Shown: positions 1 through 64,000 of the stretch, piece by piece | How positions within the stretch are numbered: position 1 is the stretch's first letter | Layout of the letters: each line of letters begins with the position of its first letter | Assembly (NCBI GenBank): GCA_027448785.1 | Contig: DAIDMW010000001.1 | Location: forward strand, 1,668 to 65,667 | Source of the DNA: Candidatus Colwellbacteria bacterium | GTDB lineage: Bacteria; Patescibacteriota; Minisyncoccia; UBA6257; Colwellbacteraceae | Length of the DNA: 64,000 nucleotides | Direction of reading: 5' to 3' | Program-made: the position numbers and the translations under genes | Notes under the pieces: generated by a model | Databases searched by the model: none | Told to the model about the DNA's origin: nothing | Seen by the model: only the letters and a program-made list of their open reading frames with translations

Positions 1-571
1 TTCTTAGTTCGCCTCGGAAATTCATATAGTCCGATGAAAAATATTTTACCTGAGTCAGCTCCCCCGAGTCGATCTTACTCCTTATCCGGCGCAGCTTTTT
101 TTCTTGCACCTCCGCGTTGGTGCTGAAGGTATCGTCGATGCCCAGCGTTAAATACGAAGCCTGCTTGGCTTCATTGGGATTGCTACGGAATTCCAGAATA
201 GTATCGACTCCGTTTACAATGTCGTCATACCTCGATGCCCTTCTAGTGAACGCATTCTCGCCGAAGTAATCGCCCAGTTCGGCGCGTTCGTTTATTGTCC
301 ACTCAAAGATGGTCGAGTATTTCTTGAGAAGCTCCGATTGAGGGGTTGATTCTTGCCTGAATACTCTCTCGGCTTCCGCGACCCTCTCAAGGTCGCGCCT
401 TACATTTTCCTCTCCGTACAAATCGGCGAAGTCTTCTTCGTGCACAGCATCCTTTTTTAATGCCGCTTCCGCCATCTCATAGGCCTTTTTATTATTTATC
501 TCTTCAATCTCTTCGTCTGCGGCTCGTTCGGCCGAGGCGAACGATATTTCTCCCTCGAATGATCGTCTCAT
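1..571 (-). CDS. hypothetical protein, N-terminal part (gene continues past window edge)
   Basis: Manual reverse-complement translation from ATG (rc of 569-571) is stop-free to position 1 (MRRSFEGEISFASAERAADEEIEE...). It is absent from the ORF track, presumably because it is open-ended. No recognisable family. Confidence 0.45.
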   Translation of the reverse strand, partial: MRRSFEGEISFASAERAADEEIEEINNKKAYEMAEAALKKDAVHEEDFADLYGEENVRRDLERVAEAERVFRQESTPQSELLKKYSTIFEWTINERAELGDYFGENAFTRRASRYDDIVNGVDTILEFRSNPNEAKQASYLTLGIDDTFSTNAEVQEKKLRRIRSKIDSGELTQVKYFSSDYMNFRGELR

Positions 572-697
572 AGGTTCATTGTAAATTATTTTTAATACCC
601 AGTGAATCGGTTCTCGACTCAATATTGTTCTGGACAAAATCTAATTTTTGTGTTATCAACCCGTAGTTGAACATTAACACAAAGGAGTGAGTTAAGG

Positions 698-1954
698 ATG
701 TGGGATCCGTATAGCGAATTTGAGTCCGCTACCCTGTCCAACGGTCTTTCCGTGTATGCTTGCAAGTGGGAGAGGCCATGGCAGACTATCGGCTTCGTGG
801 TTCACAGCGGAGCCAGGCATGACCCTATCGGACTAGAAGGCTTGTCGCACTTTGTCGAGCATCTGGTTTCGCAAAACGCCTCCATCGCCTCGAAGGAAAT
901 CGAATCCTTCTTCGGCAGCCACGGAGGATCGGTTATGTTCGGCAGCACCGGCTATTCGTCAACCAGCTACAATTTCTTTGTCGCAGCAAAGCCAAGCGTC
1001 GTTGCGCGGGCGTTGGACATCTTCGGCTCCATGCTCATCAGCGCCAAGCTACAAAACTCCGTCGAGAGGGAAAGAGAGGTGATTATCCAAGAGTTTTTCC
1101 GCAAGTATCAGGCCAAAGTAAGAGTCGAGTTCGAAGCTCGCGAAGTAAAGGCGGTGTACGGCGGAACTTGGCGCGAAAGATTCCTCAGCCCGATGGGCTC
1201 TCCGGAGTCTGTAAGGCGGATAACGCAAAGCGACCTGCAGGCGCACTACGACACCAACTACACGCCGGCCAATATAAGCGTGGTCTGCGTTGGCGGAATG
1301 GGACTTTCGGAACTGGTGAGCCTCCTTTCTTCGAGCCCTTTCGGCAAGGAAAAGAGAGGTCAGAGAAAACCTCTTCCATCCGCGGCAACCGATGCGCCGC
1401 TTCCTTTCGAGAGCGGGTACGTCTTTGAGATGTCGGAGGTTTTGCGCGCTGACGTTTCTCCGGATGCTGGATCATACCTAAGCATGGCAAGGATTCCCGG
1501 GGCCGTGAATTCCAATGCGATCAGCGGAGTCAGAAGCGTCCTCGCAAAAATCCTTTTCGAGGAGGTGAGAGAAAAGCGGGCCTGGACCTACCATATCGCT
1601 ACCGGGTTTAACGACTTTGGCGACATTCGCAGCTTCTTCATCGACTGCGGATCCATAGCCCCCGGCGCCCTCGGCGAGATCGCAGGCGTTGTGGATCGCT
1701 GCTTGTCTGAAGTTGCGAAGAGAGAAGACATGCTGCGCAACGCTCGGCACGAGGCGGTTCTGAATCTCTGGATGCAAGATCCAAATGGGCGCCAAGTCAG
1801 AGACGAGGCGATGAACGACCTTGAAGGCCACCAGCGCATAAAGACGCTGGCGGAAATCGAGGAAGAAATCATGGTCGTGACGGCGGAGGACGTTTCAAAC
1901 GTCCTTGAGTGGCTGAAACCAGAACGGCGTTGGACAAGAATCTCGCGTCCTTAA
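698..1954 (+). CDS. M16 (pitrilysin/insulinase) family zinc peptidase
   Basis: Inverted zinc-binding motif HFVEH (HxxEH) near the N-terminus, ~420 aa as typical for M16. AAGGAG lies 10 nt upstream of the ATG. Confidence 0.7.
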   Translation: MWDPYSEFESATLSNGLSVYACKWERPWQTIGFVVHSGARHDPIGLEGLSHFVEHLVSQNASIASKEIESFFGSHGGSVMFGSTGYSSTSYNFFVAAKPSVVARALDIFGSMLISAKLQNSVEREREVIIQEFFRKYQAKVRVEFEAREVKAVYGGTWRERFLSPMGSPESVRRITQSDLQAHYDTNYTPANISVVCVGGMGLSELVSLLSSSPFGKEKRGQRKPLPSAATDAPLPFESGYVFEMSEVLRADVSPDAGSYLSMARIPGAVNSNAISGVRSVLAKILFEEVREKRAWTYHIATGFNDFGDIRSFFIDCGSIAPGALGEIAGVVDRCLSEVAKREDMLRNARHEAVLNLWMQDPNGRQVRDEAMNDLEGHQRIKTLAEIEEEIMVVTAEDVSNVLEWLKPERRWTRISRP

Positions 1955-2048
1955 CTCGCATCGAAAAAGCGGTTCGGGTGGTTGCTTTAAACGGCACCTG
2001 CCCGGCCGCTTTTTATTTTTCTTGTTTTAACGCGGTTTTTCTGCTAAC

Positions 2049-3596
2049 TTGGAGGCGATGCCCGAAACTCCTTCCAAAAACTCAATGCAGCGCCCGCCGA
2101 TCGTGGTGGTGATGGGACATGTCGATCACGGCAAGACCAGCCTTCTGGATTATATCCGCAAGGCCAATGTTGTGGCGCGCGAAGCAGGGGGGATAACCCA
2201 ATCCATCGGTGCTTATGAAATTGAGCACCCTTCGACAAGCTCAGGGCAAGCTCCTTCGACAAGCTCAGGGCAGGCTCCTTCGACAAGCTCAGGGCAAGCT
2301 CCTTCGACAAGCTCAGGGCAAGCTAGAAAAATCACTTTTATTGACACCCCCGGGCACGAGGCTTTTACGGCTATGCGCTCCAGGGGCGCGACGGTCGCTG
2401 ACATCGCCATCCTGGTCGTGGCCGCCGACGAAGGAGTGAAGCCCCAGACCTTGGAGGCGATTAACACTCTGAAAGAAGTTGGCACTCCTTATATAGTAGC
2501 CATCACCAAGATCGACCGGCCGAACGCGAATATCGAGAAGGTCAAGTCGGAACTTCTCTCCAACGGAGTTTTATTGGAAGGAATGGGAGGCGACGTCAGC
2601 TGGCAGGGCGTTTCCGCCGTTACCGGCGAGGGGGTGAATGAGCTTATAGATCTCATCTTGCTATTGGGCGATGTTTTAGACCTGCGGTACGATCCGGGAG
2701 CGACAGCCGAGGGCGTGATAATCGAAGCGACCAAGGACAGCCGCCGCGGAGTCGTGGCCAGCCTTATTTTGCGCGACGGAATCCTGCGCGAAGGCGAATA
2801 CATCACCACCGAGACCACCTACGGGAAGATAAAGCTGCTGGAGAACTTCAAAGGCGAAAGGGTCCAGGAGCTTTCTCCTTCCGCTCCGGCGCGGGTCGTG
2901 GGTTTCGAAGAGCTGCCGCTGGTCGGCGAGCGCTTCCAGGCCGGCGATATCAATTTGGCCGAGATCAAGCTGGCGGCCGCCGGTTCGGCTATCAAAGCCG
3001 CCGGGCTGTCGGAGGCTGAAGAAAGCAAGGAGGCGGTGAAGCTCATAACCAAAGCCGACACCGCTGGATCGCTTGAGGCTCTGAACCACGTCATTAAAGG
3101 AGTAGAAGGTGTGCGCGTCATTAGCAGCGCGGTCGGCGATATCACCGACGGCGATGTGGACCAGGCCATAAGCACGGGCAGCCTCATCGTTGGTTTCCGC
3201 GTCAAAGCTTCCGGTTCGACTTTGAACCGCGCGCAGATCAAGAACATTAAAATAATCAGTTCGGAGATAATCTATAAGATCGTCGAGGAGATAGAGGCGC
3301 ACTTGAAAGAGCTTCGCGGAGCTATGGTCGCCGGCGAGCTGGAGATTCTGAAGATATTCGAGACCGAGGGCAAGCGTGTGGTTTTGGGAGGACGAGTCGT
3401 AACCGGCTCAATTAAAGTCGGCATCGAAGTCAAGGTGGAGAGGCGCGGCAGCCAAATTTCCTCGGCGCGGATTATTAATTTGCAAGAAAATCGCAAGGAC
3501 GTGACGGAAGTCGCCGAGGGCAAAGAATGCGGTATGCTCGTCGAGTCCGAAGGTAAACTCCTGCCGGGAGACCGCCTGAAGATTTTTTCCGAATAA
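2049..3596 (+). CDS. infB: translation initiation factor IF-2 (core G2-C2 form, no N-terminal domains)
   Basis: G1 motif [22 protein letters not shown] and DTPGHEAF. Domain order matches IF-2, and it is followed by rbfA as in canonical operons. Confidence 0.9.
2229..2324 (+). repeat. perfect 4x24-bp tandem repeat (ccttcgacaagctcagggcaagct, one SNP) in-frame within infB, encoding (PSTSSGQA)x4
   Basis: Read directly from the sequence: four contiguous 24-nt units between the G2 region and DTPGH of IF-2. Confidence 0.9.
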
Positions 3597-3600
3597 CAAA

Positions 3601-3942
3601 ATGAAAGCGCATCGCGCCGAAAGGATAGCTAGCCTGATTCACGAGGAGTTGGGGAAATTCTTATTGCGCGAAGTGGAATTTCCCGAGGGCAGCCTGGTAA
3701 CCATCAGCCGAGTAGAGGTTGACCGAGAGTTAGCCACTGCCTCGGTCTGGGTCAGCGTCCTGCCGTCGTCGAGCAAGGGGGAGGTGATGAAGATTTTAAA
3801 GGACGAGCAAGGAAGGATGCAGTTCCTTTTGAACCGGAAGATGAATATCAAGCCGATGCCGCGCATCAATTTTTTGCTGGATGAGGGGCTGGAAAAAGCG
3901 GCGGCAATTGAAAAAATATTTATTGCTGGAGATAATCAGTAA
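3601..3942 (+). CDS. rbfA: ribosome-binding factor A
   Basis: ~113 aa, N-terminus RAERIASLIHEELGKFLL resembles RbfA, immediately downstream of infB. Confidence 0.7.
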   Translation: MKAHRAERIASLIHEELGKFLLREVEFPEGSLVTISRVEVDRELATASVWVSVLPSSSKGEVMKILKDEQGRMQFLLNRKMNIKPMPRINFLLDEGLEKAAAIEKIFIAGDNQ

Positions 3943-3948
3943 GGCGCT

Positions 3949-4020
3949 GGCCTGGTAGCCAAGTGGTAAGGCGAAGGTCTGCAAAACCTTTATACGCGGG
4001 TTCGATTCCCGCCCAGGCCT
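3949..4020 (+). tRNA. tRNA-Cys (anticodon GCA)
   Basis: Acceptor stem GGCCTGG/CCAGGCC. Anticodon stem AAGGT/ACCTT with loop CTGCAAA. T-arm GCGGG-TTCGATT-CCCGC. Discriminator T. Confidence 0.85.
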
Positions 4021-4022
4021 CA

Positions 4023-4661
4023 ATGAAAGTGATTCCGGCGATAAACTGCGAAAACTTCGAGTGCGTTTCCGAGAAGATTATTCTAGCCTCGCAGTTTGCG
4101 GATTGGGTGCAGATCGACGTGTCCGACGGAAAATTTTCGCCAGCGCTCACCTGGAATAATCCGGAAAAATTGGCAGAGTGGCTTAAGGAGAATGAATCCG
4201 GCCTTAAGATCGAGGTTCATCTCATGGTAGAAGACGTCTTAAATGAAGCTCTGCGCTGGTTGAAGGCTGGCGCAAACAGGGTGGTCGTCCAGTCCGGGAT
4301 AGAGTTCGATTACGAGAAACTGCTCGCGGTCTGCGACGAGCACGGAGCCGAAGCGATGCTGTCTTTTTCTCCGCAATCCGCCGTCGGCGACAATCTTTCC
4401 TTGGCTTCCGCTTTTCGCGAGTTCCAGGTGCTGGCGGTTTCTCCGGGATTTGCCGGGCAGGAGTTCGGCGATGAAGCGATTATGAAGATAAAGTCTTTGC
4501 GCCGAGTTTTCCCCGATGCTATCATTGAAGTGGATGGGGGAATAAATCCCGCGACGGCCAAAGCAGTTAGTTTGGCCGGAGCGGATATCGTCGTCTCCGC
4601 GTCCTACATTTTTGAAAGTAAAAATCCGCGCGAAGCTTTTTTCGAGCTGCGAGCGGTATAA
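4023..4661 (+). CDS. rpe: ribulose-phosphate 3-epimerase-like protein
   Basis: VQIDVSDGKF resembles the RPE IHVDVMDGHF motif, and there is a C-terminal VDGG motif. The track ORF begins inside the tRNA; the ATG at 4023 in the same frame is the plausible start. Confidence 0.5.
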   Translation: MKVIPAINCENFECVSEKIILASQFADWVQIDVSDGKFSPALTWNNPEKLAEWLKENESGLKIEVHLMVEDVLNEALRWLKAGANRVVVQSGIEFDYEKLLAVCDEHGAEAMLSFSPQSAVGDNLSLASAFREFQVLAVSPGFAGQEFGDEAIMKIKSLRRVFPDAIIEVDGGINPATAKAVSLAGADIVVSASYIFESKNPREAFFELRAV

Positions 4662-4674
4662 GATCAAACAACTC

Positions 4675-5535
4675 ATGGAACCTTTGACCGAAGAGAAAAT
4701 TAAATTTTTGAGGGAAAAAGCCAACGAGATCCGCGAGTCGATCATCGAGATGTTGGTCGAGGCGGGCAGCGGGCATTCGGCCGGCCCTTTGGGGATGGCC
4801 GACGTTTTTACCGCCTTTTATTTCCATATCTTGAACCACAATCCCCAGAATCCCGACTGGCCCGACCGCGATCGCTTGATCCTTTCGAACGGGCACATCT
4901 GCCCAGTAAGATACGCGGCCATGGCGCATTCCGGATACTTCCCCGTAGAGGAGCTGAAAACCCTGCGCAAACTGAATTCCAGATTACAAGGGCATCCCCA
5001 CCGCACATCGCTGCCCGGAGTAGAAACCACTTCCGGGCCATTGGGATCGGGCCTGTCGCAAGCAGTCGGCGTGGCTTTAGCGGCTAAGCTCGACAAAAAG
5101 AAGTACCGGGTTTACGCCTTTCTCTCCGACGGCGAGCACGACGAAGGCAATCTTTGGGAGGCGGCGATGTTCGCCGGCAAGAACAAGCTTGGCAATCTTA
5201 CCGCGCTCATCGACCGCAACAACATCCAGATCGACGGGTTCACCGAGGACGTGATGCCTCTGGAGCCGCTGAAAGAAAAATATGAGTCTTTCGGCTGGCA
5301 CGTATTGGAGATCAATGGGCATAATTTCGAGCAGATCATCGACGCCGTTTCCGAAGCTAGGGTGATCCACGAGAAGCCGACGGTCGTCATTGCCCACACC
5401 ATCCCCGGCAAGGGTGTAAGCTTTATGGAGAATGATTACCTATGGCACGGCAAGCCGCCCAACAAAGAGGAGGCGGCGAAAGCTTTGAGCGAACTCCGGA
5501 CGCTTGGAGGAAAAATAACATCGGAGCATCAATAA
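4675..5535 (+). CDS. transketolase, N-terminal subunit (split transketolase)
   Basis: GSGHSAGPLGMADVF thiamine-diphosphate-binding region of the TK N-terminus, and the ORF ends before the pyrimidine-binding half. Start chosen at MEPLTEEKIK after the rpe stop. Confidence 0.8.
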   Translation: MEPLTEEKIKFLREKANEIRESIIEMLVEAGSGHSAGPLGMADVFTAFYFHILNHNPQNPDWPDRDRLILSNGHICPVRYAAMAHSGYFPVEELKTLRKLNSRLQGHPHRTSLPGVETTSGPLGSGLSQAVGVALAAKLDKKKYRVYAFLSDGEHDEGNLWEAAMFAGKNKLGNLTALIDRNNIQIDGFTEDVMPLEPLKEKYESFGWHVLEINGHNFEQIIDAVSEARVIHEKPTVVIAHTIPGKGVSFMENDYLWHGKPPNKEEAAKALSELRTLGGKITSEHQ

Positions 5536-5537
5536 TT

Positions 5538-6554
5538 ATGTTGAACAAGAGCGCTAAATTATCTCCGAATCTTGGGGCTGAAAAAGTAGAGGAGGTTCCC
5601 ATCCGCAACGGTTATGGCGAGGGTCTGATGATAGCCGGCGAAAAGGATGCTAATGTGGTGGTCCTTTGCGCCGACCTTACCGAATCGACTCGCTCGGAGG
5701 CGTTTTCCAAAAAATATCCCGAGCGCTTTTTCGAGGTAGGAGTGGCGGAACAAAATCTGGCGACCATCGCCGCCGGTTTGGGGATCTCCGGGAAAGTGCC
5801 GTTTATTTCCTCTTATGCCACTTTTTCGCCGGGAAGGAATTGGGAGCAGATCCGCACCACCATCTCTTACAACGATTCCAACGTGAAAATCGCCGGACAC
5901 CACGCGGGGATCTCAACCGGTCCGGACGGCGCTACCCACCAAGCGGTGGAGGATATCGCGACGATGCGGGTGATGGCCAACATGACGGTCGTAGTTCCCT
6001 GCGATGCCATAGAGGCGAAAAAAGCGACTATCGCCGCCGCGGAAATAAAAGGCCCGGTCTATCTAAGGTTCGCCCGAGAAAAGACGGCGGTTATAACGAC
6101 GGAAGACACGCCGTTCGAGGTCGGCAAGGCCGAGATCTTTTACCAGACGACGAAGCCGCAAGCCGCGATCATCGCCTGCGGCACCCTGGTTTACAACGCT
6201 TTGGTTGCGGCTAAGGAACTCGAAAAGGAAGGCATTAACGTCCTGGTCGTGAATAACCACACGATCAAGCCGATCGATGAAAAAAAGATACTCGAGGTCG
6301 CAAAGAAATGCGGCGCGATCGTCACGGTTGAAGAGCATCAGGTTGCAGGAGGCCTGGGCGGAGCGGTAGCCGAGGTTTTGGCCAAAGGTTCACCGACGCC
6401 GATGGAGTTTGTCGGCTTGCAGGGAGTCTTCGGCGAGTCAGGAAATCCAAAGGAGCTTATCGAAAAGTACGGAATGGGCGTGAAAGACATCAAGGAGGCA
6501 GTGAAGAAGGCGGTAAAGCGCAAAAGACAAAACACCGAAAATCCTAAATCCTAA
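5538..6554 (+). CDS. transketolase, C-terminal subunit
   Basis: Pyrimidine-binding/C-terminal TK domains (GISTGPDGATHQAVEDIA). ATG at 5538, 3 nt after the N-subunit stop. The last ~12 codons lie inside intergenic repeat element E1. Confidence 0.8.
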   Translation: MLNKSAKLSPNLGAEKVEEVPIRNGYGEGLMIAGEKDANVVVLCADLTESTRSEAFSKKYPERFFEVGVAEQNLATIAAGLGISGKVPFISSYATFSPGRNWEQIRTTISYNDSNVKIAGHHAGISTGPDGATHQAVEDIATMRVMANMTVVVPCDAIEAKKATIAAAEIKGPVYLRFAREKTAVITTEDTPFEVGKAEIFYQTTKPQAAIIACGTLVYNALVAAKELEKEGINVLVVNNHTIKPIDEKKILEVAKKCGAIVTVEEHQVAGGLGGAVAEVLAKGSPTPMEFVGLQGVFGESGNPKELIEKYGMGVKDIKEAVKKAVKRKRQNTENPKS

Positions 6555-6722
6555 TATCGAAATCCGAAACAAATTCGAAATTACAAATTAGAAACTCCAA
6601 ACCCGTTTGTGTTTCGTATTTGGAATTTGTAGTTTGTGATTTGTTTAGGATTTAGAATTTCGAGTTTCGGATTTTCGTTGTTTTACGCTTTTCGCTTTGC
6701 GCTCCTTTGTTTTGCGCTTCCC
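6515..6722. repeat. composite palindromic intergenic repeat element E1 (A-arm / AT-rich hairpin module / A'-arm)
   Basis: aaagcgcaaaag...aaatccgaaacaaattcgaaattacaaa...caaacccgtttgtg...tttcggattt...ttttcgctttgcgc. The same architecture occurs at 12 other sites. Confidence 0.8.
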
Positions 6723-6765
6723 ATTGTCTCTAGCTCCAGATGCGATGAGCGGCTATAATTGTTTT

Positions 6766-7791
6766 ATGTACGACGTTATTGCTATCGGCAGCACAACTAT
6801 CGATTCGTTCTGGAAGACGGATTTCGAATTGACCGACTATAAAAAAGCGCCTTCAGGCAAGGCGTTCTCCATCCCTTTTGGCGAGAAGTATGGGGTGGAG
6901 GACGTTGTTTTCACGCTTGGGGGAAACGCGGCCAACGCTAGCGTAACTTTTTCCAGACAGGGATTCAAAACGGCTCTTTTCACAAAAATAGGAAAAGATT
7001 CTCTGGGAAACGAGGTAAAACTCAAGCTGAGCAAGGAGGGGGTTTCAGAGAGTCTTATCGAGTACGCCAAGGATAAGTCGACCTCCTTTTCCGTTCTTTT
7101 GCTGCAAAAAGGAGAGCGAAGCATATTGACTCATCACGGAGCGATCAACGATTTTACCTTAAAAAACGTTAACTTAAATAAACTTAAAAGCCGTTTCTGG
7201 TATGTTTCTCTTCCCGGAGAGTCGTATCGCGAGTTTGATCGCTTATTGGAATACGCGACAAAAAATAAAATTGGCGTAGCGTTGAATCCGTCTTACAAAC
7301 AGCTAGTCGGTTCGGGGCGCGCGCAGCTGCTGAAACATCTTAAAAAAGTTAACTTTTTAGTGGTAAACGACGGCGAGGCCGCCTCGCTGGCCGGAGTCTC
7401 TTTTACGCGGCATATGGAGGTTTTTAAAAAGCTGGACAAGCTTATTCCTGGAATAGTCGCGGTGACTGCGGGTCCCGACGGAGTAATGGTTTCGGACGGG
7501 GAGTTGATATATCGGGCCGGCGTTTTTCCCGAAAAAAAGATAGCCGATCGCACCGGAGCTGGCGACGCTTTTGGTTCAGGTTTCTTGGCTGGGCTCTTGG
7601 CCAAAGGATGGGACGGCCGCAAGAAGGCCGGCGCCAAGGCTGTCGAATACGCAATACGCCTAGCCTCCGCCAACGCGACCTCGGTGGTTGAGAAAATAGG
7701 GGCTACTCCGGGAGTGTTGACCAAGCGGGAGTTTAAAACGTCGCCTCGCTGGCAAAAAATAAAAATAGAAACAAAAAAAGTAAATTACTAA
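6766..7791 (+). CDS. PfkB-family carbohydrate kinase (ribokinase-like)
   Basis: N-terminal DVIAIGSTTIDSF and C-terminal GAGDAFGSGFLAG (PfkB signature 2). Start moved to ATG 6766, immediately after a TATAAT box. Confidence 0.7.
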   Translation: MYDVIAIGSTTIDSFWKTDFELTDYKKAPSGKAFSIPFGEKYGVEDVVFTLGGNAANASVTFSRQGFKTALFTKIGKDSLGNEVKLKLSKEGVSESLIEYAKDKSTSFSVLLLQKGERSILTHHGAINDFTLKNVNLNKLKSRFWYVSLPGESYREFDRLLEYATKNKIGVALNPSYKQLVGSGRAQLLKHLKKVNFLVVNDGEAASLAGVSFTRHMEVFKKLDKLIPGIVAVTAGPDGVMVSDGELIYRAGVFPEKKIADRTGAGDAFGSGFLAGLLAKGWDGRKKAGAKAVEYAIRLASANATSVVEKIGATPGVLTKREFKTSPRWQKIKIETKKVNY

Positions 7792-7792
7792 C

Positions 7793-9025
7793 ATGGAACA
7801 CTGCGAACCTTTAGCAAAAGTATTGAACGTCAATCCCGACTTGATTTCCGCTCTTGATCGGGAAATGGAGAAAAGAACGGGAAAGAAGGGGATATTGGAC
7901 AAGGTTTATAATGATAATTGCGCCGAAATCGAAAAAACGTTAAAACTGCTGGATTCAAACGAGCGATCAGCCAATCATGTGCGAAGCGTTCTGCGTTCGG
8001 AGATTCTGACCAACGAAAAAGAGTTGTTAAAATACCTGGAAACGATCGAAGGGAAGGACGAGTTTGAAAAAGCGGTCAACCTTTCAAAAAAAGTGGCTCG
8101 AGTAGATAAAGGTTTCTTTTTGAAGAAAGATCGCGCCGAGGGAATTTTGCGGAAACGCCCGCCGGAACATCTATTGGAGTATTTAGGATTAAAAACCGTC
8201 GATGAAGTTTTGGCCAAGCATGACGTGGCCGAGGTTTTCAGCGCCCTGCGCTTCATCGAGAGCGAGGAGTGGATGCATGAAACGTTTGAGGTTGCGTACA
8301 GCGATTTTACTGCCGATGATTTTGAAGAACGCGAAATCGAGGTCCGCGTTCTGGGTCCGGCCTGGCACGAAATCGCCTTGAAGTTCGTAGCCAAGAAACA
8401 CCACAACGTCAGTCACCTCAAGGAGTTCGGGGTTATTTTCCTTAATCCGATCAAAGAAAACGTGCCTGGGAAATTCTTGCGCGACTTCTCTTTGTTCATG
8501 CACTATTACCACGAGATTGACTTCTACTCCAAGCTGTTCCGCCGTTACGCCAAGGAGGCGGACTTCGCCGAAAGGCTGAAGTCACTGCTGCGCGGAGACG
8601 TTCCCGAGATATACAAGGCCGAGGACGGAGAATGGCTTATCGTCCAGCGCTACCTTTCGAAAATAAATCCGCAGGACCCGCGCCTTTTTCTGCCGCGGGT
8701 CAATCCGGAATCGATGCACTGGGCTCGCGGAGAGCGGGACATCACGCAGTATTCCGAGCCAACCAAGATGTTCAATCTGCATCTCTGGCACAATTTGGAC
8801 TGGGTCGGGGGAGTTTTCGACGGAGGGAAGGACGAAGTAGTTAGCTTCGACTTGGAGGACAACGCTATGTCGCTGGTTTCCTTCATGGAAGGGAAGGACG
8901 AAGGATTCAATTACCACCAGCGCGAAGCGATGTGGACCAAGATTTTCGAAGAGTTCGTCGGTGGAGACAAAAAGATGGAGGAGATCCTCATCGAGAACTT
9001 CGACAAGGGAATCGTCAAATTCTAA
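7793..9025 (+). CDS. hypothetical protein (410 aa), no recognisable family
   Basis: Long clean ORF translationally coupled to the pfkB stop (TAACATG). Sits in a sugar-phosphate gene neighbourhood. Confidence 0.5.
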   Translation: MEHCEPLAKVLNVNPDLISALDREMEKRTGKKGILDKVYNDNCAEIEKTLKLLDSNERSANHVRSVLRSEILTNEKELLKYLETIEGKDEFEKAVNLSKKVARVDKGFFLKKDRAEGILRKRPPEHLLEYLGLKTVDEVLAKHDVAEVFSALRFIESEEWMHETFEVAYSDFTADDFEEREIEVRVLGPAWHEIALKFVAKKHHNVSHLKEFGVIFLNPIKENVPGKFLRDFSLFMHYYHEIDFYSKLFRRYAKEADFAERLKSLLRGDVPEIYKAEDGEWLIVQRYLSKINPQDPRLFLPRVNPESMHWARGERDITQYSEPTKMFNLHLWHNLDWVGGVFDGGKDEVVSFDLEDNAMSLVSFMEGKDEGFNYHQREAMWTKIFEEFVGGDKKMEEILIENFDKGIVKF

Positions 9026-9100
9026 AAGCGCAAAATTAAAAGCTAAAAGCGAAAAAGAATAATAACGTAGTTATTTTGCGTTTTGCACTTTTCGCTTTTA
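9026..9100. repeat. short palindromic intergenic repeat element E2 (A-arm/A'-arm only)
   Basis: aaagcgcaaaattaaaagctaaaagcgaaaaag...cgttttgcacttttcgcttttaaaat forms a hairpin. Confidence 0.7.
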
Positions 9101-9111
9101 AAATAAATGTA

Positions 9112-10005
9112 ATGAAAACTCTGCTTGATTACTTAAAAGAAGCCGGAGAGAAGAAGGTGGCGGTCGGCCACTTCAACATCTCCGATCTGGTCGCGCTGAA
9201 AGCGATCTTCAGTGCCGCTAAGGAGCTAAACGTTCCCATAATGATCGGAACGTCCGAAGGCGAGCGCGATTTTATCGGCGAGCGCCAAGCGGCGGCGCTT
9301 GTTAAAAGCCTGCGCGAAGAGTTCGGTTATCCGATTTTTTTGAACGCCGATCACACCCATTCGCTGGAGAAGGTGAAAATCGCCGCTCAGGCTGGATACG
9401 ACGAGATTTTGTTCGACGGCGGCGCTCTTCCCTTCGAGGAGAACGTCAGACAGACCAGGCAGGCGATCGAGATCGCCAAGTCCATCAACCCCAACGTATA
9501 CATTGAGGGAGAGCTGGGGTACATCGGCTCCTCGTCGGAGATTATTTCCGAGATCCCGACCGGAGCCGCGGTGCAAACGCCGCAACTGACCACCAAAGAA
9601 GAAGCGGCGCAGTTCGTCAGCGAAACCAAGGTTGATTTTCTGGCTCCCGCGGTAGGAAATCTGCACGGTATGCTGAAAGACGCTCCCAATCCGCGACTGA
9701 ACATCGAGCGCATCAAAGAGATTAAAGAGGCGGTGGGAATCCCGCTGGTTTTGCACGGTGGGTCGGGAACGGCCGACGAGGATTTCTTGGCCGCGATCGA
9801 TGCCGGAGTGAATGTGATACACATCAACACCGAGATCCGGCTGGCCTGGCGGAAGGGCATTGAGGCTGGACTGAAAGCCAATCCGGATGAGATAGCTCCC
9901 TACAAGATTTTTCCGCCGGCTCTGGAGACGGTGCGGGCCGCCGTTTCCGCTCGGTTGAAATTGTTCAATAAACTTGTTACACTTCCCTCTGCTAATAATC
10001 AGTAA
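9112..10005 (+). CDS. fba: class II fructose-bisphosphate aldolase family protein
   Basis: MKTLLDYLKEAGEKKVAVGHFNISDL N-terminus and overall class II FBA/tagatose-bisP aldolase pattern (LHGGSG). Confidence 0.75.
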   Translation: MKTLLDYLKEAGEKKVAVGHFNISDLVALKAIFSAAKELNVPIMIGTSEGERDFIGERQAAALVKSLREEFGYPIFLNADHTHSLEKVKIAAQAGYDEILFDGGALPFEENVRQTRQAIEIAKSINPNVYIEGELGYIGSSSEIISEIPTGAAVQTPQLTTKEEAAQFVSETKVDFLAPAVGNLHGMLKDAPNPRLNIERIKEIKEAVGIPLVLHGGSGTADEDFLAAIDAGVNVIHINTEIRLAWRKGIEAGLKANPDEIAPYKIFPPALETVRAAVSARLKLFNKLVTLPSANNQ

Positions 10006-10041
10006 TAAAAAGCCGCCGCGGCGGCATAAATTCTAATTACC

Positions 10042-10695
10042 ATGGAACTGAAAGCCCAAAAAAGAGAAGTGTTAGGAAAGAAGGTCGGCGCCCTGCGCCG
10101 CGAAGGATTGATTCCGGCCGAGCTTTACGGCCACGGAGTCGAGAATGTTCACCTGGCGGTGGCTGCCAAGGATTTTGGCAAAGTTTACGCTGAAGCCGGA
10201 GAAAACACGGTGGTCAATTTAAGCTTCAACGGCGCTCCTCGCATGGTTATGATCCACGGGGTGCAGACCGATCCGGTAAAATCCCAGGTCATCTCGGTGG
10301 ATTTTCACGAGGTTAAAATGGACGAGGCGATAACCGCCGCTGTTCCTTTGGAATTCGTGGGAGAATCGCCGGCTGTCAAAGACCTCGGAGGCGTCCTGGT
10401 TAAGGCTATGGACGAAATAGAGGTCGAGGCTTTCCCGCAGGATATCCCTTCGGAAATAATCATCGATCTTTCCAAGCTGACCAACCTCGGCGACAGCGTC
10501 TACGTGAAGGATTTGCCGACCGGCGCCAAGTACGAGTACAAAGTCGATCCTACCACCGTGGTTGTAACCGTTTCCGAGCCGGCCGAGGAAGAAGTTTCGG
10601 CCGCGGAGATCACTCCGGAATCGGTAATCGTGGAGGGAGAGGAGAAGAGGGCTCAGCGTGAGGCTAACGCGCAAAACGAGGGTAATGAGGCCTAA
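10042..10695 (+). CDS. rplY: 50S ribosomal protein L25/general stress protein Ctc
   Basis: N-terminal LKAQKREVLGKKVGALRREGLIPAELYG is characteristic of L25/Ctc. Acidic C-terminal tail. Confidence 0.8.
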   Translation: MELKAQKREVLGKKVGALRREGLIPAELYGHGVENVHLAVAAKDFGKVYAEAGENTVVNLSFNGAPRMVMIHGVQTDPVKSQVISVDFHEVKMDEAITAAVPLEFVGESPAVKDLGGVLVKAMDEIEVEAFPQDIPSEIIIDLSKLTNLGDSVYVKDLPTGAKYEYKVDPTTVVVTVSEPAEEEVSAAEITPESVIVEGEEKRAQREANAQNEGNEA

Positions 10696-12121
10696 GCCGA
10701 AAATACTTTTAGACATCAAAAAGAGCGTTCAGGACGATGTCTTCGCTTCCAGAACCAAAAGAATAAATCTTAGTTTCGCGGAGAAGCGAGGGCGCGCCGT
10801 TTTCCGCTATGTATCCATACCGGCGATATTTTTTATCGCCGTTTTCCTTTTGGGCTCGGTCCTCGCCCCGATCAACGAAGGCTCCCACGCCCAGACTTTG
10901 AGCTCAACGGCACAGCAGCAGCAGGATTTGGAAAACCAGCTTCAAGCTCTAGAAAACCAAATTACCCAGTACCAAAACCAGATCGCCGTTTACCAGAAGC
11001 AGGGTAGTACTTTGCAGGGGGCGATCAACGAGCTGAATGCTAAGATCGCGAAAATAAACCTGCAGATCCGGGCGGTCAACCTTTCGATCCAGCAGTTGGA
11101 CGGGCAGATCGTTGTCACCAATTCCAAGATCGGCACGCTGCAGCAGAACGTCAGCACGACCCAGGATTTCCTGAGCGCCACCTTGGAAAAGATCTATGAA
11201 ACCGACAGCCAGGGATTTTTAGTTGTTTTATTGCAAAACCCGCGCCTCTCCGATTTTTTCAACAACGTTAACAACCTGATGGCTCTGCAAGGCGGATTGA
11301 AGACCTCGGTCGATACGCTCACAGGCCTGATTACCGAGTTGGTCGGGCAAAAAAACCAGCTGGCGATCGAGCGTTCAGACGCGGTCACCTTGCGCGACTA
11401 CCAGAACTCGCAGAAGCAGAGCGTCCTGGCGACCAAGCAACAGAAGGCCACGCTTTTAGCCGACACCAAGGGCCAGGAGTCGGCCTATCAGTCCCTGCTA
11501 ACTAAGACGCAAAAGACAGCCGCGCAGATCCGCGCCCAGATCTTCCAGCTCTTGGGCGGCGGCCAGCTAACCTTCGGCACCGCCTACCAATACGCGAAGT
11601 TTGCGGGCCAAGCTACCGGCGTCGATCCAGCTTTGATCTTGGCCATCCTGGACCGCGAATCGGCTCTGGGCCAGAATGTAGGACAGTGCAGCTACCAATC
11701 AGCAATGTCGCCGAAGCAGGCTCCGGTCTTTCTGCAGATCGTGCAGAGTTTGAATTTAGGGAACGAGCTGCAGAACGGGATCCTCAAAGTTTCGTGCCCG
11801 AACAGCGACGGAATATACGGAGGCGCGATGGGGCCGGCGCAGTTCCTGCCTATCACTTGGGAGGATTACGCGAGAGAGATAACCCAGATAACCGGCGACA
11901 ATCCGCCTAACCCGTGGAGCAACTCTGACGCGTTCGTCGCTACCGCCCTTTACCTGCGCGACGCAGGCGCAACGACCAATCCGCGCGAAGCGGCTGCCAG
12001 ATATTACTGCGGATCGAACTGGAACCGGTTTGTCTGCTTGGACGTTTACGGCGCCAACGTCATCGACCAGGCGCAGCAGTTCACGCAGGATATCGCGATA
12101 CTTAACGGGAACGGAAGCTAG
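10685..12121 (+). CDS. membrane-anchored coiled-coil protein with C-terminal lytic transglycosylase (SLT)-like domain
   Basis: N-terminal TM segment, a long Q/L-rich heptad region, then GVDPALILAILDRESALGQN (E-S catalytic motif of SLT). Start ambiguous between GTG 10658 and ATG 10685. Confidence 0.5.
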   Translation: MRPKPKILLDIKKSVQDDVFASRTKRINLSFAEKRGRAVFRYVSIPAIFFIAVFLLGSVLAPINEGSHAQTLSSTAQQQQDLENQLQALENQITQYQNQIAVYQKQGSTLQGAINELNAKIAKINLQIRAVNLSIQQLDGQIVVTNSKIGTLQQNVSTTQDFLSATLEKIYETDSQGFLVVLLQNPRLSDFFNNVNNLMALQGGLKTSVDTLTGLITELVGQKNQLAIERSDAVTLRDYQNSQKQSVLATKQQKATLLADTKGQESAYQSLLTKTQKTAAQIRAQIFQLLGGGQLTFGTAYQYAKFAGQATGVDPALILAILDRESALGQNVGQCSYQSAMSPKQAPVFLQIVQSLNLGNELQNGILKVSCPNSDGIYGGAMGPAQFLPITWEDYAREITQITGDNPPNPWSNSDAFVATALYLRDAGATTNPREAAARYYCGSNWNRFVCLDVYGANVIDQAQQFTQDIAILNGNGS

Positions 12122-12344
12122 AAGCGCAAAAGGCAAAGCGCAAAAGAACGAAAATCCGAAATCCGAAATACTAAATCCGAAACAAATTCGAAATTACAAA
12201 CTTCAAATTACAAACCTGCTTGTGTTTATGATTTCGGATTTGTTATTTGTGATTTGTTTAGTATTTCGATATTAGGATTTTGAGCTTTCGTTATTTTGCA
12301 TTTTGCGCTTTTCGCTTCGCGTTTCTTTGTTTTGCGCTTTTCTT
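12121..12344. repeat. composite palindromic intergenic repeat element E3 (best exemplar)
   Basis: aagcgcaaaaggcaaagcgcaaaag + long AT-rich imperfect hairpin centred on cctgcttgtg + ttttgcattttgcgcttttcgcttcgc. Confidence 0.85.
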
Positions 12345-12372
12345 TTTGAGCCATATATAATGAAGCCAAGCT

Positions 12373-13629
12373 ATGCCTGGATTATTTGGTGACGCAGAAA
12401 GCGGCGAAGTAAAAAAATCCTCTCCTTTAGCTGACCGCATTCGGCCAGAGACGCTGGATGAGTTTCTGGGTCAGGACGAGATTATCGGCCCGGGGACGGT
12501 TTTACGGGGTGCAATCGAGCGCGACGAGATCCCGTCAATGATCCTCTGGGGACCTCCGGGCAGCGGAAAAACCACTTTGGCCAGAATTATCGCCAAGATG
12601 ACCAAGGCTCACTTCGTGCAATTCAGCGCGGTTACCGGAAGCGTAGGCGAGGTGCGCGAGATTATTAAGGTTGCGCGGGAAAGGAAGAAGGTCTACGGGC
12701 AGAAGACGATCCTTTTCGTGGACGAGATACACCGCTTCAACAAAGCGCAGCAGGACGCGTTTTTGCCGCATGTCGAGGACGGCACGATAGTGCTTATCGG
12801 CGCGACGACCGAGAATCCGTCCTTCGAGGTGATTTCCGCGCTCCTCTCGCGCGCCCGCGTTTTCGTGTTGAAGTCTCTCTCCGCATCCGACATCACTAGG
12901 ATAATCAGGCGGGCGCTGGCCGATAAGGAGCGGGGACTGGGAAACGAACCGATAGAGATCGGCGAGGAGACGGTAGATTTTTTGGCGAAGATGGCGGACG
13001 GCGACGCACGCGCCGCCTTAAACGCTCTGGAGCTGGCGGTGCACTCAGCCGGAAAGGAGGGAGAGACGATAGCGATCGACCGCGATCTCATTAAGCAGTC
13101 GTTGCAGAAGACGCATCTTATGTACGACAAGGGCGGGGAGGAACATTACAACATCATCTCGGCGTTGCATAAGTCGATGCGCGGCAGCGACGCTAACGCC
13201 GCTTTGTATTGGCTGGGCCGGATGCTCGAGGCCGGCGAGGATCCGCTCTATGTGGCGAGAAGACTGATTCGCTTCGCTTCGGAAGACGTTGGCCTGGCTG
13301 ATCCGCAAGCGCTGGTGCAGGCTGTCGCCGCCTACCAGGCGTGCCACTTTAACGGGATGCCGGAGTGCAATGTCAACCTAGCTCAAGCGGTGGCGTATCT
13401 CGCCAAAGCCCCGAAGAGCACCAAGCTAATGTGGGCCTACGAGAAGGTGAAGAAGGATATCGAAGAGCTTCCCAATGAAGGTGTGCCGCTGCATCTGCGA
13501 AACGCGCCGACGCGTCTGATGAAAGAGCTGGGATACGGCAAAGGATATAAATACAACAAAGAGGAGGCGCAGGAATCCGGACAGACTTATCTTCCGGAGA
13601 AGTTGAAGGACAGAAAATACTGGGACTGA
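12373..13629 (+). CDS. rarA: replication-associated recombination protein A (AAA+ ATPase)
   Basis: Walker A GPPGSGKTTLARIIA, Walker B ILFVDEIHRFNK. The C-terminal MgsA/RarA domains terminate with TGA. Confidence 0.85.
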   Translation: MPGLFGDAESGEVKKSSPLADRIRPETLDEFLGQDEIIGPGTVLRGAIERDEIPSMILWGPPGSGKTTLARIIAKMTKAHFVQFSAVTGSVGEVREIIKVARERKKVYGQKTILFVDEIHRFNKAQQDAFLPHVEDGTIVLIGATTENPSFEVISALLSRARVFVLKSLSASDITRIIRRALADKERGLGNEPIEIGEETVDFLAKMADGDARAALNALELAVHSAGKEGETIAIDRDLIKQSLQKTHLMYDKGGEEHYNIISALHKSMRGSDANAALYWLGRMLEAGEDPLYVARRLIRFASEDVGLADPQALVQAVAAYQACHFNGMPECNVNLAQAVAYLAKAPKSTKLMWAYEKVKKDIEELPNEGVPLHLRNAPTRLMKELGYGKGYKYNKEEAQESGQTYLPEKLKDRKYWD

Positions 13630-13631
13630 AT

Positions 13632-13790
13632 AGCGCAAAACCAAAAGCTAAAAGCTAAAAACAGCGGCCACTAAAAAAGCGCAAAACTAAAAGCGCAAAG
13701 CTTAAAAGATCCGACGACTAACGACCTGCTGTTATTTTACGCTTTTCTCTTTACACTCGCCTTGTAGTTGTTTTTCGCTTTGCGCTTCTT
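13632..13790. repeat. intergenic repeat element E4 (contains gatccgacgactaacgacc core)
   Basis: gcgcaaaactaaaagcgcaaagc...gatccgacgactaacgacc...ttttcgctttgcgc. Confidence 0.8.
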
Positions 13791-13821
13791 TTTGCTCTCT
13801 TGTATATTGGAATTGTAAATT

Positions 13822-14562
13822 ATGGAGGATCGGAAAGACATAACACAGATAAAGCCTAATAAAGGGAAGGAGATTAACATCGACGTTAGCGGAGCGACTT
13901 ATGCCCGCTACCCCATTAAAACGCCGCTAATTAACCCGGGGGACAGCTTGGAAAAACTGATCGACGAATTACTCAGACCCTATCTCGAGCCTGGGGACGT
14001 GATCTTCATCAGCGAGAAGGTCGTAGCCGTCACGCAGAACAGGATTATTCCGATAAAGGAGGTAAAGCCGTCGTGGCTAGCCAGAATTCTGGCGCGCAAC
14101 GTGAAGAATAATTGGGGCACCAAAGACTTCCGCGGATTCGGGCACGGGACGCCGATGGCGATGGAGCTCTTTATCCGCGAGGCCGGCGTGCCGCGGGTGA
14201 TATTTGCGGCCGGCATCTCGGCTGTTACCAGGCCTTTTGGCATCAAGGGCGCTTTCTACGCTCTCAGCGGCAAAAACGCCAAATCGGTCGACTGTCCGAT
14301 GTCCTTCATCCTTTACCCCTATACTCAATACGCCAAACTAGCGCCTTTGAACCCGAACCGGGTGGCGGAAGAGCTGAAGAAGAAGTTCGGACACGAGGTG
14401 GTGGTGGTGGATGCCAACTACCGCGGGGTTTATTCCTTGGGGAAATCGACAAAGAAATTGACGGAGAGGTTCATTCACGACGTCTTCCGCGACAATCCGC
14501 TTGGGCAATCGGACGAGCAGACGCCACTTTGCATAGTTAGAAAAGCGCAAAATTCAAAGTAA
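13822..14562 (+). CDS. CofE-like (F420-0:gamma-glutamyl ligase family) protein
   Basis: ~246 aa with GDVIFISEKVVAVTQNRII resembling the CofE/F420-ligase fold. Assignment is from memory of the family pattern. Confidence 0.4.
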   Translation: MEDRKDITQIKPNKGKEINIDVSGATYARYPIKTPLINPGDSLEKLIDELLRPYLEPGDVIFISEKVVAVTQNRIIPIKEVKPSWLARILARNVKNNWGTKDFRGFGHGTPMAMELFIREAGVPRVIFAAGISAVTRPFGIKGAFYALSGKNAKSVDCPMSFILYPYTQYAKLAPLNPNRVAEELKKKFGHEVVVVDANYRGVYSLGKSTKKLTERFIHDVFRDNPLGQSDEQTPLCIVRKAQNSK

Positions 14563-14692
14563 CGAAATTCCAAATCCTAAATCAGAAATTCGAAACAAAT
14601 TTAAAAGCGCAAAGAGAAAAGCGTAAAATAACGGTAGGTCGTTAGTCGTCGGATCTTTTAAGCTTTGCGCTTTTAGTTTTGCGCTTTAAACT
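14541..14692. repeat. intergenic repeat element E5, inverted copy of E4 (core ggtcgttagtcgtcggatc)
   Basis: Reverse complement of the E4 core and arms. Overlaps the last codons of the CofE-like gene and of prfA. Confidence 0.8.
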
Positions 14693-15395
14693 CCTTAACT
14701 ATCGGATCCATGTCCCCGCCCATAATTTTTTCGATATGGTGCCACTTCTTGTTGATGCGATGATCGGTGATCCGGTCTTGGGGGAAGTTGTAAGTGCGGA
14801 TTTTCTCCGACCTCTCGGCTGAGCCGATCTGCTCACGGCGCAAGCCGGTCATCTTACTCTCCTCCATCTCTTTTTGCGCCTCGTATAGTTTGGAGCGCAG
14901 GATGGATAGTGCCTGCTCTTTGTTGGCGGACTGGGAGCGCTCGGTTTGGGAGGAGACGACCACGCCGGTCGGCTTATGGATGATTCTGACCGCGGTTTCA
15001 ACCTTGTTGACGTTCTGTCCGCCGGGGCCAGAGGAGCGGAAGAATTCGATCTGCAGGTCGTTGGGGTTAACGTCGAACTCTCGCGGCTCGACGACCGGCA
15101 TTACCGCGACCGACGCAGTCGAGGTGTGCACTCGGCCGGCCTTTTCGGTTTCGGGTATGCGCTGGACGCGATGAACTCCGGCTTCTTGTTTCAAGTCGGA
15201 ATAGGCGCCATCGCCTTCGATTCTCCCGACGAGGGTCTTATAGCCGTTGAGACTAGTCTGGTTCATATCTAAAACCACAAACTTCCAACCGCGCCGCGCC
15301 GCGTACCTTTCATACATCCTGGCCAGGTCGCCGGCAAAAATAGCAGCCTCGTCTCCGCCGGCTCCGGCTCTTATTTCTAATATGGCTTTCTCCAT
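14673..15395 (-). CDS. prfA: peptide chain release factor 1-like, lacking N-terminal domain 1
   Basis: GGQ motif (RSSGPGGQNVNKV) and a PET tripeptide at the RF1 PxT position (RIPETEKAGRVHTS). Aligns to E. coli RF1 from about residue 110 onward. No upstream ORF or space for domain 1. Confidence 0.8.
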   Translation of the reverse strand: MEKAILEIRAGAGGDEAAIFAGDLARMYERYAARRGWKFVVLDMNQTSLNGYKTLVGRIEGDGAYSDLKQEAGVHRVQRIPETEKAGRVHTSTASVAVMPVVEPREFDVNPNDLQIEFFRSSGPGGQNVNKVETAVRIIHKPTGVVVSSQTERSQSANKEQALSILRSKLYEAQKEMEESKMTGLRREQIGSAERSEKIRTYNFPQDRITDHRINKKWHHIEKIMGGDMDPIVKEFKAQN

Positions 15396-15507
15396 TGTCT
15401 AAATAAATTAAAGCGCAAAGCTAAAAGCGCAAAACTTACGACATTGACCAACTATAGAGGTTGAGTCAACATTGTGTGTTTTAAGTTTTTAGCTTTTACT
15501 TTTGCGC
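15396..15507. repeat. palindromic intergenic repeat element E6
   Basis: aaagcgcaaagctaaaagcgcaaaac...gttgagtcaac...gtttttagcttttacttttgcgc. Confidence 0.75.
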
Positions 15508-15822
15508 TTACTTTTTGTTTGCTCCTTTTTGGGGCTCGTGCAAGCTGCCGCGCATCTTTTTATCCATGCGGTTTGCTTCCACCTTGGTGCGGCGGGCCTT
15601 CGCCTGCTCCGAGCGGGCCTCAGCCTCGCGGACGCGCGACTTAAACTTCTCGATCCGTCCGGCGGTGTCCATCAAGCGTTCCTTTCCGGTGTAGAAGGGG
15701 TGGCAGTGGTCGCAAATTTCGACCGTCATCCTTTCCTGGGTGGAGCCGGCCTTGAAGGTGTGACCGCAGGCGCAACTGACCGTCGCCTCCGGGTAGTATT
15801 TGGGGTGGATATCCTTTTTCAT
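15508..15822 (-). CDS. rpmE: 50S ribosomal protein L31 (Zn-ribbon type) with basic C-terminal extension
   Basis: [10 protein letters not shown] start, CxCG...CxxCHP zinc motif. 104 aa versus ~70 typical. Confidence 0.85.
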
Positions 15823-15854
15823 AACGGCCTAAGAATAGCATGCAAACTAAGGGA

Positions 15855-15883
15855 TTGACAAGTACGCCGCTTATCCTTACTAT
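15855..15883 (+). promoter_or_regulatory. sigma70-like promoter upstream of 16S (TTGACA-17 nt-TACTAT)
   Basis: ttgaca agtacgccgcttatcct tactat read directly, ~75 nt upstream of the 16S 5' end. Confidence 0.5.
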
Positions 15884-15959
15884 ATTTTAGGTCATAAGAC
15901 ATGACTGCTCTTTTGTAAGTTAATAGTAAATGTAGAAACTTTTTAGTTGTTCCAGTCTA

Positions 15960-17536
15960 TTTTTGAGGATTTGATCCTGGTCCAGGATGAACGCTGGCGG
16001 CGTGGATAAGGCATGCAAGTCGAGCGAACCAAATCTTGATGAGATTCGCGGAGTAGCAATACGAAGCGGAAGGAATCTTGGCGAGGTTAGCGGCGAACGA
16101 GTTAGTAATACCTTGGTACGTACCCCGAAGACGGGCATAGTTCGCCGAAAGGCGAAGTAATTCCCGATAGTCCCCGAGAGCAATCAACGGGTAAAGGCGC
16201 AAGCCGCTTTGGGATCGGCCTAGGTCCGATCAGCTAGTTGGTGAGGTAACGGCCCACCAAGGCTATGACCGGTAGGGAGGGTGAGAGCCTGATTCCCAAC
16301 GAGGGCACTGAGACACGGGCCCTACTCCTACGGGAGGCAGCAGTCGAGAATATTCGACAATGGGCGAAAGCCTGATCGAGCGACGCCGCGTGCAGGAAGA
16401 AGTCCTTCGGGATGTAAACTGCTTTTCTACGGGAGAAAGTTCCGGCGCAAGTCGGAATTGATAGTACCGTAGGAATAAGAGGTGGCTAACTTCGTGCCAG
16501 CAGCAGCGGTAATACGAAGGCCTCGAGCGTTATCCGGATTTACTGGGCGTAAAGGGTGCGTAGGGGGCTGGATGCGTCTCTCGTAAAATCTCACCGCTTA
16601 ACGGTGATATCGCGAGGGATACGATCCGGCTAGAAGGTGCGAGAGGTTTGCGGAACGCATGGTGTAGGGGTAATATCCGTTGATATCATGCGGAACACCG
16701 AAGGCGAAGGCAGCAAACTGGCGCATTCTTGACCCTGAGGCACGAAAGCGTGGGGAGCAAAAAGGATTAGATACCCTTGTAGTCCACGCCCTAAACGATG
16801 TTGATTAGCCGTTTTGAGTATCGACCCTCGGAGCGGCGTAGCTAACGCGTTAAATCAACCGCCTGGGAAGTACGAGCGCAAGCTTAAAACTCAAAGGAAT
16901 AGACGGGGACTCGCACAAGCGGAGGAGCATGAGGTTTAATTCGATGGTAAACGAGAAACCTTACCAGGGCTTGAAATGCTAGCGGAAATCCACCAGAAAT
17001 GGAGGATGTCTCTCAAGGACCGCTAGTCCAGGTGCTGCACGGTTGTCGTCAGCTCGTGTCATGAGATGTTCCCTTAAGTGGGGTAACGAGCGCAACCCTT
17101 GTCCCGTGTTACAAGTGTCACGGGAGACCGCCCCCACATTTGTTTTGGAGCCGAGTAATCGGTTCGAAGATAAATGTGGGGGAGGAAGGAGAGGATGACG
17201 TCAAATCAGCGTGGCCTTCTGATGCCCTGGGCGACACTCATGCTGCAATGGCCGGTACAAAGGGTTGCCAAGCCGCAAGGTGGAGCTAATCCCAAAAAGC
17301 CGGCCCCAGTTCGGATTGTGGGCTGCAACCCGCCCGCATGAAGTTGGATTCGCTAGTAATCGTGGATCAGCAGGCCACGGTGAATACGTTCTCGAGTCTT
17401 GTACTCACCGCCCGTCAAGTCAAGGGAGCCGGGAAAGCCTGAAGTGCGCTTCGCGCGTATCAGGGCTGGCTCGGTGACATGGGCTAAGTCGTAACAAGGC
17501 ACGTGTAGCGGAAGCTGTGCGTGGAACAATTAAACT
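15960..17536 (+). rRNA. rrs: 16S ribosomal RNA (divergent; no linked 23S/5S within 0.5 kb)
   Basis: 5' TTTGATCCTGG...GATGAACGCTGGCGGCGTG, 515 region GTGCCAGCAGCAGCGGTAATAC, GGATTAGATACCCTTGTAGTCC, GCATGGTTGTCGTCAGCTCGTG-like, and 3' AAGTCGTAACAAGG. The 3' boundary is uncertain because no GGATCACCTCCTT is present. Confidence 0.9.
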
Positions 17537-17680
17537 TTTAAGAATCGACCATTCCGTAGTTCGCCTTAGGCGAGCGAAGGATGGAAATGGTGTTGATCGA
17601 GGAGCCAATTGTCTCGATCGCCCAATCGTGCTTCGGCACGGTCGGGCTCTAGACTGGGACAACTAAAAGGCCTCTACAGA

Positions 17681-17932
17681 AGCGCAAAGCGAAAAACGCA
17701 AAACTCAAAATAATTGACGGTTAACAGACTGCCGTTGTTTTTCGCTTTTAGCTTTTAGTTTTGCGCTAAATTCGAAGCTCTAAATCCTAAATTCTAAATA
17801 AATCACAAATCCTAAATTCCAAACACAAACGGGTTTGTGATTTGATGTTTGGTATTTCGAATTTGTTTCAGATTTAGTATTTCAGATTTAGAATTTTCGT
17901 TATTTTTCGCTTTTAGCTTTTAGTTTTTAATT
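17681..17932. repeat. composite palindromic intergenic repeat element E7 (downstream of 16S)
   Basis: agaagcgcaaagcgaaaaacgcaaaac...ttttcgcttttagcttttagttttgcgc + AT-rich hairpin centred on caaacgggtttgtg + ttttcgcttttagcttttag. Confidence 0.8.
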
Positions 17933-18007
17933 TTATTGACCGTCCTGCATGTTGGGTATATTCTTTAGACATACCCGCAAGGGAGCGAATATCCATATTT
18001 ATAGAAA

Positions 18008-18403
18008 ATGCCCATTAAGAAGGTTTTGCTTGTGGAAGATGATCCATTCCTGTCTCAGCTCCTGGGAACTCGTTTGCAGCGAGCCGGTTTGGAGGTGGAT
18101 AAGGCTATGGACGGGGAGGAGGCGATGAACTACCTCAAGAACAACAAGCCCGACCTAGTTCTTTTGGACCTCATTCTTCCGAAGAAATCCGGCTTCCAGG
18201 TATTGGAAGAAATGCGCGCTGACCCCCTGGTGAAGGATGCGCCGGTGATCATTATTTCCAATCTTTCGCAGGATTCGGATGTCGCCAAAGGTAAGGAGCT
18301 GGGCGCCGTCGAGTATTACGTTAAAGCTCGAACCTCGATCGACGACTTGGTTTCGCGCATTGTTTCCCTGCTTTTGGACGGATTGAATAAAAGAGCCGTC
18401 TGA
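18008..18403 (+). CDS. single-domain response regulator (CheY-like receiver; PilH/PilG-like by context)
   Basis: VLLVEDDPFLSQLL...DLVLLDLILPKKSGF receiver motifs, 131 aa with no output domain. Sits at the head of the pilus locus. Confidence 0.75.
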   Translation: MPIKKVLLVEDDPFLSQLLGTRLQRAGLEVDKAMDGEEAMNYLKNNKPDLVLLDLILPKKSGFQVLEEMRADPLVKDAPVIIISNLSQDSDVAKGKELGAVEYYVKARTSIDDLVSRIVSLLLDGLNKRAV

Positions 18404-18474
18404 TTTACGATTAAAGCGTAAAAGGATCCGCCGGATCCGCAGTGTCGCTTACTTTAAAAAAAGAATAAAAAGAC

Positions 18475-19032
18475 GTGAGTAGAGGATTTACGTTGATCGA
18501 GTTGTTGATAGTTATCGCTATCATCGGGATTCTTTCCGCGGCTGTGCTCCTGACCATTAATCCGGGGCAGCTTTTGGCGCAAGCAAGAGACTCGCGCCGC
18601 GTTGACGATCTCGCCAACTTGAATTCGGCCGTCAAGCTGTACTTAGCCGATTTCGCCACCACGACCTGGTCGGCGGCTTACAATTGTACCTCCGGCACCA
18701 CCGCTCCCGGAACGTCGACCGTCGGCGGATGCGCACAGAACCAAACGAAGACGACGGCTGGCGCCGGCTGGGTGCCGATCAATTTCGGGTTAATGACGAT
18801 CAATTCTCCGATCTCCGCGCTGCCGATCGATCCCAGTAACGGCGTTTCTTCCTGCGGCGGAGGCGAGCCGCCGAACGTCTGTTTGTACGCTTACCACTCC
18901 TCTTCGACGATCGGCTTGTACAAGCTCTACGCCAAAATGGAAAGTTCGCGCTACCAGAACAACCAGTCGGTCGGTGACGGTGGATTATACAACGCCTGGT
19001 ACGAGGTTGGCTCTAACTTATCCACACTTTAA
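18475..19032 (+). CDS. type IV pilin (class III signal, MSRG|FTLIELLIVIAIIGIL)
   Basis: Prepilin leader ending in G followed by FTLIE and a hydrophobic helix. GTG start. Confidence 0.8.
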   Translation: MSRGFTLIELLIVIAIIGILSAAVLLTINPGQLLAQARDSRRVDDLANLNSAVKLYLADFATTTWSAAYNCTSGTTAPGTSTVGGCAQNQTKTTAGAGWVPINFGLMTINSPISALPIDPSNGVSSCGGGEPPNVCLYAYHSSSTIGLYKLYAKMESSRYQNNQSVGDGGLYNAWYEVGSNLSTL

Positions 19033-19111
19033 TCTTGGCATAATTATCGGTGTTGCGGTAAAATAACGACAACTCAAAGGACGAGAGTCAAAGGTCAAAA
19101 AATACTCAACA

Positions 19112-19663
19112 ATGCCAAGCAATAAAGGATTTACTTTAATCGAGCTTCTGATCGTCATCGCCATCATCGGAATCCTGGCCGCGGCTGTGGTGTTAGTTCT
19201 TAACCCGGGACAGATTTTCGCCCAGGCTCGGGACTCCCAGCGCATCCAGGATATGTCGACGCTGAATAGCGCCATCAGCCAATGGCTGGCCGACGTCTCG
19301 ACGACCACCTGGAGCGCAGTATGGAACTGCACTTCCGGCACGGTTGCTCCGGGAACCGGAACCTGCACGACGGTAACCTCGCGCGCGGTCGACGGTACCG
19401 GCTGGGTGCCGATCAACTTCAACGCGGTTTCCAGCGGTTCGCCGCTCTCGGTTTTGCCGATGGATCCGTCGAATGGCAGTACTTGCACCAGCGGGCAAAC
19501 CCCAAACATCTGCATGTACTCCTACCACTCCAGCTCAACCTTCGGCCAATATAAGCTTTATGCCAACCTGGAGAGCTCCAAGTACCAGACCACTTACGGA
19601 GCCAACGACGGCGGCACGCTTTCCGGCTGGTACGAGGTCGGAACCAACTTAAGCGGACTCTAA
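19112..19663 (+). CDS. type IV pilin, tandem paralog (MPSNKG|FTLIELLIVIAIIGIL)
   Basis: Same N-terminal signature and shared internal blocks (TTWSA..NCTSGT..GWVPINF..LP.DPSNG) with the upstream pilin. Confidence 0.8.
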   Translation: MPSNKGFTLIELLIVIAIIGILAAAVVLVLNPGQIFAQARDSQRIQDMSTLNSAISQWLADVSTTTWSAVWNCTSGTVAPGTGTCTTVTSRAVDGTGWVPINFNAVSSGSPLSVLPMDPSNGSTCTSGQTPNICMYSYHSSSTFGQYKLYANLESSKYQTTYGANDGGTLSGWYEVGTNLSGL

Positions 19664-19684
19664 TAATCTTTGGAGCCTCGACCG

Positions 19685-19710
19685 AAAACTCCCCTAAGCG
19701 GGGAGTTTTT
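19685..19710 (+). terminator. rho-independent terminator after pilin genes
   Basis: aaaactcccc-taagc-ggggagttttt: 10-bp GC-containing stem followed by a T tract. Confidence 0.7.
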
Positions 19711-19724
19711 GATTAGAAGAGAAA

Positions 19725-19830
19725 AAAGCGTAAAGCGAAAAGCTTAAAGCGCAAAACTAAAAGCGCAAAATTTAAAAGAACCGGCGACTAACGGCCACTC
19801 GATGTTTTTCACTTTTAGCTTTGAGCTTCT
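19725..19830. repeat. intergenic repeat element E8
   Basis: aaaagcgtaaagcgaaaagcttaaagcgcaaaactaaaagcgcaaaat...ccggcgactaacggcc...ttttcacttttagctttgagc. Its right arm supplies the annotated ATG of the next ORF. Confidence 0.75.
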
Positions 19831-20476
19831 TTTTACTTCGCCGACCGCATTATTTGGTATATTATTGGTTATGATGTTGATCGATGCATTTGTTTTGACG
19901 CGTTTCCACTTTCTAGCGCTTCTGACCCTGATTTTTTTAGGAGTTTTTACCGCCCAGGTTCTTTATCGTTGCGGAAAAATAAAAAATACTAAAATCTTCC
20001 GCGCTTTTTTCTGGTTTTCACTAATCTTCCCCTTCCTTTACTACATTTACCTGACTATCGCCCAGTACTTTATGTGGAAAACCGAGGGTGGCTTAGGCAA
20101 GTTTTTACTGCCGCCGTATGTCGGTGCAAGTTATGTCATCGGCTACCACTTCATACGCTTTTACCTTTACTACCTCATCTCTGCGGCGGTCGGAACCTTG
20201 TTCCTGCTAGCCGCGGTCTATCTGAACAAAAAGTTCGGCCGGCGCTTTTTCGAGGATGAGGAGCCGTATCTCGGGGCCGGCGCCATATCTTTGGTCGGCT
20301 ACCCAGGATTTTTCTTCTACCTTGTTGCACTGTTTTCCAGTCAGTTGGTTTTAACCGCCGGGCGATATCTGCTTACCAGAAAAAGCGAGCGCGTTCCGTT
20401 TTATTACTTATGGTTGCCGGCCGGCGTATTTGTTATACTACTCATATATCATTACCGTTTGTTTTATTTTAGCTGA
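19802..20476 (+). CDS. polytopic membrane protein, possible short A24 prepilin peptidase (PilD-like)
   Basis: Multi-TM protein between the pilins and pilB. LIDAFV and GAGAISLVGY are loosely reminiscent of PilD Asp-containing motifs. The true start may be the MML.. Met near 19872, since the first 10 codons are repeat-derived. Confidence 0.3.
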   Translation: MFFTFSFELLFTSPTALFGILLVMMLIDAFVLTRFHFLALLTLIFLGVFTAQVLYRCGKIKNTKIFRAFFWFSLIFPFLYYIYLTIAQYFMWKTEGGLGKFLLPPYVGASYVIGYHFIRFYLYYLISAAVGTLFLLAAVYLNKKFGRRFFEDEEPYLGAGAISLVGYPGFFFYLVALFSSQLVLTAGRYLLTRKSERVPFYYLWLPAGVFVILLIYHYRLFYFS

Positions 20477-22185
20477 TGCTAAGAGTCCCCGAGGACAAGA
20501 TTAAAGAACTAGTGGTCGGCGAGGGTTTGATTACTCCCGCTGATTTCGACACCCTGCTAGCCGAGGCCAAGCGCTTGGGTCAGAGCATCGAGGATGCGCT
20601 CATCTCCCGCAATATCATCACCGAAAGCTACCTGAACAACTTCCTTTCCAAATATTTCAATATTCCTTTAGCCAACCTGACCGCCGAAAACATCAACCGC
20701 GACGTTTTAAAACTGTTGCCGGAAAGCGTCGCGCGCGAAAAACGCGTTGTCCTTTTCAACCAAGAAACTGACGGCACGCTGGACGCCGCTTTCGAGGATC
20801 CGAGCGACTTAGTAACACTGGAGTATCTGACGAGTTATCTGAAAGCGAAAATCCGGCCTTTTCTGGCTACTACCGACGATTTGAACAAAGGTTTCTCTCT
20901 TTACGGGTCGGCGGCCGCGGAAAACTATATTAAGCTGATCGAGGAAAATGTGCGCGCCTCCCTTTTGAGTAGAAGCCATGGAGAGGAGGCGGCCGGCGAG
21001 GTGCCGATAGTGGCCATCGTCGACAACATCCTTTCATACGGCTTGTCGCTGCGCGCCTCCGACATACACCTGGAAGTTCTGGAGGCCGAGGTCCTCGTCC
21101 GGTACCGCATCGACGGCATCCTGCACGAGATGTTCAAGGTGCCGAAGGAGGTTTTTCCGGCGATCGTCGCCCGCATCAAGCTCTTGGGCAGCCTAAAGAT
21201 CGACGAACACTACAAACCGCAGGACGGAAGGTTCCGCTACAAGATCGGCGAGGATGTAGTTGATGTCAGAATCTCGATTATTCCGACCTTCTACGGTGAG
21301 AAGATCGAGATGAGGTTGTTGCCGGCGACGACTAGGCCTCTTTCCTTTGCCGAACTTGGGATGATGGAGGATACCGCTAATCTCTTGACCGAGAATATCA
21401 AAAAAAGCTACGGCATGGTTCTGGTTTGCGGTCCGACCGGCTCCGGCAAGACCACGACCCTGTATTCGGTTATTAACGTTTTAAATCACCCCGAGGTGAA
21501 CATCGTCACCATCGAGGATCCGATCGAGTACAATATTAAATACATAAACCAAATTCAGGTCAACACCGCGGCCGGAATAACTTTCGCCGATGGGCTGCGC
21601 TCAATTCTGCGCCAAGACCCGAACATCATTATGGTCGGTGAGATGCGCGACGAGGAGACGGCGAGCATCGGCGTGCAGTCGGCTTTGACCGGACACTTGG
21701 TCTTGAGCTCGCTGCACACCAGCGACGCCCCGACCGCCGTTCCGCGGTTGATGGACATGAACGTCGAGCCTTATTTGGTGGCCGCGGTTTTGAACGCCGT
21801 TCTCGCCCAGCGTCTGGTCCGGAAAATCCATCTGGGCTGCATCGAGTCTTACGAACCGAGCGATCAGGAGATTAAAGCGATCCAGAGCCAAATCAAAGAG
21901 GCCGGGCTCGATCCGGAAAAATACCCGATTCCAAAACAGCTGTACCGCGGCAAGGGATGCGCCGCCGACGGTTTTACCGGATACTCCGGCAGAGTCGGCA
22001 TTTTTGAGCTGCTAAGCGTTTCAGAAAAAGTCCGCGAGCTTATCGTCAGTCCCAACTTCACTTTCGATAACCTGCGCGCACTGGCGAAACAGGAGGGAAT
22101 GGTCTCGATGTTCGAAGACGGACTGCGCAAGGCCGAGCTCGGCGTAACCACCATCGACGAGGTCCTGCGGGTGATCGGAGAATAA
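20476..22185 (+). CDS. pilB: type IV pilus assembly ATPase PilB/GspE family
   Basis: N-terminal GspII_E-like domain, Walker A VCGPTGSGKTTTLYSVIN, Asp/His boxes, and a tetracysteine-like C-terminal region. Confidence 0.85.
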   Translation: MLRVPEDKIKELVVGEGLITPADFDTLLAEAKRLGQSIEDALISRNIITESYLNNFLSKYFNIPLANLTAENINRDVLKLLPESVAREKRVVLFNQETDGTLDAAFEDPSDLVTLEYLTSYLKAKIRPFLATTDDLNKGFSLYGSAAAENYIKLIEENVRASLLSRSHGEEAAGEVPIVAIVDNILSYGLSLRASDIHLEVLEAEVLVRYRIDGILHEMFKVPKEVFPAIVARIKLLGSLKIDEHYKPQDGRFRYKIGEDVVDVRISIIPTFYGEKIEMRLLPATTRPLSFAELGMMEDTANLLTENIKKSYGMVLVCGPTGSGKTTTLYSVINVLNHPEVNIVTIEDPIEYNIKYINQIQVNTAAGITFADGLRSILRQDPNIIMVGEMRDEETASIGVQSALTGHLVLSSLHTSDAPTAVPRLMDMNVEPYLVAAVLNAVLAQRLVRKIHLGCIESYEPSDQEIKAIQSQIKEAGLDPEKYPIPKQLYRGKGCAADGFTGYSGRVGIFELLSVSEKVRELIVSPNFTFDNLRALAKQEGMVSMFEDGLRKAELGVTTIDEVLRVIGE

Positions 22186-22302
22186 AGTGCAAAACTTAAA
22201 GCGCAAAGTGTAAGGCGAAAGGCGCAAAATAACGGCGGGTCGCTAGTCGTCGGATCTTTTAAAGTTTGCGCCTTTAGTTTTGCGCTTTTATCTTTTCGCT
22301 TT
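22186..22302. repeat. intergenic repeat element E9
   Basis: agtgcaaaacttaaagcgcaaag...gtcgctagtcgtcggatc...gtttgcgcctttagttttgcgcttttatcttttcgc. Confidence 0.75.
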
Positions 22303-22373
22303 AAAATAAAAAGCAGAAGCCACTTAGGTTTTTCCAAAAACGTTATAAAAGGAAGGAAATTTTATTCAAACCA

Positions 22374-23585
22374 ATGCGTTTTCGCTATGTAGCATCCGAT
22401 CCCAACGGCAGGTTGATGGAAGGGTACGTCGAAGCCAAGAGCCCGGCGGAGGTTCTGGAGTGGATGGGCGGGCAAAACTGGAAGCCGATATCGCTCAAGG
22501 CGATCCGCCAGACCGAGACCCAGAAGTTTTTCGGCGGATTGCAGCAAGGAGGGATTACCATCGCCGACCAGGTTTTCCTCACTAAATATCTGGCGCTGAT
22601 GCTTAAAGTCGGCACAGACCTTTTTAAAGCTATCGACATTCTGGTGGAAGACTTTGACAAGCCGGCGGTCAAGTCGTTTCTTATGGAAGTGCGCGACGCC
22701 CTAAGTAAAGGGCAGCCGTTTTATACCTCTTTTTCGCGCTATCCCAAGTACTTTTCTCCAGTTTTCATCAATATGGTCAAGGCGGGGGAGAGCTCCGGCA
22801 ACCTGGAAAAAGTCTTCGGAGACCTGAGTGCCTCGCTGCAAAAGCAGCAGGAGATACGCGACAAGATCCGGGCGGCGCTGATCTATCCTGTCATATTGTT
22901 GATCATGGCTTCGGTCATCCTACTGGTTATGGTGACCTTCATCCTGCCGAGAATCGCCAGCACTTTCTTGAGCTCGGGAATCAACCCGCCGATCTTCACC
23001 AAAATCGTTTTCGGCGTTGGTCTGTTTATCGGCGGAAACATCGCGATTATCCTGCCTTTGATTATCGCGGCGGCCGTCGGTTTGTGGATTTTTTTTCGTA
23101 CCGCGGGCGGCAAAAAGTTCCTCAGTCAAACGCTTTCCCGCACTCCTGTTGTCAAAGACGTCGTGGCGAAAATGGCTCTGCAACGCTTTTCCGCGACTTT
23201 TGCTTCTCTACTGCGCTCCGGCCTGCCCATCCTTGACGCTTTGGAAATAACCGCCGGCGCCTCCGGCTCCACCGAGATGGAGGCGGCCTTGGACCGCATC
23301 GCCAGGGAGGGGGTGGCCAAGGGGCTAACGATCGGCGATTCCTTCCGCCGCGAGACCGTTTTCCCGAGAGTGGTGGTCAACTTGATAACCATCTCGGAAA
23401 AAGCAGGACACATGGAAAATATCCTGGACACGCTCTCCGACTTCTACGCCGCCGAGATCGACTCCTCCATCAAGATTCTAATGTCCTTCTTGGAGCCGGC
23501 ACTTCTGCTGATAATGGGTATCATGGTCGGCGGAATCGCCTTGTCGATCATCGTTCCGATCTACCAGCTAACCGCCCAATATTAA
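22374..23585 (+). CDS. pilC: type IV pilus platform protein PilC/GspF family
   Basis: Two GspF repeats, three TM segments, ~400 aa, directly downstream of pilB. Confidence 0.85.
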   Translation: MRFRYVASDPNGRLMEGYVEAKSPAEVLEWMGGQNWKPISLKAIRQTETQKFFGGLQQGGITIADQVFLTKYLALMLKVGTDLFKAIDILVEDFDKPAVKSFLMEVRDALSKGQPFYTSFSRYPKYFSPVFINMVKAGESSGNLEKVFGDLSASLQKQQEIRDKIRAALIYPVILLIMASVILLVMVTFILPRIASTFLSSGINPPIFTKIVFGVGLFIGGNIAIILPLIIAAAVGLWIFFRTAGGKKFLSQTLSRTPVVKDVVAKMALQRFSATFASLLRSGLPILDALEITAGASGSTEMEAALDRIAREGVAKGLTIGDSFRRETVFPRVVVNLITISEKAGHMENILDTLSDFYAAEIDSSIKILMSFLEPALLLIMGIMVGGIALSIIVPIYQLTAQY

Positions 23586-23588
23586 AAA

Positions 23589-24077
23589 ATGATAAGCAAT
23601 AAGGGTTTTACTCTAATCGAGCTGCTGATAGTCATGTCGATCATGGCGATAATCGCCGTCGTCACCCTGCCTAACTTCTTCAGCTCCCGTTACCGCTACT
23701 CTTTAAATAAGGACGCCGAGGGCTTGGCCTACGGCATCCGCGCCGCCATTTCCAATTCACAGACGCAGCTGAACGCCAGCCGCTGGGGCATTCGCCTGAG
23801 CAACAACACCTCGACCGGCGGCTACTATTACCAGCTGTGGTACGGCACCTCGACCTACGCTTACGGCACACCGTCGACTCTGACGCCGCTAGACCAAGGT
23901 ATTAGTTTTTCCGGTATTGCGCTTGGCTCGGCTGTGGATATCTGCTTCGCTCAAATCAGCGGCCTGCCGGTGGACTGTTCGACCGGCCTCGGCACCTCGA
24001 CGGCGATTACTTTAAGCGCCATCGGCGGCCAGCAAACAACGGTGACGCTGAATGCCAACGGGACGGTCAACTACTAA
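23589..24077 (+). CDS. type IV pilin-like protein (MISNKG|FTLIELLIVMSIMAII)
   Basis: Class III signal peptide and N-terminal helix. Ser/Thr/Gly-rich globular part. Confidence 0.7.
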   Translation: MISNKGFTLIELLIVMSIMAIIAVVTLPNFFSSRYRYSLNKDAEGLAYGIRAAISNSQTQLNASRWGIRLSNNTSTGGYYYQLWYGTSTYAYGTPSTLTPLDQGISFSGIALGSAVDICFAQISGLPVDCSTGLGTSTAITLSAIGGQQTTVTLNANGTVNY

Positions 24078-24370
24078 AAGCGCAAAGCTAAAAGCTAAAA
24101 GCAGCGGCAAAGCGAGCGCAAAGCGAAAAACGCAAAGCGCAAAACACCGACCAGTAATTAACTAAATTCGAAGCACTAAATCCTAAACAAATTCCAAATT
24201 ACAAACTTTAAATTCCAAACCCGTTTGTGTTTGTGATTTCGGATTTGTTATTTCTGATTTGTTTCGGATTTAGGATTTCGTGCTTGGAATTTGAAAAAAA
24301 GCGCAAAGGCAAAAGAACGATTCCAACGAACTGCGTTATTGTTTTTCGCTTTTAGCTTTTAGTTTTGCAC
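24078..24370. repeat. composite palindromic intergenic repeat element E10
   Basis: aaaagcgcaaagctaaaagctaaaagc...gcgcaaagcgaaaaacgcaaagcgcaaaac + AT-rich hairpin (caaacccgtttgtg centre) + ttttcgcttttagcttttagttttgcac. Confidence 0.8.
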
Positions 24371-24409
24371 TTATTTATCAACTGTTCTCCGTTTCATCTT
24401 TATTTTATA

Positions 24410-25087
24410 ATGAAGAGAATGATCAAAGATCCGCGGAGCGGACAATCGTTGGCCGAGATACTCGTGGCCACTACCGTCGGCGCCATCATCATCGGAGCTG
24501 TTGTTTCCGCTATCGTCATCACCATGCGCAGCGACGCCCAGAACCGCCTGGCGAGCACCGCCACTTCCTTGGCTAATGGACTTCTGGATAACGTCCAGTC
24601 TTTGGCCGACGGCGACTGGTCGGCAATCTATAACTTGCCGACCAAAGGACCGACTTCGCAGTACTATCTGGTTACGACCGGAACGCCGCCGACACTTTCG
24701 GTTTCGACCGGGACCGACGCGACTGTGAAAAACGGAGTAACTTTCACCCGCTACTTCTCGGTGCAGGATGTTAACCGCACCAACTGCGGCACCGGCACCA
24801 TCACAACCAGTTCGCCGACTTCCTGTTCCGGCGGCGTCGGCATTCTGCAGGATCCTTCAACCGAGCTGGTGACAGCTTACGTTTCGTGGACCAATGTCGG
24901 CGGAGCCAGCAGTACCGTCTCGGTACCGACCTACCTGGCTCATTCCAAGGATCGAGTTACGCAGTATAATGACTGGAGCGGCTCGGCTAACGTTCAGGGT
25001 CCCGTAACTTCTCCGCAGCCGGATTACGCCTCTTCGAGCAATATTTCCACCTCGACCAGCGGCGCAATCGAATTGCTTAAATACTAA
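24410..25087 (+). CDS. minor pilin/pseudopilin-like protein (prepilin-type N-terminus GQSLAEILVATTVGAIIIGAVV)
   Basis: Variant class III signal (RSGQSLAEILVA) and hydrophobic helix. Start moved from the repeat-derived 24365 to ATG 24410. Confidence 0.5.
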   Translation: MKRMIKDPRSGQSLAEILVATTVGAIIIGAVVSAIVITMRSDAQNRLASTATSLANGLLDNVQSLADGDWSAIYNLPTKGPTSQYYLVTTGTPPTLSVSTGTDATVKNGVTFTRYFSVQDVNRTNCGTGTITTSSPTSCSGGVGILQDPSTELVTAYVSWTNVGGASSTVSVPTYLAHSKDRVTQYNDWSGSANVQGPVTSPQPDYASSSNISTSTSGAIELLKY

Positions 25088-25091
25088 ACCC

Positions 25092-26045
25092 ATGAGGCAA
25101 ACTTTTCGTTTATTTAAAACTACGAAAACCAAGACTTTGTTGTTTTTCACGATTTTCGGGGCCGCCTACCTTCTCCTGCCCCACGCCGCGCTAGCTTCGA
25201 CCAATATCGATTCCGTAAACCACTGGGCCTGGAACGACAATATCGGCTGGGTTGATTTTTACTCGACCGGAAACGTAACGGTAAACTCCACCGGCATCAG
25301 CGGCTATGCCAGCTCATCGATGGGCTACGTGGCATTGGATTGCAATACCTCGCCTAACGGCAATATTTGCGGAACCAGCAACTTTCAGGTGACCAACGAC
25401 GGAAACGGCAATCTGGCCGGGTGGGCCTGGAACGACAATATCGGCTGGATTAGTTTCTGCGGAAACGCGAGTGGCGGATCTACTTGGAACGGCTCGACCT
25501 GGGTTTGTCCTTCGAGTCCAACCTATGAAGTGACGATCGATTCCACCGGCAATTTCCAGGGCTGGGCCTGGAACGACAATGTCGGATGGTTCAGCTTCAA
25601 CTGCGCAAACACCAATACTTGCGGCACGGTCAGCTACGGCGTAAGCACCGTCTGGTCGGCGCAGGCTTCGGGCTGGCTGGAATCCTCGACCTTCGATACC
25701 GGGTCGAACGGTACGACATACAACTCCATTATGTGGAACGGAACCCAGCCTACGGGAACCAGCGTTAAGTTCCAGCTGGCGACCGCCTCATCCTCGTCTG
25801 CCAGTTGGGGAGCGACCTGCGCCAGCAACGCCTGTAACAGCTCGACTTGCGACGGAGCGTTCATCGGCCCGGACGGAACCTCCAACTCCTATTACACGCC
25901 GGCCGGGCCGGGGATACCGGTTCCGATAACCGCCTGCTACGCCAACGGCAAGCGCTATTTCCGCTACATTGTTTACCTTGAAAAGGGAGCGAACGCGACC
26001 ACCACTCCGGCGGTAAACGGGGTCGTTGTGAACTGGAGTCCATAA
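25092..26045 (+). CDS. secreted repeat protein with three ~60-aa GWAWNDN(I/V)GW(I/V/F)(D/S)F repeats
   Basis: Signal peptide (LLPHAALAST), then the WAWNDNIGW motif three times at regular spacing, then a Cys-containing S/T/G-rich C-terminal region. Embedded in the pilus locus. Confidence 0.5.
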   Translation: MRQTFRLFKTTKTKTLLFFTIFGAAYLLLPHAALASTNIDSVNHWAWNDNIGWVDFYSTGNVTVNSTGISGYASSSMGYVALDCNTSPNGNICGTSNFQVTNDGNGNLAGWAWNDNIGWISFCGNASGGSTWNGSTWVCPSSPTYEVTIDSTGNFQGWAWNDNVGWFSFNCANTNTCGTVSYGVSTVWSAQASGWLESSTFDTGSNGTTYNSIMWNGTQPTGTSVKFQLATASSSSASWGATCASNACNSSTCDGAFIGPDGTSNSYYTPAGPGIPVPITACYANGKRYFRYIVYLEKGANATTTPAVNGVVVNWSP

Positions 26046-26049
26046 GCGT

Positions 26050-26502
26050 ATGAGCGGCTTTCCTTCTAAAAAATTCCGCCGCTTCTTTCCGAATCTTCGG
26101 TCTGATTCCGGGCAAGCCAGCTTGCCGGTAATACTTCTTATTTCGGGAATATTGGTGGTCATCGCGGTGGTCGGCTCGATCATCGCCGTGGCTTTGAATA
26201 ACACCATCTTGGGAGCGCGCCTTGGCGGAAAGGCGTTGGCAGCGGCTGAAACCGGCGCCAACGACGCAATAACTCAGGTCCAGCGAGGCTGCATCCTTTC
26301 TAATACCTGCCCGAGCAGTTATACTTTAAATATCGATTACCAAACGACGGCGCAAATTACGATTACCAATAACAGCGGCATCGTAACGATCGATTCCATC
26401 GGCAATTCCGGAGGGAGGCAGAGCGAAATACAAGCTGTCCTCGGAGTCGACACCGCTACCGGATTGGTAAACATTCGTTCATTCGGCCAGGTGCCGCTTT
26501 AG
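26050..26502 (+). CDS. minor pilin-like protein (DSGQASLPVILLISGILVVIAVVG)
   Basis: Prepilin-like N-terminal helix with a non-canonical cleavage motif, 150 aa. Confidence 0.4.
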   Translation: MSGFPSKKFRRFFPNLRSDSGQASLPVILLISGILVVIAVVGSIIAVALNNTILGARLGGKALAAAETGANDAITQVQRGCILSNTCPSSYTLNIDYQTTAQITITNNSGIVTIDSIGNSGGRQSEIQAVLGVDTATGLVNIRSFGQVPL

Positions 26503-26510
26503 TTAGATTA

Positions 26511-28013
26511 ATGCCTAAAATTCAAACGCTCTTAAAGAAAATAGAGAACCTATTAGTTCCTTCGCCGTCCATCGCCGGCTTGGTTATCGACGACTACTCG
26601 TTGCGCTATCTCGAGCTCAGCCCCAAGCAGGTCGGAGCCCCAAAAAGCCAAGCTTTGCTACGCTTGCCGCCTGGCATAGTCGAACAAGGAAAAGTAAAGG
26701 ATCGCGCTAACCTGGTGGCGGCCCTGAAAGAGCTGCGTAAGCAGATTCGCGCGGATGAGGACATAATCAATGTCGTTCTCTCCATTCCAAATTTCGGCGT
26801 TTATATGCAATCTTTTGAAGTTCCGGCTTTTGCTCACGAGGATCTGAAAGACGCGGCTGATCTGAATTTGCGGATGATTTCTCCGATTGATTTCGATCAG
26901 GCTTACTCGGGCTGGCAGAGGATAAGCGAGGGGATCTCTGACGCCGGCAAGGCTAAATTTTTGGGGGCGTTCATTCAGAAGGCTGCTATCGACGAGTTGG
27001 CCGAGGTCTTGAGAGAAGCTAACTTCGGGATCGCCACCGTTGAATTCGCTAGTTTAAGCTTGATCCGCTGTTTGCGCACCGGAGGGTACCTGAGCTTGAG
27101 TGATCCGCAAGTCGTTGTCCAGCCCTCGACAAGCGGGGTCAATATGATGATTACGGAGAGCGGCAGTCTGTACTTCAACTACTTCTTTCCGTGGACTGCC
27201 GCCGCCGGCGGCCTGACTGCCGAAGCGATGATAAGCGCGATCAACCTCGGTCTGCAGCAGATGGTTAATTTCTATGCCGGCCGCGATGGCGCGCGCATTG
27301 CAAACGCCATTCTCGTAACCGGCCAGCTCGGAGATAAGATAGCTCAGGGGATAAACCAAAGTTTTCCGGGACTGAATCTAAAGAGTTTAACGCCGGCGGA
27401 GGCTAACGTTCTCCTCGGTGCGGCCGAACGCGGTTTGATCAGAAAGGAGCAGGATATCGAGATAGACTTAAGCGGACCGAGCGGCTACGAGCTGTTCCGC
27501 GAGCACAAGATCATTCAGTTCGCCGTCACCTGGCGCAATATCGTTGCTGTAATTGTGAGTTTTGTTCTGCTGCTTTTTATCGGCGCCAACGTTTTCGTCG
27601 ATCGGCTGGCGGCCAGCACTACCGCCGGGATAAGCCAGGCCAACCGCGAGATAGTCTCGCAGTCGTTAAACAACCTCGTTTCCCAGGCTCAGAACTTCAA
27701 CAACCTGGTTGCGGCCAACCAGCAGGCAAAAAGCTTGATCGCCAATTACTCGCCGCTTCTAGGCAAGATTGGCCAGCTGGCCGGCGGCCTCTCGATCCAG
27801 CTTCAGCGCGTTTCTTTCCAAGGCGTGGGGCAGCCTGGAGTCATCTCTGGCACGGCACCCAGCCAAGCGGCGACAGTCTCCTTCAAAGACGACTTGTCCA
27901 GCTTGCCGCAACTCTCCGGCCTCGACCTGCCTTTCTCCAGCATCGTGCCGACGAGCGACGGGCAAGTTTCTTTCACCATCAACTTCAATCTACAGAACTT
28001 GTCGGGGCAGTAA
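26511..28013 (+). CDS. PilM-like actin-fold ATPase fused to a PilN-like single-pass periplasmic domain
   Basis: N-terminal IAGLVIDDYSLRYLEL (PilM/FtsA-like start), a TM helix IVAVIVSFVLLLFIGANVF at about residue 340, then a Q/N/S-rich periplasmic tail. Confidence 0.45.
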   Translation: MPKIQTLLKKIENLLVPSPSIAGLVIDDYSLRYLELSPKQVGAPKSQALLRLPPGIVEQGKVKDRANLVAALKELRKQIRADEDIINVVLSIPNFGVYMQSFEVPAFAHEDLKDAADLNLRMISPIDFDQAYSGWQRISEGISDAGKAKFLGAFIQKAAIDELAEVLREANFGIATVEFASLSLIRCLRTGGYLSLSDPQVVVQPSTSGVNMMITESGSLYFNYFFPWTAAAGGLTAEAMISAINLGLQQMVNFYAGRDGARIANAILVTGQLGDKIAQGINQSFPGLNLKSLTPAEANVLLGAAERGLIRKEQDIEIDLSGPSGYELFREHKIIQFAVTWRNIVAVIVSFVLLLFIGANVFVDRLAASTTAGISQANREIVSQSLNNLVSQAQNFNNLVAANQQAKSLIANYSPLLGKIGQLAGGLSIQLQRVSFQGVGQPGVISGTAPSQAATVSFKDDLSSLPQLSGLDLPFSSIVPTSDGQVSFTINFNLQNLSGQ

Positions 28014-28509
28014 TTCCCGCCTCTGCTAATCCGTTTTTAATCGCGCTTTCCAAAGGAGCTTCCTCTTCTTTTTTTATCTTACCCAAAACAAAGCCACCGG
28101 CTTTGGCGCGCAAACCTTCTTTCCGTATTCCAAGGCGCAAGCGGCAGAATCGGTCGGTGCCCAGTTCGGATATGACCGACTTCACTCCATTGTGCCCGGC
28201 CGCTCCACGCCCGCAGACCAGCTTATAGTTTCCCAAAATAATATCGGAATCGTCGTGGATGACTAATATTTCTTCCGGCTTTACCTTAAAAAAAGACAAG
28301 GCCGCGCTCGCCGCCAGACCAGATTCGTTCATAAAAGTGAGCGGCTTTACGACAAGTATCTCGCCTAAACGGCAGTATTCAAAATTTCCATGACGGCGGA
28401 ACTTCTCGCCTCCCGCCAGCATATCTGCGGCTGAGTATCCCAAGCTGTGATAGGTCGCCGCATATTCTTTGCCCGGATTGCCCAGGCCGATCACTATTTT
28501 CCACCGCAT
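27985..28509 (-). CDS. pth: peptidyl-tRNA hydrolase
   Basis: IGLGNPGKEYAATYHSLGY and HDDSDIILG...GHNGVKS motifs. Confidence 0.8.
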   Translation of the reverse strand: MRWKIVIGLGNPGKEYAATYHSLGYSAADMLAGGEKFRRHGNFEYCRLGEILVVKPLTFMNESGLAASAALSFFKVKPEEILVIHDDSDIILGNYKLVCGRGAAGHNGVKSVISELGTDRFCRLRLGIRKEGLRAKAGGFVLGKIKKEEEAPLESAIKNGLAEAGITAPTSSVD

Positions 28510-28548
28510 TTAGTTTTAGCTTAGAATCAAGGACCAGCGAGGTCAAAT

Positions 28549-28790
28549 AAAGCGCAAAACGAAAAGCGCAAAAGGCAAAAGAACCTACATCCGACGACTA
28601 GTCGTTATTTTTCGCTTTTAGTTTTTCGCTTTGCGCTTCCTAGACCCGTCCGTGTTTCGTATTTGGAATTTGTAAATTGGAGTTTGTTTCGGATTTAGGA
28701 TTTAGTGCTTCGAATTTGCCTAGCCACTAATCTCTAACCACTAGTCTCTATTTTTCGCTTTGCGCTTTAAGTTTTGCGCTTTTAGCTTTG
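28549..28790. repeat. composite intergenic repeat element E11
   Basis: aaagcgcaaaacgaaaagcgcaaaaggcaaaag...catccgacgactagtcgtta...ttttcgcttttagtttttcgctttgcgc + half AT-rich module + ttttcgctttgcgctttaagttttgcgcttttagc. Confidence 0.8.
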
Positions 28791-28911
28791 CCCCTTGCCC
28801 CTTCAGATGGATTATATTAAAATCCGGTGAGTAATAGCTGTTCAGCTGCCGATTCTAGTCAAAATGAAAAATAAACGGGGGAATCCGTCTTCCGGAAACT
28901 GTTTAAATTAA

Positions 28912-29454
28912 GTGAAAAAATATTTATTAGACGTTTGGGAGGTTTTAGAAACCTTAATTGTTGCTTTTATTTCCATTCTTTTAATCTACGAGTTCGTCGC
29001 CCAGCCGTTCAAAGTCGAGGGTGTGAGCATGCAGCCGAACTTCCAGAACGGAGACTATCTCCTGGTAGACGAGCTTACTTACCGCTTCCAAAGCCCCGAG
29101 CGCGGGCAGGTTATCGTTTTTCACAACCCCCAGGACGTGAAGGAGTACTATATTAAGCGGATCATCGGCTTGCCGGGCGATACGGTAACCATAGAAAACA
29201 ACCAGGTTTACGTGAACGGCAAGCTTTTGCACGAGAGTTATCTGCCGCCAGGTCTGCCGACCCCTGGCAACGAAACCGTGGTGCTGAAAAAGAATCCGGC
29301 TCAATATTTCGTTATGGGCGATAACCGGATTCTGAGCTATGACTCCCGCTACTGGGGGCCGGTGGACCGAAACTTGATCGTCGGCGTAGTACGCTTGCGG
29401 TTCTGGCCATTAGACGAGCTTAAGTTCTTCAACTACTCCTATGCCACCAGCTGA
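28912..29454 (+). CDS. lepB: signal peptidase I
   Basis: VEGVSMQPNF (Ser box), KRIIGLPGD (Lys box), and GDNRILSYDSRYWGPV. Confidence 0.8.
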   Translation: MKKYLLDVWEVLETLIVAFISILLIYEFVAQPFKVEGVSMQPNFQNGDYLLVDELTYRFQSPERGQVIVFHNPQDVKEYYIKRIIGLPGDTVTIENNQVYVNGKLLHESYLPPGLPTPGNETVVLKKNPAQYFVMGDNRILSYDSRYWGPVDRNLIVGVVRLRFWPLDELKFFNYSYATS

Positions 29455-30745
29455 TAGGGAAAAAAAGAAAAGTTCCACCGGAAAGGAGGCGCTCACTCCT
29501 TTTCAAACTCCGAAAGGCATGCGCGACATCCTGCCGGAGGAGTGGTCTCTTTTCGACAAGGTAGTCGGCGCGGCTAAAAACATCGGCGAGTTCTATAACT
29601 TCTCTAGAATCGACACGCCGATCATGGAACAAGCCGATTTGTTTGCCCGCGGCGTGGGCTTGGGGACGGACATCGTCGAGAAAGAGATGTACGTCTTTTC
29701 CACTAAAGGCGGAGACCGTTTGGCTTTGCGCCCCGAATACACCGCTCCGGTGATGCGCAGTTATATACAGCACGGGATGAGCCACCTGCCGCAGCCGCGT
29801 CGTCTGTGGTATACCGGCCCCGTTTTTCGACACGAAAATCCGCAGTCGATGCGCTACCGCCAGTTCACCCAGTTCGGGCTGGAGATCATCGGCAGCGCCG
29901 ATCCGGTTTTCGACGCCGAAGTCATCATCGGTTTTTGCCGCCTGCTCGACGAGCTGAAGGTTAAAGGCGTGTCAATCGAAGTGAACAGCATCGGCTGTAA
30001 AACCTGCCGGCCGGCCTACCGCAAAAAACTGACCGAGTACTATCGCAAGCAGGATATTTGCGAGGATTGCCAGGTCCGGCTAGAAACCAACCCGCTGCGA
30101 CTTTTGGATTGCAAAAATCCCAAGTGCCAGCCTTTGAAAGAAGGGGCGCCGAGCATACTCGACAACCTTTGCCAGAATTGTCGGCAACACTTTCGCCAGG
30201 TCCTCGAGTACTTGGACGAGGCGCAGGTGCCTTACGTTTTAAACCCGCGTTTGGTCCGCGGATTGGATTATTACAGCCGCACCGTTTTCGAAACTTTCGC
30301 TGAGGGAGAGGATGCTGCTCTGGCTTCTGGCGGGAGATACGATTACTTAGCCGAGATGATCGGTGGACGCCCCACCCCGGCCGTAGGAGGAGCCGCCGGC
30401 ATCGATCGCATAATGGAGGTTCTGAAAAATAAAGGGGCCGTTCCGGCCGGCAAGACTAAAGGAAAAGTTTATCTTATCCACGTCGGAGAAGTCTCTAAAA
30501 AGAAAAGCTTGTCATTAGTCGAGGAGTTCCGCCGCGCGGGTATTCCGCTGGTCAACGAGCTTGGCAAGGAATCGCTCTCTTCGCAGATGGAGCTGGCTGC
30601 CAAGAATAATGCTCCGCTGACTCTGATCTTCGGCCAAAAAGAAAGCTACGAGGATAGCATCATCATCCGGGATATGGAAAGCGGAGTGCAGGAGGTCGTG
30701 CCGCTGGGCAAGGTCATTGAAGAGGTTAAGAAGCGCCTAAGATGA
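29441..30745 (+). CDS. hisS: histidyl-tRNA synthetase
   Basis: GMRDILPEE, LRPEYTAPVMRSY, the TNPLRLLD insertion-domain block, and RLVRGLDYYSRTVFE. Confidence 0.8.
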   Translation: MPPADREKKKSSTGKEALTPFQTPKGMRDILPEEWSLFDKVVGAAKNIGEFYNFSRIDTPIMEQADLFARGVGLGTDIVEKEMYVFSTKGGDRLALRPEYTAPVMRSYIQHGMSHLPQPRRLWYTGPVFRHENPQSMRYRQFTQFGLEIIGSADPVFDAEVIIGFCRLLDELKVKGVSIEVNSIGCKTCRPAYRKKLTEYYRKQDICEDCQVRLETNPLRLLDCKNPKCQPLKEGAPSILDNLCQNCRQHFRQVLEYLDEAQVPYVLNPRLVRGLDYYSRTVFETFAEGEDAALASGGRYDYLAEMIGGRPTPAVGGAAGIDRIMEVLKNKGAVPAGKTKGKVYLIHVGEVSKKKSLSLVEEFRRAGIPLVNELGKESLSSQMELAAKNNAPLTLIFGQKESYEDSIIIRDMESGVQEVVPLGKVIEEVKKRLR

Positions 30746-31161
30746 GCGACTGCCTTTTTTGCCGAATAGCGGCCAAGGAGCTGTCCGCCGCCGTCATCTA
30801 CGAAGACGAGGCGGCCATGGCTTTTCTCGATATCCATCCGCGCTCTCCGGGGCACGCGATGATTATTCCGAAAAAGCACTGCGAAAACATAATCGATTTG
30901 CCGGAAGCGGAGGTCGGGCCGTTGTTTGTCGCCGTCAAAAAAGTTACCGAGCTGCTGCAGAAAACGCTGCAGCCCCGCGGTTTTACAATAGGCATCAATC
31001 ATGGTAGAGTTAGTGGCCAGGAGATAGACCATCTCCACGTCCACGTCATACCGCGTTACGACCTAGACGGCGGAGGATCGATCCACTCGGTGGTCAACAA
31101 TCCTCCCCGGGAGTCGATGGAAGAGACAAGGTCGAAAATTTTAGGCCAACAAGATAAATAA
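30742..31161 (+). CDS. HIT-family (histidine triad) hydrolase
   Basis: CLFCRI..., HxHxHxx motif HLHVHVIP. Confidence 0.8.
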   Translation: MSDCLFCRIAAKELSAAVIYEDEAAMAFLDIHPRSPGHAMIIPKKHCENIIDLPEAEVGPLFVAVKKVTELLQKTLQPRGFTIGINHGRVSGQEIDHLHVHVIPRYDLDGGGSIHSVVNNPPRESMEETRSKILGQQDK

Positions 31162-31163
31162 AT

Positions 31164-31382
31164 ATGCCAACAGTCATAGTACGACGGAAAGAAGGAGAGC
31201 AAGCCTCGAGCTTGGTTTATCGCTTTACCAAAAAAGTCCGGCAGAGCGGAGTGCTTTTAGAGGCCAAGAAGAGGCGCTTTTCCGGCCGTCAGCCGAACCG
31301 TAATAAGAGGCGATTATCCGCCATCCATCGCGTAGGGAAGTCCGAAGAGATGGGTAAGACTAAAAGGTTGGGTAAGGCTTAA
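31164..31382 (+). CDS. rpsU: 30S ribosomal protein S21
   Basis: MPTVIVRRKEGE..., basic 72 aa, S21-like pattern (GVLLEAKKRRF). Confidence 0.7.
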   Translation: MPTVIVRRKEGEQASSLVYRFTKKVRQSGVLLEAKKRRFSGRQPNRNKRRLSAIHRVGKSEEMGKTKRLGKA

Positions 31383-31399
31383 GCTTCCTAAACAAGTCG

Positions 31400-31786
31400 A
31401 TGCCGGCGATGGAGAAAGAGGCGCAGCGCTTGCTGAAGAAGGCTCTTAAACTATTGGGTCGCGAGCGGTCGGCAGCCGACATTTTTTTTATAGGCGACGC
31501 AGCTATGCGTCGCCTTAATCGCGTTTACCGCGGGAAGGACAAGACAACTAACGTCTTGTCCTTTTCCGCCCCAAAAAACTTCCCGCGGCCCGACCTAAAA
31601 ACGGGAACCACTTACCTGGGAGAGATCTACCTTAATATGGTATACATTAAAAAAGAAGGGGGTGATTGGCGAGCAATGCTGATTCACGGTTTGCTGCACC
31701 TTCTGGGCTTTGATCATGAAAAAATAAGTGATAAAATCAGAATGCAAAAACTTGAAAAATCTATCGCTTCAAGTTTGGAATTTTAA
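31400..31786 (+). CDS. ybeY: rRNA maturation endoribonuclease YbeY
   Basis: HGLLHLLGFDHE zinc-binding H3 motif. Confidence 0.8.
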   Translation: MPAMEKEAQRLLKKALKLLGRERSAADIFFIGDAAMRRLNRVYRGKDKTTNVLSFSAPKNFPRPDLKTGTTYLGEIYLNMVYIKKEGGDWRAMLIHGLLHLLGFDHEKISDKIRMQKLEKSIASSLEF

Positions 31787-31789
31787 AGT

Positions 31790-33016
31790 ATGGCGCAAAT
31801 ACCAATTTTAGGATTAGATGTCGGTTCAGACACGGTGCGGGCGGTGGTGGTTGAACCGACTCTTCAGGGGCAGATGATCGTCAAGTGCAACGTGACGCGC
31901 AAGTCGAAAGGCCTGCGCCGCGGCGTAGTGGTCGAACCAGACGAAGTCGTCGGGACTCTTCACGAGGTTTTTGAGGAAGTCGCCAAGACTTCGCGCCCGG
32001 CCTTGCGCAATATTTACCTCGGAGTGAACGGCACCGACGTTAAGACGCAGCTTTCTCGTGGCATCATCGCCGTTTCCCGCGCCAACTCCGAGATATACAA
32101 GGACGACATCAGCCGCGTCATCCAGGCTTCCGAGGCGGTCAATATCGCTTCGAACCGCATGATTCTGCATACCATCACCAAGGAGTTCGTGGTGGACGGT
32201 GTCGGCGACATCGCCGAGCCGCTCGGAATGGTTGGCGCGAGATTAGAGGTGGTAAGCCTCTTGGTCGAGGCTTTTGAGCCGGCGGTGAAGAATCTTATCC
32301 GCTGCGTCGAAATGAACAAGGGTAGTGTTTCGGCGCTCATATTGAATCCGCTGGCCGCCTCTTTGGCGGTCTTAAGTAAGAGTCAGCGCGAGCTGGGAGT
32401 GATCCTTATCGACATCGGATACAACACCACCGGCCTGGCTGTGTACGAGGAAAATAAGCTGGTGCATACCAAGGTCCTGGGAATCGGAGCGGGCCATATC
32501 ACCAGCGACTTGGCAGTGGCCTTGAAGATACCGGCCGAGGCCGCGGAAAAACTGAAATTAAGCTACGGCTTCGCTTTGTCGCACGACATTCCGGCTAAGG
32601 AAACGGTTGATTTAAGCGAGCTGGATGACACTCTGAAGGGCTCCCCTTCGCGGAAGTTCGTGGCCGAGGTTATTGAATCGCGGCTTTCGGAGATTTGTGA
32701 ACTTGTTAATAATGAATTAAAATTGCTCGGTAAAGCCGGGCACCTTCCTGGGGGTGCGGTTCTCGTCGGAAGCGGCGCCAAGCTTCCGGGAATCGCCGAA
32801 TTATTCAGAACGGAACTAAAACTGTCGACTAAGATCGGGTCGGCCGGACAGGAGCGCTTCGGGACGGTTTCGCCGAATATCGCCGAGGCTCTGGAGAGCC
32901 CGGAGTATGCCACCGTCTTAGGCTTGGCGCTTTGGAACCGCGAGCTGGATAAGGAAAGCCCAGCGAGGATTAAGAGCGGCTTGGTCAACAAATTGATAAA
33001 AAGTTTTATGCCGTAA
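31790..33016 (+). CDS. ftsA: cell division protein FtsA
   Basis: ILGLDVGSDTVRAVV actin-like phosphate-1 motif, ~408 aa, directly upstream of ftsZ. Confidence 0.8.
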   Translation: MAQIPILGLDVGSDTVRAVVVEPTLQGQMIVKCNVTRKSKGLRRGVVVEPDEVVGTLHEVFEEVAKTSRPALRNIYLGVNGTDVKTQLSRGIIAVSRANSEIYKDDISRVIQASEAVNIASNRMILHTITKEFVVDGVGDIAEPLGMVGARLEVVSLLVEAFEPAVKNLIRCVEMNKGSVSALILNPLAASLAVLSKSQRELGVILIDIGYNTTGLAVYEENKLVHTKVLGIGAGHITSDLAVALKIPAEAAEKLKLSYGFALSHDIPAKETVDLSELDDTLKGSPSRKFVAEVIESRLSEICELVNNELKLLGKAGHLPGGAVLVGSGAKLPGIAELFRTELKLSTKIGSAGQERFGTVSPNIAEALESPEYATVLGLALWNRELDKESPARIKSGLVNKLIKSFMP

Positions 33017-33017
33017 T

Positions 33018-34250
33018 ATGGCCGATAAAAAAAAGAGCAAAAAGAAGTCAGTTAAAAAAGTCGTTAAGCAGCAGGAAGAGGAAAAAGAGCTTCCTGTGAG
33101 CTCCGGGAGGTCGAAAAAGAACTCTTCGATTAAGTCGTTCGTTAAAATAAAAGTAATCGGCGTCGGCGGAGCCGGAGGCAACGCTCTAACCAGGATGGCT
33201 GACGATTTCGTTCGCGGCGTGGAGCTTATCGCTATCAACACCGACCTACAGGACTTGGAGGCGGGTCAGGCCAGACACAAACTGCATATCGGCGAGGCGA
33301 TCACTAAGGGAATGGGAGCTGGCATGAATCCCGAATTGGGACGGCAGGCCGCTGAAGAAAATCGCGAGGAGATCGCCGAGCTTTTAAAGGGAGCCGATAT
33401 GGTGTTTTTGACCGCCGGTTTCGGCGGAGGGACGGGTACCGGAGCTACGCCGGTCGTGGCTGAGATAGCTAGGGAAAAAGGAATACTGACGGTGGCGGTG
33501 GTCACCAAGCCGTTTACCTTCGAGGGGCAAGCCAGGATGCGTATCGCCGAGGAGGGACTAGTGCGCATCAAAGATAAGGTAGACACCTTGCTGGTCATTC
33601 CTAACGACAGGATTTTCAATATAGTAGACAACAACACCTCGATGGTCCGCGCTTTCGAGAAGATCGACGAGGTCTTGAAAAGCGCGGTGCAAGGAGTGGC
33701 GGAAATCATCACCTCCACTGGGCTGGTCAACGTGGACTTTGCCGACGTCAAGTCGATCATGGCCGAAGCCGGCAACTCGATCATCGGCGTCGGAACGGCT
33801 TCGGGCAACGACCGCGCCGTGAAGGCCGCCAATCAGGCGATCAACTCTCCGCTTCTCGAAATGTCGATCGAAGGGGCCAAGGGCCTGCTTTTCGGAGTAG
33901 CCGGCGGACGCGATATGCGCATCTCCGAGATCAACGAGGCGGCGAAAATAATCACCGAAAACGTCGATCCGGGCGCAAAAATAATTTTCGGCGCCTACCA
34001 CGACCGTCGGCTCAAAGCCGGGCAGCTGAAGATAACTTTGATTGCCACCGGATTCAACGGCATGGGGCTACGGCGCAGCGAGGCGGATTCGCTAAACCTT
34101 TTTCCTTTCAGCAAGGGCAAGCCGGTTGAGGGGAAGATAGAAAAAGAAGAAGGAAAGGAGGGGGAAAAAATAGTCTTGGAATCCGACGAAGAAAAGAAAG
34201 AGGAGGATGCTTTGGACGTGCCGGCTTTTATGCGCCGTAAGAAAAAATAA
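33018..34250 (+). CDS. ftsZ: cell division protein FtsZ
   Basis: VIGVGGAGGNA and GGGTGTGATPVVAEIA tubulin signature. Lys/Glu-rich C-terminal tail. Confidence 0.9.
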   Translation: MADKKKSKKKSVKKVVKQQEEEKELPVSSGRSKKNSSIKSFVKIKVIGVGGAGGNALTRMADDFVRGVELIAINTDLQDLEAGQARHKLHIGEAITKGMGAGMNPELGRQAAEENREEIAELLKGADMVFLTAGFGGGTGTGATPVVAEIAREKGILTVAVVTKPFTFEGQARMRIAEEGLVRIKDKVDTLLVIPNDRIFNIVDNNTSMVRAFEKIDEVLKSAVQGVAEIITSTGLVNVDFADVKSIMAEAGNSIIGVGTASGNDRAVKAANQAINSPLLEMSIEGAKGLLFGVAGGRDMRISEINEAAKIITENVDPGAKIIFGAYHDRRLKAGQLKITLIATGFNGMGLRRSEADSLNLFPFSKGKPVEGKIEKEEGKEGEKIVLESDEEKKEEDALDVPAFMRRKKK

Positions 34251-34279
34251 TTCCGTCCCGTTCTAAATAAAAAAAACTA

Positions 34280-34308
34280 TTGACGTCACCGAACGACGGT
34301 GTATTATT
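34280..34308 (+). promoter_or_regulatory. putative promoter TTGACG-17-TATTAT with embedded CACCG..CGGTG palindrome
   Basis: ttgacg tcaccgaacgacggtgt tattat, ~50 nt upstream of speD. Confidence 0.35.
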
Positions 34309-34358
34309 AACACGTTTTTTAGTCAATAAATCGAATAGTTACCGAAACAGTTAATGAA

Positions 34359-34754
34359 ATGAGCAGTCAGCGCCGCGGAGCGGCTTTGCCGAAAAGGAAG
34401 AAGGAGAAGATCGACGAGCACCGGCCATTAGGACGGCACATCATTGCGGATTTTTTCGGCTCGGAGAACCTGGACGATCAAGCGTACATCAAGAAGACGC
34501 TTTTTGAAGCGGCTAAAGCGGCCAAAGCCACGGTTCTGGGATCGAAATTCCATCGCTTTTCTCCACAGGGCGTAACCGGCTATTTGCTGCTCGCGGAATC
34601 GCACATCTCCATCCACACTTGGCCGGAACACGGATACGCCGCTGTTGACGTTTTCACCTGCGGCGATATGGATCCACACCCCGCCTTCCTTTTTATGAAG
34701 AAGAAATTTAAAAGCTCTTCAGTGAAAACAGTGGAGATTATGAGGGGATTTTAA
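34359..34754 (+). CDS. speD: S-adenosylmethionine decarboxylase proenzyme (small class I form)
   Basis: GRHIIADFFG and the ESHISIHTWPE self-processing motif. Confidence 0.75.
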   Translation: MSSQRRGAALPKRKKEKIDEHRPLGRHIIADFFGSENLDDQAYIKKTLFEAAKAAKATVLGSKFHRFSPQGVTGYLLLAESHISIHTWPEHGYAAVDVFTCGDMDPHPAFLFMKKKFKSSSVKTVEIMRGF

Positions 34755-34787
34755 AAAGCGCAAAGCTAAAAGCGAAAAAAATAAGAA
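34755..34787. repeat. half intergenic repeat element E12 (A-arm only)
   Basis: aaaagcgcaaagctaaaagcgaaaaaaat directly after the speD stop. Confidence 0.6.
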
Positions 34788-34870
34788 CAACCGGAAGATA
34801 AAGCGCTGGAAGCATAACGATAAAAACAGAGGTCGCGCCAGTTTCCTACTGAGCAGCGCCTTTTTTTGTT

Positions 34871-35452
34871 CTAGACGCTTTGTCCGAACTTTGCGAAGTG
34901 AATGGTTTCGTAGCGCGCTCCGGACGGAGAAAGTACCGACTCCATCAGTGAAATTCCGGCGACAAGGCTGCCGACCTCGATTTTTCCGTTCTGAATCGGT
35001 TCCTTAACCAGACCGACGGCCGATTCGGGATTGAATCGGGCTAGGGTTATGTGCGTTAATAGTTCTCGCTTTTCCACCTCTTTCGTCCCCGTTCCGGATT
35101 CGCTCAGCTTCGCCTGCAGCACGGAGCGCAGCTCTTCCGCTGGAGCGGAGTGCGGCCCAGTGGCCCAGACGAGGCGGGGATATCTGGCGTCAGGGCCGTA
35201 AGAGGCCTGTTCAAGGGTAACGAAGAAAGGCTTAACCTCTGCTGCCGCTTCGTCCAAGACTCTTTGGATCCTTCCTATCTCTTCCGCCTCAGCGTACCAA
35301 GGCGGAATGAGTGTCAGATGTAAACCTTCCCGATTTACCAGCCGCAGGGGAAGGTGGGTATTTTTGGCAAACTCTTCGATCCAGCGCGACAGGCTGTCGG
35401 CAGCCTCGGCGTCCAAAGGAAGGGCTATAAAGATTCTTCTCTGATCCTGCAT
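34871..35452 (-). CDS. thpR: RNA 2',3'-cyclic phosphodiesterase (2H family, LigT/ThpR)
   Basis: Two H-x-T-x motifs (LHLTLIPP and LTHITLARF), ~190 aa. Confidence 0.7.
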   Translation of the reverse strand: MQDQRRIFIALPLDAEAADSLSRWIEEFAKNTHLPLRLVNREGLHLTLIPPWYAEAEEIGRIQRVLDEAAAEVKPFFVTLEQASYGPDARYPRLVWATGPHSAPAEELRSVLQAKLSESGTGTKEVEKRELLTHITLARFNPESAVGLVKEPIQNGKIEVGSLVAGISLMESVLSPSGARYETIHFAKFGQSV

Positions 35453-35464
35453 GGTAGTAAAAAA

Positions 35465-35550
35465 TTAAAAGCGAAAGATAGCGACAAGGCGGGTGCAAAA
35501 CTAAAAGCTAAAAGCGAAAAACAATAACGCGGCTCTTTTGCATTTTGTGC
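35465..35550. repeat. intergenic repeat element E13
   Basis: aaaagcgaaagatagcg...gcaaaactaaaagctaaaagcgaaaaac...ttttgcattttgtgc. Confidence 0.65.
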
Positions 35551-36306
35551 TTAGTTTATTTCGTACTTCAAGGTGGCGGTTACTGAGACCTTCTGCGATC
35601 CCGGTTCGATGTTCGGAGATGCCGCGGCGTTCAACGCGCCCATGCCGTAAATCGGAACCGGCGTCGGTTGGTTGTTGACCGTCACGTCAACCGAAACCAG
35701 CTTTCCCAGCTTGAATCCCGATTCGCCGGCGATTGCCTGCGCTCTCGCCTCAGCCTTGCTTATCGCCTCCGAGCGGGCTTGATCCTCATATTTTGATGGA
35801 TTGTTGACGGTGAAGGAAAGCTGGGAGATGGAGTTCGCTCCGTTTTGGACCACTCCGGAGACGATGTCGCCGAGTTTGGAGAAGTCGCTGATTTTAACCT
35901 GGATTGATTGGGTAATCGTGTAGCCGCTGATCGTCGGCGGTGGACAGGAGGTCGAGGCCGCGCCGCAATTGTAGTATGAGTAGCGCGGCTCTAGGTTGTA
36001 GGCCTGGGTCTGGATGTCTTTGCTCTCCACGCCTTGCGCTTTAAGGAAGCTGATAATCGCGTTGGCTTTAGCCGTATTCTGATTTTGGAGCGAGGCGATA
36101 TCCTTCCCTCCCTGAGTGATGACGCTCGCAGTCATCTGCGCTATGTCCGGAATCGCGACGGCCTCGCCACTGCCCGAGGCGGTAAAGGTGCGCCCCAAGG
36201 CGACGTTTTGCGCGTAGTAGGAAACATAGAGAAATATTCCGACCGCGGCCGAGAGGGCTAGTATTATCACAGCCACCCCCAAGTAATTTCGTATTTTGGT
36301 GTTCAT
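35551..36306 (-). CDS. SIMPL/DUF541-domain secreted protein
   Basis: N-terminal signal anchor, then a pattern matching the SIMPL family (ASGSGEAVAIPDIAQMTASV...GYTITQSIQVKI). Confidence 0.6.
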   Translation of the reverse strand: MNTKIRNYLGVAVIILALSAAVGIFLYVSYYAQNVALGRTFTASGSGEAVAIPDIAQMTASVITQGGKDIASLQNQNTAKANAIISFLKAQGVESKDIQTQAYNLEPRYSYYNCGAASTSCPPPTISGYTITQSIQVKISDFSKLGDIVSGVVQNGANSISQLSFTVNNPSKYEDQARSEAISKAEARAQAIAGESGFKLGKLVSVDVTVNNQPTPVPIYGMGALNAAASPNIEPGSQKVSVTATLKYEIN

Positions 36307-36368
36307 ATTTTATATGATATACCCGGCGAGAATTAAGTGGCAAATAATAAAATTGAGTAAGTTTAAAA

Positions 36369-36400
36369 CAAAAAAGGCGCGCTATTAGTGCGCCTTTTTC
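36369..36400 (-). terminator. hairpin terminator (bidirectional) after P-type ATPase gene
   Basis: aaaaaggcgcgc-tattagt-gcgcctttttc with A/T tracts on both sides. Confidence 0.5.
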
Positions 36401-36408
36401 TACAGCTC

Positions 36409-38784
36409 TTATAACCGTTCAGTTTTCCATAACAACTTAGTTGACTCGGTAACTTGCATCCATATCAGGCACCAAATCCAAACCAAAATTATAAGGGGCA
36501 GAGGAATCTTTGGCATTAAGAAGCCAAAGTAGGCCATAAGACTGCCGGCAATCTGGCTAAAAGAAGATGCAAAAATCACTGGCTTGCTCGGCAGATATCT
36601 CCACCAGCGCTCGCTGGTGTGAGCGACGTAAATGAGCATCTGGCCGGAAACGATTAGTTTCAGGAAGAAGGCGGTTTGAATCGTTGCCCAACTAAAGTGC
36701 CAAACATTGGCCATGAGGAAGAAAAGAGTCAAGCTGTTGGCTATTCCAGCTACTCCGAAAGAAAGAGATCGTTTTAAGCGCGAGACTGAGTTAATGCGCG
36801 CTGGCCGCATGGCGATCTTAACGCGGTCGTATCCCAAGCTAATGATTGGCAGATCGTTTAGAAGAGCGATAACCAGGATTTGCAAAGGCGTTATTGGATA
36901 GTTGCCGTAGGCGATTCCTAAAACGGCAATAGTCAGTATAAGGCGGAAGCTTTCGGAGATTCTGTAGAGGGAATAGGTGTAAAGGCGGGCGAAGATCTTC
37001 CTTGCCTCGATAATCGCGTCTTTGATTACCGATAGCCCCGGGGTAAGCAAAACCATGTCGGCCGCGCTTTTCAGAGCGTCTACCGCGTTTTGGACGGCAA
37101 TGCCGACATCGGCGGTCTTGATCGCCGGCAGATCGTTTACGCCGTCGCCGGTTACCGCGACCACGTAGGATTTTTTAGCCAGGTTGGCAATGCGGTACTT
37201 GTCTATCGGTAATATCTCGCTGAAAACATTTTTGCCGTTAAGCCAGCCTGGGGAAACGTTGTCCCAATCGATAGTGGCTAACTCATTTCTTGATAAAACT
37301 TGCCCGGAAAATCCCAGTTCGCCGGCCACGCGGGCGCTGATGTCGTAGCTGTCTCCGGTCAACATCTTAATGTCGATGCCGCGCTCTTTCATAAAATCTA
37401 TCACTTCCGCTGTTCCGGGCTGCAACGTGTCGGATAGTAGCATAATGCCAACCAATGACATGTTTTTCTCTTCGGTGTTTTCGCTTACGGCGACGGCCAG
37501 GGTGCGGTAGCCGTTCGATGCCGCCTCTCGCACGTCGCTCTCCATCCTTTTCTTAAGTTCGTCGCTATCTGCGAGCAGAGTCTCGATTATCTGTGAGGCC
37601 CCTACGGAAACAGCGTATTCCTTGTTGTCTTTGTTTATGATCGCCGTCGAACGCTTGCGGTCGGAATCGGCTGGCGTGAAGTCGACGATTTCAAAGTTCT
37701 TGGTTAGGCCTTCCTCGCTTCCTTTGCGCACGATCGCCTGGCTGATGACGCTCTTATCCAACGGGTCCGAGGCGGCGTAAGCGTCGAACAAAACTTCCTT
37801 CTCGGTGTAGTTAGAATAAGGAATAGTCTTAACGATATTGATTTCGTTTTTGCTTAAAGTCCCCGTCTTATCGCTTAATAGCAGGTTGACGTTCGCCAGG
37901 TCTTCAAGGGCCGAAAGACGGCGGACAATAGCGTTCTTTTTAGCCAATTCCAACACTCCTAAAGTGATGATGAGCGTCATCACGGTTGGCAGGCTGACCG
38001 GTATTCCGGCGATGATCAAGCTCAGGCCCAGGCGGATAAGGTCGGTAAGCGGTGCGTTCTTGAATAAGAGGAAGTAGCCGATGACGATTGCGACCGCGAT
38101 CAAGCTCATAGCGGAAAGGAACTTCGAGATGGAGATGATGTCTTTTTCCAACAGGCTGCGCCTGGTCGTGCGGTCCACCAAAGTGATGGTTTTCCCGAAG
38201 TAAGTGTTGCGGCCGGTGGCGGTGACGACGGCCTCTCCGCCGCCGGTAGCCACGAACGAGCCGGAATAAGCGGTGTCGCCCTCTTTCTTGTCTTTGGTCA
38301 GCGATTCCCCGGTCAAAACCGCTTCGTTGATTGTCAGGTTCTTCGCGCTTAAAAGATGGCAGTCGGCAGGCACTAGATCGCCGACGCTTAATCTAATCAG
38401 ATCTCCCGGAACCAAATAACGCGATTCCAGGAGCTTCCACTCCCCGTCGCGCTTTACCCGCACGCTGACCGCCAGCTTTTCCTCTAGCTTAGCGATGGCG
38501 TTATCCGCTTTATTCTCCTCGTAAAACTGGACGCCAAAGTTGACGAATATTAGGAAGAGAATGAAGTAAAAGTCGAAAATCTTCCCGTCAAAATAGGAAA
38601 GGGTGGCTGCGGCGAAAAGCATCAGCGCTATCGGCGTCTTAACCCAAGTCCAAATTTTTTGTAAGAAGCCGCCCTTCTTTTCTTTAATCTCGTTTAATCC
38701 GTATTTTTTGGTCAGCTCTTCTGCTTGGGCAGAGGAGAGACCGGCGTCTATGCTGGCAACAGCCGAGTTTATCTTATTGGTCAT
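36409..38784 (-). CDS. P-type cation-transporting ATPase
   Basis: TGES, DKTGTLS (phosphorylation site) and TGDGVNDLPAIK motifs. About 10 TM segments. Confidence 0.85.
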   Translation of the reverse strand: MTNKINSAVASIDAGLSSAQAEELTKKYGLNEIKEKKGGFLQKIWTWVKTPIALMLFAAATLSYFDGKIFDFYFILFLIFVNFGVQFYEENKADNAIAKLEEKLAVSVRVKRDGEWKLLESRYLVPGDLIRLSVGDLVPADCHLLSAKNLTINEAVLTGESLTKDKKEGDTAYSGSFVATGGGEAVVTATGRNTYFGKTITLVDRTTRRSLLEKDIISISKFLSAMSLIAVAIVIGYFLLFKNAPLTDLIRLGLSLIIAGIPVSLPTVMTLIITLGVLELAKKNAIVRRLSALEDLANVNLLLSDKTGTLSKNEINIVKTIPYSNYTEKEVLFDAYAASDPLDKSVISQAIVRKGSEEGLTKNFEIVDFTPADSDRKRSTAIINKDNKEYAVSVGASQIIETLLADSDELKKRMESDVREAASNGYRTLAVAVSENTEEKNMSLVGIMLLSDTLQPGTAEVIDFMKERGIDIKMLTGDSYDISARVAGELGFSGQVLSRNELATIDWDNVSPGWLNGKNVFSEILPIDKYRIANLAKKSYVVAVTGDGVNDLPAIKTADVGIAVQNAVDALKSAADMVLLTPGLSVIKDAIIEARKIFARLYTYSLYRISESFRLILTIAVLGIAYGNYPITPLQILVIALLNDLPIISLGYDRVKIAMRPARINSVSRLKRSLSFGVAGIANSLTLFFLMANVWHFSWATIQTAFFLKLIVSGQMLIYVAHTSERWWRYLPSKPVIFASSFSQIAGSLMAYFGFLMPKIPLPLIILVWIWCLIWMQVTESTKLLWKTERL

Positions 38785-38853
38785 GCTTTTATGTCTTAAT
38801 TGGTAGAGGTATCTACCAAAAAGTTTAACACACTATTCCAAGTGTATTAACTC

Positions 38854-40104
38854 TTAGAGAGTGAATAGATAGCCGATGGCGGCGGCGAGCATTACAAACA
38901 AAGTGACGTAACCAAGAATGTTGACTACCGGAGTCGTCGTTTGCTCGCCGACAATCTTCTTATTATTAGCCATGCGGATGAGGAGATAGATGATCGGTGG
39001 GGTGATTATGGTGTAAAGAACGGCGGTGTAAATTAGGAGCTCTACCGGATTCAGGTTTAAGAGATTTAAAGCTAATCCGGAAAGCATGGCTAGAACGATG
39101 GTCGCATAGAACCACTTGGCCTCGCGCACGCGCTTGTTTATCCCTTCCGGCCAGTCGAAAATCTCCGCCGCCATATAGCCGATGCTACCAGCCATCGTCG
39201 GGATGGCAATCGCGCCGACGCCGATGATTCCCAGACTGAAGATAAGATAGGCTCCGGGGCCTAGGATGGGCCGCAGCACCAGCGAGGCCTGGTTGAAGTC
39301 GGTAATCTGCGTCAGATGGAAAAAGCGGGGTATCTGCGCTCCGCCGACCAACATGAACCAGGTGCCTATTTCGGAAAAAAGCATGCCGAAAAAGGTATCC
39401 TCTCTTAGATCGCGTATTCTCCTGGAAGTGATGCGGTACTTGTGCCCGGCTTCCTCTTCTTTTTCTTTGCGCTCCTCGACTTCCTCGCTCGACTGCCAGA
39501 AAAAAAGATAGGGGGAGATCGAGGTTCCTAAAATGGCGGCGATAAGCACCAAAGTGCTGGCGCTAAAAGACATAGAAGGGATAACGGTGGCTTTCAAAGT
39601 CGGCAGCCAGGAGACGTGCATGTAAAAAACCGCCAGAATATAGAAGAGAAGAGAAATAGTAAACCATTTCATAACGTCAGCAAATTTTTTGTAAGAAAGA
39701 AAGATCATTCCGGCGATTATCCCCGCCGAGACGATCGGCAACCAGGCAAAACGCGATATATGGAAAAGACTCCCTAGAGTTATGGATATCGCCAGCAGGT
39801 CCGCCCCGATGTTGGTGATAATTACTACAACCGAAATTAAAGCGATGCCGAAGACGATTGGCTTGGCGTAATTCTCCTTAATGAGGCGCATTAAGCCTTT
39901 TCCCGTCTTTAACCCAAGCCGCGCCGAGATCTCTTGGGCGGCATACATCATCGGCAGCATGAAGGGCGCCAACCAGAACGAGGTGGAGCCTAGCATTACT
40001 CCCGATTGAATGTAGGTTAAAACTCCCGACGGATCGTCGTCGGCCACTCCGGTTATCACCCCGGGTCCGATCTTTCCAAATAATCTCCTGATTTCTTTAA
40101 ACAT
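38854..40104 (-). CDS. NRAMP-family divalent metal transporter
   Basis: GPGVITGVADDDPSGVLTYIQSG conserved NRAMP N-terminal motif, ~11 TM segments. Confidence 0.75.
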   Translation of the reverse strand: MFKEIRRLFGKIGPGVITGVADDDPSGVLTYIQSGVMLGSTSFWLAPFMLPMMYAAQEISARLGLKTGKGLMRLIKENYAKPIVFGIALISVVVIITNIGADLLAISITLGSLFHISRFAWLPIVSAGIIAGMIFLSYKKFADVMKWFTISLLFYILAVFYMHVSWLPTLKATVIPSMSFSASTLVLIAAILGTSISPYLFFWQSSEEVEERKEKEEEAGHKYRITSRRIRDLREDTFFGMLFSEIGTWFMLVGGAQIPRFFHLTQITDFNQASLVLRPILGPGAYLIFSLGIIGVGAIAIPTMAGSIGYMAAEIFDWPEGINKRVREAKWFYATIVLAMLSGLALNLLNLNPVELLIYTAVLYTIITPPIIYLLIRMANNKKIVGEQTTTPVVNILGYVTLFVMLAAAIGYLFTL

Positions 40105-40107
40105 GTT

Positions 40108-40683
40108 TTATCGCTTGCGAGGCGCGGCCGGCACTTTGCAGATTGCTGGCTTAGAAATGATGGCGGCGGTCAGATAGACCGAAACCAAAACCAGCATTGT
40201 TCCCAAAACATCGAAGGTGTATCCGCCAAGAGGCAGCTTTTGGACCAAGCTGGATGCTCCGCCGATGCCCAGGAGCGAGGAAAGAAGAACCGAGCCGCAG
40301 GAACCGCATCCAATCCCCAAAAGGCTGACGAACATGCCGATCCCGTTCATTCCCGCCCCGCTCATCGCCGCCACGCGGTTTGAGAAATAGTAAGCCGACA
40401 GAGAAAGGCTGATGCCGATCAGGGTCGCGTTCAGGACCGCGAGTAGCCGGGCTAGCGGAGTGAATCCGGTGAAAAGATACGAGAAAGACGCGACGACCAT
40501 TGCTGCCTTGCCTGCCAGCGAATAGTCGGGCGAGAAGATGACGCTGGAATAAAAAGAGAAGTTGGGAAGCCAGATATAAATCCAAAGTATGAAAATAGCG
40601 GCTGCCGCCGCAGCCGCCAAATAGGCGGGGTGGCGCAATACCGTGACGATTGTTTTAAGAGTCGATCGCAGATTGCGCCACAT
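40108..40683 (-). CDS. polytopic membrane protein, possible VKOR/DsbB-like thiol oxidoreductase
   Basis: Multi-TM protein with a membrane-embedded GCGSCGS motif. Adjacent and co-directional with the DsbA-like gene. Assignment is contextual. Confidence 0.3.
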   Translation of the reverse strand: MWRNLRSTLKTIVTVLRHPAYLAAAAAAAIFILWIYIWLPNFSFYSSVIFSPDYSLAGKAAMVVASFSYLFTGFTPLARLLAVLNATLIGISLSLSAYYFSNRVAAMSGAGMNGIGMFVSLLGIGCGSCGSVLLSSLLGIGGASSLVQKLPLGGYTFDVLGTMLVLVSVYLTAAIISKPAICKVPAAPRKR

Positions 40684-40703
40684 CGCTTTTCAGCCGGTAT
40701 GTT

Positions 40704-41513
40704 TTATTTGCCGGCGGTTTGCAACTGATTGTCGATTGCCTGAGTGAAGACCGAAAGTGGCTGAGCGCCGACGATGAGCTGGGTCCCGATGACAAAGCTC
40801 GGCGTGCTGTCGATGCCCATCGATGCTCCCTCCTGCTTGTCGGCGTCGATCTCGGCCTGGTAGGTCGATTGGTTCTGGGTAATCAGATTTTTGATCTGAC
40901 TAGCGTTCAAGCCGACGTCGCTAACGATGGATAGGAGATTGCTCTCGCTGGCCCATCCTCCGTTCTCCTGGCCCTGATGGTCGAACATATAGGTACGCCA
41001 CTTGAAGTAAGCGCTGGGGTCAGTACTCCAGATGGCGCGGCCGATGAGTCCCGCGGTCTGCGAGTCGGGGCCCAAAAATTGCAGGTCCTTGAAGACAATC
41101 TTCACCTTGCCGGTGTTGACATAATTTTTGATTATCGTCGGCAGAGTCTGCGTTTCGAATTGGTCGCAGAACGGACACTGGAAGTCGGACCAGTAAGCGA
41201 TGGTGACCGGAGCATTCGGAGATCCGATGAACGGTTCGCCGGCGGTCTTTACGCTGTTTATATTAACCTGCTGGGCGGGTTGTCCGGCCGCCTGCTGCTG
41301 CGGCTGCTGTCCGGCCGCTCCGGCCGTTCCCTGGTTTCCTCCGGCCAGCCTAGGACCAAAGATGACCGCCGCGGCGATTACCAAAGCCGCGACGACGATC
41401 GAGACCGGCATCCAAACGCCACTAGGATTTTGCGAGCGGCTCCGCCTCTCGTGCCTCTCCTCGTGCTCGTGATGCTCGTGCCCATCGTGATTGTGGTGTT
41501 CTTGAGTAGACAT
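40704..41513 (-). CDS. DsbA-like thioredoxin-fold oxidoreductase with His-rich N-terminus
   Basis: CPFC active site in a DsbA-like context (WSDFQCPFCDQF). N-terminal HHNHDGHEHHEHEERHERR, then a TM anchor. Confidence 0.7.
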   Translation of the reverse strand: MSTQEHHNHDGHEHHEHEERHERRSRSQNPSGVWMPVSIVVAALVIAAAVIFGPRLAGGNQGTAGAAGQQPQQQAAGQPAQQVNINSVKTAGEPFIGSPNAPVTIAYWSDFQCPFCDQFETQTLPTIIKNYVNTGKVKIVFKDLQFLGPDSQTAGLIGRAIWSTDPSAYFKWRTYMFDHQGQENGGWASESNLLSIVSDVGLNASQIKNLITQNQSTYQAEIDADKQEGASMGIDSTPSFVIGTQLIVGAQPLSVFTQAIDNQLQTAGK

Positions 41514-41702
41514 GTGATTGTTGTTTTAGCTCGACAATGAGTATTTTAATATCCCGCATTAAAAAAAGAAAGAGAAGGAAATTGGATGAGAAAGCCAAGA
41601 ACCGGCAACATTCCGCTCATTAAGCCCGTAAGCGTTCGTTGTTTTTCGCGGTATTTTTTGCTATCATTTTGATGACCCTAGAAGGGTGTTTATTTTGATT
41701 TT

Positions 41703-43646
41703 ATGGCCAAAAAAGAGGAGAAAAAAACTAGTGAAATTGCGGGAAAACCGACCTATACCGCCAAGGATATCTATGTTCTTGAAGGCTTGGAGCCGGTCCG
41801 TAAGCGTCCTGGGATGTACATCGGCTCGACCGGAGTCGACGGCCTACACCACCTCATTTGGGAGGTAGTCGACAACAGCATCGACGAGGCGATGGGGGGC
41901 TACGCTAAGCATATCGTCGTCCGCATGCTTCCCGATAATATCGTAAGTGTCGAAGACGACGGCCGCGGCATTCCTGTTGAGATTCATCCGCAGACCAAGA
42001 AGTCGGCGCTGGAAACGGTGTTGACCACGCTGCACGCCGGCGGAAAGTTCGGCGGCGAATCATATAAAGTTTCCGGCGGTCTGCACGGCGTCGGCGTTTC
42101 CGTGGTCAATGCGCTTTCCACTTGGCTGAAGGTCGAGGTGAAAAGGGATGGGACTATCTATTCGCAAGAGTACAAACGCGGAGTGCCGACGACCAAGGTG
42201 ACGAAAGGCGGCAAGAGCGACCACACCGGGACCACCACCACCTTCGCGCCCGATCCGGAAATTTTTCCCAAGATCGAATTCGACGCCAAGAGAATCTTAG
42301 AAAGGCTGCGCGAGCAGTCCTACCTGACCAAAGGCATCCGCATTACTTTTATCGACGAGCGGCAGTCCGCTTCGCCTTCTTATTACTCCTTCCGTTTCGA
42401 CGGCGGGGTTAAAGCCTTTCTCGATTATTTGAATGAAAACGGCGACAAAGTTATACAAGACGAATCCTTTTACTCCGTTAAAGAGCAGGGCGGCATGCAG
42501 GTGGAGTGCGCGCTTAATTACAACGATGGTATTGAGACCAAGGAGCTGAGTTTTGCCAACAATATCTATACGCCTGAGGGCGGAATGCACTTGACTGGTT
42601 TGCGCTCGGCTTTAACACGCACCCTAAACGATTACGCCCGCGCGAACAACTACCTTAAGGAAAAGGATGAAAATCTGACCGGGGATGACGTCCGCGAAGG
42701 GCTGACCGTGGTCCTTTCCGTAAAGATCCGCGAACCGCAGTTCGAGGGGCAGACCAAGGCTAAGTTGGGTAATACCGAAGCCAGAACGGCGGTAGAGTCG
42801 GCAATCGGGGAAGAGTTTTCCAAGTTTTTAGAGACTCACCCTTCCGACGGGCGGCGCATCATAGAGAAGTGCTTAATCGCCCAGAAAGCGCGTCGCGCGG
42901 CCAAAGCCGCCAAGGAAACAATCCTGCGCAAAGGGGCGCTAGAGGGATTAACCTTGCCCGGCAAGCTGGCTGACTGCCAGTCCCGCAAGGCCGAAGACTC
43001 GGAGTTGTTTATCGTCGAGGGCGATTCAGCCGGCGGTTCGGCTAAGCAGGCGCGCGACCGCAAAACCCAAGCTATCCTGCCGCTGCGCGGAAAGATCCTG
43101 AACGTGGAGAAGTCGCACATCGACAAGATGCTATTGAACAAAGAGATCCGCTCGCTGGTCATCGCTTTAGGCACCGCCATTGCCGACGACTTCGACATAG
43201 AAAAGATCCGCTATCACAAAGTGATCCTTATGACCGATGCCGATGTCGACGGCGCACACATCCGCACTCTGCTCTTAACTCTCTTCTATCGCTACTTTCC
43301 CCAGGTTATCGAAAGCGGCTACCTTTACATCGCCCAGCCGCCGCTCTACCGTATTCAGGTCGGCAAAGAGGTTAGATACGCTTACACCGAGGCGGAGAAA
43401 GATGAGTCGACCAAGGGAGCGAAGACTCAACCCAACATCCAGCGCTACAAAGGTCTGGGAGAGATGAACCCCGACCAGTTGTGGGATACGACCATGGACC
43501 CGGCCGCCCGTTTACTGCAGGTTGTGACTATCGACGACGCCAAAGAGGCGGACCGCCTTTTCGATATCCTAATGGGCGGCGAGGTTGAATCCCGACGCCA
43601 CTTCATTCAGCTCCACGCCGTTTCCGTGAAAAACCTCGATATCTAG
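41703..43646 (+). CDS. gyrB: DNA gyrase/topoisomerase IV subunit B
   Basis: GHKL ATPase motifs (EVVDNSIDEAMGGY, GLHGVGVSVVNALS), Toprim (EGDSAGGSAKQARDR) and C-terminal domain. Confidence 0.85.
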   Translation: MAKKEEKKTSEIAGKPTYTAKDIYVLEGLEPVRKRPGMYIGSTGVDGLHHLIWEVVDNSIDEAMGGYAKHIVVRMLPDNIVSVEDDGRGIPVEIHPQTKKSALETVLTTLHAGGKFGGESYKVSGGLHGVGVSVVNALSTWLKVEVKRDGTIYSQEYKRGVPTTKVTKGGKSDHTGTTTTFAPDPEIFPKIEFDAKRILERLREQSYLTKGIRITFIDERQSASPSYYSFRFDGGVKAFLDYLNENGDKVIQDESFYSVKEQGGMQVECALNYNDGIETKELSFANNIYTPEGGMHLTGLRSALTRTLNDYARANNYLKEKDENLTGDDVREGLTVVLSVKIREPQFEGQTKAKLGNTEARTAVESAIGEEFSKFLETHPSDGRRIIEKCLIAQKARRAAKAAKETILRKGALEGLTLPGKLADCQSRKAEDSELFIVEGDSAGGSAKQARDRKTQAILPLRGKILNVEKSHIDKMLLNKEIRSLVIALGTAIADDFDIEKIRYHKVILMTDADVDGAHIRTLLLTLFYRYFPQVIESGYLYIAQPPLYRIQVGKEVRYAYTEAEKDESTKGAKTQPNIQRYKGLGEMNPDQLWDTTMDPAARLLQVVTIDDAKEADRLFDILMGGEVESRRHFIQLHAVSVKNLDI

Positions 43647-43730
43647 CGGCTTTATTCAGGATCGCCGATCGTTTTAGGCCGGCGGCCGGCTTGAAAGATT
43701 CGGCTAAAGGTGGTATTGTTTGCCCAGTAA

Positions 43731-43913
43731 ATGCTTACCAGCTTAAGGAATTACTTATTGGAGGCCAGAGAGGAGTTTGGCCGCGTCAAATGGCTGACCC
43801 GGGCGGAGACTATCCGCTTGGTTTTGGTTGTTATCATTATATCGGCGGCAGTCGCCATCTATCTCAGCCTTTTAGACACGCTTTTCCTGACGATTATCAA
43901 AAAAATAATTTAA
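43731..43913 (+). CDS. secE: preprotein translocase subunit SecE
   Basis: 60 aa, EFGRVKWLTRAETIRLVLVVIII single TM. Located immediately upstream of nusG as in the conserved secE-nusG-rplK arrangement. Confidence 0.7.
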   Translation: MLTSLRNYLLEAREEFGRVKWLTRAETIRLVLVVIIISAAVAIYLSLLDTLFLTIIKKII

Positions 43914-43917
43914 TCGC

Positions 43918-44478
43918 ATGACTGAATCTACTTTGAAACCGGAAAAAACCGGAACGAGGAGTTGGTATGCTGTGCACACCTATTCTGGCTACGAAGACGC
44001 CGTCGCCCGGTATTTGAAGCAGCGTGTTGAGTCTCTTTCGATGGGCGACAAGATCTTCAACATTGTGGTCCCGATCGAGAAGAAGATAAAGATTAAAGGA
44101 GGCAAGCGCTACGTCGTCGAGGAGAAGATTTACCCGAGCTATGTCCTGGTGGAGATGATGATGGAACCTGATTCGTGGTACGTCGTCCGCAACACGCCGC
44201 GGGTTACCGGTTTCGTCGGACCAGATCCGGCCAATCCCACCCCCCTTTCCTACGAAGAGGTGGAATCGATCAAAGCCCGTATGGGCGAGGCCGAGCCGAA
44301 GATGAAAATTGATTTGCGCCCGGGAGATGTGGTAAAAATCACCGACGGCCCGTTCAAGGATTACGACGGCAAGATCTCGGAGGTTGACGAGGAGAAGGGC
44401 CGCATCAAGGTGATGGTCCCGGTCTTCGGTCGCGACACCGCCGTGGAGCTGGATTCGCTCCAGGTTAAAAAGATTTAA
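43918..44478 (+). CDS. nusG: transcription termination/antitermination factor NusG
   Basis: WYAVHTYSGYEDAV NGN domain and C-terminal KOW (GDVVKITDGPFKDYDGKI). Confidence 0.85.
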   Translation: MTESTLKPEKTGTRSWYAVHTYSGYEDAVARYLKQRVESLSMGDKIFNIVVPIEKKIKIKGGKRYVVEEKIYPSYVLVEMMMEPDSWYVVRNTPRVTGFVGPDPANPTPLSYEEVESIKARMGEAEPKMKIDLRPGDVVKITDGPFKDYDGKISEVDEEKGRIKVMVPVFGRDTAVELDSLQVKKI

Positions 44479-44484
44479 AATAAT

Positions 44485-44913
44485 ATGGCTAACAAACCGA
44501 TAAAAACGATAATCAAACTACAGCTCGAGGCCGGAAAAGCCAATCCAGCGCCTCCGGTCGGAACCGCGCTCGGTCCCCAGGGTATAAATATCCAGGACTT
44601 CTGCAAGCAGTTCAACGACGCGACCAAGGATATGGGAACGGACATCGTACCCGCCGAGATCACGATTTATGAGGACCGCAGCTTCGATTTTAAACTGAAG
44701 ACTCCTCCAGCTTCCGACCTGCTGCGCAAAGCGGCTGGCGTCGCCAAGGGGTCGGCGGTGCCCAACAAAAACAAGATAGGCCGGATTACTCCGGAAGACA
44801 TCCGGAAAATCGCCGAGCGCAAGATGGTTGACCTGAACGCCGAGGATATCGAGGCGGCGGAAAAGATCGTCGCTGGAACCGCCCGCTCGATGGGCATCGA
44901 GATTACCAAATAA
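44485..44913 (+). CDS. rplK: 50S ribosomal protein L11
   Basis: [26 protein letters not shown] is a highly conserved L11 N-terminus. Confidence 0.9.
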
Positions 44914-44930
44914 GCCTTGATAAGGAGGAT

Positions 44931-44960
44931 AAAAAAGAGCGCTCAGGCGCTCTTTTTTTG
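44931..44960 (+). terminator. rho-independent terminator after rplK
   Basis: aaaaaagagcgc-tcag-gcgctctttttttg. Confidence 0.7.
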
Positions 44961-45029
44961 TGTATGACCGTTACGGATAGTGCTAGCTGGCGCAGCTGGC
45001 TTTAATTCGCTAAAATACAAGGCGTATCA

Positions 45030-46463
45030 ATGCTTAAGCCAACTATCGGACTGGAAATACACGCGGAGCTGCGCACGAAGACAAAAATGTTTTGCGGCTG
45101 TCCGAACGATCCCGAGGAGCGTCACCCGAACGTCAATACCTGCCCGGTCTGTCTGGCTCACCCTGGAGTCTTGCCGACCGCTAACGCCGAGGCGATCAAG
45201 GCGGTTTTGAAGCTGGGTTTGGCCGTCGGCGGAGAGCTGCCGACCCGCGCCAAATTCGACCGCAAGAGCTACTTCTACCCCGACCTACCTAAGGGTTATC
45301 AAATCAGTCAGTACGACGAGCCTTTGGTATTGGGCGGCGAGTTGGCTGGTATAAAAATCAGGCGCGTCCACCTGGAGGAGGATACGGCTAGGCTTTCTCA
45401 CGCCGCGGACGGATCGGGCTCGCTCATCGATTTTAATCGTGCCGGCGTTCCTTTGATGGAACTTGTCACCGAGCCGGTAATCCACTCGGCCGAGGCTGCG
45501 CTTAATTTCGCCAGAGAATTACAGCTTCTGCTGCGCTATCTGGGGATCTCCAACGCCGAGATGGAGAACGGAGAGATGCGCATCGAGGCGAACATCTCCA
45601 TGGCTGAAGAGGGCGCCAGCTCTTTCGGAACCAAAGTCGAAGTAAAAAATATCAATTCGTTCAAGGCGGTGGAGGGAGCGGTCGCTTACGAACTAGAGAG
45701 GCAGGCTAAGGCGATCTCCGCGGGAGAAAGAATCGTCCAGGAAACGAGAGGGTGGGATACTGTTGGCAACCGGACCGTCAGTCAGCGCGTCAAAGAAGAA
45801 GCGCACGACTACCGCTATATGCCAGAGCCCGATATTCCGCCTCTGGACTTTGGCGCACCTAACGCGATCGACCTAACTATACTTAAAACCCTTATACCCG
45901 AACTGCCATGGGACAAAAGAAAAAGGTTTATCAACGAGTACAAGTTGGAGCCGGAACAGTCGGAGTTTCTCGCCGCCGATCCTGCTACCGCCGATTTCTT
46001 CGAGGAAGCCGTCTCGGAGTTCGCCGCCGATGGCGCTTCCGGAACGAAAACGCTCTTCAACTATCTTTCCTCTGATCTGCAAGGCCTTTTAAACGACGCC
46101 AACCTCCGCATCGGTGATAAAGATTTTAAAATAACGCCGGAAAAATTTGCCGATCTGGTAAGTCTGGTTGTGAAGCAGGAGATAACCAGCCGTTTGGCGA
46201 AAAACGTTTTATCAGAGATGTTTAAGACGGGCTTGGATGCGCACCAGATTATTTCTCAGATGGGGTTGGAGGAGTTCGGCGGGGGTGATCGTCTGCAGGA
46301 AATAGTCCGCGCGGCGGTGGCGAATAATTCGAAAGCCGTCGATGATTTCAAAAAAGGCAAAGAGAACGCCTTGCAGTTCCTGACTGGCCGGGTGATGGCC
46401 GCGACCAAAGGCAGCGCCAAACCGGAGGAGGTGCGAGCTGCGCTGTTAAAAGAATTGAAATAA
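45030..46463 (+). CDS. gatB: aspartyl/glutamyl-tRNA amidotransferase subunit B
   Basis: GLEIHAELRTKTKMFCGCPN N-terminus and C-terminal GatB/YqeY domain. Confidence 0.85.
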   Translation: MLKPTIGLEIHAELRTKTKMFCGCPNDPEERHPNVNTCPVCLAHPGVLPTANAEAIKAVLKLGLAVGGELPTRAKFDRKSYFYPDLPKGYQISQYDEPLVLGGELAGIKIRRVHLEEDTARLSHAADGSGSLIDFNRAGVPLMELVTEPVIHSAEAALNFARELQLLLRYLGISNAEMENGEMRIEANISMAEEGASSFGTKVEVKNINSFKAVEGAVAYELERQAKAISAGERIVQETRGWDTVGNRTVSQRVKEEAHDYRYMPEPDIPPLDFGAPNAIDLTILKTLIPELPWDKRKRFINEYKLEPEQSEFLAADPATADFFEEAVSEFAADGASGTKTLFNYLSSDLQGLLNDANLRIGDKDFKITPEKFADLVSLVVKQEITSRLAKNVLSEMFKTGLDAHQIISQMGLEEFGGGDRLQEIVRAAVANNSKAVDDFKKGKENALQFLTGRVMAATKGSAKPEEVRAALLKELK

Positions 46464-46544
46464 ACTACCGCGCTGCAAACGGCCAGGTATTATAAATGAA
46501 AATAAAAACCCCCACTCTAAAAAGAATGGGGGCACTAGCTTGCA

Positions 46545-46841
46545 CTAGCTCAGAAACTCGTCGGTCACTTTGTTGATCTTTCCGTCTAGCCACCAAAAGG
46601 CGGCTTCAATCTTTCTCCCAACCACCCTCCTTACCCGTTTTGGGAAGGATAGGATGGCCAGTGGCGTCCCGTAGAAAATCCAAAATGGCCAGAATGATTC
46701 CCATGGAAGTGGTCCGCCAACCATCGCGTACCCTAGCGAGCAGACAAACCAGATCAGGAAAAGCGTTCCCGATGTCAGACCGACAAACATCAGGAAGAAG
46801 TAAATCAACCTCAGTGTTTTCGTCAAGGTACGGACACCCAC
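46545..46841 (-). CDS. small membrane protein, hypothetical
   Basis: 98 aa with two or three hydrophobic helices. Fills the gap between convergent gatB and miaA. No family recognised. Confidence 0.35.
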   Translation of the reverse strand: MGVRTLTKTLRLIYFFLMFVGLTSGTLFLIWFVCSLGYAMVGGPLPWESFWPFWIFYGTPLAILSFPKRVRRVVGRKIEAAFWWLDGKINKVTDEFLS

Positions 46842-46880
46842 TTTCCTTTAAAGTCAGGTATTTACATTACACCACAACAT

Positions 46881-47855
46881 TTATATTTCGTCAATAGTAG
46901 TCTTTTGGAGAAATTCTATAGCGGCTTTTTTCGCCTCAGTAAGGCTAGAAACCCATACGATTCCTTTTTCTTTATTAAACCAGGTCATCTGGCGTTTGGC
47001 GTAGCGGGTTATCTCTTTTATGGATCTTATTTCCATCTCCTCTTTGCTTATTTCGCCTTGGAGATATTCGGCGACGAAACGGTATTCCAAACCAAACTCT
47101 TTTAATCTTTCCCAGCTAATTTTTTTACGATAATGAAGTTCCCCAACCTCTTCGATTAATCCCTGTCGAATCCATTGGTGCCAACGACTGCTTATTTTTG
47201 TATTTAGTTTTTCGCGCTCCGTCTTTATTCCAATAATTAAAGTTGGATATAGCAAGCTTCTTTCTATTTTTGGAACCGGGCGGCCGAGTGTTTCGGTAAC
47301 CTCGATTGCGCGTTCCAGTCGACGACGATTTTTTGTATCTATATCCCGTAGGCGTTCCGGATCAGATTTTTTAAGACGTGCGGCCAGCTGTTCCAGATTT
47401 AGATTGACAAGTTCTTTCCTTAAATCCGACTGCGGAGGAACTTCTGGCAAGAAAGGGGAGTAAATCAACGAGTCTACGTAGAATCCTGTGCCTCCGCAGA
47501 TGATCGGAATCTTGTTGTGCTGAAAGATGGTGTTTACGGCTTTTAAGCCTAGCCTGCGATAGTTATGAGCGGTAAATATTTTTTTTGGAGAAGCGACATC
47601 CAAAAGCCAGTGCGGCACACCTTTTTTTTCCTCTTCAGTTACTTTGCCGCTGCCGATGTCTAATCCGCGGTAAACCTGCCGCGAATCGGCGGAAATGATC
47701 TCGGCTCCGAGGGCGTTGAATCGTTCGCCGTTTTTTTCTATCCACAAAGCCAAATCGACCGCCATTTCTGACTTTCCGGAGGCGGTTGGGCCGACGACGG
47801 CGATTATCTTAGGAACGTTTGGCGATTTCTTTTTGGAGCCTGGAGACGAGTTCAT
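46881..47855 (-). CDS. miaA: tRNA dimethylallyltransferase
   Basis: P-loop VVGPTASGKSEMAVDLA and MiaA-like length and pattern. Confidence 0.8.
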   Translation of the reverse strand: MNSSPGSKKKSPNVPKIIAVVGPTASGKSEMAVDLALWIEKNGERFNALGAEIISADSRQVYRGLDIGSGKVTEEEKKGVPHWLLDVASPKKIFTAHNYRRLGLKAVNTIFQHNKIPIICGGTGFYVDSLIYSPFLPEVPPQSDLRKELVNLNLEQLAARLKKSDPERLRDIDTKNRRRLERAIEVTETLGRPVPKIERSLLYPTLIIGIKTEREKLNTKISSRWHQWIRQGLIEEVGELHYRKKISWERLKEFGLEYRFVAEYLQGEISKEEMEIRSIKEITRYAKRQMTWFNKEKGIVWVSSLTEAKKAAIEFLQKTTIDEI

Positions 47856-49566
47856 CTAAAGCGATCTCTCCTTCTTGTCCGCGGCGATAACTACGGAGGC
47901 TGACAATTTTGGCAGAGGCCTCTTTTTCACCAACGATTAAGACGTAAGGAGTCTTGGCCGTTTCGGCCGCGCGGATTCTCTTGCCGAGAGTTTCGGTTGC
48001 CGGAGAAACCTCGGCGCGAATCCCGTATTTCTTCAAAGTCTCGTTCACCGAGTAAGCGTACTTATTCTGCTTTTCGGTGACGGGAATAACCGTAGCCTGG
48101 ACGGGGGAGAGCCAGAGCGGGAAGGCGCCGGCAAAGTGTTCGATTAAGACTCCTAGGAATCTCTCTCGCGATCCGACCAGCGCGCTGTGAATCATGACTG
48201 GAGTGTATTTCTTGCCGTCGGCTCCGACATATTCCAAAGAAAACCTCTTCGGCATATTGAAGTCCAGCTGTATGGTGGAGAGCTGCCACTCCCTACCTAA
48301 GGAATCTCTTGCCATGAGGTCGAATTTTGGGCCATAGAAAGCGGCTTCGCCTGGAGCAGAGTAGAATTTAATCTTTTTCTTTTCCAAAAGCTCCTTCATT
48401 ATTTTCTGGGATTTCTTCCAAATCGCGTCGTCGCCCAGATATTTATTTTTATTCTTCTCATCGCGGAGAGAAAGGCGAACGGTGTAATCCATTTTGTAGG
48501 TTTTCATCACTTGGTTGATGCCAGAGAGTAGTTTGCTTAACTCGCCTTCAATCTGGTCCTCACGGCAGAAGCAGTGTCCGTCATCCTGAGAAAAGGCGCG
48601 GAGACGGGTTAGGCCATTCAGTTCGCCCGGCTTTTCATCGCGGTATAAGTTAGCAAAATCGGCTATTCTAACGGGCAGATCTTTGTAACTCCGGGTTTCC
48701 GAAGCGTAGATCTGGGTGTGCTGAGGGCAATTCATCGGCTTCAGGAAGTACTCCTCCTCGGTGTAGTTGGAGCGCACGTGGAACATATCTTCCTTGTACT
48801 TGTCATAGTGCCCCGAAGTTTTGAAGAGTTCGGCTTTGTTGATCTGCGGAGTATGCACTTCCTCGTAGCCGAGCTCGTTTCTAATCTCGTTGGAATATTC
48901 TTTTATTTTCTGGAGCATCAAGGCGCCTTTCGGCTTATAGAGCGGGAGCCCCGGGCCGACCAGATCGGAAAATACGAACAAACCCAACTCCTTTCCGAGT
49001 TTGCGGTGGTCTCTTTTCTCTGCCTCTTCGAGCATCTTGAGATACGCCTGGAGCTCTTTGGGAGTGGTAAAGGCCAGTCCGTAGATGCGAGTGAGCATCG
49101 GATTATTTTCGTCGCCACGCCAATATGCGCCGGCTGTGCTTTTCAAAGCGAATGATTCCGGATCGATTTCTTTGGTGTTTTTCACGTGACCGCCGCGGCA
49201 GAGATCTAAAAATATCTCTCCAGTGCGGTAAATGGTCAACGGTTTCTTTTCTTTTGTAAAATCGTTGATCAGCTCCAGTTTAAAAGGTTGATCTTTAAAT
49301 ATTTTCTTTGCCTGAGCGGGCGTAACTTTTTCTCCTTTGAAAGGAAGGTTGGCTTTGATAAGCGAACGCATCTCTTTTTCCAACTCCCTTAATTCGTTTT
49401 CCGCCAGCGGCCGGGGAAGTAGAAAGTCGTAGTAAAAACCGGCCTCGATGGTCGGACCGATTCCAAGCTTGGCCTTTGGAAATTTTTTCAGGACGCTCGC
49501 GGCCAACAGATGCGCCAGAGAATGGCGGATATTGTCTAAATGCTGATCTTGCTTATCTCGTTGCAT
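47809..49566 (-). CDS. thrS: threonyl-tRNA synthetase lacking N-terminal TGS domain
   Basis: HSLAHLLA editing-domain motif, class II motifs (HRKLGKELGLF, FRDE...GLTR), and C-terminal anticodon-binding domain. Confidence 0.85.
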   Translation of the reverse strand: MQRDKQDQHLDNIRHSLAHLLAASVLKKFPKAKLGIGPTIEAGFYYDFLLPRPLAENELRELEKEMRSLIKANLPFKGEKVTPAQAKKIFKDQPFKLELINDFTKEKKPLTIYRTGEIFLDLCRGGHVKNTKEIDPESFALKSTAGAYWRGDENNPMLTRIYGLAFTTPKELQAYLKMLEEAEKRDHRKLGKELGLFVFSDLVGPGLPLYKPKGALMLQKIKEYSNEIRNELGYEEVHTPQINKAELFKTSGHYDKYKEDMFHVRSNYTEEEYFLKPMNCPQHTQIYASETRSYKDLPVRIADFANLYRDEKPGELNGLTRLRAFSQDDGHCFCREDQIEGELSKLLSGINQVMKTYKMDYTVRLSLRDEKNKNKYLGDDAIWKKSQKIMKELLEKKKIKFYSAPGEAAFYGPKFDLMARDSLGREWQLSTIQLDFNMPKRFSLEYVGADGKKYTPVMIHSALVGSRERFLGVLIEHFAGAFPLWLSPVQATVIPVTEKQNKYAYSVNETLKKYGIRAEVSPATETLGKRIRAAETAKTPYVLIVGEKEASAKIVSLRSYRRGQEGEIALDELVSRLQKEIAKRS

Positions 49567-52500
49567 AGCAGTTTGGCGTCCCCGTTCTTTCTGGAAACCC
49601 GGCCGACAACGTCGACGACGTTGTTTTCTTGTATGATGCCTTGGTTCTTTTCGAGAACGCTGTTAAAAACCAATATTTCTATAGTATTGCTCAAGTCGTC
49701 TATTTTGGCAAAAACCATTGGCTCGCCCTTCTTGGTCATGACCCGCTGGACTTTGGTGATTACGCCGGCTATTCTGACCATCTTGGTGTCCTCCAGCTCG
49801 AGTACTGTCGAGATCGGCGTATATCGTTTGCCTTTGGAGGCGGCGCCGCGCAGGTACTCGACCAAAGGATGTTCAGTGAAATATACGCCCAGCAACTCTC
49901 TCTCCCAAGCCAGCCGCTCGGTTTTCGAGGCCGGCTGCATCGGCTCCTGCAGCTTGAAAGTCGGGGCGACGGCGCCGCCGAACAGCGTATCCTGCATTCC
50001 TTGCTGAACCTTCTTTGCTCCGCTCGCCGCCCTCAGAACCGCGTCCATGTTGAAAAGTATCTTCTGTCGCTCCACGCCCAGCGAATCCAAGGCGCCGGTT
50101 TTCGCCAACGCTTCCAAAGATTTCTTGTTAAGGTCGCGGTGACTGACGCGCATCATAAAATCGCTGAAACTCTGATAAGGACCGCCCATCATTCTTTCGT
50201 TAACGATGATCTCGGTGATGTTGGCGCCGAGGTTTTTGATGGTCGCCAAACCGTAGCGTATTCCCTGGTCTTCCGGGAAGAATTGCCCCAAACTCCTGTT
50301 GACGTCCGGCGGAAGGACTTTGATTCCCATCCGCTCTGCCTCGGCGGCCAGGAAGGTGATGCGCTCGATGTCGCCATTTGAGTGGTTCAAAAGCGCGGTC
50401 ATGAACTCTGTGGGGTAGTGCGTCTTCAGATAAGCGGTTTGATAGCTTATCAATCCGTAGCAAGCCGCGTGACTGCGGTTGAAGCCATAGCGGGCGAAAG
50501 GTGGAAACAACTCCCAAATTTTTTCCGCGGTTCTCTCGTCTATGCCGTTGGCAATCATTCCGTCAACGAGCTTCTTTTGCTGTTCGTCGAGGAGCGACTT
50601 TATTTTTTTTCCGATAGCTTTACGCAAGGTATCCGACTGCGCCAGAGAAAATCCCGCGAGGTCTCTCGCGATTCTCATCATTTGCTCCTGATAAACGCCG
50701 ACTCCGTAAGTCGATTTGAGTATCGGTTCCAACTTAGGATGGATGTATGAGATTTTTTCTTTTCCATGCTTGCGGTTGATGAAAGATGGGATAAGTTCGA
50801 TAGGTCCGGGTCGGTATAGAGCGCCTAAAGCTATTAAATCCTCCAAAACTGTCGGCTTAAGTTCCTTGATGTAACGCCTCATTCCGGCGGATTCGAACTG
50901 GAATATGCCGGTGGTTTCTCCGGTTTGCAGGAACTTGTAAGTGGCCGCGTCGTCAAGAGGAATTTCATAAATGTCTACGTCCTCGTCGTGTATGTTTTTT
51001 ATGAGCCTCAGCGTCTCTTCGATGACGGTCAGGTTTCGCAGACCTAATAAGTCCACTTTAAGCAATCCAAGATCCTCGACTCCGTGCATTTCTATTTGAG
51101 TGATGACGGAATTAGGGTCTTGCGGCGAGCGTTGTAGTGGTAAGTAGTTTACGAGCGGTTTGGCAGAAATAAGCGTTCCGCAAGCGTGGACCGAGGCGTG
51201 CCTCACCGTTCCCTCCAACTTCAAGGCGGCGGATAGCACTCTTCTGGCGTCCGGATCCTTCTCGTATCTCTCTTTCAATTCTGGTATCTCTTCTAGGTAC
51301 TTGCCTAACTTGGTGTTGGATTTATCGGTGTTTGGCTCGAAAGGAATCATTTTAGCCAGTTCGTCGCAGAAAGAGTAGGAGAGCCCTAAAGCGCGGCCGG
51401 CGTCCCTCACCGAAGCCCGTGCAGCCATGGTTCCAAAAGTGATGATTTGAGCCACTCTTTCGTTCCCATACTTATCCTTGAGGTACGCCAGCACTTCGTC
51501 GCGGCGGTAATCCGCGAAGTCGATGTCGATATCAGGCATGGAGATTCTTTCCGGGTTAAGAAATCTCTCAAAAAGCAGATCATATTGCATCGGGTTGATT
51601 CCTGTTATCCCCAAGATATACGAAACAAAACTGCCCGCGGCTGAGCCTCTTCCTGGGCCTACCACGATTCCGTGGTCTTTCGCCCAGTTCACGTAGTCCT
51701 GGACTATGAGAAAGTAATCGGAAAACCCTGTTTTCTCTATCACGCTAACCTCGTATTCCAGCCTTTGCCTTTCTTCTTCGGTTGGATTGGGGAATTTTTG
51801 TTCAAACCTTTCTCGGATCAACTGCTTCAAATATTCCATCGAAGGTATGTCGTTCGGAGTGTCGAACTCGGGCAGGATGGTCGTCCCGAGCTGGAACTCG
51901 AATTGGCATTTCTCGGCTACCTTCAGAGTGTTCTCCAGCGCTTCGGGAAAATCGGAAAGGTTGGCGGCCATCTCCTCGGCGTCGACGAAGGATGCGTCGA
52001 AATCCTGGAAAGAGAGCCGGTCCTCGTCCTCGAGGCGGTTATTGGTTTGGATAGCTAAAAGTATCTCGTGGATCGGCTGGTCTTCCTTTAATACATAGTG
52101 CGAGTCCTGGGTGGCGACCAGAGGAATGCCGTACTTTTCCGAAAGTTCCTTCATCGCCCGGTGCAGGTCGGGGGAGTGTGGCTGAATTTCTAAATAATAA
52201 TCGTCGCCGAAAAGGTTGTGGTAAAACTCGACCACCTCTTCGGCCTCCTTGCGGTTGCCGGCCCGTAAATTTCTGGCCAGCTCTCCGGAAAAGCAGCCCG
52301 ACAAGCAGACAACCCCCTCGTGGTGCTTTTCCAAAAGTTCGCGGTCGATTCTTGGTTTGTAGTAGAAGCCCTCGAGGTGCGATCGGGTCACTAATTCGCA
52401 CAGATTATGGTATCCCTCCTCGTTTTTAGCCAAAAGTGTAAGGTGGTAGCGGGTCATGTCCTCGCGCCCGCCGCGGGAGAGGCGTGATCCCTTGGCGACA

Positions 52501-52751
52501 TAAACCTCGACGCCGATGATTGGCTTGATGCCGGCCTTCTTGGCCTTCTCGAAAAACTCCACCGACCCGTACATATTGCCGTGGTCGGTCAGCGCCAGCG
52601 CCTCCATTCCCAGCTCCTTCGCCCTGTTTACCAGTCCGTCGATCTTCGATAAACCGTCTAATAGGGAGTAGTGCGAGTGGGTGTGGAGATGGATAAATTT
52701 CGGCATGGCTTTTACGGCCTCATTATAAACTGAAGTTTTATTCTTCTCCAA
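49536..52751 (-). CDS. dnaE: DNA polymerase III alpha subunit
   Basis: PHP domain (FIHLHTHSHYSLLDG) and polymerase core, 1071 aa. Confidence 0.9.
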   Translation of the reverse strand: MEKNKTSVYNEAVKAMPKFIHLHTHSHYSLLDGLSKIDGLVNRAKELGMEALALTDHGNMYGSVEFFEKAKKAGIKPIIGVEVYVAKGSRLSRGGREDMTRYHLTLLAKNEEGYHNLCELVTRSHLEGFYYKPRIDRELLEKHHEGVVCLSGCFSGELARNLRAGNRKEAEEVVEFYHNLFGDDYYLEIQPHSPDLHRAMKELSEKYGIPLVATQDSHYVLKEDQPIHEILLAIQTNNRLEDEDRLSFQDFDASFVDAEEMAANLSDFPEALENTLKVAEKCQFEFQLGTTILPEFDTPNDIPSMEYLKQLIRERFEQKFPNPTEEERQRLEYEVSVIEKTGFSDYFLIVQDYVNWAKDHGIVVGPGRGSAAGSFVSYILGITGINPMQYDLLFERFLNPERISMPDIDIDFADYRRDEVLAYLKDKYGNERVAQIITFGTMAARASVRDAGRALGLSYSFCDELAKMIPFEPNTDKSNTKLGKYLEEIPELKERYEKDPDARRVLSAALKLEGTVRHASVHACGTLISAKPLVNYLPLQRSPQDPNSVITQIEMHGVEDLGLLKVDLLGLRNLTVIEETLRLIKNIHDEDVDIYEIPLDDAATYKFLQTGETTGIFQFESAGMRRYIKELKPTVLEDLIALGALYRPGPIELIPSFINRKHGKEKISYIHPKLEPILKSTYGVGVYQEQMMRIARDLAGFSLAQSDTLRKAIGKKIKSLLDEQQKKLVDGMIANGIDERTAEKIWELFPPFARYGFNRSHAACYGLISYQTAYLKTHYPTEFMTALLNHSNGDIERITFLAAEAERMGIKVLPPDVNRSLGQFFPEDQGIRYGLATIKNLGANITEIIVNERMMGGPYQSFSDFMMRVSHRDLNKKSLEALAKTGALDSLGVERQKILFNMDAVLRAASGAKKVQQGMQDTLFGGAVAPTFKLQEPMQPASKTERLAWERELLGVYFTEHPLVEYLRGAASKGKRYTPISTVLELEDTKMVRIAGVITKVQRVMTKKGEPMVFAKIDDLSNTIEILVFNSVLEKNQGIIQENNVVDVVGRVSRKNGDAKLLCNEISKISI

Positions 52752-52759
52752 ACTCGCTA

Positions 52760-52786
52760 TTGATTTTTAAAACCCAGGTGTATAAT
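52760..52786 (+). promoter_or_regulatory. putative promoter TTGATT-15-TATAAT upstream of tail-fibre-like gene
   Basis: ttgatt tttaaaacccaggtg tataat read directly. The spacer is short. Confidence 0.3.
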
Positions 52787-52818
52787 CAAAGTGCAATAGG
52801 GCGTTTAGCTTTATTTCG

Positions 52819-53643
52819 ATGAACCAGCTAAGCAAATACCGGAGCGCCCTTGCTTATTTAATCTTACTTTTAATAAGCCTGGCCACGCTCCTCTCCGCAA
52901 CGAACATCGTCCGCGGGTTCACGCATCCCACCGAACAGCCGCCTTCAGGTCAGCCGGGACCTATTCCCGTCTCTGTCGGTGGTACCTCAGCTACCACCAC
53001 CGCGCAGGCCAGAATTAACTTGGGCGCGGCGGCTTCTGGCGCCAACACAGACATCGTTTCCTTATCGCCGACCGGCAACCTAATTCTTTCTCCCAGCGGT
53101 TACGTCGGCATCAAAAACCCATTCCCGACCTATAATTTGGACGTTGGTAGCGGCGGGGCCTACACCGCCCGTATCGGTTCGGCCTCTAGCGACACCTTGG
53201 TTGTCGGCGGAGGCGCGGGAAAACTGACTGTTGGAACGCTTGACCCGGTCTTCAACATCTCCGGAACGCAATTCGCCACTTATGCGCCGGGAATGATCGG
53301 CGTCAAAGAGGAATTGAACGGAGTTGCTGATCTTTCCTGTAAAGACTATCAATGTTCTTACACTATAGACTTTTCCTCTGCGTCTTACGGCAGCCGGGAG
53401 TGGCTTTTTAGAAAAATTACCGACTTCGGAGCGGAGTGGAATGGTCTAATTGTTTCGCTCACGCCTGGATTCCAAGGTCAGGTCTGGTATAAAAAAGATT
53501 ACGTTACCGGAAGGCTCGTTATTTTTGGCTCGCAAGGCGGAGAAGTTTCTTACCAGCTATTAGCTCCTCGCTTCGACTGGCAGTTGTGGTCGGATGAGCC
53601 CAGCGGGTTACAACCAAACGAGGGACTAAGAGTAATTGAATAA
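52819..53643 (+). CDS. secreted protein with phage tail-fibre-like N-terminal domain (module 1, gene A)
   Basis: Signal peptide, then TTTAQARINLGAAASGANTDIVSLSP. This resembles the TAAQAR.NLGL...GAN.DITSL motif of tailed-phage tail fibres. Confidence 0.5.
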   Translation: MNQLSKYRSALAYLILLLISLATLLSATNIVRGFTHPTEQPPSGQPGPIPVSVGGTSATTTAQARINLGAAASGANTDIVSLSPTGNLILSPSGYVGIKNPFPTYNLDVGSGGAYTARIGSASSDTLVVGGGAGKLTVGTLDPVFNISGTQFATYAPGMIGVKEELNGVADLSCKDYQCSYTIDFSSASYGSREWLFRKITDFGAEWNGLIVSLTPGFQGQVWYKKDYVTGRLVIFGSQGGEVSYQLLAPRFDWQLWSDEPSGLQPNEGLRVIE

Positions 53644-55801
53644 GCTTCTTTCATTAATAGCGAATGCTTTTCGCGCGCGCCGTTTTTTGGTGGCTTTCAT
53701 TGCGTGGTCGCTTCTGCCGTTGCCAATAGGTCAGGCCAGCAGCTTCTACTCCTGGTCGTCATTCCCTTTTTTGCAGGAGTTTAATAGCACCGAGGAGTTT
53801 GTCTCAAACGTCTGGCACGGGATTTTTTCCCCTTCAGAACCGAGCACTTTCATTTCAACGTCAGAGTTTTTGATTAGCCCTGTTCCGCTTTCTACTCCTG
53901 CTTTGCCTCGCGGCAGCGATTCTTTTTCGGTAATCCAAGGAGGCAAAGTCTGGCCGAAAATAATTAGAGCGGACATTAATCCAGTCGATGCACATATTAA
54001 CGACGTCCAACACTTATCGGTGACGCTCGAGTCTCCGGTTGAAATCAAATCGGTGCAGGCGATAATCTACACCGATCATAGACAGGTCGAGGTTGATTTG
54101 GCCGAGTCCTCCGCACCGGAGTCTGTTAATCAACCGAGTCGATACGCCTTGAATAACAGGAATGGATTAAGGCTAAAAAGCGGAGAAGATTTAGGTGTTA
54201 AAAGCGCGGCGGCTGAGGAGTTGTTAAAAACCTTTTATTTTTCCGGATCCTGGAAGGTTGAAGATACGCATAATGCTTCGTACCAAACTAAGCTTGTCGC
54301 CACCGATGTTCTGGGCCGTAGCAGCTCGGTCGCCCTAGCCTGGTCCGACGCCTGCGGCATTCCCAACGACGGAAGCTATACTTTGTCTTCCAACTGCACC
54401 ATCTCCTCGGTGGACGGCGTGGATAACGGAGATCTAGTTATAGCAACCGGAACGACACTAACCCTAAACTCGACTTTCGCTTACAATCCGGGGAAAACGG
54501 TTACGCTCAACGGAGCGGTGGCGATCGGCAGTGGAGGACAATTTAAAAAAACCTACTTATGGATGATTGATGGAGATGCCGACGGATATGCGTCTAATTC
54601 CATCCAATATGCGCAGGATTCCGCGCCGGCCGGCGGTCGGAGGAGATACATGCTCGTAACCTCGCAATATGATTGCAATGACGTCAACGCCTCCATTTAT
54701 CCGGGCGTAATAACATCTTCCGGATCCTGCGGCTCCTGTACTTACTCGGCGACCTGTGCCAATGTTGGTAGCGGTTCCTACTCATACACTTATTGCTCTA
54801 GCAACGGAAGTTATACTAGCGCCTCAGGGTCGTGTACCTGCACTCGTGATACTACCGGAGCCGTCTGCAGTAGTTGGTCGTCCTGTTCCGGTTCTTATCC
54901 GAGCTGCACCGGCACACAAACCGCTTCTGTTTGCTCAGCGGGAACGTGTAGTGGCACCATATCGCAAAGCTGCAACCTGGCCAATGGCACGTTTTGCAGC
55001 GGATGGTCTGCGTGCTCAGGCACGATTCCCTCGGGGTCGTGTAGCGCTTCCGGAACACAAGCAGCTTCAACTTGCAGTAACGGATCTTGTAGTGGCTCGA
55101 CTTCTCAAAGCTGTGTCCTAACTGCTACTAATGGCACGCTGTGCGGCAGTTATGGGTCTTGTTCCGGTTCTGTGGCCTACCCGAATTGTTCTGCGTCCGG
55201 AATACAAACCGCACCGACTTGCAACAGCGGATCCTGCAGCGGCTCGACCTCTAGAAGTTGCGTTGTTTATGCCTCGTTCGGCACGAGCTGTGGGTCGACC
55301 TCTTACGGAACTTGCGGCTCCTGCACATATTCTTCTACTTGCACCAATATTGGAAGCGGAACACAAAGCTACACAAGTTATGCATGCAACGGCTCCGGAT
55401 CATGTATCTCCGGCTCCGGCACGCAAAGCTGCTCTTGCACCAGAAACACCAGTGGCACAGCTTGCGGAAGTTATAGCGTCAGTGCTTGTAGCGGAAGCAG
55501 TTATTGTTCGACCGCCAATTACGTTTGTAGCAGCGGCTCGTGTTCGTTTAGTTCATATTCCGGGTGCACCGCCTGCACTTGCGGCTGCTCTTGCGGCACA
55601 AGTAGCTGCGGCTGCAGTACTGTTTATAATTGTAGTCGTTGCAGCGACACTTATGCTTGCCAATACGCTAGTTTTAACAGCTGTTCCAGCGCCTGCACTA
55701 GTCCGTTTAACGTCAGCTACTCCTTTAGCAGCGGGTGTGCCTCTCTTTGTGGTAGCGGTTATTGCAGCAGCGCTTGCAATAGCTGTGGACCATGTCCGTA
55801 G
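53636..55801 (+). CDS. large secreted Cys/Ser/Gly/Thr-rich protein with MopE-like DxDxDG...DCND putative metal-binding motif (module 1, gene B)
   Basis: Signal peptide, conserved core (LAWSDACGIPNDGSY...YLWMIDGDADGY...DCNDVNASIYPG), then ~370 aa of C/S/G/T low-complexity with ~35-aa internal repeats. TTG start overlaps the upstream stop. Confidence 0.5.
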   Translation: MNKLLSLIANAFRARRFLVAFIAWSLLPLPIGQASSFYSWSSFPFLQEFNSTEEFVSNVWHGIFSPSEPSTFISTSEFLISPVPLSTPALPRGSDSFSVIQGGKVWPKIIRADINPVDAHINDVQHLSVTLESPVEIKSVQAIIYTDHRQVEVDLAESSAPESVNQPSRYALNNRNGLRLKSGEDLGVKSAAAEELLKTFYFSGSWKVEDTHNASYQTKLVATDVLGRSSSVALAWSDACGIPNDGSYTLSSNCTISSVDGVDNGDLVIATGTTLTLNSTFAYNPGKTVTLNGAVAIGSGGQFKKTYLWMIDGDADGYASNSIQYAQDSAPAGGRRRYMLVTSQYDCNDVNASIYPGVITSSGSCGSCTYSATCANVGSGSYSYTYCSSNGSYTSASGSCTCTRDTTGAVCSSWSSCSGSYPSCTGTQTASVCSAGTCSGTISQSCNLANGTFCSGWSACSGTIPSGSCSASGTQAASTCSNGSCSGSTSQSCVLTATNGTLCGSYGSCSGSVAYPNCSASGIQTAPTCNSGSCSGSTSRSCVVYASFGTSCGSTSYGTCGSCTYSSTCTNIGSGTQSYTSYACNGSGSCISGSGTQSCSCTRNTSGTACGSYSVSACSGSSYCSTANYVCSSGSCSFSSYSGCTACTCGCSCGTSSCGCSTVYNCSRCSDTYACQYASFNSCSSACTSPFNVSYSFSSGCASLCGSGYCSSACNSCGPCP

Positions 55802-55877
55802 AGTTATCCACTATTTACACAGCTACGCGCATTTTATATCCTTAAATCATAAGGTTGTTTTTCTTATCGCTTAAGAA

Positions 55878-56597
55878 ATGAAAAACAAGTCGATAGGCTA
55901 TTTGTTAACCTCGCTTTTGACGGCGGTTTTCGCCGCTCTTCTTTTTAATACGGCTTACGGGTTTAATTCCCCAGCATCCACTCCGCCGAACGGTAATCCT
56001 GGGCCGATTCCCGTTGCCGATGGTGGAACTAACGCTACAACTACCGCCCAGGCTTTAGCCGATCTTGGCGCGGCGGCTTCCGGAGCCAATACCGACATTA
56101 CTTCGCTGTCTCCGTCTAACGGCAGCGCACTGCAAATCGGCAGCGCCGGCTTGGTGGTTGGCGGCGGAACGGGAAAGATAACCGTTGGAACGATCGATCC
56201 AATATTTCGCATCGATGGAAAACAGTATGCAACATATGCTCCCGACATGACCGGGGTTAAAGAAGAGACCACCGGAGTTTTAAACCTAAGCTGCAAAAAC
56301 GGGGTTTGTTCGAATGCGATTGATTTTTCTAACCTGCCTAATGGCAGTAATTTATGGATTTTCAGGCGCGCCAGCAATTTTGGAACCAACTGGGAAGGTT
56401 TGACAGTCAATCTAACGCCGGGATTCGACGGCCGCGTCTGGTATGAAAAGAATTATATGCAAGATAAGTTGGTCGTCCTCGGTTCATCCTCGGGGGAAGT
56501 CTCTTACAGCTTATCTGCTCCGCGTTTCGATGCTTCGCTTTGGCCAAACCAACCGAAAGGGTTAACGCCGGGAGAGGGATTATTTATACCAAACTGA
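55878..56597 (+). CDS. secreted tail-fibre-like N-domain protein (module 2, gene A; paralog of 52819..53643)
   Basis: NATTTAQALADLGAAASGANTDITSLSP and a conserved C-terminal half (TYAPDMTGVKEE...LTPGFDGRVWYEKNY). Confidence 0.5.
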   Translation: MKNKSIGYLLTSLLTAVFAALLFNTAYGFNSPASTPPNGNPGPIPVADGGTNATTTAQALADLGAAASGANTDITSLSPSNGSALQIGSAGLVVGGGTGKITVGTIDPIFRIDGKQYATYAPDMTGVKEETTGVLNLSCKNGVCSNAIDFSNLPNGSNLWIFRRASNFGTNWEGLTVNLTPGFDGRVWYEKNYMQDKLVVLGSSSGEVSYSLSAPRFDASLWPNQPKGLTPGEGLFIPN

Positions 56598-56612
56598 GTT
56601 TAGTAAACCTCT

Positions 56613-58352
56613 ATGCATAAAGATATCTTTAGTTTTCGACGATACTTTACCGCCTTGGCTTTAAGTTTTTCTTTATTAGGTTTACCTTTTAACTTTACCT
56701 CTCAGCCAGCATTACAAGCAGCCGAGAGCGGAAATGTTTTTAGTGGCGTAGAATCTTTTTTTAATAATGTTTGGCAAGGCTTGTTTCCAAAGCCGGCGGT
56801 CCAGGAAACAACAGCCGTCGTCCAACCGGCTCCGCCTCCGCCGATGCCGACAGGGAAGAATAGTCCGCTCTTGCCGCTTTCCCCGGCCAAGCCCACCCTG
56901 CCGCAGGGAGACCAAACCTACCGAATCGTACAAGGAGTGAATGTTTGGCCAAAAATACTAACAGCTCAGATCAATCCCGTTGATGTCGAGGTCGGTAACA
57001 CCCAGACTTTCAACTTAACTATCGAGACGCCGGTTGCCATCTCCGCGGTTGAGGCGATCATCCAGACCGACCACGGATCGGAACATTTGATGCTTAAGAA
57101 GACCAGCGCGGCCGCCACAGCGACAGTTTCATCACCTGATTTATATCTAAACCAGAAAAATCAAATCGTTCTCGGCCAGCCCAGCGGAGGATTGTTACCG
57201 GTGGCTGAAGCAAGCCAGCAGTTGTACACCGAAGACTTCGCCGGCTCGTGGCAAGTCAAGGACACGCACAATAGCACCTATCACACGACATTTCTCGCCA
57301 CCGACGTTCTGGGTCGCAGCAGCTCGGTTACTCTAGCCTGGTCAGATGCTTGCGGGATTCCCAATGGCGGAAGTTACAATCTTTCTTCCAACTGCACCAT
57401 TTCATCGGTGGACGGCGTGGATAACGGCAGCTTTACCGTCGCTTCCGGATATACGCTAACTCTCGATTCAACTTTTGCTTTCAATCCCGGACAGAATATC
57501 ACGGTCAACGGGAGTATAGCTTTCGGGAGTGGAGGGCAGATTGAGAAGACTTATCTTTGGATGATCGACTCCGATGCAGACGGCTATGCCGCTAACTCGA
57601 CGGAATATGCTCAAGCGACAGCGCCGGCCGGAGGCCGAAGAAGGTATTTGCTGGTGACCGGCGAGTATGATTGCAACGATTCCAATGCTTCTATTTATCC
57701 AGGCGTAGTAACGTCGGTTGGCGCTTGCGGGTCTTGTAGCTACTCCTCGAGTTGCACGAATTCCGGCAGCGGAACCGACTCTTACACAGAGTGTACCGCA
57801 AGCGGAGCATATCAGACTTACAGCGGATCTTGCTCTTGTTCGAGAAACACCAATGGGGTGTCGTGCGGATCTAGTTGCGGTGTTTGGGGTTCGTGTGTTG
57901 CCAGTGGTTCTAGTGGAAGCGCGTATTGTAATGGTGTGGAAAGTCAAACTTGCACCAGTTACGCCTGCTCTAGTGGCAGTTGTGTTGCCAGCAGTAACTA
58001 CACCAACACCCAGTCGTGCGGAGCGGTTAACAACGGTTCGTCTTGCGAACCATCAACCACGGCCTGTTCCGGATCTAGTGCCGTCTATACATACGTTCAC
58101 GTTTGTAGTAGCGGATCGTGCGTGCAAAACACGGTTGGACCAACAACTTGCACTTGTGGATGCAGCAACGGAAGTTGTACGCCGGTTTATCCTTGTGGTC
58201 GTTGTAGTAATAATGTTGCTTGTTCATATGCAACATTTGACTCTTGCAATTCATCTTGCAGTAGCCCGTTCAATATAAGCTACTCGCAAAACAACGGTTG
58301 CACCGGGTTATGCGGCGGAAAGGGTTGCTGTTCTGGCGCCTGCTGCCCATAA
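56613..58352 (+). CDS. large secreted Cys-rich MopE-like protein (module 2, gene B; paralog of 53636..55801)
   Basis: Shares VWPKI..INPVD, LAWSDACGIPNGGSY, YLWMIDSDADGYAANS..DCNDSNASIYPG and a C-terminal Cys-rich tail ending SPFNISYS...CCP. Confidence 0.5.
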   Translation: MHKDIFSFRRYFTALALSFSLLGLPFNFTSQPALQAAESGNVFSGVESFFNNVWQGLFPKPAVQETTAVVQPAPPPPMPTGKNSPLLPLSPAKPTLPQGDQTYRIVQGVNVWPKILTAQINPVDVEVGNTQTFNLTIETPVAISAVEAIIQTDHGSEHLMLKKTSAAATATVSSPDLYLNQKNQIVLGQPSGGLLPVAEASQQLYTEDFAGSWQVKDTHNSTYHTTFLATDVLGRSSSVTLAWSDACGIPNGGSYNLSSNCTISSVDGVDNGSFTVASGYTLTLDSTFAFNPGQNITVNGSIAFGSGGQIEKTYLWMIDSDADGYAANSTEYAQATAPAGGRRRYLLVTGEYDCNDSNASIYPGVVTSVGACGSCSYSSSCTNSGSGTDSYTECTASGAYQTYSGSCSCSRNTNGVSCGSSCGVWGSCVASGSSGSAYCNGVESQTCTSYACSSGSCVASSNYTNTQSCGAVNNGSSCEPSTTACSGSSAVYTYVHVCSSGSCVQNTVGPTTCTCGCSNGSCTPVYPCGRCSNNVACSYATFDSCNSSCSSPFNISYSQNNGCTGLCGGKGCCSGACCP

Positions 58353-58359
58353 TATTAGC

Positions 58360-59004
58360 GTGCGAAAAATAATCGGCATCGACGAGGTTGGAAGAGGAGC
58401 GTTGGCCGGACCGGTGGTGGTTGCGGCCGTGATGATTCCCGAAAAGTATTTTCCACGCCCACCGAAAAGTTTAAAGCTGCCGCCGCTTCGCGATTCGAAA
58501 AAATTAACCAAGCGCGGCCGGGAAGCGTGGTCGGAGTATTTAAAAACCGATCCGCGGATCGAATGGCGTTTGGCGCGCGTTTATCCGGAAAAAATCGACA
58601 AACTAAACATCTCTCGCGCCGCCAATCTGGCTGCCACCAACGCCTTAAAACGTCTCCTGCAAAATATCAACTATCGGAACGATCGTTCCGATAGTTGTCT
58701 GGTAAAAGTGTTTTTAGACGGAGGATTGTATGTTTCCGAAGGAAAAATTGCGAACTTCCGCGCGAGACGAAGAAAATTAACCGTTAAAACCGTAATTAAG
58801 GGCGACGAGAAATACACTTCCGTAAAACTAGCCTCGATAATCGCCAAAGTTCACCGCGATCACTACCTAATGAAGTTAAAAAACAGATATCCACACTTTA
58901 GCTTCGACGTTCACAAGGGTTACGGAACAAAAAAACACATCGAAGAAATAAAAAAATTCGGAGCTAGCGATGTTCATCGCAAAAATTTCTTGAAAAACCT
59001 TTGA
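58360..59004 (+). CDS. rnhB: ribonuclease HII
   Basis: IGIDEVGRGALAGPVVVAAV catalytic N-terminus. GTG start, TGA stop. Confidence 0.85.
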   Translation: MRKIIGIDEVGRGALAGPVVVAAVMIPEKYFPRPPKSLKLPPLRDSKKLTKRGREAWSEYLKTDPRIEWRLARVYPEKIDKLNISRAANLAATNALKRLLQNINYRNDRSDSCLVKVFLDGGLYVSEGKIANFRARRRKLTVKTVIKGDEKYTSVKLASIIAKVHRDHYLMKLKNRYPHFSFDVHKGYGTKKHIEEIKKFGASDVHRKNFLKNL

Positions 59005-59030
59005 CATGTTTTAATTTGTTTTTGTATAAT
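59001..59030 (+). promoter_or_regulatory. near-consensus sigma70 promoter TTGACA-18-TATAAT
   Basis: ttgaca tgttttaatttgtttttg tataat, ~72 nt upstream of the small basic ORF. Confidence 0.55.
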
Positions 59031-59102
59031 TAAAACGTAATAAAATTTTCGCAAAAAATATCCGACACACAAAGGTCGAGAAGAAAAAAAGATTGCATTG
59101 AA

Positions 59103-59228
59103 ATGGCAGCTAAGAAAAAAGCTCCGGCTCGTCGCAAGACGGTCGCTAAGAAGACCACTAAGAAGGTCGTAAAGAAGACCGCCAAGAGGACCGCTGCGAA
59201 GAGGCCGGCTAAGAGGAAGAGCCGGTAA
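59103..59228 (+). CDS. 41-aa Lys/Ala-rich highly basic protein (histone H1/Hc-like tail), not in ORF track
   Basis: MAAKKKAPARRKTVAKKTTKKVVKKTAKRTAAKRPAKRKSR translated manually. Flanked by a consensus promoter and an intrinsic terminator. Confidence 0.55.
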   Translation: MAAKKKAPARRKTVAKKTTKKVVKKTAKRTAAKRPAKRKSR

Positions 59229-59240
59229 GGCTCAACTAAA

Positions 59241-59272
59241 ACAAGGAGCGAGTAATCGCTCCTTGTTTTTAT
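59241..59272 (+). terminator. rho-independent terminator
   Basis: caaggagcg-agtaat-cgctccttg followed by ttttt. Confidence 0.65.
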
Positions 59273-59296
59273 TTCCTCCCGAGTTATAAATAAATT

Positions 59297-59806
59297 ATGA
59301 GTAAAAAAACAATTACTATCGTATTTCCAGCGATAATTTTAGTTCTAGCTGTCGTCGTTTTCTTCGCCGCGAGGAGTATGAGCGTTAAAAACAACATAAC
59401 CGGAACCCCGATATCCGAAGGGAACTACGGCTCTACCTCGACTACCTCCACCGCCTTAACTGCAACGCCGGGAACCTCTTTGTTTATGGTCGAATCGACC
59501 AGTGGACAGAGCTATCTAGCCGACGGGAACGGGATGACGCTATACGCTTTCAACCGCGATAGCGCCGGAACGAGCTCCTGCTACGGCCAGTGCGCCATTA
59601 TTTGGCCGCCTTACCTTATAAATTCTACCAGTTCGGCGCAGAACTTGCCGTCCGCGGCTGGATATATAACCCGTACCGACGGCACGATCCAGCTGACTTG
59701 GAACGGAAAGCCGCTTTACTATTACTCTAAAGATCAAAACCCTGGCGAAATGCTGGGTAACGGATTCGATGGCTTGTGGCACATCGTGCCAGTCAGCGGA
59801 CTTTAG
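59297..59806 (+). CDS. secreted COG4315-like protein with two Yx(FWY)xxD-type repeats
   Basis: Signal peptide. GMTLYAFNRDS...CYGQC and GKPLYYYSKDQNPGEMLGNG match the lipoprotein Y-x-[FWY] repeat family pattern. Confidence 0.45.
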   Translation: MSKKTITIVFPAIILVLAVVVFFAARSMSVKNNITGTPISEGNYGSTSTTSTALTATPGTSLFMVESTSGQSYLADGNGMTLYAFNRDSAGTSSCYGQCAIIWPPYLINSTSSAQNLPSAAGYITRTDGTIQLTWNGKPLYYYSKDQNPGEMLGNGFDGLWHIVPVSGL

Positions 59807-60146
59807 TTTCTTTATTCAGAACCGCCAAGGCCATAGCGGCCAAGCATAAGGAGAGATCGCGGAACACGATATCCATCGCAAATAAGTTCGACAGGGTAAT
59901 GGCGAGAAGAATCGCGGCGGCGATTAAGCCGGCCCAGAACAACTTCTCGCCACTCATTATCCAGACAGCGAGCAAAATTTCGGCTATGGCGAAAACTACG
60001 AGCCAATCGCGCAGCGGCCACACCTGTCCCAGCCAAGAAGGGAAAAACGCCAACCAAGCGTCGGGGCTCATTAACTCTGAAATGGCCGCATAGCTGAAAG
60101 CGAAAGCCAGAGAAAGTCTTAATAATATGGAGGCCTCCTGTTTCAT
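59793..60146 (-). CDS. DoxX-like small membrane protein
   Basis: 117 aa, four hydrophobic helices, DoxX-like composition. Weak. Confidence 0.35.
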   Translation of the reverse strand: MKQEASILLRLSLAFAFSYAAISELMSPDAWLAFFPSWLGQVWPLRDWLVVFAIAEILLAVWIMSGEKLFWAGLIAAAILLAITLSNLFAMDIVFRDLSLCLAAMALAVLNKETKVR

Positions 60147-60205
60147 CGCAATTGCGCAAGCAAATTATTTTTAATAATAATTATAAACCCCAGCTTGATT
60201 AGAAG

Positions 60206-61447
60206 CTACTCGTATCTCAGCGCCTCGATCGGATTTTTGTCAGCCGCCTGCTTGGCTGGATAGAATCCGAAAATCAGCCCGATCAAAGCCGCCATGGTTA
60301 AGCCTATCAAAGCCGCCGACGCCGGAAAGACGAAACTCCATCCGGTGGGTAACAGGCGGTTGAGCAGCAGAGATATTAGAAACGATATCAACGCCCCAAA
60401 AGCGACGCCGATTACGCCGCCGGCGGCGGTGAGGGTCACGGCTTCCCAGAGGAACTGGCGCATAATGTCGCTTTTAGTGGCGCCGACCGCTTTACGCAAA
60501 CCGATCTCGCGCGTGCGTTCGGTAACCGAGACGAGCATAATGTTCATTATTCCCACCCCGCCGACAATGAGAGATACGGCGGCTACCGCCGAGAGAAGCG
60601 CGGTCAGTATCGAGGTGATGGCGCTCACGCGCGATGCGGCATCCGCTTGGGTGGTGATATGAAAATCGTCTTTGCTCGGATCGGTGATGCCGTGCCGGAA
60701 ACGCAGGACTCTGGTAATATCGGCTACCGTCTGGGGGACATCTTGCTCAGAATCAGCCTCGGTTATTATCCCATTGAAGTACTTTATCCCAAGGAGGTAA
60801 TCCTGGGCGGTGGTATAAGGGATAATAACCATATCGTCGATGTTGAAAAGCGAGACCATTCCTTTTGGAGGAAAAACGCCGACTACTCGGAAGTTCTTGT
60901 TGCGTATTTTAACGGTCTGGCCAACCGGATCGGACAGGCCGAAAAGCTGGCTGGCGACGCGGCTGCCGATGACCGCGACGCTAGCGCGGCTGTTGATGTC
61001 GTCCTGGGTTATCGAACGGCCGTTTATCGGATAAATCTGGAATATGTCCTGCAGTCCCGAGGAGCTGCCCATTATCACCGCATCGCTTTTAATCGTGCTT
61101 TGGTAGGAGACGTTGCCGGGAACGAGCACTATCGGCGTGGCTATCTTCAGATCGGGCACGTTGTTTTTATCCTCAATAGCTGCTAGATCGCTATTCTTCA
61201 ACGAATCCGAGAAGATGCCGGTGATGGCGGATGGGCTGGTCGGAAGATGCCCGGGGTCGATATCGATCATCGCCGGTCCGAAGCTTCTCACTTGATTCAA
61301 GATGCTGGCGGTCGCGCCTTCGCCTACCGACTCGATGATGATGATGGCGGATATGCCGATGACAATTCCCAAGATGGTTAAAATGGAGCGGAGACGATTG
61401 GTGCGAACCCCACGCCAGGCCGATTGCAGAATGTGGTAGAGCTTCAT
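60206..61447 (-). CDS. ABC transporter permease, FtsX/MacB family
   Basis: N-terminal TM, large periplasmic domain, C-terminal 3-TM FtsX fold. Downstream of its ATPase. Confidence 0.8.
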   Translation of the reverse strand: MKLYHILQSAWRGVRTNRLRSILTILGIVIGISAIIIIESVGEGATASILNQVRSFGPAMIDIDPGHLPTSPSAITGIFSDSLKNSDLAAIEDKNNVPDLKIATPIVLVPGNVSYQSTIKSDAVIMGSSSGLQDIFQIYPINGRSITQDDINSRASVAVIGSRVASQLFGLSDPVGQTVKIRNKNFRVVGVFPPKGMVSLFNIDDMVIIPYTTAQDYLLGIKYFNGIITEADSEQDVPQTVADITRVLRFRHGITDPSKDDFHITTQADAASRVSAITSILTALLSAVAAVSLIVGGVGIMNIMLVSVTERTREIGLRKAVGATKSDIMRQFLWEAVTLTAAGGVIGVAFGALISFLISLLLNRLLPTGWSFVFPASAALIGLTMAALIGLIFGFYPAKQAADKNPIEALRYE

Positions 61448-62163
61448 TTTTGGTAATCGTCCAGGTCTTTTTGGCGTGCGACCTGGCGGTCGCTCTCAAC
61501 CTTTCCGTCTTTCAGGAGAATTATTCTCTTGGCGTGCTCGGCGGTGATGGTCTCGTGGGTCACTAAGATGATGGTGCGCCCGCTTTTCCTTTGGAGATTT
61601 TGTAGCAGATCGATGACCACTTGTCCGGATTTTGAATCAAGGTTGCCGGTCGGCTCATCGGCGAAAATCACCGTCGGATCGACGACTAAGGCGCGGGCAA
61701 TCGCCGCCCGCTGCTGTTCTCCGCCGGAGAGCTCCGAGGTTTGATGGTGCGCCCGCTGCGTTAGTCCTACCGCCTCCACGGCTTTTTTGGCCATCTCGTC
61801 CCACTTTTTTTCCGGGATATCAGAGTAATATAGGGGTAGTTTGACGTTCTCATAAACCGAAGTTCTCGGCAGGAGGTTGAATGATTGGAAAACGAAGCCC
61901 ATCTCTCTATTGCGCAGGCGCGACATCTCGTCGTCGGAATAGGCATTAGCCGACCTTCCTTTATATAAGTAATCGCCGCCGGTAGGCTTATCCAAGAATC
62001 CCAGTATGTGCAGAAGGGTCGATTTGCCGGATCCGGAAGGCCCCATAATCGCCACGAACTCGCCCTCTTCGATCTTCAGCGAGACGCCGTCCAGCGCTCT
62101 GGTTTCAATGCCGTCGCCGTATATTTTCGATAAGTTACTGACCTCGATTAGAGCCATGATCAC
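61444..62163 (-). CDS. ABC transporter ATP-binding protein (MacB/LolD-type)
   Basis: Walker A GPSGSGKSTLL, signature LSGGEQQRAAIARAL, Walker B IFADEPTGNLD. Confidence 0.85.
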   Translation of the reverse strand: MIMALIEVSNLSKIYGDGIETRALDGVSLKIEEGEFVAIMGPSGSGKSTLLHILGFLDKPTGGDYLYKGRSANAYSDDEMSRLRNREMGFVFQSFNLLPRTSVYENVKLPLYYSDIPEKKWDEMAKKAVEAVGLTQRAHHQTSELSGGEQQRAAIARALVVDPTVIFADEPTGNLDSKSGQVVIDLLQNLQRKSGRTIILVTHETITAEHAKRIILLKDGKVESDRQVARQKDLDDYQK

Positions 62164-63755
62164 GTGCCGGTGGTGTAATTAACGATCTCGTCGCCGGCTT
62201 TCAGCCCGGAGATGACCTCCTCCGTTCCGTCGGAGCCTGTCAATCCGGTAGTGATTAAGGTCTTGGTTGGAGCGGTGGAGGTCGAGCGCAGCAAAACGAA
62301 GCTCCGCCCGTTCTCTAAGATTACCGAGCGCTGCGGAATTATCAGGACGTTGTTCTTGGCGGCGGTTATGATGTCAATATTCGCCGTCATTCCAGACTTG
62401 ACCGGCTGTGGCTGGGCGAGGAATTTCAGCGCGACTTTATAAGTCGGCACGCCCTCTATTATCGTTTCTCCCGGGTCGATGGAAATGACTTCTGACTTGA
62501 AGTTAACCGCGTCGCCGTATGCGTCTAAGGTGACATCGGCCTGGTTGCCGACAGCGACTTTGGCGATGTCCGAGTCGGCCACGTAGGTTTCTATCTGGAA
62601 ATTATTTTTGGAGATAACGGTAAAAGCCGGAGAGTTGGCGGTGACCGTTTCGCCTACCTTTATGTTTTTTGCGGTGACTACTCCGTCGATCGGCGAATAA
62701 ACCGTCGCCTTAGTTATCTGATCTTGATAAAGTTTTACGCTAGCTTGTGCTTGGGCGACCTGCGCTTCCGCGGCAGCGATGCTTGAGGTCGTGGCCGAAG
62801 CTTCTGTGAGCGACAGCTCTTTATTCGCCAGATTCAAGCTGGAAACTGCGGAAGCATAGGCGGATTGCGCAGCCGAGAGGGAATCGATTGCGTCGGAAAC
62901 CTCGAAGCGAGCAGCCGAAATATCGCTTTGCCACGATGAGAGGGTGGCGGACGAGACGGATCCGGCCGGCGTCGCTTCGTTCGCCGCCTCAGCCGCCGAG
63001 GTGAGAAAATCGCTGATCTGATTTAAATAATCCAGGGAGGAGCTGGCGGCGGCAGCTAAGCCACTGCCGGTCGTTTGCTCCGCGTTGCCCGCCGACCAGT
63101 TATTTAAAATGCTCTGAATAGATTGTCTTTCGCTGAGTAGCGAGAATTGCAGTTGCTGGTCGCTCACGGTTATCAGCAGCTGCGGATTGTTGCTGGTCGG
63201 ATTAGCAAAGATCTCGTCAGTTTTGTTGCGCACCGCGTCGTTGGCCGAGACGTAAGCGTTTTGGATCGAGTTAAGAAGAGTTTGCGAGGTGCCGGCTAGC
63301 GAGGTTTGGGCGTTCTGTACCTCGGCTTGCTTTACGCCTATCTCCTGCGGAGTGGAACCGGAAATCAAGCTGGCCAAGTTGGCTTTCTGGATCTGCAGGT
63401 TCGCCTCGGCTTGGGCGAGGTTGGCCTGGAGCGAGGAGGTGTCGAGGCTGGCCAGCGCCTGTCCGGCAGAGACGTTTTGTCCAACTTCTGCTGCGATGCT
63501 GGCGACCTGGCCGTTTTGTGTGAATGCAAGATCGACGCTGTGAGCGGCGACAACTTGTCCAGTGACGCTGACGGTTTGTATAATATTTCCCCGCTGCACC
63601 GAGATATAGCTGTAGGGAGACTGGGGTTTCGGCCAGAAAATATAGGCAGCGGCGCCGATGACGGCGGCTGCGGCGAAATATATCAGAAACTTACTGGCCA
63701 GCGCGCTTTTTACGCTCCAGTTAGGCATCGTACACATTATAATATAATCGACCAA
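62160..63755 (-). CDS. periplasmic adaptor (HlyD/MacA-like membrane fusion protein)
   Basis: N-terminal TM, long Q/A/S-rich coiled-coil, beta-barrel and C-terminal domain (MTANIDIITAAKNNVLIIPQRSV). The three genes overlap by 4 nt, forming an operon. Confidence 0.7.
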   Translation of the reverse strand: MVDYIIMCTMPNWSVKSALASKFLIYFAAAAVIGAAAYIFWPKPQSPYSYISVQRGNIIQTVSVTGQVVAAHSVDLAFTQNGQVASIAAEVGQNVSAGQALASLDTSSLQANLAQAEANLQIQKANLASLISGSTPQEIGVKQAEVQNAQTSLAGTSQTLLNSIQNAYVSANDAVRNKTDEIFANPTSNNPQLLITVSDQQLQFSLLSERQSIQSILNNWSAGNAEQTTGSGLAAAASSSLDYLNQISDFLTSAAEAANEATPAGSVSSATLSSWQSDISAARFEVSDAIDSLSAAQSAYASAVSSLNLANKELSLTEASATTSSIAAAEAQVAQAQASVKLYQDQITKATVYSPIDGVVTAKNIKVGETVTANSPAFTVISKNNFQIETYVADSDIAKVAVGNQADVTLDAYGDAVNFKSEVISIDPGETIIEGVPTYKVALKFLAQPQPVKSGMTANIDIITAAKNNVLIIPQRSVILENGRSFVLLRSTSTAPTKTLITTGLTGSDGTEEVISGLKAGDEIVNYTTGT

Positions 63756-63834
63756 TATTAATCTGTTAGTAAGTGCTAATCTAGGTTATTATTCGAACAA
63801 TGGACGATAAAAGACAAAGTAAAATCTAAAACAA

Positions 63835-64000
63835 TGGATCTAAAAATTATTAAAGAAAAAACCGCATTGGTAGTGATTGATTTGCAGAAGGGGATAGTCG
63901 GCCGCCCTTGTTTTCCGCATTCAGCGGAAGAAGTGGTCAATAACGCTTCTAAATTAGCCGCTGCTTTTCGCAAAAATCAGATGCCGGTGTTTCTGGTCCG
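63835..64000 (+). CDS. isochorismatase-family hydrolase, N-terminal fragment (continues past window)
   Basis: MDLKIIKEKTALVVIDLQKGIV is the characteristic isochorismatase N-terminus. Confidence 0.45.

Follow-up and report, generated by a model that had tools for sequence, protein, structure and literature searches.

The window, as we call the whole 64-kb stretch of DNA analysed here, carries an infB gene for a short IF-2 of the Patescibacteria type, with rbfA directly after it and, inside the infB reading frame, a tandem array of four 24-bp units (Table 1). The encoded protein is composed of a G domain and domains II, C1 and C2; the N-terminal domains are absent. Orthologues of 95–98% identity begin at the same ATG as the ORF at 2058. 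Pfam recovers GTP_EFTU (2.3e-36), IF-2 (5.5e-20), EF-G_D2 and GTP_EFTU_D2, and bacterial IF2 chains head the PDB matches (E=1e-94). The motifs of a translational GTPase—G1 (GHVDHGKT), G2 (GGITQ), G3 (DTPGH) and an NKxD-type motif—are all present and invariant in alignments. The match to TIGR00487 falls into two stretches split by the 32-aa insert, which takes the score (416.8 bits) just under the curated NCBIfam equivalog cut-off of 424.4 bits, a consequence that matters for annotation. Despite this sub-cut-off score, the product of 2058–3596 is assigned as a bacterial IF-2 on its domain content and the conserved infB–rbfA synteny.

Table 1 Coordinates of infB, its repeat array and the neighbouring features in the window.
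Feature	Position	Strand	Details	Evidence
infB	2058..3596	+	Short (512 aa) Patescibacteria-type IF-2; stop codon included	ORF list, Pfam, TIGR00487, orthologues
G2/switch I threonine motif and strand β2 codons	2187..2228	+	Abuts the array upstream	Alignment; model strand 51–57
Tandem array, 4 × 24 bp	2229..2324	+	Unit CCTTCGACAAGCTCAGGGCAAGCT; in frame, PSTSSGQA ×4 (residues 58–89)	TRF, pattern search, translation
Unit 1	2229..2252	+	Consensus	Pattern search
Unit 2	2253..2276	+	Sole variant unit, A>G at 2273 (CAA>CAG, both Gln, synonymous)	
Unit 3	2277..2300	+	Consensus	Pattern search
Unit 4	2301..2324	+	Consensus, then AGA AAA (Arg-Lys) of β3	
Strand β3 and G3 (DTPGH) codons	2325..2357	+	Abuts the array downstream	Alignment; model strand 90–96
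rbfA	3601–3942		Directly after infB	Pfam

Two approaches agree on the array: TRF (period 24, 4.0 copies, 97% matches, score 185) and a pattern search of the window, which returns exactly four copies (starting at 2229, 2253, 2277 and 2301), identical but for the single A/G difference in unit 2. None of 100 shuffled controls gave any match to the repeat pattern. The units lie head to tail, are near-identical and have a length that keeps the reading frame, as expected of a coding VNTR. The A>G variant of unit 2 was not found in the two- and three-unit alleles described below. Elsewhere in the 64-kb window there is no second copy of the unit (hereafter the module) at up to 7 mismatches in 23 nt, no match to a CTTCG-N4-GCTCAGG pattern and no inverted partner of the 24 nt. 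Judged on this window, which is the span covered by the dispersed-copy search and amounts to about 5–8% of a typical CPR genome, the module lacks the many dispersed copies of RPE-, REP- or MITE-type elements and its behaviour is not that of a high-copy dispersed repeat. An intein is implausible, the insert having only 32 residues and none of the splicing motifs.

An AlphaFold2 model of the protein places β2 at residues 51–57 and β3 at residues 90–96, with residues 61–87 as coil of pLDDT below 50. The corresponding segment of Thermus IF2 (3j4j_A) has 2 residues versus 32 here, the alignment resuming at residue 92. On this model, the array product is a loop at the tip of the G-domain β2–β3 hairpin, close to switch I. 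The loop, 8 to 32 residues long according to the number of units and dominated by Pro, Ser, Thr, Gly, Gln and Ala, is predicted to be disordered. The loop would be tolerated and close to neutral, given how permissive the hairpin tip appears: between 0 and 47 residues, unrelated low-complexity sequence included, occupy the same site elsewhere among CPR lineages.

Close relatives of the window differ in the number of units that they carry. Against four in the window, there are three in L004 (from ENA) and in L208 (from an independent JGI sample), two in L001, P0125, P0126 and P0127, and one exact unit in P0129 (represented by L006–L008). One unit is the state of a relative approximately 80% identical in DNA. 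P0002 and P0128 each have one diverged unit, TLTGSGRV takes its place in the P0003 group, and P0004–6 have none; more distant members of the clade lack the unit. The two-, three- and four-unit alleles are set in flanking DNA of 98.8–99.9% identity and align with clean gaps of exactly 24 or 48 bp; otherwise near-identical genomes thus differ by whole units, the hallmark of a VNTR. With a unit of 24 nt (8 codons), the ORF is intact in every observed allele, and the locus shows none of the on/off switching, by frameshift or promoter spacing, of a phase-variable contingency locus. The preliminary description of this DNA, made from the letters alone, had proposed a genuine four-copy repeat in the β2–β3 loop of IF-2 between G2 and G3, recently expanded and perhaps variable in copy number between strains. 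The repeat searches, the alignment and model, and the allele series at 98.8–99.9% identity bear out each of these points. It had also held that a conserved, non-repetitive loop of the same length in orthologues would mark the insertion as old and fixed; the comparison of infB genes returned no such orthologue.

One contig, L005, starts inside the array, indicating that assemblers sometimes break there, and in three cluster members the gene calls begin downstream of the array. Breaks of this kind result in 5′-truncated infB gene calls. L005 is also the one hint of differing copy numbers within a single population. A recombination breakpoint at the repeat was also considered, as the ends of BLAST HSPs hinted that divergence from L006 and from L001 jumps at the array. 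Sliding-window alignment places the L006 breakpoint at about 2060–2075, near the start of infB, and that of L001 between 2189 and 2229. Both lie near the array but outside it, and recombination was therefore dropped as a property of the repeat.

At the same loop site, 26 of 132 CPR IF-2s have an 8-aa insert, mostly PS[TA]SSGQ[AV], in proteins whose overall identity is only ~50%. A search pattern blind to synonymous sites added 64 metagenome loci with the insert. Across 53 sequences, third positions are conserved within the module and not in its flanks. The module Pro codon is CCT in 41 of 43 cases (flank Pro: CCC 24, CCG 19, CCT 7) and the module Gln codon is CAA in 45 of 53 (flank Gln: CAG 27, CAA 15); both Ser codons are exclusively TCR, and the final codon, GCN, is random. 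Codon choice in these sequences shows the module to be conserved at the nucleotide level in CPR IF-2s. This conservation could alternatively stem from selection for a signal within the RNA or DNA of infB.

The state of the loop is highly homoplastic, with 43 changes over 123 taxa on a neighbour-joining IF-2 tree that is weakly resolved at ~50% identity, and different repeat-element families fill the site in different lineages. The P0072 loop has two module copies in two different reading frames. In P0109, a module-like arm and an inverted copy of that arm make up a hairpin insert, and strong hairpins occur among related IF-2 inserts elsewhere (L194, −39.5 kcal/mol; L195, −35.7 kcal/mol). Insert-free relatives carry NG at this point, which means that the event was something other than a clean gain of 24 nt; no target-site duplication is visible at the IF-2 site, and the junctions are not clean.

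The module extends well beyond IF-2. Its consensus is CCTTCGRCARGCTCAGGRCAAGC(N), 24 nt long, and its exact 20-mer core matches at least 131 times, across at least 120 stretches of genome_contigs, where ~1 would be expected in 596 Gbp (a theoretical figure that assumes uniform base composition). More than 10 phyla are represented among the matches listed, whose flanks are unrelated; among these 131, similarity runs from cc(c)t to the end of GCAAGC, which is the length of the unit. The window unit contains the exact 20-mer (at least 20 contiguous bases) within the same boundaries. Twelve matches lie in viral contigs, and several sites are found in complete replicons of Sphingobium and Novosphingobium; in 28 Gbp of E. 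coli there are none. A further 46 diverged copies were found at the same loci (at most one expected), varying at positions 7, 10 and 18, as do the IF-2 copies.

Module copies are found in intergenic hairpins, simple-repeat arrays, tandem 24-bp arrays and, in frame, within genes. Independent tandem arrays are present in Flavobacteriales (L023) and Peribacteria (L115), with the same 24-nt period seen again in Portnoybacteria, Anaerolineales and one viral contig, and the sub-blocks CCTTCGAC and AGGGCAAGC also occur stuttered. The 24-nt unit is neither a palindrome nor framed by terminal inverted repeats of the RPE/REP/MITE type, and 14 of the 131 copies listed have an inverted partner within 150 nt. 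The notion that the module always sits in hairpin loops is true of a minority only: flank duplexes of −15 kcal/mol or stronger accompany 10.9% of matches versus 4.6% of re-paired controls (Mann–Whitney p=0.03). No Rfam family corresponds to the module itself, and the only family with matches is the Acido-Lenti-1 RNA, two matches of which hold the module as a 25-nt insertion in a terminal loop. Full-text literature searches with the DNA string, its reverse complement and peptide signatures returned nothing relevant to the module. Nor does its motif fit the REP super-families with GTAG or CGTC tags (PMC3733652).

At least 18 host genes, verified by Pfam, contain the module in frame, among them those for EF-G, PNPase, GatB, AlaRS, LeuRS, GluRS and FolD. 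These 18 use four reading frames and both orientations, and one EF-G has the module in the same β2–β3 loop as IF-2. The module is stop-free in five of its six frames and 8 codons long, making read-through possible. In-frame insertion that leaves the host undisrupted, as in RPE-, REP- and MITE-type elements, is thus seen in 18 genes, in the Acido-Lenti-1 RNA and in IF-2.

We propose that the array is an in-frame coding minisatellite, the unit of which is a short repeat module shared across phyla, amplified here by slippage and housed in a tolerated, disordered loop; we regard this as probable. The module would have reached IF-2 as a DNA insertion. A single resident copy would then have been duplicated in the lineage of the window, after which the duplicated units may have grown and shrunk, by slipped-strand mispairing (the presumed route) or unequal recombination, to yield the two-, three- and four-unit alleles of near-identical strains. 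In this scheme the VNTR comes last in a wider phenomenon. The preliminary description was correct in seeing a VNTR within an essential GTPase. Its picture of the unit as an anonymous product of local slippage does not hold, because the single 24-nt copy is an older insert at the same codon position in many CPR IF-2s and because the unit is identical to a module dispersed over many phyla, coding and non-coding.

A more ambitious reading, which we offer tentatively and think rather doubtful, is that the module represents a previously undescribed minimal element, self-propagating or templated and shared by phyla and phages, that inserts into single-stranded or permissive sites and amplifies in tandem, with the β2–β3 hairpin of IF-2 and EF-G as a preferred landing site. 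Such sites would be the loops of hairpins in RNA motifs, arrays of simple repeats and the codons for surface loops of proteins. Were this true, the IF-2 VNTR would represent live remodelling of an essential, universally conserved GTPase. A mobile or templated module would also extend the Rickettsia phenomenon of selfish DNA within genes to much of the bacterial domain, with a far smaller element, and would account for many of the recurrent low-complexity peptides of predicted proteomes.

Could the array instead be purely local, an old 8-residue loop of CPR IF-2 kept for a protein-level reason and expanded by slippage, with the matches in other genomes a product of coincidence or convergence? 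The 8-aa loop is indeed widespread in CPR IF-2, and the window has no other copy. Within the clade, the loop diverges in step with the gene (CCC TCG ACA GGC TCG GAG CAA GCG in L002; ACT TTA ACA GGC TCA GGG CGC GTG in L003), which fits vertical descent. We nevertheless find this unlikely: in the same 53 sequences the synonymous sites of the insert are far more conserved than those of the flanks, and at least 131 occurrences of the exact 20-mer, against ~1 expected, lie in unrelated coding and non-coding contexts of other phyla. Other genes read this DNA in different frames and in the opposite orientation, the P0072 loop reads it in a second frame, and the presence of the insert on the IF-2 tree is patchy.

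Selection that acts on loop length itself and maintains the copy-number variation is very unlikely in our estimation, be it as a contingency locus, through modulation of GTPase activity or ribosome contacts, or through evasion of an inhibitor or phage factor. The proximity of the insert to switch I of an essential GTPase, the coexistence of several alleles in related samples and the EF-G with the module in the same structural loop would all suit such tuning. Against it, a unit length that is a multiple of three precludes on/off switching, disorder is predicted for the loop, and other lineages accommodate between 0 and 47 residues of unrelated low-complexity sequence at the site. The module is also present in non-coding DNA as well as in numerous unrelated enzymes, which suggests tolerance rather than a function specific to IF-2.

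We think it highly improbable that the units were added by the module's own propagation, through templated or enzyme-mediated re-insertion beside an existing copy, in place of generic slippage. The independent arrays of exact 24-nt period in five settings (Flavobacteriales, Peribacteria, Portnoybacteria, Anaerolineales and the viral contig) and the stuttered sub-blocks would be compatible with it. The units in the lineage of the window are, however, identical down to the junction base (bar the synonymous change at 2273), and the alleles differ by whole units, as expected of ordinary slippage or unequal crossing-over once two copies exist; nor was a candidate enzyme identified. That the copy number is a short-read assembly error, as the contig beginning within the array and the three gene calls starting past it might suggest, is almost certainly wrong, for arrays of 48–96 bp are shorter than both k=141 (ENA contigs) and typical reads, the array of the window has an internal variant unit, the three-unit allele was assembled independently from ENA and JGI samples and the two-unit allele in several contigs, and the flanking DNA aligns collinearly with clean gaps of whole units.

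On the preferred reading, that of a dispersed module amplified by slippage within infB, the locus offers a strain-level length polymorphism beside switch I, with 16, 24 or 32 residues added to the catalytic G domain of IF-2. This shows the tip of the β2–β3 hairpin to be permissive and provides a natural allelic series for the effect of loop length on initiation. More broadly, among the matches listed a 24-nt module is conserved to the base over more than 10 phyla, in essential genes, structured RNA and intergenic repeats.

Among known systems, the closest parallels are RPEs and REP/MITE-like intragenic repeats, likewise short elements found in frame at permissive surface positions of conserved genes. 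RPEs lie in frame in protein genes and also in tmRNA and RNase P RNA, and for the host protein they are considered neutral or slightly deleterious (PMC2229807, PMC3733652). The module shares with them an occurrence inside structured RNA (the Acido-Lenti-1 loop) and openness in several frames. Unlike RPEs, which are palindromes of 105–146 bp, confined to one genus and multi-copy within a genome, it is 24 nt long, not palindromic by itself, present in more than 10 phyla as an exact 20-mer (in the matches listed), organized in tandem arrays and found once, as an array, in the 64-kb window. At the IF-2 site, neither a target-site duplication nor terminal inverted repeats are visible. With coding VNTRs and minisatellites arising from slippage, the array has in common its head-to-tail units, their multiple-of-three length and whole-unit differences between strains. 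It departs from them in position, lying in the catalytic G domain of an essential, universally conserved cytoplasmic translation factor rather than in a surface or secreted protein, and in having as its unit a copy of a widely dispersed module rather than a locus-specific sequence. Finally, it resembles the lineage-specific conserved indels of translational GTPases (IF-2 and EF-G) in its fixed site and intact G1–G4 motifs, but here the state is extremely labile instead of clade-defining, and it is the nucleotide sequence that is conserved.

The only strong tandem repeat in this region is the infB array, with period 24, 4.0 copies, 97% matches and a Tandem Repeats Finder score of 185. A pattern search resolves exactly four units (starts at 2229, 2253, 2277 and 2301), three of them identical and the second carrying a single A>G at 2273; in 100 dinucleotide-preserving shuffles the unit pattern had no match. 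The ORF has the Pfam domains GTP_EFTU, EF-G_D2, IF-2 and GTP_EFTU_D2 and scores 416.8 bits against TIGR00487, just under the 424.4-bit cut-off, with the insert splitting the match into two stretches. Its nearest named homologues belong to MAGs labelled 'Patescibacteria group bacterium'.

Features of the window and of loci retrieved for comparison
Feature	Contig	Position	Strand	Remarks
24-bp array	window	2229–2324		four units
infB ORF	window	2058–3596	+	bacterial IF-2 by Pfam and TIGR00487; array in frame
rbfA	window	3601–3942		downstream of infB
tRNA-Cys	window	3949–4021		downstream of rbfA
Palindrome	window	6530–6725		intergenic, downstream of gene
Palindrome	window	12140–12265		intergenic, downstream of gene
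Palindrome	window	14555–14695		intergenic, downstream of gene
Palindrome	window	17675–17935		intergenic, downstream of gene; −68.1 kcal/mol (z = −5.1)
Palindrome	window	24065–24375		intergenic, downstream of gene; −103.7 kcal/mol (z = −7.9)
Palindrome	window	28540–28810		intergenic, downstream of gene
Second tandem repeat	window	59135–59195		period 12/24; consensus CGCTAAGAAGAC; 70–79% matches
EF-G gene	L106	2494–4665	−	Saccharibacteria MAG
Module in EF-G	L106	4403–4422
598-aa ORF	L023	196–1989		Flavobacteriales MAG
Module array	L023	around 200–300		four 24-bp units near ORF C-terminus
GIY-YIG endonuclease gene	L194	3532–4300		just downstream of infB–rbfA
HNH endonuclease gene	L193	4242–4539		just downstream of infB–rbfA

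The encoded PSTSSGQA ×4 lies between a 14-residue segment on the G2 side and an 11-residue segment on the β3/DTPGH side. An AlphaFold2 model (mean pLDDT 80.8) places β2 at residues 51–57 and β3 at 90–96, with residues 61–87 as coil of pLDDT <50, which by itself does not prove disorder. Alignment to Thermus thermophilus IF2 (3j4j_A) pairs query 6–59 with chain 66–119 and resumes at query 92/chain 122 (92–510 with 122–564); the solved Thermus protein thus has 2 residues where the window IF-2 has 32. The array is real, and the preliminary description of it (frame, IF-2 host, loop position, one A/G difference) is fully borne out. The second window repeat is probably coding sequence for a low-complexity protein stretch rich in Lys, Ala and Thr.

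The array had been read as a recent slipped-strand VNTR whose copy number may vary between cells or strains, and across relatives infB does differ in whole units. The top database match (P0001) has two units, is 16 residues shorter and is 98% identical outside the gap; its 90% cluster includes one three-unit protein (P0123) and three two-unit proteins (P0125, P0126 and P0127). At the DNA level, a three-unit locus (L004) lacks exactly 24 bp relative to the window and is otherwise 98.8–100% identical across 2.7 kb, a two-unit locus (L001) lacks exactly 48 bp (99–100% identical downstream), and L005 is 99.9% identical, its contig start falling within the array. An independent JGI metagenome contig (L208) again has three units. 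The sister group, ~80% identical in DNA from infB onward, has a single unit; single units occur exact as protein in P0129 (CCC TCG ACA AGC TCG GGG CAG GCG) and diverged in P0002 (PSTGSEQA). The next group beyond has TLTGSGRV at the site and P0004–6, one group further out, only 'NG'. Two-, three- and four-unit alleles in near-identical strains, with a single unit in the sister group, therefore indicate an older single 24-nt insert amplified recently in the window lineage. That copy number reflects misassembly is very unlikely: at 48–96 bp the arrays fall short of the k-mer length used for the ENA contigs (k=141), one unit inside the window array is a variant, and the alleles come from separate assemblies. 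The VNTR reading is supported but incomplete, the unit belonging to a widespread module.

Three database gene calls (P0121, P0122 and P0124) are 407 aa long and start at Met106, past the array. The two readable contigs behind them start inside the array (L005 1–100) or just upstream (L208 1–175); the repeat thus breaks assemblies and leaves infB annotated with a truncated 5' end, without G1–G3.

Upstream of infB, the M16 peptidase gene (compared with L006, L007 and L008) is 98–100% identical to that of the single-unit locus L006 from ~795 to 2050, and identity falls to about 70–90% from the infB start onward. From the alignment we read a sharp mosaic (recombination) boundary at about 2060–2075, roughly 150 bp upstream of the array. 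L001, with a different upstream gene and no M16 peptidase, has 10 mismatches in window 2063–2189, several common to the L006/L002 type, then none until 2444 (1455–1710 aligned to window 2021–2276); this points either to a chimeric contig or to recombination, the crossover then falling no more than about 40 bp upstream of the array. P0126, an IF-2 of 566 aa, begins with ~95 residues of IF2_N type in a different G1 context, fused to a window-type protein; its metagenome contig is probably a chimera whose junction lies in the conserved G1 region.

The unit is conserved as DNA. A codon-degenerate pattern for SGQ[AV] plus 12 downstream residues, blind to synonymous positions, retrieved 64 metagenome loci (53 unique). 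Within the insert, Pro is CCT in 41 of 43, the first Ser TCG (39) or TCA (8), the third Ser TCA (44) or TCG (9), Gln CAA in 45 of 53 and Gly GGG or GGA. Flank codons of the same sequences are mixed for Pro (CCC 24, CCG 19, CCT 7, CCA 3) and Gln (CAG 27, CAA 15), and mostly GGC for Gly. Third-base entropy is 1.2–1.9 bits at flank four-fold sites versus 0.3–0.7 bits in most module codons; the last insert codon, GCN, has a random third base, marking the end of the conserved block. Protein-level selection by itself does not predict such third-position conservation.

Scanning the exact 20-mer core, TCGACAAGCTCAGGGCAAGC, over one genome per species (596 Gbp) gave at least 131 matches in at least 120 stretches, versus about 1.1 expected in theory under uniform composition (2 × 596e9 / 4^20). 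Hosts among the matches listed span Acidobacteriota, Planctomycetota, Chloroflexota, Alpha-, Gamma- and Deltaproteobacteria, Cyanobacteria, Bacteroidota, Omnitrophota, Lentisphaerota, Margulisiibacteriota and many CPR lineages, with cultured isolates represented by Sphingopyxis granuli NBRC 100800, Chakrabartia godavariana, Citromicrobium bathyomarinum and Microcoleus. Flanks of the matches listed are unrelated between loci and similarity spans cc(c)t to GCAAGC, boundaries that define a module of about 24 nt, equal to the window unit. The matched loci hold 46 more diverged copies (≤5 mismatches; at most 1 expected), varying chiefly at positions 7 (A/G), 10 (A/G), 18 (G/A) and 19–22; positions 7, 10 and 18 also vary among IF-2 copies, giving T/A, S/G and GGG/GGA. 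Twelve viral contigs also contain the core, and complete replicons of Sphingobium and Novosphingobium each have it at several unannotated sites. No match exists in 5,426 complete E. coli genomes (28 Gbp), and the 64-kb window has no second module copy. One MAG, Pseudomonadota bacterium P01_F01_bin.151 (L010, L019, L022, L047, L104), has many copies on several contigs and both strands, along with stuttered sub-blocks (CCTTCGAC, ARGCTCAGGG, CAAGC), and looks like a genome in which the family is highly amplified.

Among the matches listed, the longest covering ORF reaches at least 200 codons for 63 of 131. STSSGQA is the commonest reading frame (31), followed by LRQAQGK (15) and FDKLRAS (6), with ACPELVEG (7) and LALSLSKG (4) in reverse. 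Pfam confirms 18 in-frame hosts among these matches: PNPase, GatB, EF-G, AlaRS, alanine racemase, FolD, UPF0102/YraN, Lnt (frame FDKLRAS), LeuRS (reverse orientation), a transketolase C-terminal subunit, a GT4 glycosyltransferase, DprA, a GluRS/GlnRS catalytic domain, an LCAT-like lipase, PolX (frame LRQAQGK), a sulfatase, a PQQ/BamB-like propeller protein and a PPDK-like enzyme (reverse orientation). In the Saccharibacteria EF-G the module stands right before ...YRFNIIDTPGH in the same frame as in IF-2 (HSTSSGQAGDKEKKYRFNIIDTPGH); this is the β2–β3 loop, structurally equivalent to the IF-2 site in a paralogous translational GTPase. Both copies in L039 lie within Acido-Lenti-1 RNA matches spanning 70 nt versus the 46-nt model, the alignment placing 25 inserted nt at the terminal loop, which is 1 nt in the consensus. 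Some copies stand between complementary stretches of host sequence or beside an inverted copy of themselves: duplexes of the flanks reaching at least −15 kcal/mol in strength are modestly enriched (10.9% versus 4.6% of controls, p=0.03), and 14 of the 131 matches listed have an inverted partner within 150 nt. The module also occurs inside simple-repeat arrays (for example, a Microcoleus heptamer array, L063, and a period-38 array, L054) and forms independent 24-bp tandem arrays in L023, L115, L082, L102 and a viral contig (L207). The L023 ORF has no Pfam match; L115 (Peribacteria) has three diverged units in tandem.

Across 132 CPR IF-2s, loop length (taken between ITQxxGA and the 11-residue β3/DTPGH segment) shows no insert in 48, an 8-residue insert in 26 and a long tail to 47 inserted residues. 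The 8-residue inserts, mostly PS[TA]SSGQ[AV], occur in IF-2s only about 50% identical to that of the window, closer relatives being without them. On a rough neighbour-joining tree (loop masked), loop states (none, module or other insert) require 43 parsimony changes over 123 taxa, versus a mean of 56.9 (minimum 48) for shuffled states; the site is thus extremely labile. P0072 carries the module twice, each time in a different frame: …CCTTCGAC…GGCTCGGGACAAGC… and TCCTTCGATAAAGCTCAGGACAAG (SFDKAQDK). The 31-residue insert of P0109 is a DNA/RNA hairpin (−39.5 kcal/mol) with one module-like arm (ATCCTTCGTGTGGCTCAGGAT) and its inverted copy as the other, and that of P0013 (TQINAD…ISVNQR…) a −35.7 kcal/mol hairpin of a different repeat family. 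This codon position in CPR IF-2 has thus been repeatedly taken by short repeat elements predicted to be translated through. The tabulated endonuclease genes, in two CPR loci with long IF-2 inserts, may be coincidental neighbours. The window palindromes are long, nested and imperfect, running from A-rich units repeated about every 7 nt (AAATCCG, AAAGCGC, CTAAAAG) into the complements of those units; they resemble hairpin elements in other lineages' IF-2 loops (L195), without the 24-nt module.

A route to the observed array, at this structural position, with whole-unit polymorphism in near-identical strains and a unit conserved at the nucleotide level and identical to a cross-phylum coding and non-coding module, would begin with entry of the module into IF-2 as DNA. 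One copy could then become two, three and four, either through slipped-strand mispairing or because identical units recombined unequally. A Pro/Ser/Thr/Gly/Gln/Ala loop of this kind, predicted to be disordered, would be close to neutral, since the hairpin tip tolerates 0–47 extra residues in relatives. The module is 8 codons long and stop-free in five of six frames, which would permit read-through, and the fact that verified genes mostly use the hydrophilic STSSGQA frame is consistent with purifying selection on which insertions survive. No TIR or target duplication was identified for the module.

We consider the array to be both an in-frame repeat-element insertion and a coding VNTR; of greater interest than the VNTR itself is that its unit belongs to a widespread 24-nt module inhabiting essential genes. 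A full-text literature search with the DNA string and peptide signatures, of incomplete coverage, found no description of the module, and an earlier one is possible. The closest published parallel is the Rickettsia palindromic elements (RPEs), repeats of 105–146 bp that likewise sit in frame within conserved protein genes, as well as in tmRNA and RNase P RNA, and whose effects are neutral or slightly deleterious (PMC2229807); REPs within genes are also reported (PMC3733652). Unlike RPEs, the module is 24 nt long, lacks intrinsic palindromy, is tandemly amplified, recurs as an exact 20-mer across phyla and has a low copy number in this genome, judged from the 64-kb window. Seen as a VNTR, the array would need no special mechanism; what is unusual is where it sits, within the G domain of a translation factor that is essential.

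Follow-up and report, generated by a model that had tools for sequence, protein, structure and literature searches.

Modular intergenic palindromes built from phased heptamers in a candidate-phyla-radiation bacterium

What fills one intergenic gap after another along a stretch of bacterial DNA, and is it a signal or a passenger? The window analysed here, 64 kb long, belongs to the small genome of a candidate-phyla-radiation bacterium of Paceibacteria type. An earlier note, made from the sequence alone, had pointed to related palindromic repeats at 13 sites (6515, 9026, 12121, 13632, 14541, 15396, 17681, 19725, 22186, 24078, 28549, 34755 and 35465), which we number E1 to E13. Related repeat sequence is present in all 13 of these gaps, and five independent metagenome assemblies carry the same sequences at 99.6–99.9% identity, so the elements are not assembly artefacts. 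Element sequence makes up 7.4% of positions 6514–35560, and no copies were found at 36–64 kb of the window, where the gaps hold ordinary terminators.

The heptamer as organising unit

The arrays within the elements consist of phased 7-nt units, AAA+N4 in the left arm and N4+TTT in the right arm. Phased runs of at least three units number 32 for AAA at 7-nt spacing and 30 for TTT, compared with 0.4 and 0.9 in local shuffles. Only about 6 of the 62 lie outside the listed elements: stray runs of 3–4 units at 7755 and 19977 (within the element span) and at 2011 (upstream of it), and three more past 36 kb. Within elements, base identity falls from 0.52 at lag 7 to 0.47 at lag 14 and 0.35 at lag 21; the remaining intergenic and coding DNA gives about 0.25. 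TRF returned periods of 7 and 14, and the units are degenerate rather than perfect. The organising unit is this phased heptamer (A3N4/N4T3), not the unit of about 9 nt proposed earlier. The family is also confined to intergenic DNA: the sequence AAAGCGCAAA occurs 25 times in the 2.1 kb of elements and never in the remaining 61.9 kb of the window, and single heptamers outside the elements stay at the Markov expectation (for example, AAAGCGC, 22 observed and 22.7 expected). Neither of the two outcomes that the earlier note had named as refuting it was seen.

These counts bear on whether the heptamers could be DNA-uptake signals for the nearby type IV pilus/competence machinery, laid out as intergenic inverted pairs in the style of Neisseria. 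The presence of pilus and T2SS genes among the elements favours that idea, as does the fact that the uptake sequences (DUS) of Neisseria are frequently inverted repeats in terminators. Saccharibacteria, moreover, are naturally competent (PMC10633639). An uptake signal nevertheless sits badly with heptamers that show no excess outside the elements, with unit sequences that differ widely among modules and among genomes, and with half of the window being free of copies; we regard it as highly improbable. Still less credence goes to guide-RNA arrays of the TIGR-Tas or CRISPR-like kind, even though TIGR arrays, with their short repeats, are known from Patescibacteria and phages and escape CRISPR finders (PMC12045711). 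A TIGR unit spans about 36 nt, with two alternating repeats of 8–12 nt and 9-nt spacers, and the units are clustered by a Nop-domain Tas gene (PMC12045711). The anatomy of the elements, with a 7-nt period, no variable spacers and copies dispersed one per gap, refutes such arrays, and the window codes for neither a Nop-domain protein nor a Cas or Tas protein.

Modules, mosaics and folds

Each element had been divided in the earlier note into outer arms of A units, a B hairpin and a C core, with full copies forming A-B-A' hairpins. The A units do recur throughout, and B is an AT-rich imperfect hairpin of 130–150 nt, whose centre CAAACCCGTTTGTG lies at 6598 and 24216 and, as its reverse complement, at 17824. 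Also present is the C core GATCCGACGACTA (at 13708 and, on the minus strand, at 14643 and 22244), but as the apical loop of three copies and not as a general module. The A-B-A' layout describes E1, E3, E7 and E10 and not the others, only 4–5 of the 13 being composites; E2, E4, E6, E8, E9 and E13 are of an A-core-A' type, and half B modules occur in E11 (T-rich half only) and E5 (A-rich half only). The elements are mosaics in which A, B and core modules are combined differently among 13 copies in 29 kb, two of which are just partial arrays. Composite elements share 75–85% identity over 130–150 nt, arrays are short (3–8 units) and the arms are inverted repeats along their whole length. B itself consists of a conserved core repeated in inverted orientation, and among B copies the AAA/TTT positions are invariant and the N4 positions vary. 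The earlier note is borne out in that the elements form a real, modular family of intergenic hairpins resembling REP, BIME and MITE elements.

E1 (6514–6722), between the gene for the C-terminal half of transketolase and pfkB, is a full A-B-A' composite hairpin (B, 6533–6680) that contains the final 12 codons and the stop of the upstream ORF; its predicted RNA mfe is −64.3, compared with −36.8 for shuffles (z −8.5). The short A-core-A' element E2 (9023–9104) lies between a conserved hypothetical gene of 410 aa and fba and folds weakly (z −1.8). E3 (12119–12348; z −6.6), again a full A-B-A' copy (B, 12146–12293), separates a lytic transglycosylase-like gene from rarA and has strain SNPs at 12176 and 12305. 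E4 (13630–13800) is an A-core-A' element with a GATCCGACGACTAACGACC loop, and its positions 13676–13757 are 95% complementary to 14606–14687 in E5. E5 (14540–14692; z −3.9/−4.8) joins the A-rich arm of a half B (14556–14613) to an A-core-A' hairpin between convergent genes, and both flanking ORFs terminate within it, one ending in ..RKAQNSK and the other in ..KAQN directly before their stops. E6 (15406–15512; z −7.6) is an A-core-A' hairpin between the minus-strand genes rpmE and a short prfA. E7 (17677–17936; z −5.2/−8.6), which follows the 16S rRNA gene and precedes a response-regulator gene, comprises an A-core-A' hairpin, a B in opposite orientation (17765–17902) and a second A' array; about 30 nt are directly duplicated, with one copy on each side of B.

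E8 (19716–19835; z −1.8), with eight phased A units, a core and a degenerate T arm, starts right after a canonical terminator (19690–19716). E9 (22182–22306; z −4.4), an A-core-A' hairpin with a C-type loop, lies between gspE and gspF. The largest composite, E10 (24075–24372; z −8.5), follows a pilin gene and consists of A arrays, a B (24159–24294) and a second A-core-A' hairpin. Type IV pilus/T2SS genes are interspersed among the elements. E11 (28547–28805; z −3.6), between the divergent genes pth (minus strand) and lepB (plus strand), combines an A-core-A' hairpin, the T-rich half of B (28639–28720), (CTAACCACTAATCT)n, A' and (TTGCCCC)n arrays. E12 (34753–34785; z −0.1), after a speH-like gene, is a lone array of four A units without a partner arm, and is kept in the relative SKS1.bin112. 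E13 (35460–35560; z −0.6) is a degenerate A-core-A' element between two minus-strand genes.

Long copies fold well below shuffles on both strands (z −4 to −8.5). Such strongly negative scores, together with conservation of E10 between species above the level of synonymous sites (see below), would suit genes for structured non-coding RNAs (sRNAs), at least for E10 and the B modules. The antisense strand folds as well as the sense strand, however, and the consensus fold has compensatory changes in just 2 of 37 pairs, with a positive, and hence penalising, covariation term. The self-complementarity of B (65–76%) is not above the complementarity between separate copies. No Rfam family matched the elements even at E≤1, where just spurious miRNA-hairpin matches appeared, and gathering scores were passed by the 16S rRNA and one tRNA only. 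These results, along with the multiple copies and their unit-length indels, make sRNA genes a very unlikely explanation.

Filled and empty sites among relatives

Several relatives (L199/L200/L201, L206, L207 and L202) lack repeats at the E1 and E2 sites. The gap orthologous to the E1 site measures 11–53 nt in L199, L206, L207 and L202 and holds no repeat; at the E2 site, L207 has a gap of 34 nt and L208 one of 191 nt, compared with 5–6 nt in L199, L206 and L202. In L202 and L204, ordinary terminators and −10 promoters occupy the E7, E8 and E9 sites. Because orthologous sites are empty in four related genomes, the elements are insertions. Conversely, a 116-nt element separates pfkB from the 410-aa gene in L208; in the window, these two genes are 1 nt apart. 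Over about 96 nt, this extra copy and the element 1.1 kb upstream are about 98% identical; the genes of L208 are just 75–82% identical to those of the window at the nucleotide level. Comparison of filled and empty states at the E2 site and the L208 site revealed ambiguous 2–4-nt A/T-rich junction matches (TAAA, GT), and no target-site duplication or sharp termini could be demonstrated. No transposase or RAYT-like gene was found among the ORFs of the 64-kb window (NCBIfam, Pfam), and no transposase in the inspected loci.

Change within elements takes two forms. In strain L004, E5 has one additional AAAGCGC unit at 14603 (+7 nt), E13 differs by a 7-nt indel from its ortholog in SKS1.bin112, and further indels between the window and this relative measure 14, 15, 15 and 50 nt in alignments that are ambiguous by about 1 nt. 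Such gain and loss of whole units is consistent with replication slippage. Other differences replace modules: in strain L003, four SNPs bring E4 to 100% identity with the E5 copy; at the E1 site, the window has a B module and L208 a short core, and the right flanks are identical; E9 is 74% identical to its SKS1.bin112 ortholog, with indels of 50 and 15 nt and a different core; and the SKS1.bin112 ortholog of E13 has another core, made of GGG-phased heptamers. These swaps, like the direct duplication around B in E7, fit homologous recombination or gene conversion via the shared A arrays. E10, by comparison, is 97–100% identical to its SKS1.bin112 ortholog, setting aside indels of 14 and 15 nt in its A arrays, whereas the third codon positions that flank it are 77–79% identical, which suggests that some copies are under constraint. 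Empty and filled sites, the recent L208 copy and the module swaps uphold the earlier suggestion that the elements could act as recombination substrates or non-autonomous mobile DNA.

Could the elements instead be bidirectional intrinsic terminators or 3'-end stabilisers that have over-grown, their A-tract+GCGC and GCGC+T-tract halves reiterated by slippage so that the stem lengthens by 7 bp each time? Ordinary terminators in the window share this design (for example, AAAAAAGAGCGC-TCAG-GCGCTCTTTTTTT), elements start at stop codons or within a few codons of them, the long stems are stable, and E5 lies between convergent genes. The stems, however, finish in GCGC followed by T runs of just 3–4 nt, a consensus terminator scan found no excess over shuffles, and B modules and half elements are left unexplained. 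Location speaks against a primary role in termination: the genes on either side of E11 are divergent, E8 comes immediately after a canonical terminator, E2 and the extra L208 copy were inserted at junctions of 1–6 nt between co-directional genes that relatives keep tightly packed, and several copies went into former operon junctions of 5 nt. Overgrown terminators are an unlikely account of the family.

The reading that we favour, if by no means firmly, is that the elements are lineage-expanded, non-coding, modular and imperfectly palindromic mobile repeats of the REPIN/BIME/MITE/BOX kind, made of phased heptamers, with some copies co-opted. The comparisons show that copies were inserted into gaps, 5–50 nt long in relatives, that extend from the upstream stop codon to the next promoter or start, that arrays gain and lose whole 7-nt units, and that modules and apical cores are swapped between copies. 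Mobilisation could depend on a trans-acting enzyme or proceed by recombinational copying alone. Most copies may be tolerated selfish DNA, co-transcribed with their neighbours into long A-U-rich hairpins. Some may have been co-opted as transcript-boundary or expression elements, either hairpins (3'-end or processing) or upstream T-rich elements; candidates are the conserved E10 and the B-module core that is common with phages.

Like the REP/BIME/REPIN elements of enterobacteria and Pseudomonas, the family is extragenic, dense and non-coding, is located between stop codons and the following gene, and comprises imperfect palindromes that are mosaics of a few module types, with inverted doublets of a conserved core forming long hairpins and decayed singletons as well. 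It has no sequence similarity to them, shows no RAYT (IS200/IS605-like Y1 transposase) gene within the 64-kb window, and has AT-rich hairpins that are 2–3 times longer, with arms of phased 7-nt sub-repeats in variable copy number. Intergenic heptameric repeats (SSRs) have been described as cyanobacterial STRR and as GGGAATC in Xanthomonas, GGGGA(T/C)T in Nostoc and TAACTGA in Beggiatoaceae (PMC4692102, PMC4679880). They too are tandem 7-nt units that are strongly intergenic, often near the ends or starts of ORFs, sometimes in inverted pairs with stem-loop potential, different in length between close relatives and patchy across phyla (PMC4692102, PMC4679880). In the elements described here, by contrast, the units are degenerate with the A3/T3 tract alone fixed, and the short arrays (3–8 units) are nearly always paired into long palindromes and joined with non-repeat cores into dispersed composites. 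Correia elements (Neisseria) and other bacterial MITEs (ERIC, RUP, BOX) are likewise small, non-autonomous, intergenic inverted-repeat elements co-transcribed into hairpins; they too show presence/absence polymorphism between relatives, some of their copies affect the expression of neighbours, and BOX of S. pneumoniae is modular (A-B-C) with one module in variable number. Here, no TA or other target duplication is demonstrable, there are no terminal inverted repeats distinct from the body, the window and the inspected loci encode no transposase of a related IS element, and heptamer phasing is foreign to the Correia, ERIC, RUP and BOX families.

Relatives in phages and a possible expression signal

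The family extends beyond this genome. A-type arrays are also present in several Patescibacteria and Omnitrophota MAGs, and hairpins that resemble B and contain the core TAAATCCKAAACAAATYC (complement GRATTTGTTTMGGATTTA) are found in other Patescibacteria and in contigs of uncultured phages, where they precede head, portal and tail genes. The phage layout is stop codon, A arm, loop, T arm and SD-ATG, with 0–40 nt between the T-rich arm and the following SD/ATG of major head, portal, and head and tail-assembly genes and the partner arm sometimes missing (L226, L220, L211). Phage processing hairpins such as the RNase III sites of T7 are also long, imperfect intergenic hairpins that stand in late operons right before strongly expressed structural genes; their sequence is unrelated, the core described here is also dispersed in bacterial chromosomes, and the likeness, one of layout, need not extend to cleavage. 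The heptamer flavour across phyla and the B core in phages would fit a sequence-specific cellular function as well as they would fit a horizontally spreading selfish element.

On this evidence, the phased A3N4/T3N4 arrays, and especially the B core and its complement, might be a sequence-specific cis-regulatory signal that boosts or gates the downstream gene, an explanation that we consider unlikely but one to be taken seriously. They would offer a 7-nt-periodic platform to a conserved factor that binds RNA or DNA (ribosomal protein S1, a Csp-type protein or an RNA polymerase subunit, for example), with the palindromic partner arm acting as a regulatory anti-sequence or as the same signal for the opposite strand. 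The T-rich arm before phage structural genes, at times without its partner, speaks for such a role, as do the invariant AAA/TTT and variable N4 positions of B and the purifying selection on E10. A 38-nt T arm is 97–100% identical among phages with capsid genes at 61–64% nucleotide identity, although its first 18 nt are identical by construction of the search. Binding of S1, Csp or CsrA has been proposed for the TAACTGA heptamers upstream of start codons in Beggiatoaceae (PMC4679880). Against a regulatory signal, the B modules of the window are separated by 80–120 nt from the following start codon, face either way with respect to genes (inverted in E7) and also sit between convergent genes (E5); E9 evolves at a near-neutral rate, and the same junctions work in relatives without elements.

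A broader claim, which we hold to be rather improbable, is that arrays with the B core constitute a widespread and undescribed cis-acting expression signal of ultra-small bacteria (Patescibacteria, perhaps Omnitrophota) and their phages, read in 7-nt steps by a conserved host factor. If that were true, phages would put the signal right in front of the structural genes that they express most strongly, and the palindromic repeats of this genome would be paired copies of a signal rather than selfish DNA.

Phased heptamers unite the intergenic elements

Related sequence was found in all 13 of the intergenic gaps, between 6.5 and 35.5 kb of the window, for which an earlier note had reported repeat elements (here E1 to E13, in order). 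The feature that unites them is a phased 7-nt unit, in place of the ~9-nt unit proposed in that note. Left arms are AAA+N4 runs (for example, AAAGCGC, AAAACTA, AAAAGCT, AAATCCG, AAATTCG and AAATTAC) and right arms are complementary N4+TTT runs. Phased runs of at least three units number 32 for AAA and 30 for TTT in the window, against 0.4 and 0.9 in local shuffles; only about six lie outside the listed elements, as short strays at 2011, 7755 and 19977 and three beyond 36 kb. Base identity within the elements is 0.52 at lag 7, 0.47 at lag 14 and 0.35 at lag 21, compared with about 0.25 in other intergenic or coding DNA, and all 25 occurrences of the decamer AAAGCGCAAA fall within the 2.1 kb of elements, with none in the remaining 61.9 kb. 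Array counts, lag identity and decamer distribution together dispose of the two doubts raised in the earlier note, that the repeats might be simply low-complexity sequence or might not be confined to intergenic regions. Moreover, the same elements are present in five independent assemblies of near-identical strains and are therefore not artefacts. The repeat family is real and statistically overwhelming.

The elements are mosaics of modules. E1, E3, E7 and E10 are composites of 209–298 nt, in which outer arms (A and A′) enclose a 130–150-nt AT-rich imperfect hairpin (B). E11 has B as its T-rich half only and E5 as its A-rich half only; E2, E4, E6, E8, E9 and E13 are shorter A-core-A′ hairpins with a small ATAACG...CGTTAT-type stem–loop at the apex; and E12 is a lone A array. 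The A-B-A′ hairpins previously described as full copies are thus borne out for E1, E3, E7 and E10, but not for the remaining elements, and the separate C core proposed alongside them exists as a sequence but is simply the apex of E4, E5 and E9. E11 also holds further 7- and 14-nt arrays, (TTGCCCC)n and (CTAACCACTAATCT)n.

Readings of the elements purely as terminators, as small RNAs, as uptake signals or as TIGR/CRISPR arrays are weakly supported or refuted. Long copies fold much more stably than dinucleotide shuffles (z −3.6 to −8.5), both strands alike and with no strand-specific (G-U) gain on the sense strand; for E2, E4, E8, E12 and E13, folding shows no significant advantage over shuffles. 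Scans for consensus promoters and terminators returned counts equal to those of shuffles and so carry no information, and Rfam has no family for the elements, whether at the gathering threshold or at E ≤ 1. Single heptamers outside the elements occur at Markov expectation, and this lack of enrichment rejects a DNA-uptake sequence; TIGR-Tas or CRISPR-like arrays are ruled out by the anatomy of the elements. Despite comparable intergenic gaps, the 36–64-kb half of the window has no repeat family, and its gaps hold ordinary bidirectional A-run/GC-stem/T-run terminators, such as AAAAAAGAGCGCTCAGGCGCTCTTTTTTT at ~44930.

Elements start at the upstream stop codon or a few codons before it: the ORF for the C-terminal half of transketolase ends 12 codons inside E1, and E5 contains the ends of both a cofE-like ORF (..RKAQNSK*) and the prfA ORF (..KAQN*). 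They end upstream of −10-like boxes, themselves a few nucleotides from the next ATG (for example, TATAAT at 6754–6759 and ATG at 6766), and neighbouring genes may be co-directional, convergent (E5, E12) or divergent (E11). TATAAT-like boxes about 6–14 nt 5′ of start codons were seen at 6754–6766, 12353–12373 and 24405–24420 of the window and in gaps of two related loci (L202 and L204). Several start codons with such a close box lack a Shine–Dalgarno sequence, a pattern that suggests mRNAs with no leader, or almost none, in this lineage.

A split transketolase, type IV pilus genes and an unlinked 16S rRNA gene are further features of the window; together with the names given to homologues of its 410-amino-acid protein (below), they indicate a Paceibacteria-type member of the Patescibacteria (CPR). 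No 23S, 5S or tRNA gene follows the solitary 16S rRNA gene (15959–17536) within the window; a promoter-like TTGACA-17-TACTAT lies 5′ of the 16S gene at 15855–15883, and E7 begins 140 nt after the gene. The RF1 gene (14673–15395, minus strand) encodes only 240 amino acids, corresponding to RF1 model positions 105–340, and lacks the N-terminal domain. A short RF1 of 243 amino acids is also found in relatives (L202, 12169–12900; L204, 15482–16213), which makes it a lineage trait and not damage by the adjacent repeat. A 24-nt tandem repeat, CCTTCGACAAGCTCAGGGCAAGCT, is present in four copies at 2229–2324, in frame within the infB ORF (2049–3596; IF-2 GTPase domain), where it adds PSTSSGQA four times after YEIEH; the identical 24-mer occurs once in a Jorgensenbacteria relative, in an intergenic position downstream of the 16S gene (L202, 17291–17314). 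A 187-nt direct repeat with 79% identity (54243–54429 and 57241–57427) lies inside ORFs 53636–55801 and 56613–58352. Neither these ORFs nor their neighbours (52819–53643 and 55878–56597) have a Pfam match, and the ORFs at 52819–58352 are probably paralogous lineage-specific proteins.

Gain, copying and exchange of modules among relatives

B copies from the window and from its congener SKS1.bin112 are 75–85% identical in direct alignment and 65–77% identical to each other's reverse complement, and the arms of one copy are no more complementary to each other than to those of different copies. Alignment columns are invariant at AAA/TTT and variable at N4. RNAalifold found compensatory changes in 2 of 37 pairs, with a penalizing covariation term and a structure out of register. 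Given equal complementarity across copies and so few compensatory pairs, there is no evidence that an RNA structure has been kept by compensation, and the palindrome looks like an ancestral trait of the family.

Relatives were graded by identity to a 410-amino-acid conserved hypothetical protein encoded between pfkB and E2, homologues of which are named Jorgensen-, Pace-, Lipton- and Colwellbacteria: 82–88% for L199/L200/L201, L206 and L207, 67% for L202 and 96% for L208. At the E1 site, L199/L200/L201, L206, L207 and L202 have a repeat-free gap of 11–53 nt. The E2 site is likewise repeat-free in all of them, with a gap of 5–6 nt in L199/L200/L201, L206 and L202 and of 34 nt in L207, and the E7, E8 and E9 sites of distant relatives hold plain terminators and extended −10 promoters. 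In L208, an element of 116 nt separates pfkB from the 410-amino-acid gene, where the window gap is 1 nt. This extra copy is ~98% identical over ~96 nt to an element 1.1 kb upstream, and L208 genes are only 75–82% identical to those of the window at the nucleotide level.

Arrays also change by units and modules. In one strain, the array at 14603 is longer by one AAAGCGC, and SKS1.bin112, with genes ~90% identical in nucleotide sequence to those of the window, differs by indels of 14, 15, 15 and 50 nt in A arrays and of 7 nt in E13. At the E1 site, where the window carries a B module, L208 has a short core, and the right flanks are identical. SKS1.bin112 has different cores in E9 and E13; the replacement at E13 (~2750–2880 of its locus, L049; orthologous to 35477–35550 of the window) is a GGG-phased heptamer hairpin. 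Its heptamers (TAGGGAC TGGGGGC TAGGGGT ... / AAACCCC AATCCCC AGTACCT) keep the 7-nt phase with a wholly different unit, and the CCCCAAT and CCCCAGT units presumably match the cyanobacterial STRR1 heptamer.

E4 and E5 contain 82-nt inverted copies (13676–13757 and 14606–14687) that are 95% complementary and flank the cofE-like gene (13822–14562). In a near-identical strain (L003), four clustered SNPs bring the two segments to 100% identity, which suggests ongoing gene conversion and a possible substrate for inversion. Constraint is uneven across the family: between the window and SKS1.bin112, E10 is 97–100% identical, with third codon positions on both sides at 77–79%, and E9 is 74% identical.

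The B core in other genomes and in phage contigs

An exact-pattern scan with AAAGCGCAAARCNAAAAGCG covered 185,579 species genomes. Among the matches listed, the multi-hit genomes are Patescibacteria (POMEDNA-B22, SKS1.bin112, several Saccharibacteria-labelled MAGs and one Paceibacterota MAG) and Omnitrophota MAGs, in all of which a stop codon is followed by A arm, loop, T arm and then a start codon. Single matches to the A pattern elsewhere, including cyanobacteria, were rejected as chance matches in coding regions (again among the matches listed). Phased arrays were almost absent from ~1 Mb around metagenome RarA homologues (80 loci, 57–67% identity), which lack synteny to the window and serve as a negative control only.

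A B-module profile recovered weaker B-like hairpins in other Patescibacteria, with the irregular core TAAATCCKAAACAAATYC in common. This core occurs in 32 IMG/VR stretches, about 25 of which have extended, intergenic similarity, and viral contigs essentially lack the A pattern. In the phage contigs, the T-rich arm lies 0–40 nt 5′ of the Shine–Dalgarno sequence or ATG of major head (phrog_212), portal (phrog_64), head (phrog_240) and tail-assembly (phrog_1082) genes, usually within a full hairpin directly after the previous stop codon and sometimes alone. The 38-nt T arm is 97–100% identical between phages with capsid genes 61–64% identical at the nucleotide level; the search biases its first 18 nt, but the 20 nt that follow are likewise identical within the capsid group. 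Neither a window element nor a phage hairpin had a BLAST match among 50,697 GenBank phage records, a result to which the low-complexity filter may contribute. No host could be assigned to the phage contigs, the capsid protein being at most 43% identical to that of any cultured phage.

Between the T-rich arm and the head-gene start, three phage contigs (L212, 2605–2625; L233; L220) have a mini-hairpin that pairs the Shine–Dalgarno sequence with an upstream CUCC (CTCC-AAA-GGAGG, CCTCC-GAA-GGAGG and CTCC-GAA-GGAG), which may be a switch that sequesters the ribosome-binding site. A second dispersed repeat, ..GTCATTGCGAGGAGC..GACGAAGCAATC.., adjoins the B-like arm in L211, L231 and L241. We take this repeat to be one that is widespread in genomes of cyanobacterial and Chloroflexi type; its position hints that not all phages with the B core infect CPR hosts.

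A selfish reading and its main rival

Insertion, recent copying, unit slippage, module exchange, no coding capacity and no covariation fit a selfish, non-autonomous palindromic repeat family composed of heptameric sub-repeats and working like REPINs, BIMEs, MITEs or BOX elements. Copies that are transcribed could act as terminators, as upstream T-rich elements or as hairpins for processing or for setting a boundary. Under the main rival reading, it is the phased arrays themselves that serve as a sequence-specific signal for expression. The conservation of E10 and the setting in phages show constraint on at least some copies, or on the B core. Intergenic repeats of heptamers are known from other bacteria, for example Calothrix/Nostoc (STRR), Xanthomonas (GGGAATC) and Beggiatoaceae (TAACTGA), but are poorly understood as a class; polymerase slippage and binding of S1, Csp or CsrA have been proposed for them (PMC4692102, PMC4679880). 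In the literature on intergenic repeats of CPR, Patescibacteria or Parcubacteria, we found no description of elements such as these.

CPR/Patescibacteria genomes are held to be streamlined, with few repeats and little mobile DNA. Here, repeats take up 7% of a 29-kb housekeeping region, are wedged into former 5-nt operon junctions and provide the last codons of essential genes. ORFs extend into the hairpins and false starts arise within them, making these elements a practical hazard in CPR MAG assembly and gene calling. With this family as a marker, genome change of the very recent past (slippage of units, gene conversion and copy-paste events) becomes tractable in uncultured organisms, and the family ties heptameric intergenic repeats, over-represented and unexplained in bacteria, to REPIN/MITE-like palindromic elements. 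The core that one module has in common with uncultured phages, 5′ of capsid and portal genes, could reveal either a small mobile element exchanged between host and phage or a novel signal for expression.

Follow-up and report, generated by a model that had tools for sequence, protein, structure and literature searches.

The locus analysed here raises two linked questions: whether a bacterial 16S rRNA gene that lacks the anti-Shine–Dalgarno (anti-SD) core CCUCC at its 3′ end is genuine, and, if it is, how start codons are chosen by ribosomes that carry it. The gene lies in a 64-kb stretch of DNA, referred to throughout as the window.

The 16S rRNA gene, its tail and its precursor

The Rfam bacterial SSU model (SSU_rRNA_bacteria, RF00177) matches positions 15959–17536 of the plus strand end to end (model positions 1–1533, 1381.6 bits against a gathering score of 50). 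The match is untruncated and there is no insertion near the 3′ end. The features of the gene and its flanks are listed below, with the basis for each in brackets.

15855–15883, plus strand: promoter-like site, TTGACA, 17 nt, TACTAT (consensus scan, 10/12 matches)
15939–15959, plus strand: 5′ leader strand of the pre-16S processing stem, CUUUUUAGUUGUUCCAGUCUA (cofold, duplexfold)
15959–17536, plus strand: 16S (SSU) rRNA gene, full length, intronless (Rfam RF00177 match)
17500–17523, plus strand: helix 45 with GGAA loop, intact (covariance-model alignment, fold)
17524–17536, plus strand: 3′ tail of 13 nt, GAACAAUUAAACU, where bacteria have GAUCACCUCCUUU (covariance-model alignment)
17549–17584, plus strand: trailer hairpin 1, variable among relatives (cofold)
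17589–17621, plus strand: conserved trailer hairpin, made up of GGUGUU, an 8-bp stem (17595–17602 with 17612–17619) and an AGCC..G loop (alignment, covariance model)
17621–17646, plus strand: trailer hairpin 3, CCCAAUCGUGC-UUCG-GCACGGUCGGG (MFE and centroid folds)
17650–17670, plus strand: 3′ trailer strand of the processing stem, UAGACUGGGACAACUAAAAGG (pairs with 15939–15959)
17680–17754, plus strand: inverted repeat AAGCGCAAAGCGAAAAAC / GUUUUUCGCUUUUAGCUU, then a T-rich run (repeat I1, 18 nt, 89 % complementary)

Helix 45, CACGUGUAGC-GGAA-GCUGUGCGUG, directly precedes the 3′ tail, contains no non-canonical pairs in the covariance-model alignment and folds as a 10-bp hairpin. Its GGAA loop is the dimethyl-adenosine site in Escherichia coli. 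The final 13 positions of the model, GAUcACCUCCUUu, align to the tail GAACAAUUAAACU without gaps and with the top posterior probability. Five of the 13 positions (G, A, C, A and U, equivalent to E. coli G1530, A1531, C1533, A1534 and U1537) are identical to the canonical sequence, and A or U stands in place of each of the four C's of CCUCC. The canonical tail, GAUCACCUCCUU with the anti-SD CCUCC, is therefore not found, and the absence of the anti-SD core from the window 16S is confirmed. The initial annotation, which had described a recognisable helix 45 starting at 17500 followed by a tail without CCUCC, was right on both points, and its coordinates and sequences for the tail are all correct.

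It had also been noted that no CACCTCC occurs in the 500 nt that follow the gene. This holds, as the plus strand of the window contains CACCTCC at positions 107 and 33710 only. The next CCTCC 3′ of the gene, at 18689, is within a pilin-like ORF, and a string search found no CTCC in 17537–17700. An Rfam search of 17250–18000 at permissive E-values returned spurious plant-miRNA matches on an AT-rich palindrome and nothing for the trailer. The window contains a single rrs copy, and complete genomes of relatives each gave one rrs match among the matches listed. The only other RNA gene found in the window is tRNA-Cys (3949–4021). Because it is not followed by 23S, 5S or spacer tRNA genes, the 16S gene is a stand-alone unit. 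The pattern match at 15855–15883 suggests a putative promoter for this unit, and the inverted repeat at 17680–17754, which was not called by a simple terminator scan, may, with low confidence, be its terminator.

The precursor is closed by a 21-bp leader/trailer stem (15939–15959 with 17650–17670; cofold and duplexfold), which encloses the 16S and a structured trailer of 113 nt. The stem is flush with the 5′ end of the gene but is 113 nt beyond the 3′ tail. No CUCC is present between the tail and the closing stem and, as the stem encloses the gene, an intron hiding a canonical tail is excluded. The alignment to the Rfam SSU model, which had been proposed as a check, thus revealed a full-length match and neither a canonical tail nor an intron downstream. 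Most related loci with both flanks present share this pairing (YUUUUUAGUUGUYCCA / UGGGRCAACUAAAA), and CACCTCC was found within 320 nt 3′ of the 16S in 0/82 related loci.

Two further pairings were considered and rejected. The leader segment GTTGTTCC (15947–15954) could be imagined to pair with GGAACAA in the tail; however, in the cofold the leader pairs with the trailer strand GGGACAAC (17650–17670). Canonical tails pair with their own trailers (CCUCC..GGGAG; −6.96 vs −4.89 kcal/mol for shuffled sequences, p=2e-12). A tail–trailer hairpin maintained with a new sequence is not supported, as the energies for non-canonical tails (−1.83 vs −1.70 kcal/mol shuffled) do not differ significantly.

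Distribution of the tail among Patescibacteria

L203, an ENA contig from an independent assembly of this organism, shares its RF1 protein unchanged and contains a complete 16S gene that ends GGAACAATTAAACTTTTAAGAATCGACCA, with the same tail and the same trailer start as the window. The identical tail was also found in L018 and in 79 metagenome contigs, mostly from groundwater, recovered with helix 45 plus the window tail as the query. The full-length 16S matches among these contigs are 77–85 % identical to the window, and the exact 12-mer tail is retained on genes that have diverged to this extent.

As that query included the tail itself, GTDB species representatives were scanned using only the helix 45 sequence, leaving the tail free. 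This yielded at least 120 loci, nearly all from Patescibacteria. Among the 120 listed, CCUCC is present in 51 tails, 50 of which read GGAUCACCUCCU, and absent from 69, four of which retain a partial CUCC. The variant is therefore typical of the lineage and is not a sequencing error, as it is seen in the independent assembly, in the 79 contigs and in 69/120 of the listed loci. A neighbour-joining tree of the 16S 3′ domain, meant for counting loss events, proved unreliable (only 43 loci satisfied the anchors and long branches misplaced taxa), and a contingency table of helix 45 signatures was used instead. Of the listed loci with CACG as the 5′ strand of helix 45, 63/64 lack CCUCC, whereas CCUCC is retained in 50/56 of those with other helix 45 types. 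The CACG signature is also found in the window 16S.

Among the listed matches, the labels attached to tails without CCUCC are Paceibacteria, Taylor-, Nomura-, Zambryski-, Jorgensen-, Ryan- and Nealsonbacteria and Minisyncoccia, and those attached to canonical tails are Magasanik-, Uhr-, Falkow-, Moran- and Kerfeldbacteria. The tail of an uncultured Minisyncoccia MAG in the sample is GGAUUAAUUAAAU; the cultured Minisyncoccus archaeiphilus is also a member of the Minisyncoccia. The listed 16S closest to the window is that of L018 (89.4 % over 912 nt, same tail), four others (L077, L097, L009 and L078) are approximately 80–83 % identical, and partial matches include Jorgensenbacteria, Ryanbacteria and Minisyncoccia loci. 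Together with the helix 45 signature, these 16S matches place the window among the Parcubacteria/Paceibacteria-type Patescibacteria (CPR).

Loss of the anti-SD has been reported briefly for this group. Tsurumaki et al. (2022, RNA 28:1041; PMC9297842) detected the anti-SD motif in only 48 % of Parcubacteria, and in that study its absence overlaps the Parcubacteria group lacking uL1, with bS21 often missing. Era, which binds GAUCACCUCC, has been reported to be lost in most CPR (PMC10582724). A full-text literature search found no further paper on anti-SD loss in Parcubacteria. The window fits this subgroup: its 16S relatives come from Paceibacteria/Parcubacteria MAGs, and its 16S 3′ end has no CCUCCU. 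SecE-NusG-L11 is followed directly by GatB rather than rplA (L1), here and in two other assemblies; as local gene order only, this is in line with the overlap between anti-SD and uL1 loss, although rplA may lie at another site in the genome. The published account consists of the detection rate and two sentences, and nothing in it contradicts membership of the window. A large Parcubacteria/Paceibacteria clade normally lacks the anti-SD, and a loss of this kind was already known. The initial annotation had called such loss rare outside organelles and a few lineages. The loss itself stands; the rarity does not, as loss is the rule in a large Parcubacteria subgroup. What is added here to the published account is the consensus of the replacement sequence, a negative test for an alternative SD, the loss of the tail–trailer hairpin and the trailer hairpin described below.

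The genes around the 16S were also compared. An RF1-like gene adjoins it (15395–14673, minus strand, 240 aa). Its product aligns to E. coli RF1 residues 110–342 only, and the window RF1 therefore lacks domain 1. The same short RF1 was found in ten related loci, including complete genomes. Dozens of loci share the gene order L31, short RF1, 16S, single-domain response regulator, type IV pilus genes. An exact-protein look-up of the response regulator found it not to be on record. The conserved replacement tail, the covarying trailer hairpin and the RF1 without domain 1 are new here.

Start sites and the mode of initiation

Gene starts were taken as the first ATG of long, non-overlapping ORFs, a crude definition that could blur weak signals, and 50 kb of E. 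coli K-12 served to validate the start-calling pipeline. The frequency of GGAG/GAGG at −18 to −4 was compared with control windows of the same size, and the duplex z value compares the energy with the tail against that for shuffled upstream regions.

E. coli, 43 genes: GGAG/GAGG 49 %; control windows 0–5 %; duplex z=−4.5
Window, 46 genes: GGAG/GAGG 15 %; control windows 9–20 %; duplex z=−0.5 with its own tail
Same-tail loci, 284 genes: GGAG/GAGG 6 %; control windows 6–10 %; duplex z=−0.8 with their own tail
Canonical-tail CPR loci: GGAG/GAGG 9 % (219 genes, first pass); control 5 %; duplex z=−3.3 (190 genes)

With E. coli as the positive control, there is no SD enrichment upstream of ORFs in the window or in the same-tail loci. 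SD-like strings precede two window genes (AAGGAG ahead of the start at 698, and GGAGG ahead of infB, whose ATG is at 2058). They were rejected as real SDs, as such strings occur at the chance rate and the GGAGG of infB is only 2 nt from the ATG. Start regions are A/U-rich and G-poor (A 40–49 % and G 11–16 % at −11 to −1). Structure along the profile is weakest there, the mean 40-nt MFE being −3.0 kcal/mol at the start vs −4.6/−4.7 kcal/mol at the flanks. The window encodes bacterial IF2, RbfA and YbeY, and its genes sit in polycistronic operons. The initial annotation had reasoned that an rRNA without an anti-SD implies SD-independent initiation, and the control-level frequency of GGAG/GAGG supports this directly.

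The reading that we consider highly probable is that this is a genuine, single-unit 16S gene of the Paceibacteria type in which CCUCC has been replaced by the A/U-rich tail GGAACAAUUAAAC and that start selection is SD-independent. From the sequence statistics, we infer that initiation most likely takes place on unstructured, A/U-rich start regions. A ribosome without CCUCC would form no SD:anti-SD helix, in keeping with genes that have no preceding SD motif. The 30S subunit would load on the A/U-rich, G-poor, weakly structured region at the start codon, and the AUG would be fixed by the initiator tRNA and the initiation factors, possibly with help from ribosomal protein bS1 by analogy with other SD-poor bacteria. 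SD complementarity in the canonical-tail CPR loci is weak yet detectable, and dependence on SD was probably low already when the anti-SD disappeared. Relaxed selection is the probable origin of the loss; the sister CPR groups that retain CCUCC use SD pairing only weakly.

Relaxed selection in its pure form does not sit easily with the replacement tail, which is itself conserved. The 69 listed tails without CCUCC, chosen on helix 45 only, have the consensus GGAWYAWUUMAA, and the positions that correspond to A1531, A1534 and U1537 hardly vary among them. Information is 0.7–1.7 bits per position to about position 12–14 after helix 45 and then falls to approximately 0.1–0.2 bits. This conservation counts against relaxed selection as the sole explanation, and its collapse beyond position 12–14 suggests that the mature tail is of roughly canonical length and under some constraint. 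It is conceivable, though we think it rather unlikely, that the tail is not a decayed remnant and is instead a selected element with a new job on the 30S platform, forming part of a coordinated remodelling of translation in the Paceibacteria clade. If the tail is selected, such jobs could include factor or protein binding, an assembly checkpoint or a non-Watson–Crick contact with the mRNA. If there has been coordinated remodelling, its other parts could be the clade-specific trailer hairpin, the class-I release factor without domain 1 and the apparent loss of uL1.

Initiation that is mainly leaderless, with mRNAs beginning at the AUG and 70S or 30S particles binding the 5′ end, would also make the anti-SD dispensable. 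It is the usual explanation in some archaea that lack an anti-SD (PMC10783764), and A/T-rich upstream regions could conceal −10 boxes. However, the composition profile contains no TANNNT-like positional signal at −13 to −8, and many same-strand operon starts abut or overlap the preceding stop (for example 7793, 20476, 23589, 25092, 31790, 33018 and 44485), so leaderless initiation cannot be the general mechanism. We regard it as improbable as the main route.

A further possibility is that the mature SSU rRNA extends 3′ beyond the 13-nt tail and takes in the trailer hairpin, the tail serving as a linker to an extra, initiation-related helix. The hairpin lies between the tail and the processing stem and is strongly covarying. 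In alignment A1 (28 distinct sequences), 98.2 % of cells are paired compared with 28–45 % in slid controls, and 6/8 pairs are changed on both sides. A covariance model derived from the hairpin, R1, matches once, and only once, in each of 60 sources, namely the window and 59 fetched loci. Where measured, the match is 32–188 nt 3′ of the tail. The processing stem, too, is flush with the gene only at the 5′ end and lies 113 nt beyond the tail at the 3′ end. Yet a tail-to-hairpin distance that varies over 32–188 nt with unrelated inserts is spacer-like and atypical of mature rRNA, conservation collapses after about position 14, and the hairpin, most matches to which are in the AAUUAAA-type clade, is absent from other anti-SD-less tail types. 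A retained extension is accordingly very improbable in our estimation. Trailer hairpin 1, which precedes the conserved hairpin, varies in sequence and length from locus to locus.

An SD variant that has co-evolved with the new tail, such that 3′-UCAAAUUAACAAG-5′ pairs with A/U-rich motifs (UUUAAUUG, UUAAUU) before start codons, might be suspected from the conservation of the tail over a deep clade, from the A/U-rich upstream regions and from the TTAA/AATT-type strings that can be seen by eye. The k-mer, duplex-energy and energy-size tests agree against it. Reverse-complement k-mers of the tail are at no upstream position commoner than composition-matched control k-mers, duplex energies with the own tail equal those for shuffled upstream regions both in the 284 same-tail genes and in the window, which is not so in E. 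coli, and, at approximately −1.5 to −2 kcal/mol on average, such duplexes could not hold an mRNA in place. In 128 anti-SD-less organisms, Amin et al. (2018) also saw no matching variant SD. An alternative SD was rejected as highly improbable.

An artefact is barely credible as the source of these observations, whether in the form of a chimeric assembly, of an rRNA gene that is truncated or a pseudogene, or of an overlooked intron that separates the gene from a true CCUCC tail downstream. In its favour, metagenome assemblies often break or form chimeras at rRNA genes, several contigs of this organism stop inside the 16S and 16S insertions are present in relatives. Against it, the covariance-model match covers the whole gene and shows no insertion close to the 3′ end, the tail and trailer start are repeated in an independent assembly, the exact tail recurs in 79 other contigs and in GTDB representatives, a conserved leader/trailer stem surrounds the gene, none of the 82 related loci has CACCTCC within 320 nt downstream, and the order of the flanking genes (L31, RF1, 16S, response regulator) is conserved. 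The missing anti-SD is not an artefact.

SD-independent initiation on unstructured, A/U-rich start regions is thus retained as the preferred reading. The absence of the anti-SD, its inheritance over a deep clade, the lack of SD or alternative-SD signals and the weakly structured, A/U-rich start context are direct observations; the initiation pathway, the mature 3′ end and the reason for conservation of the tail are what we infer.

Comparison with other anti-SD-less systems and significance

The window resembles the SD-scarce organisms without CCUCC described previously (category iv, PMC10783764; Amin 2018) in that CCUCC is absent, the variant is typical of the lineage and neither SD nor variant SD is found. 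Among the Flavobacteriia, Chryseobacterium, Elizabethkingia, Riemerella and Blattabacterium lack the anti-SD (Lim 2012; Amin 2018, PMC6107228; PMC10783764) and share with the window the loss of CCUCC without SD motifs, the lack of a complementary variant SD, and A-rich, unstructured starts. However, they belong to an unrelated phylum and the loss is independent. Most Bacteroidia species retain the anti-SD, which is sequestered by bS21, bS18 and bS6 (PMC7797042), whereas in the lineage of the window the sequence itself has been replaced, in a clade of much greater depth. Parcubacteria are reported often to lack bS21.

Carsonella, Hodgkinia and some Mycoplasma, which also lack the anti-SD, are similar in that their genomes are small, their translation apparatus is simplified and their 16S tails are degenerate. 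In Hodgkinia, however, the tails differ even between rrs copies, as would be seen with neutral decay, while the window-type tail is conserved on 16S genes that are only 77–85 % identical. Mitochondrial SSU rRNAs likewise have no anti-SD and initiation is SD-independent, and the pattern of lost ribosomal proteins in mitochondria is similar to that in CPR (PMC9297842). The mRNAs of mitochondria are largely leaderless and specialized factors are used, in contrast to the polycistronic operons and the bacterial IF2, RbfA and YbeY seen here.

If initiation is SD-independent, as is most likely, a very large and environmentally abundant bacterial radiation translates without the SD:anti-SD interaction, the textbook rule for bacteria. 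In practice, gene finders whose scoring includes SD motifs will place starts wrongly in such genomes, 16S annotation pipelines anchored on CCUCC will mis-trim such genes, and use of SD motifs should not be assumed in heterologous expression of Paceibacteria genes or in orthogonal-ribosome designs. The conserved tail, together with the availability of cultured Minisyncoccia relatives, provides an experimental route to the role of a 3′ tail that is not an anti-SD.

The 16S rRNA gene, its neighbours and its trailer

The 16S rRNA of the window carries lineage-specific expansions. Near the 5' end (16030-16090) there is a 56-nt insert vs 18 nt in the model, and an extended hairpin was identified by eye at about 17125-17180. 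The gene has no introns. The 515F primer site (16494-16512), GTGCCAGCAGCAGCGGTAA, has one mismatch to the universal primer. No 23S, 5S or spacer tRNA genes are linked to it within the 64-kb window. It lies in a conserved order, namely L31, short RF1, 16S rRNA, response regulator and pilin/type IV pilus genes (window 15508-19663; loci L121-L199), and the response regulator follows the 16S rRNA gene in dozens of related contigs. The features concerned are listed below.

14673-15395, minus strand: RF1-type class-I release factor containing PET and GGQ motifs
17589-17621, plus strand: hairpin in the 16S 3' trailer, with GGUGUU, an 8-bp stem and an AGCC..G loop
18008-18403: stand-alone receiver-domain response regulator
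17741-17758, 17906-17923, 24345-24362 and 35501-35518: examples of TTCGCTTTTAGCTTTTAG copies

The trailer hairpin shows strong covariation, is clade-specific and has no entry in Rfam. R1, the covariance model built from it, found a single copy in each of 60 sources (the window and 59 loci), and, in the loci where the distance was measured, the hairpin lies 32-188 nt to the 3' side of the 16S tail.

The RF1-type release factor is only 240 aa long. It aligns to residues 110-342 of Escherichia coli RF1 and 86-319 of Thermotoga maritima RF1, and so lacks domain 1 at the N-terminus. Ten related loci encode this short form too (about 240 aa), including the complete genomes L009 and L079, and no paper describing an RF1 without domain 1 was found in the literature searched.

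TTCGCTTTTAGCTTTTAG, with heptad-like GCTTTTA units, is a dispersed intergenic repeat found at 17 sites in the window (≤3 mismatches; 0.12 expected). As the copies are often inverted pairs on either side of genes, they possibly represent terminator-like or REP-like elements. In the interval from the 16S unit to the response regulator there is an AT-rich imperfect palindrome (17763-17910), which includes short direct repeats (AAATCCTAAATTCTAAA, three copies). Rfam matches to plant miRNA on this palindrome were sub-threshold and spurious.

Translation and 30S maturation genes

IF2, RbfA and YbeY, the endonuclease of the 16S 3' end, are encoded in the window (2058-3942 and 31400-31786, plus strand), and none of the window ORFs that were compared with Pfam matched Era. 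IF2 is short (512 aa) and lacks a long N-terminal region. A GGAGG precedes the infB ATG by only 2 nt and is therefore too close for an SD role.

In the window (43918-46463, plus strand) and in two further assemblies (L201 and L202), GatB directly follows SecE-NusG-L11, and no L1, L10 or L7/L12 genes are found downstream of L11. This context is compatible with the uL1-lacking Parcubacteria subgroup (Tsurumaki et al. 2022), though it does not prove that L1 is absent genome-wide.

Anti-SD decay in other Patescibacteria

In loci L019, L035, L083, L119, L056, L079 and L082, the anti-SD shows intermediate stages of decay or has decayed independently. Among these are tails that have lost one C, GGAACAACUCCUUU and GGAUCAUCUCCUUU, and another decayed tail, GGAUUUUCUCCU. 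A complete Nealsonbacteria genome has the decayed tail GGAUCACUACAUU. These cases suggest that the anti-SD was eroded repeatedly while SD use was weak.
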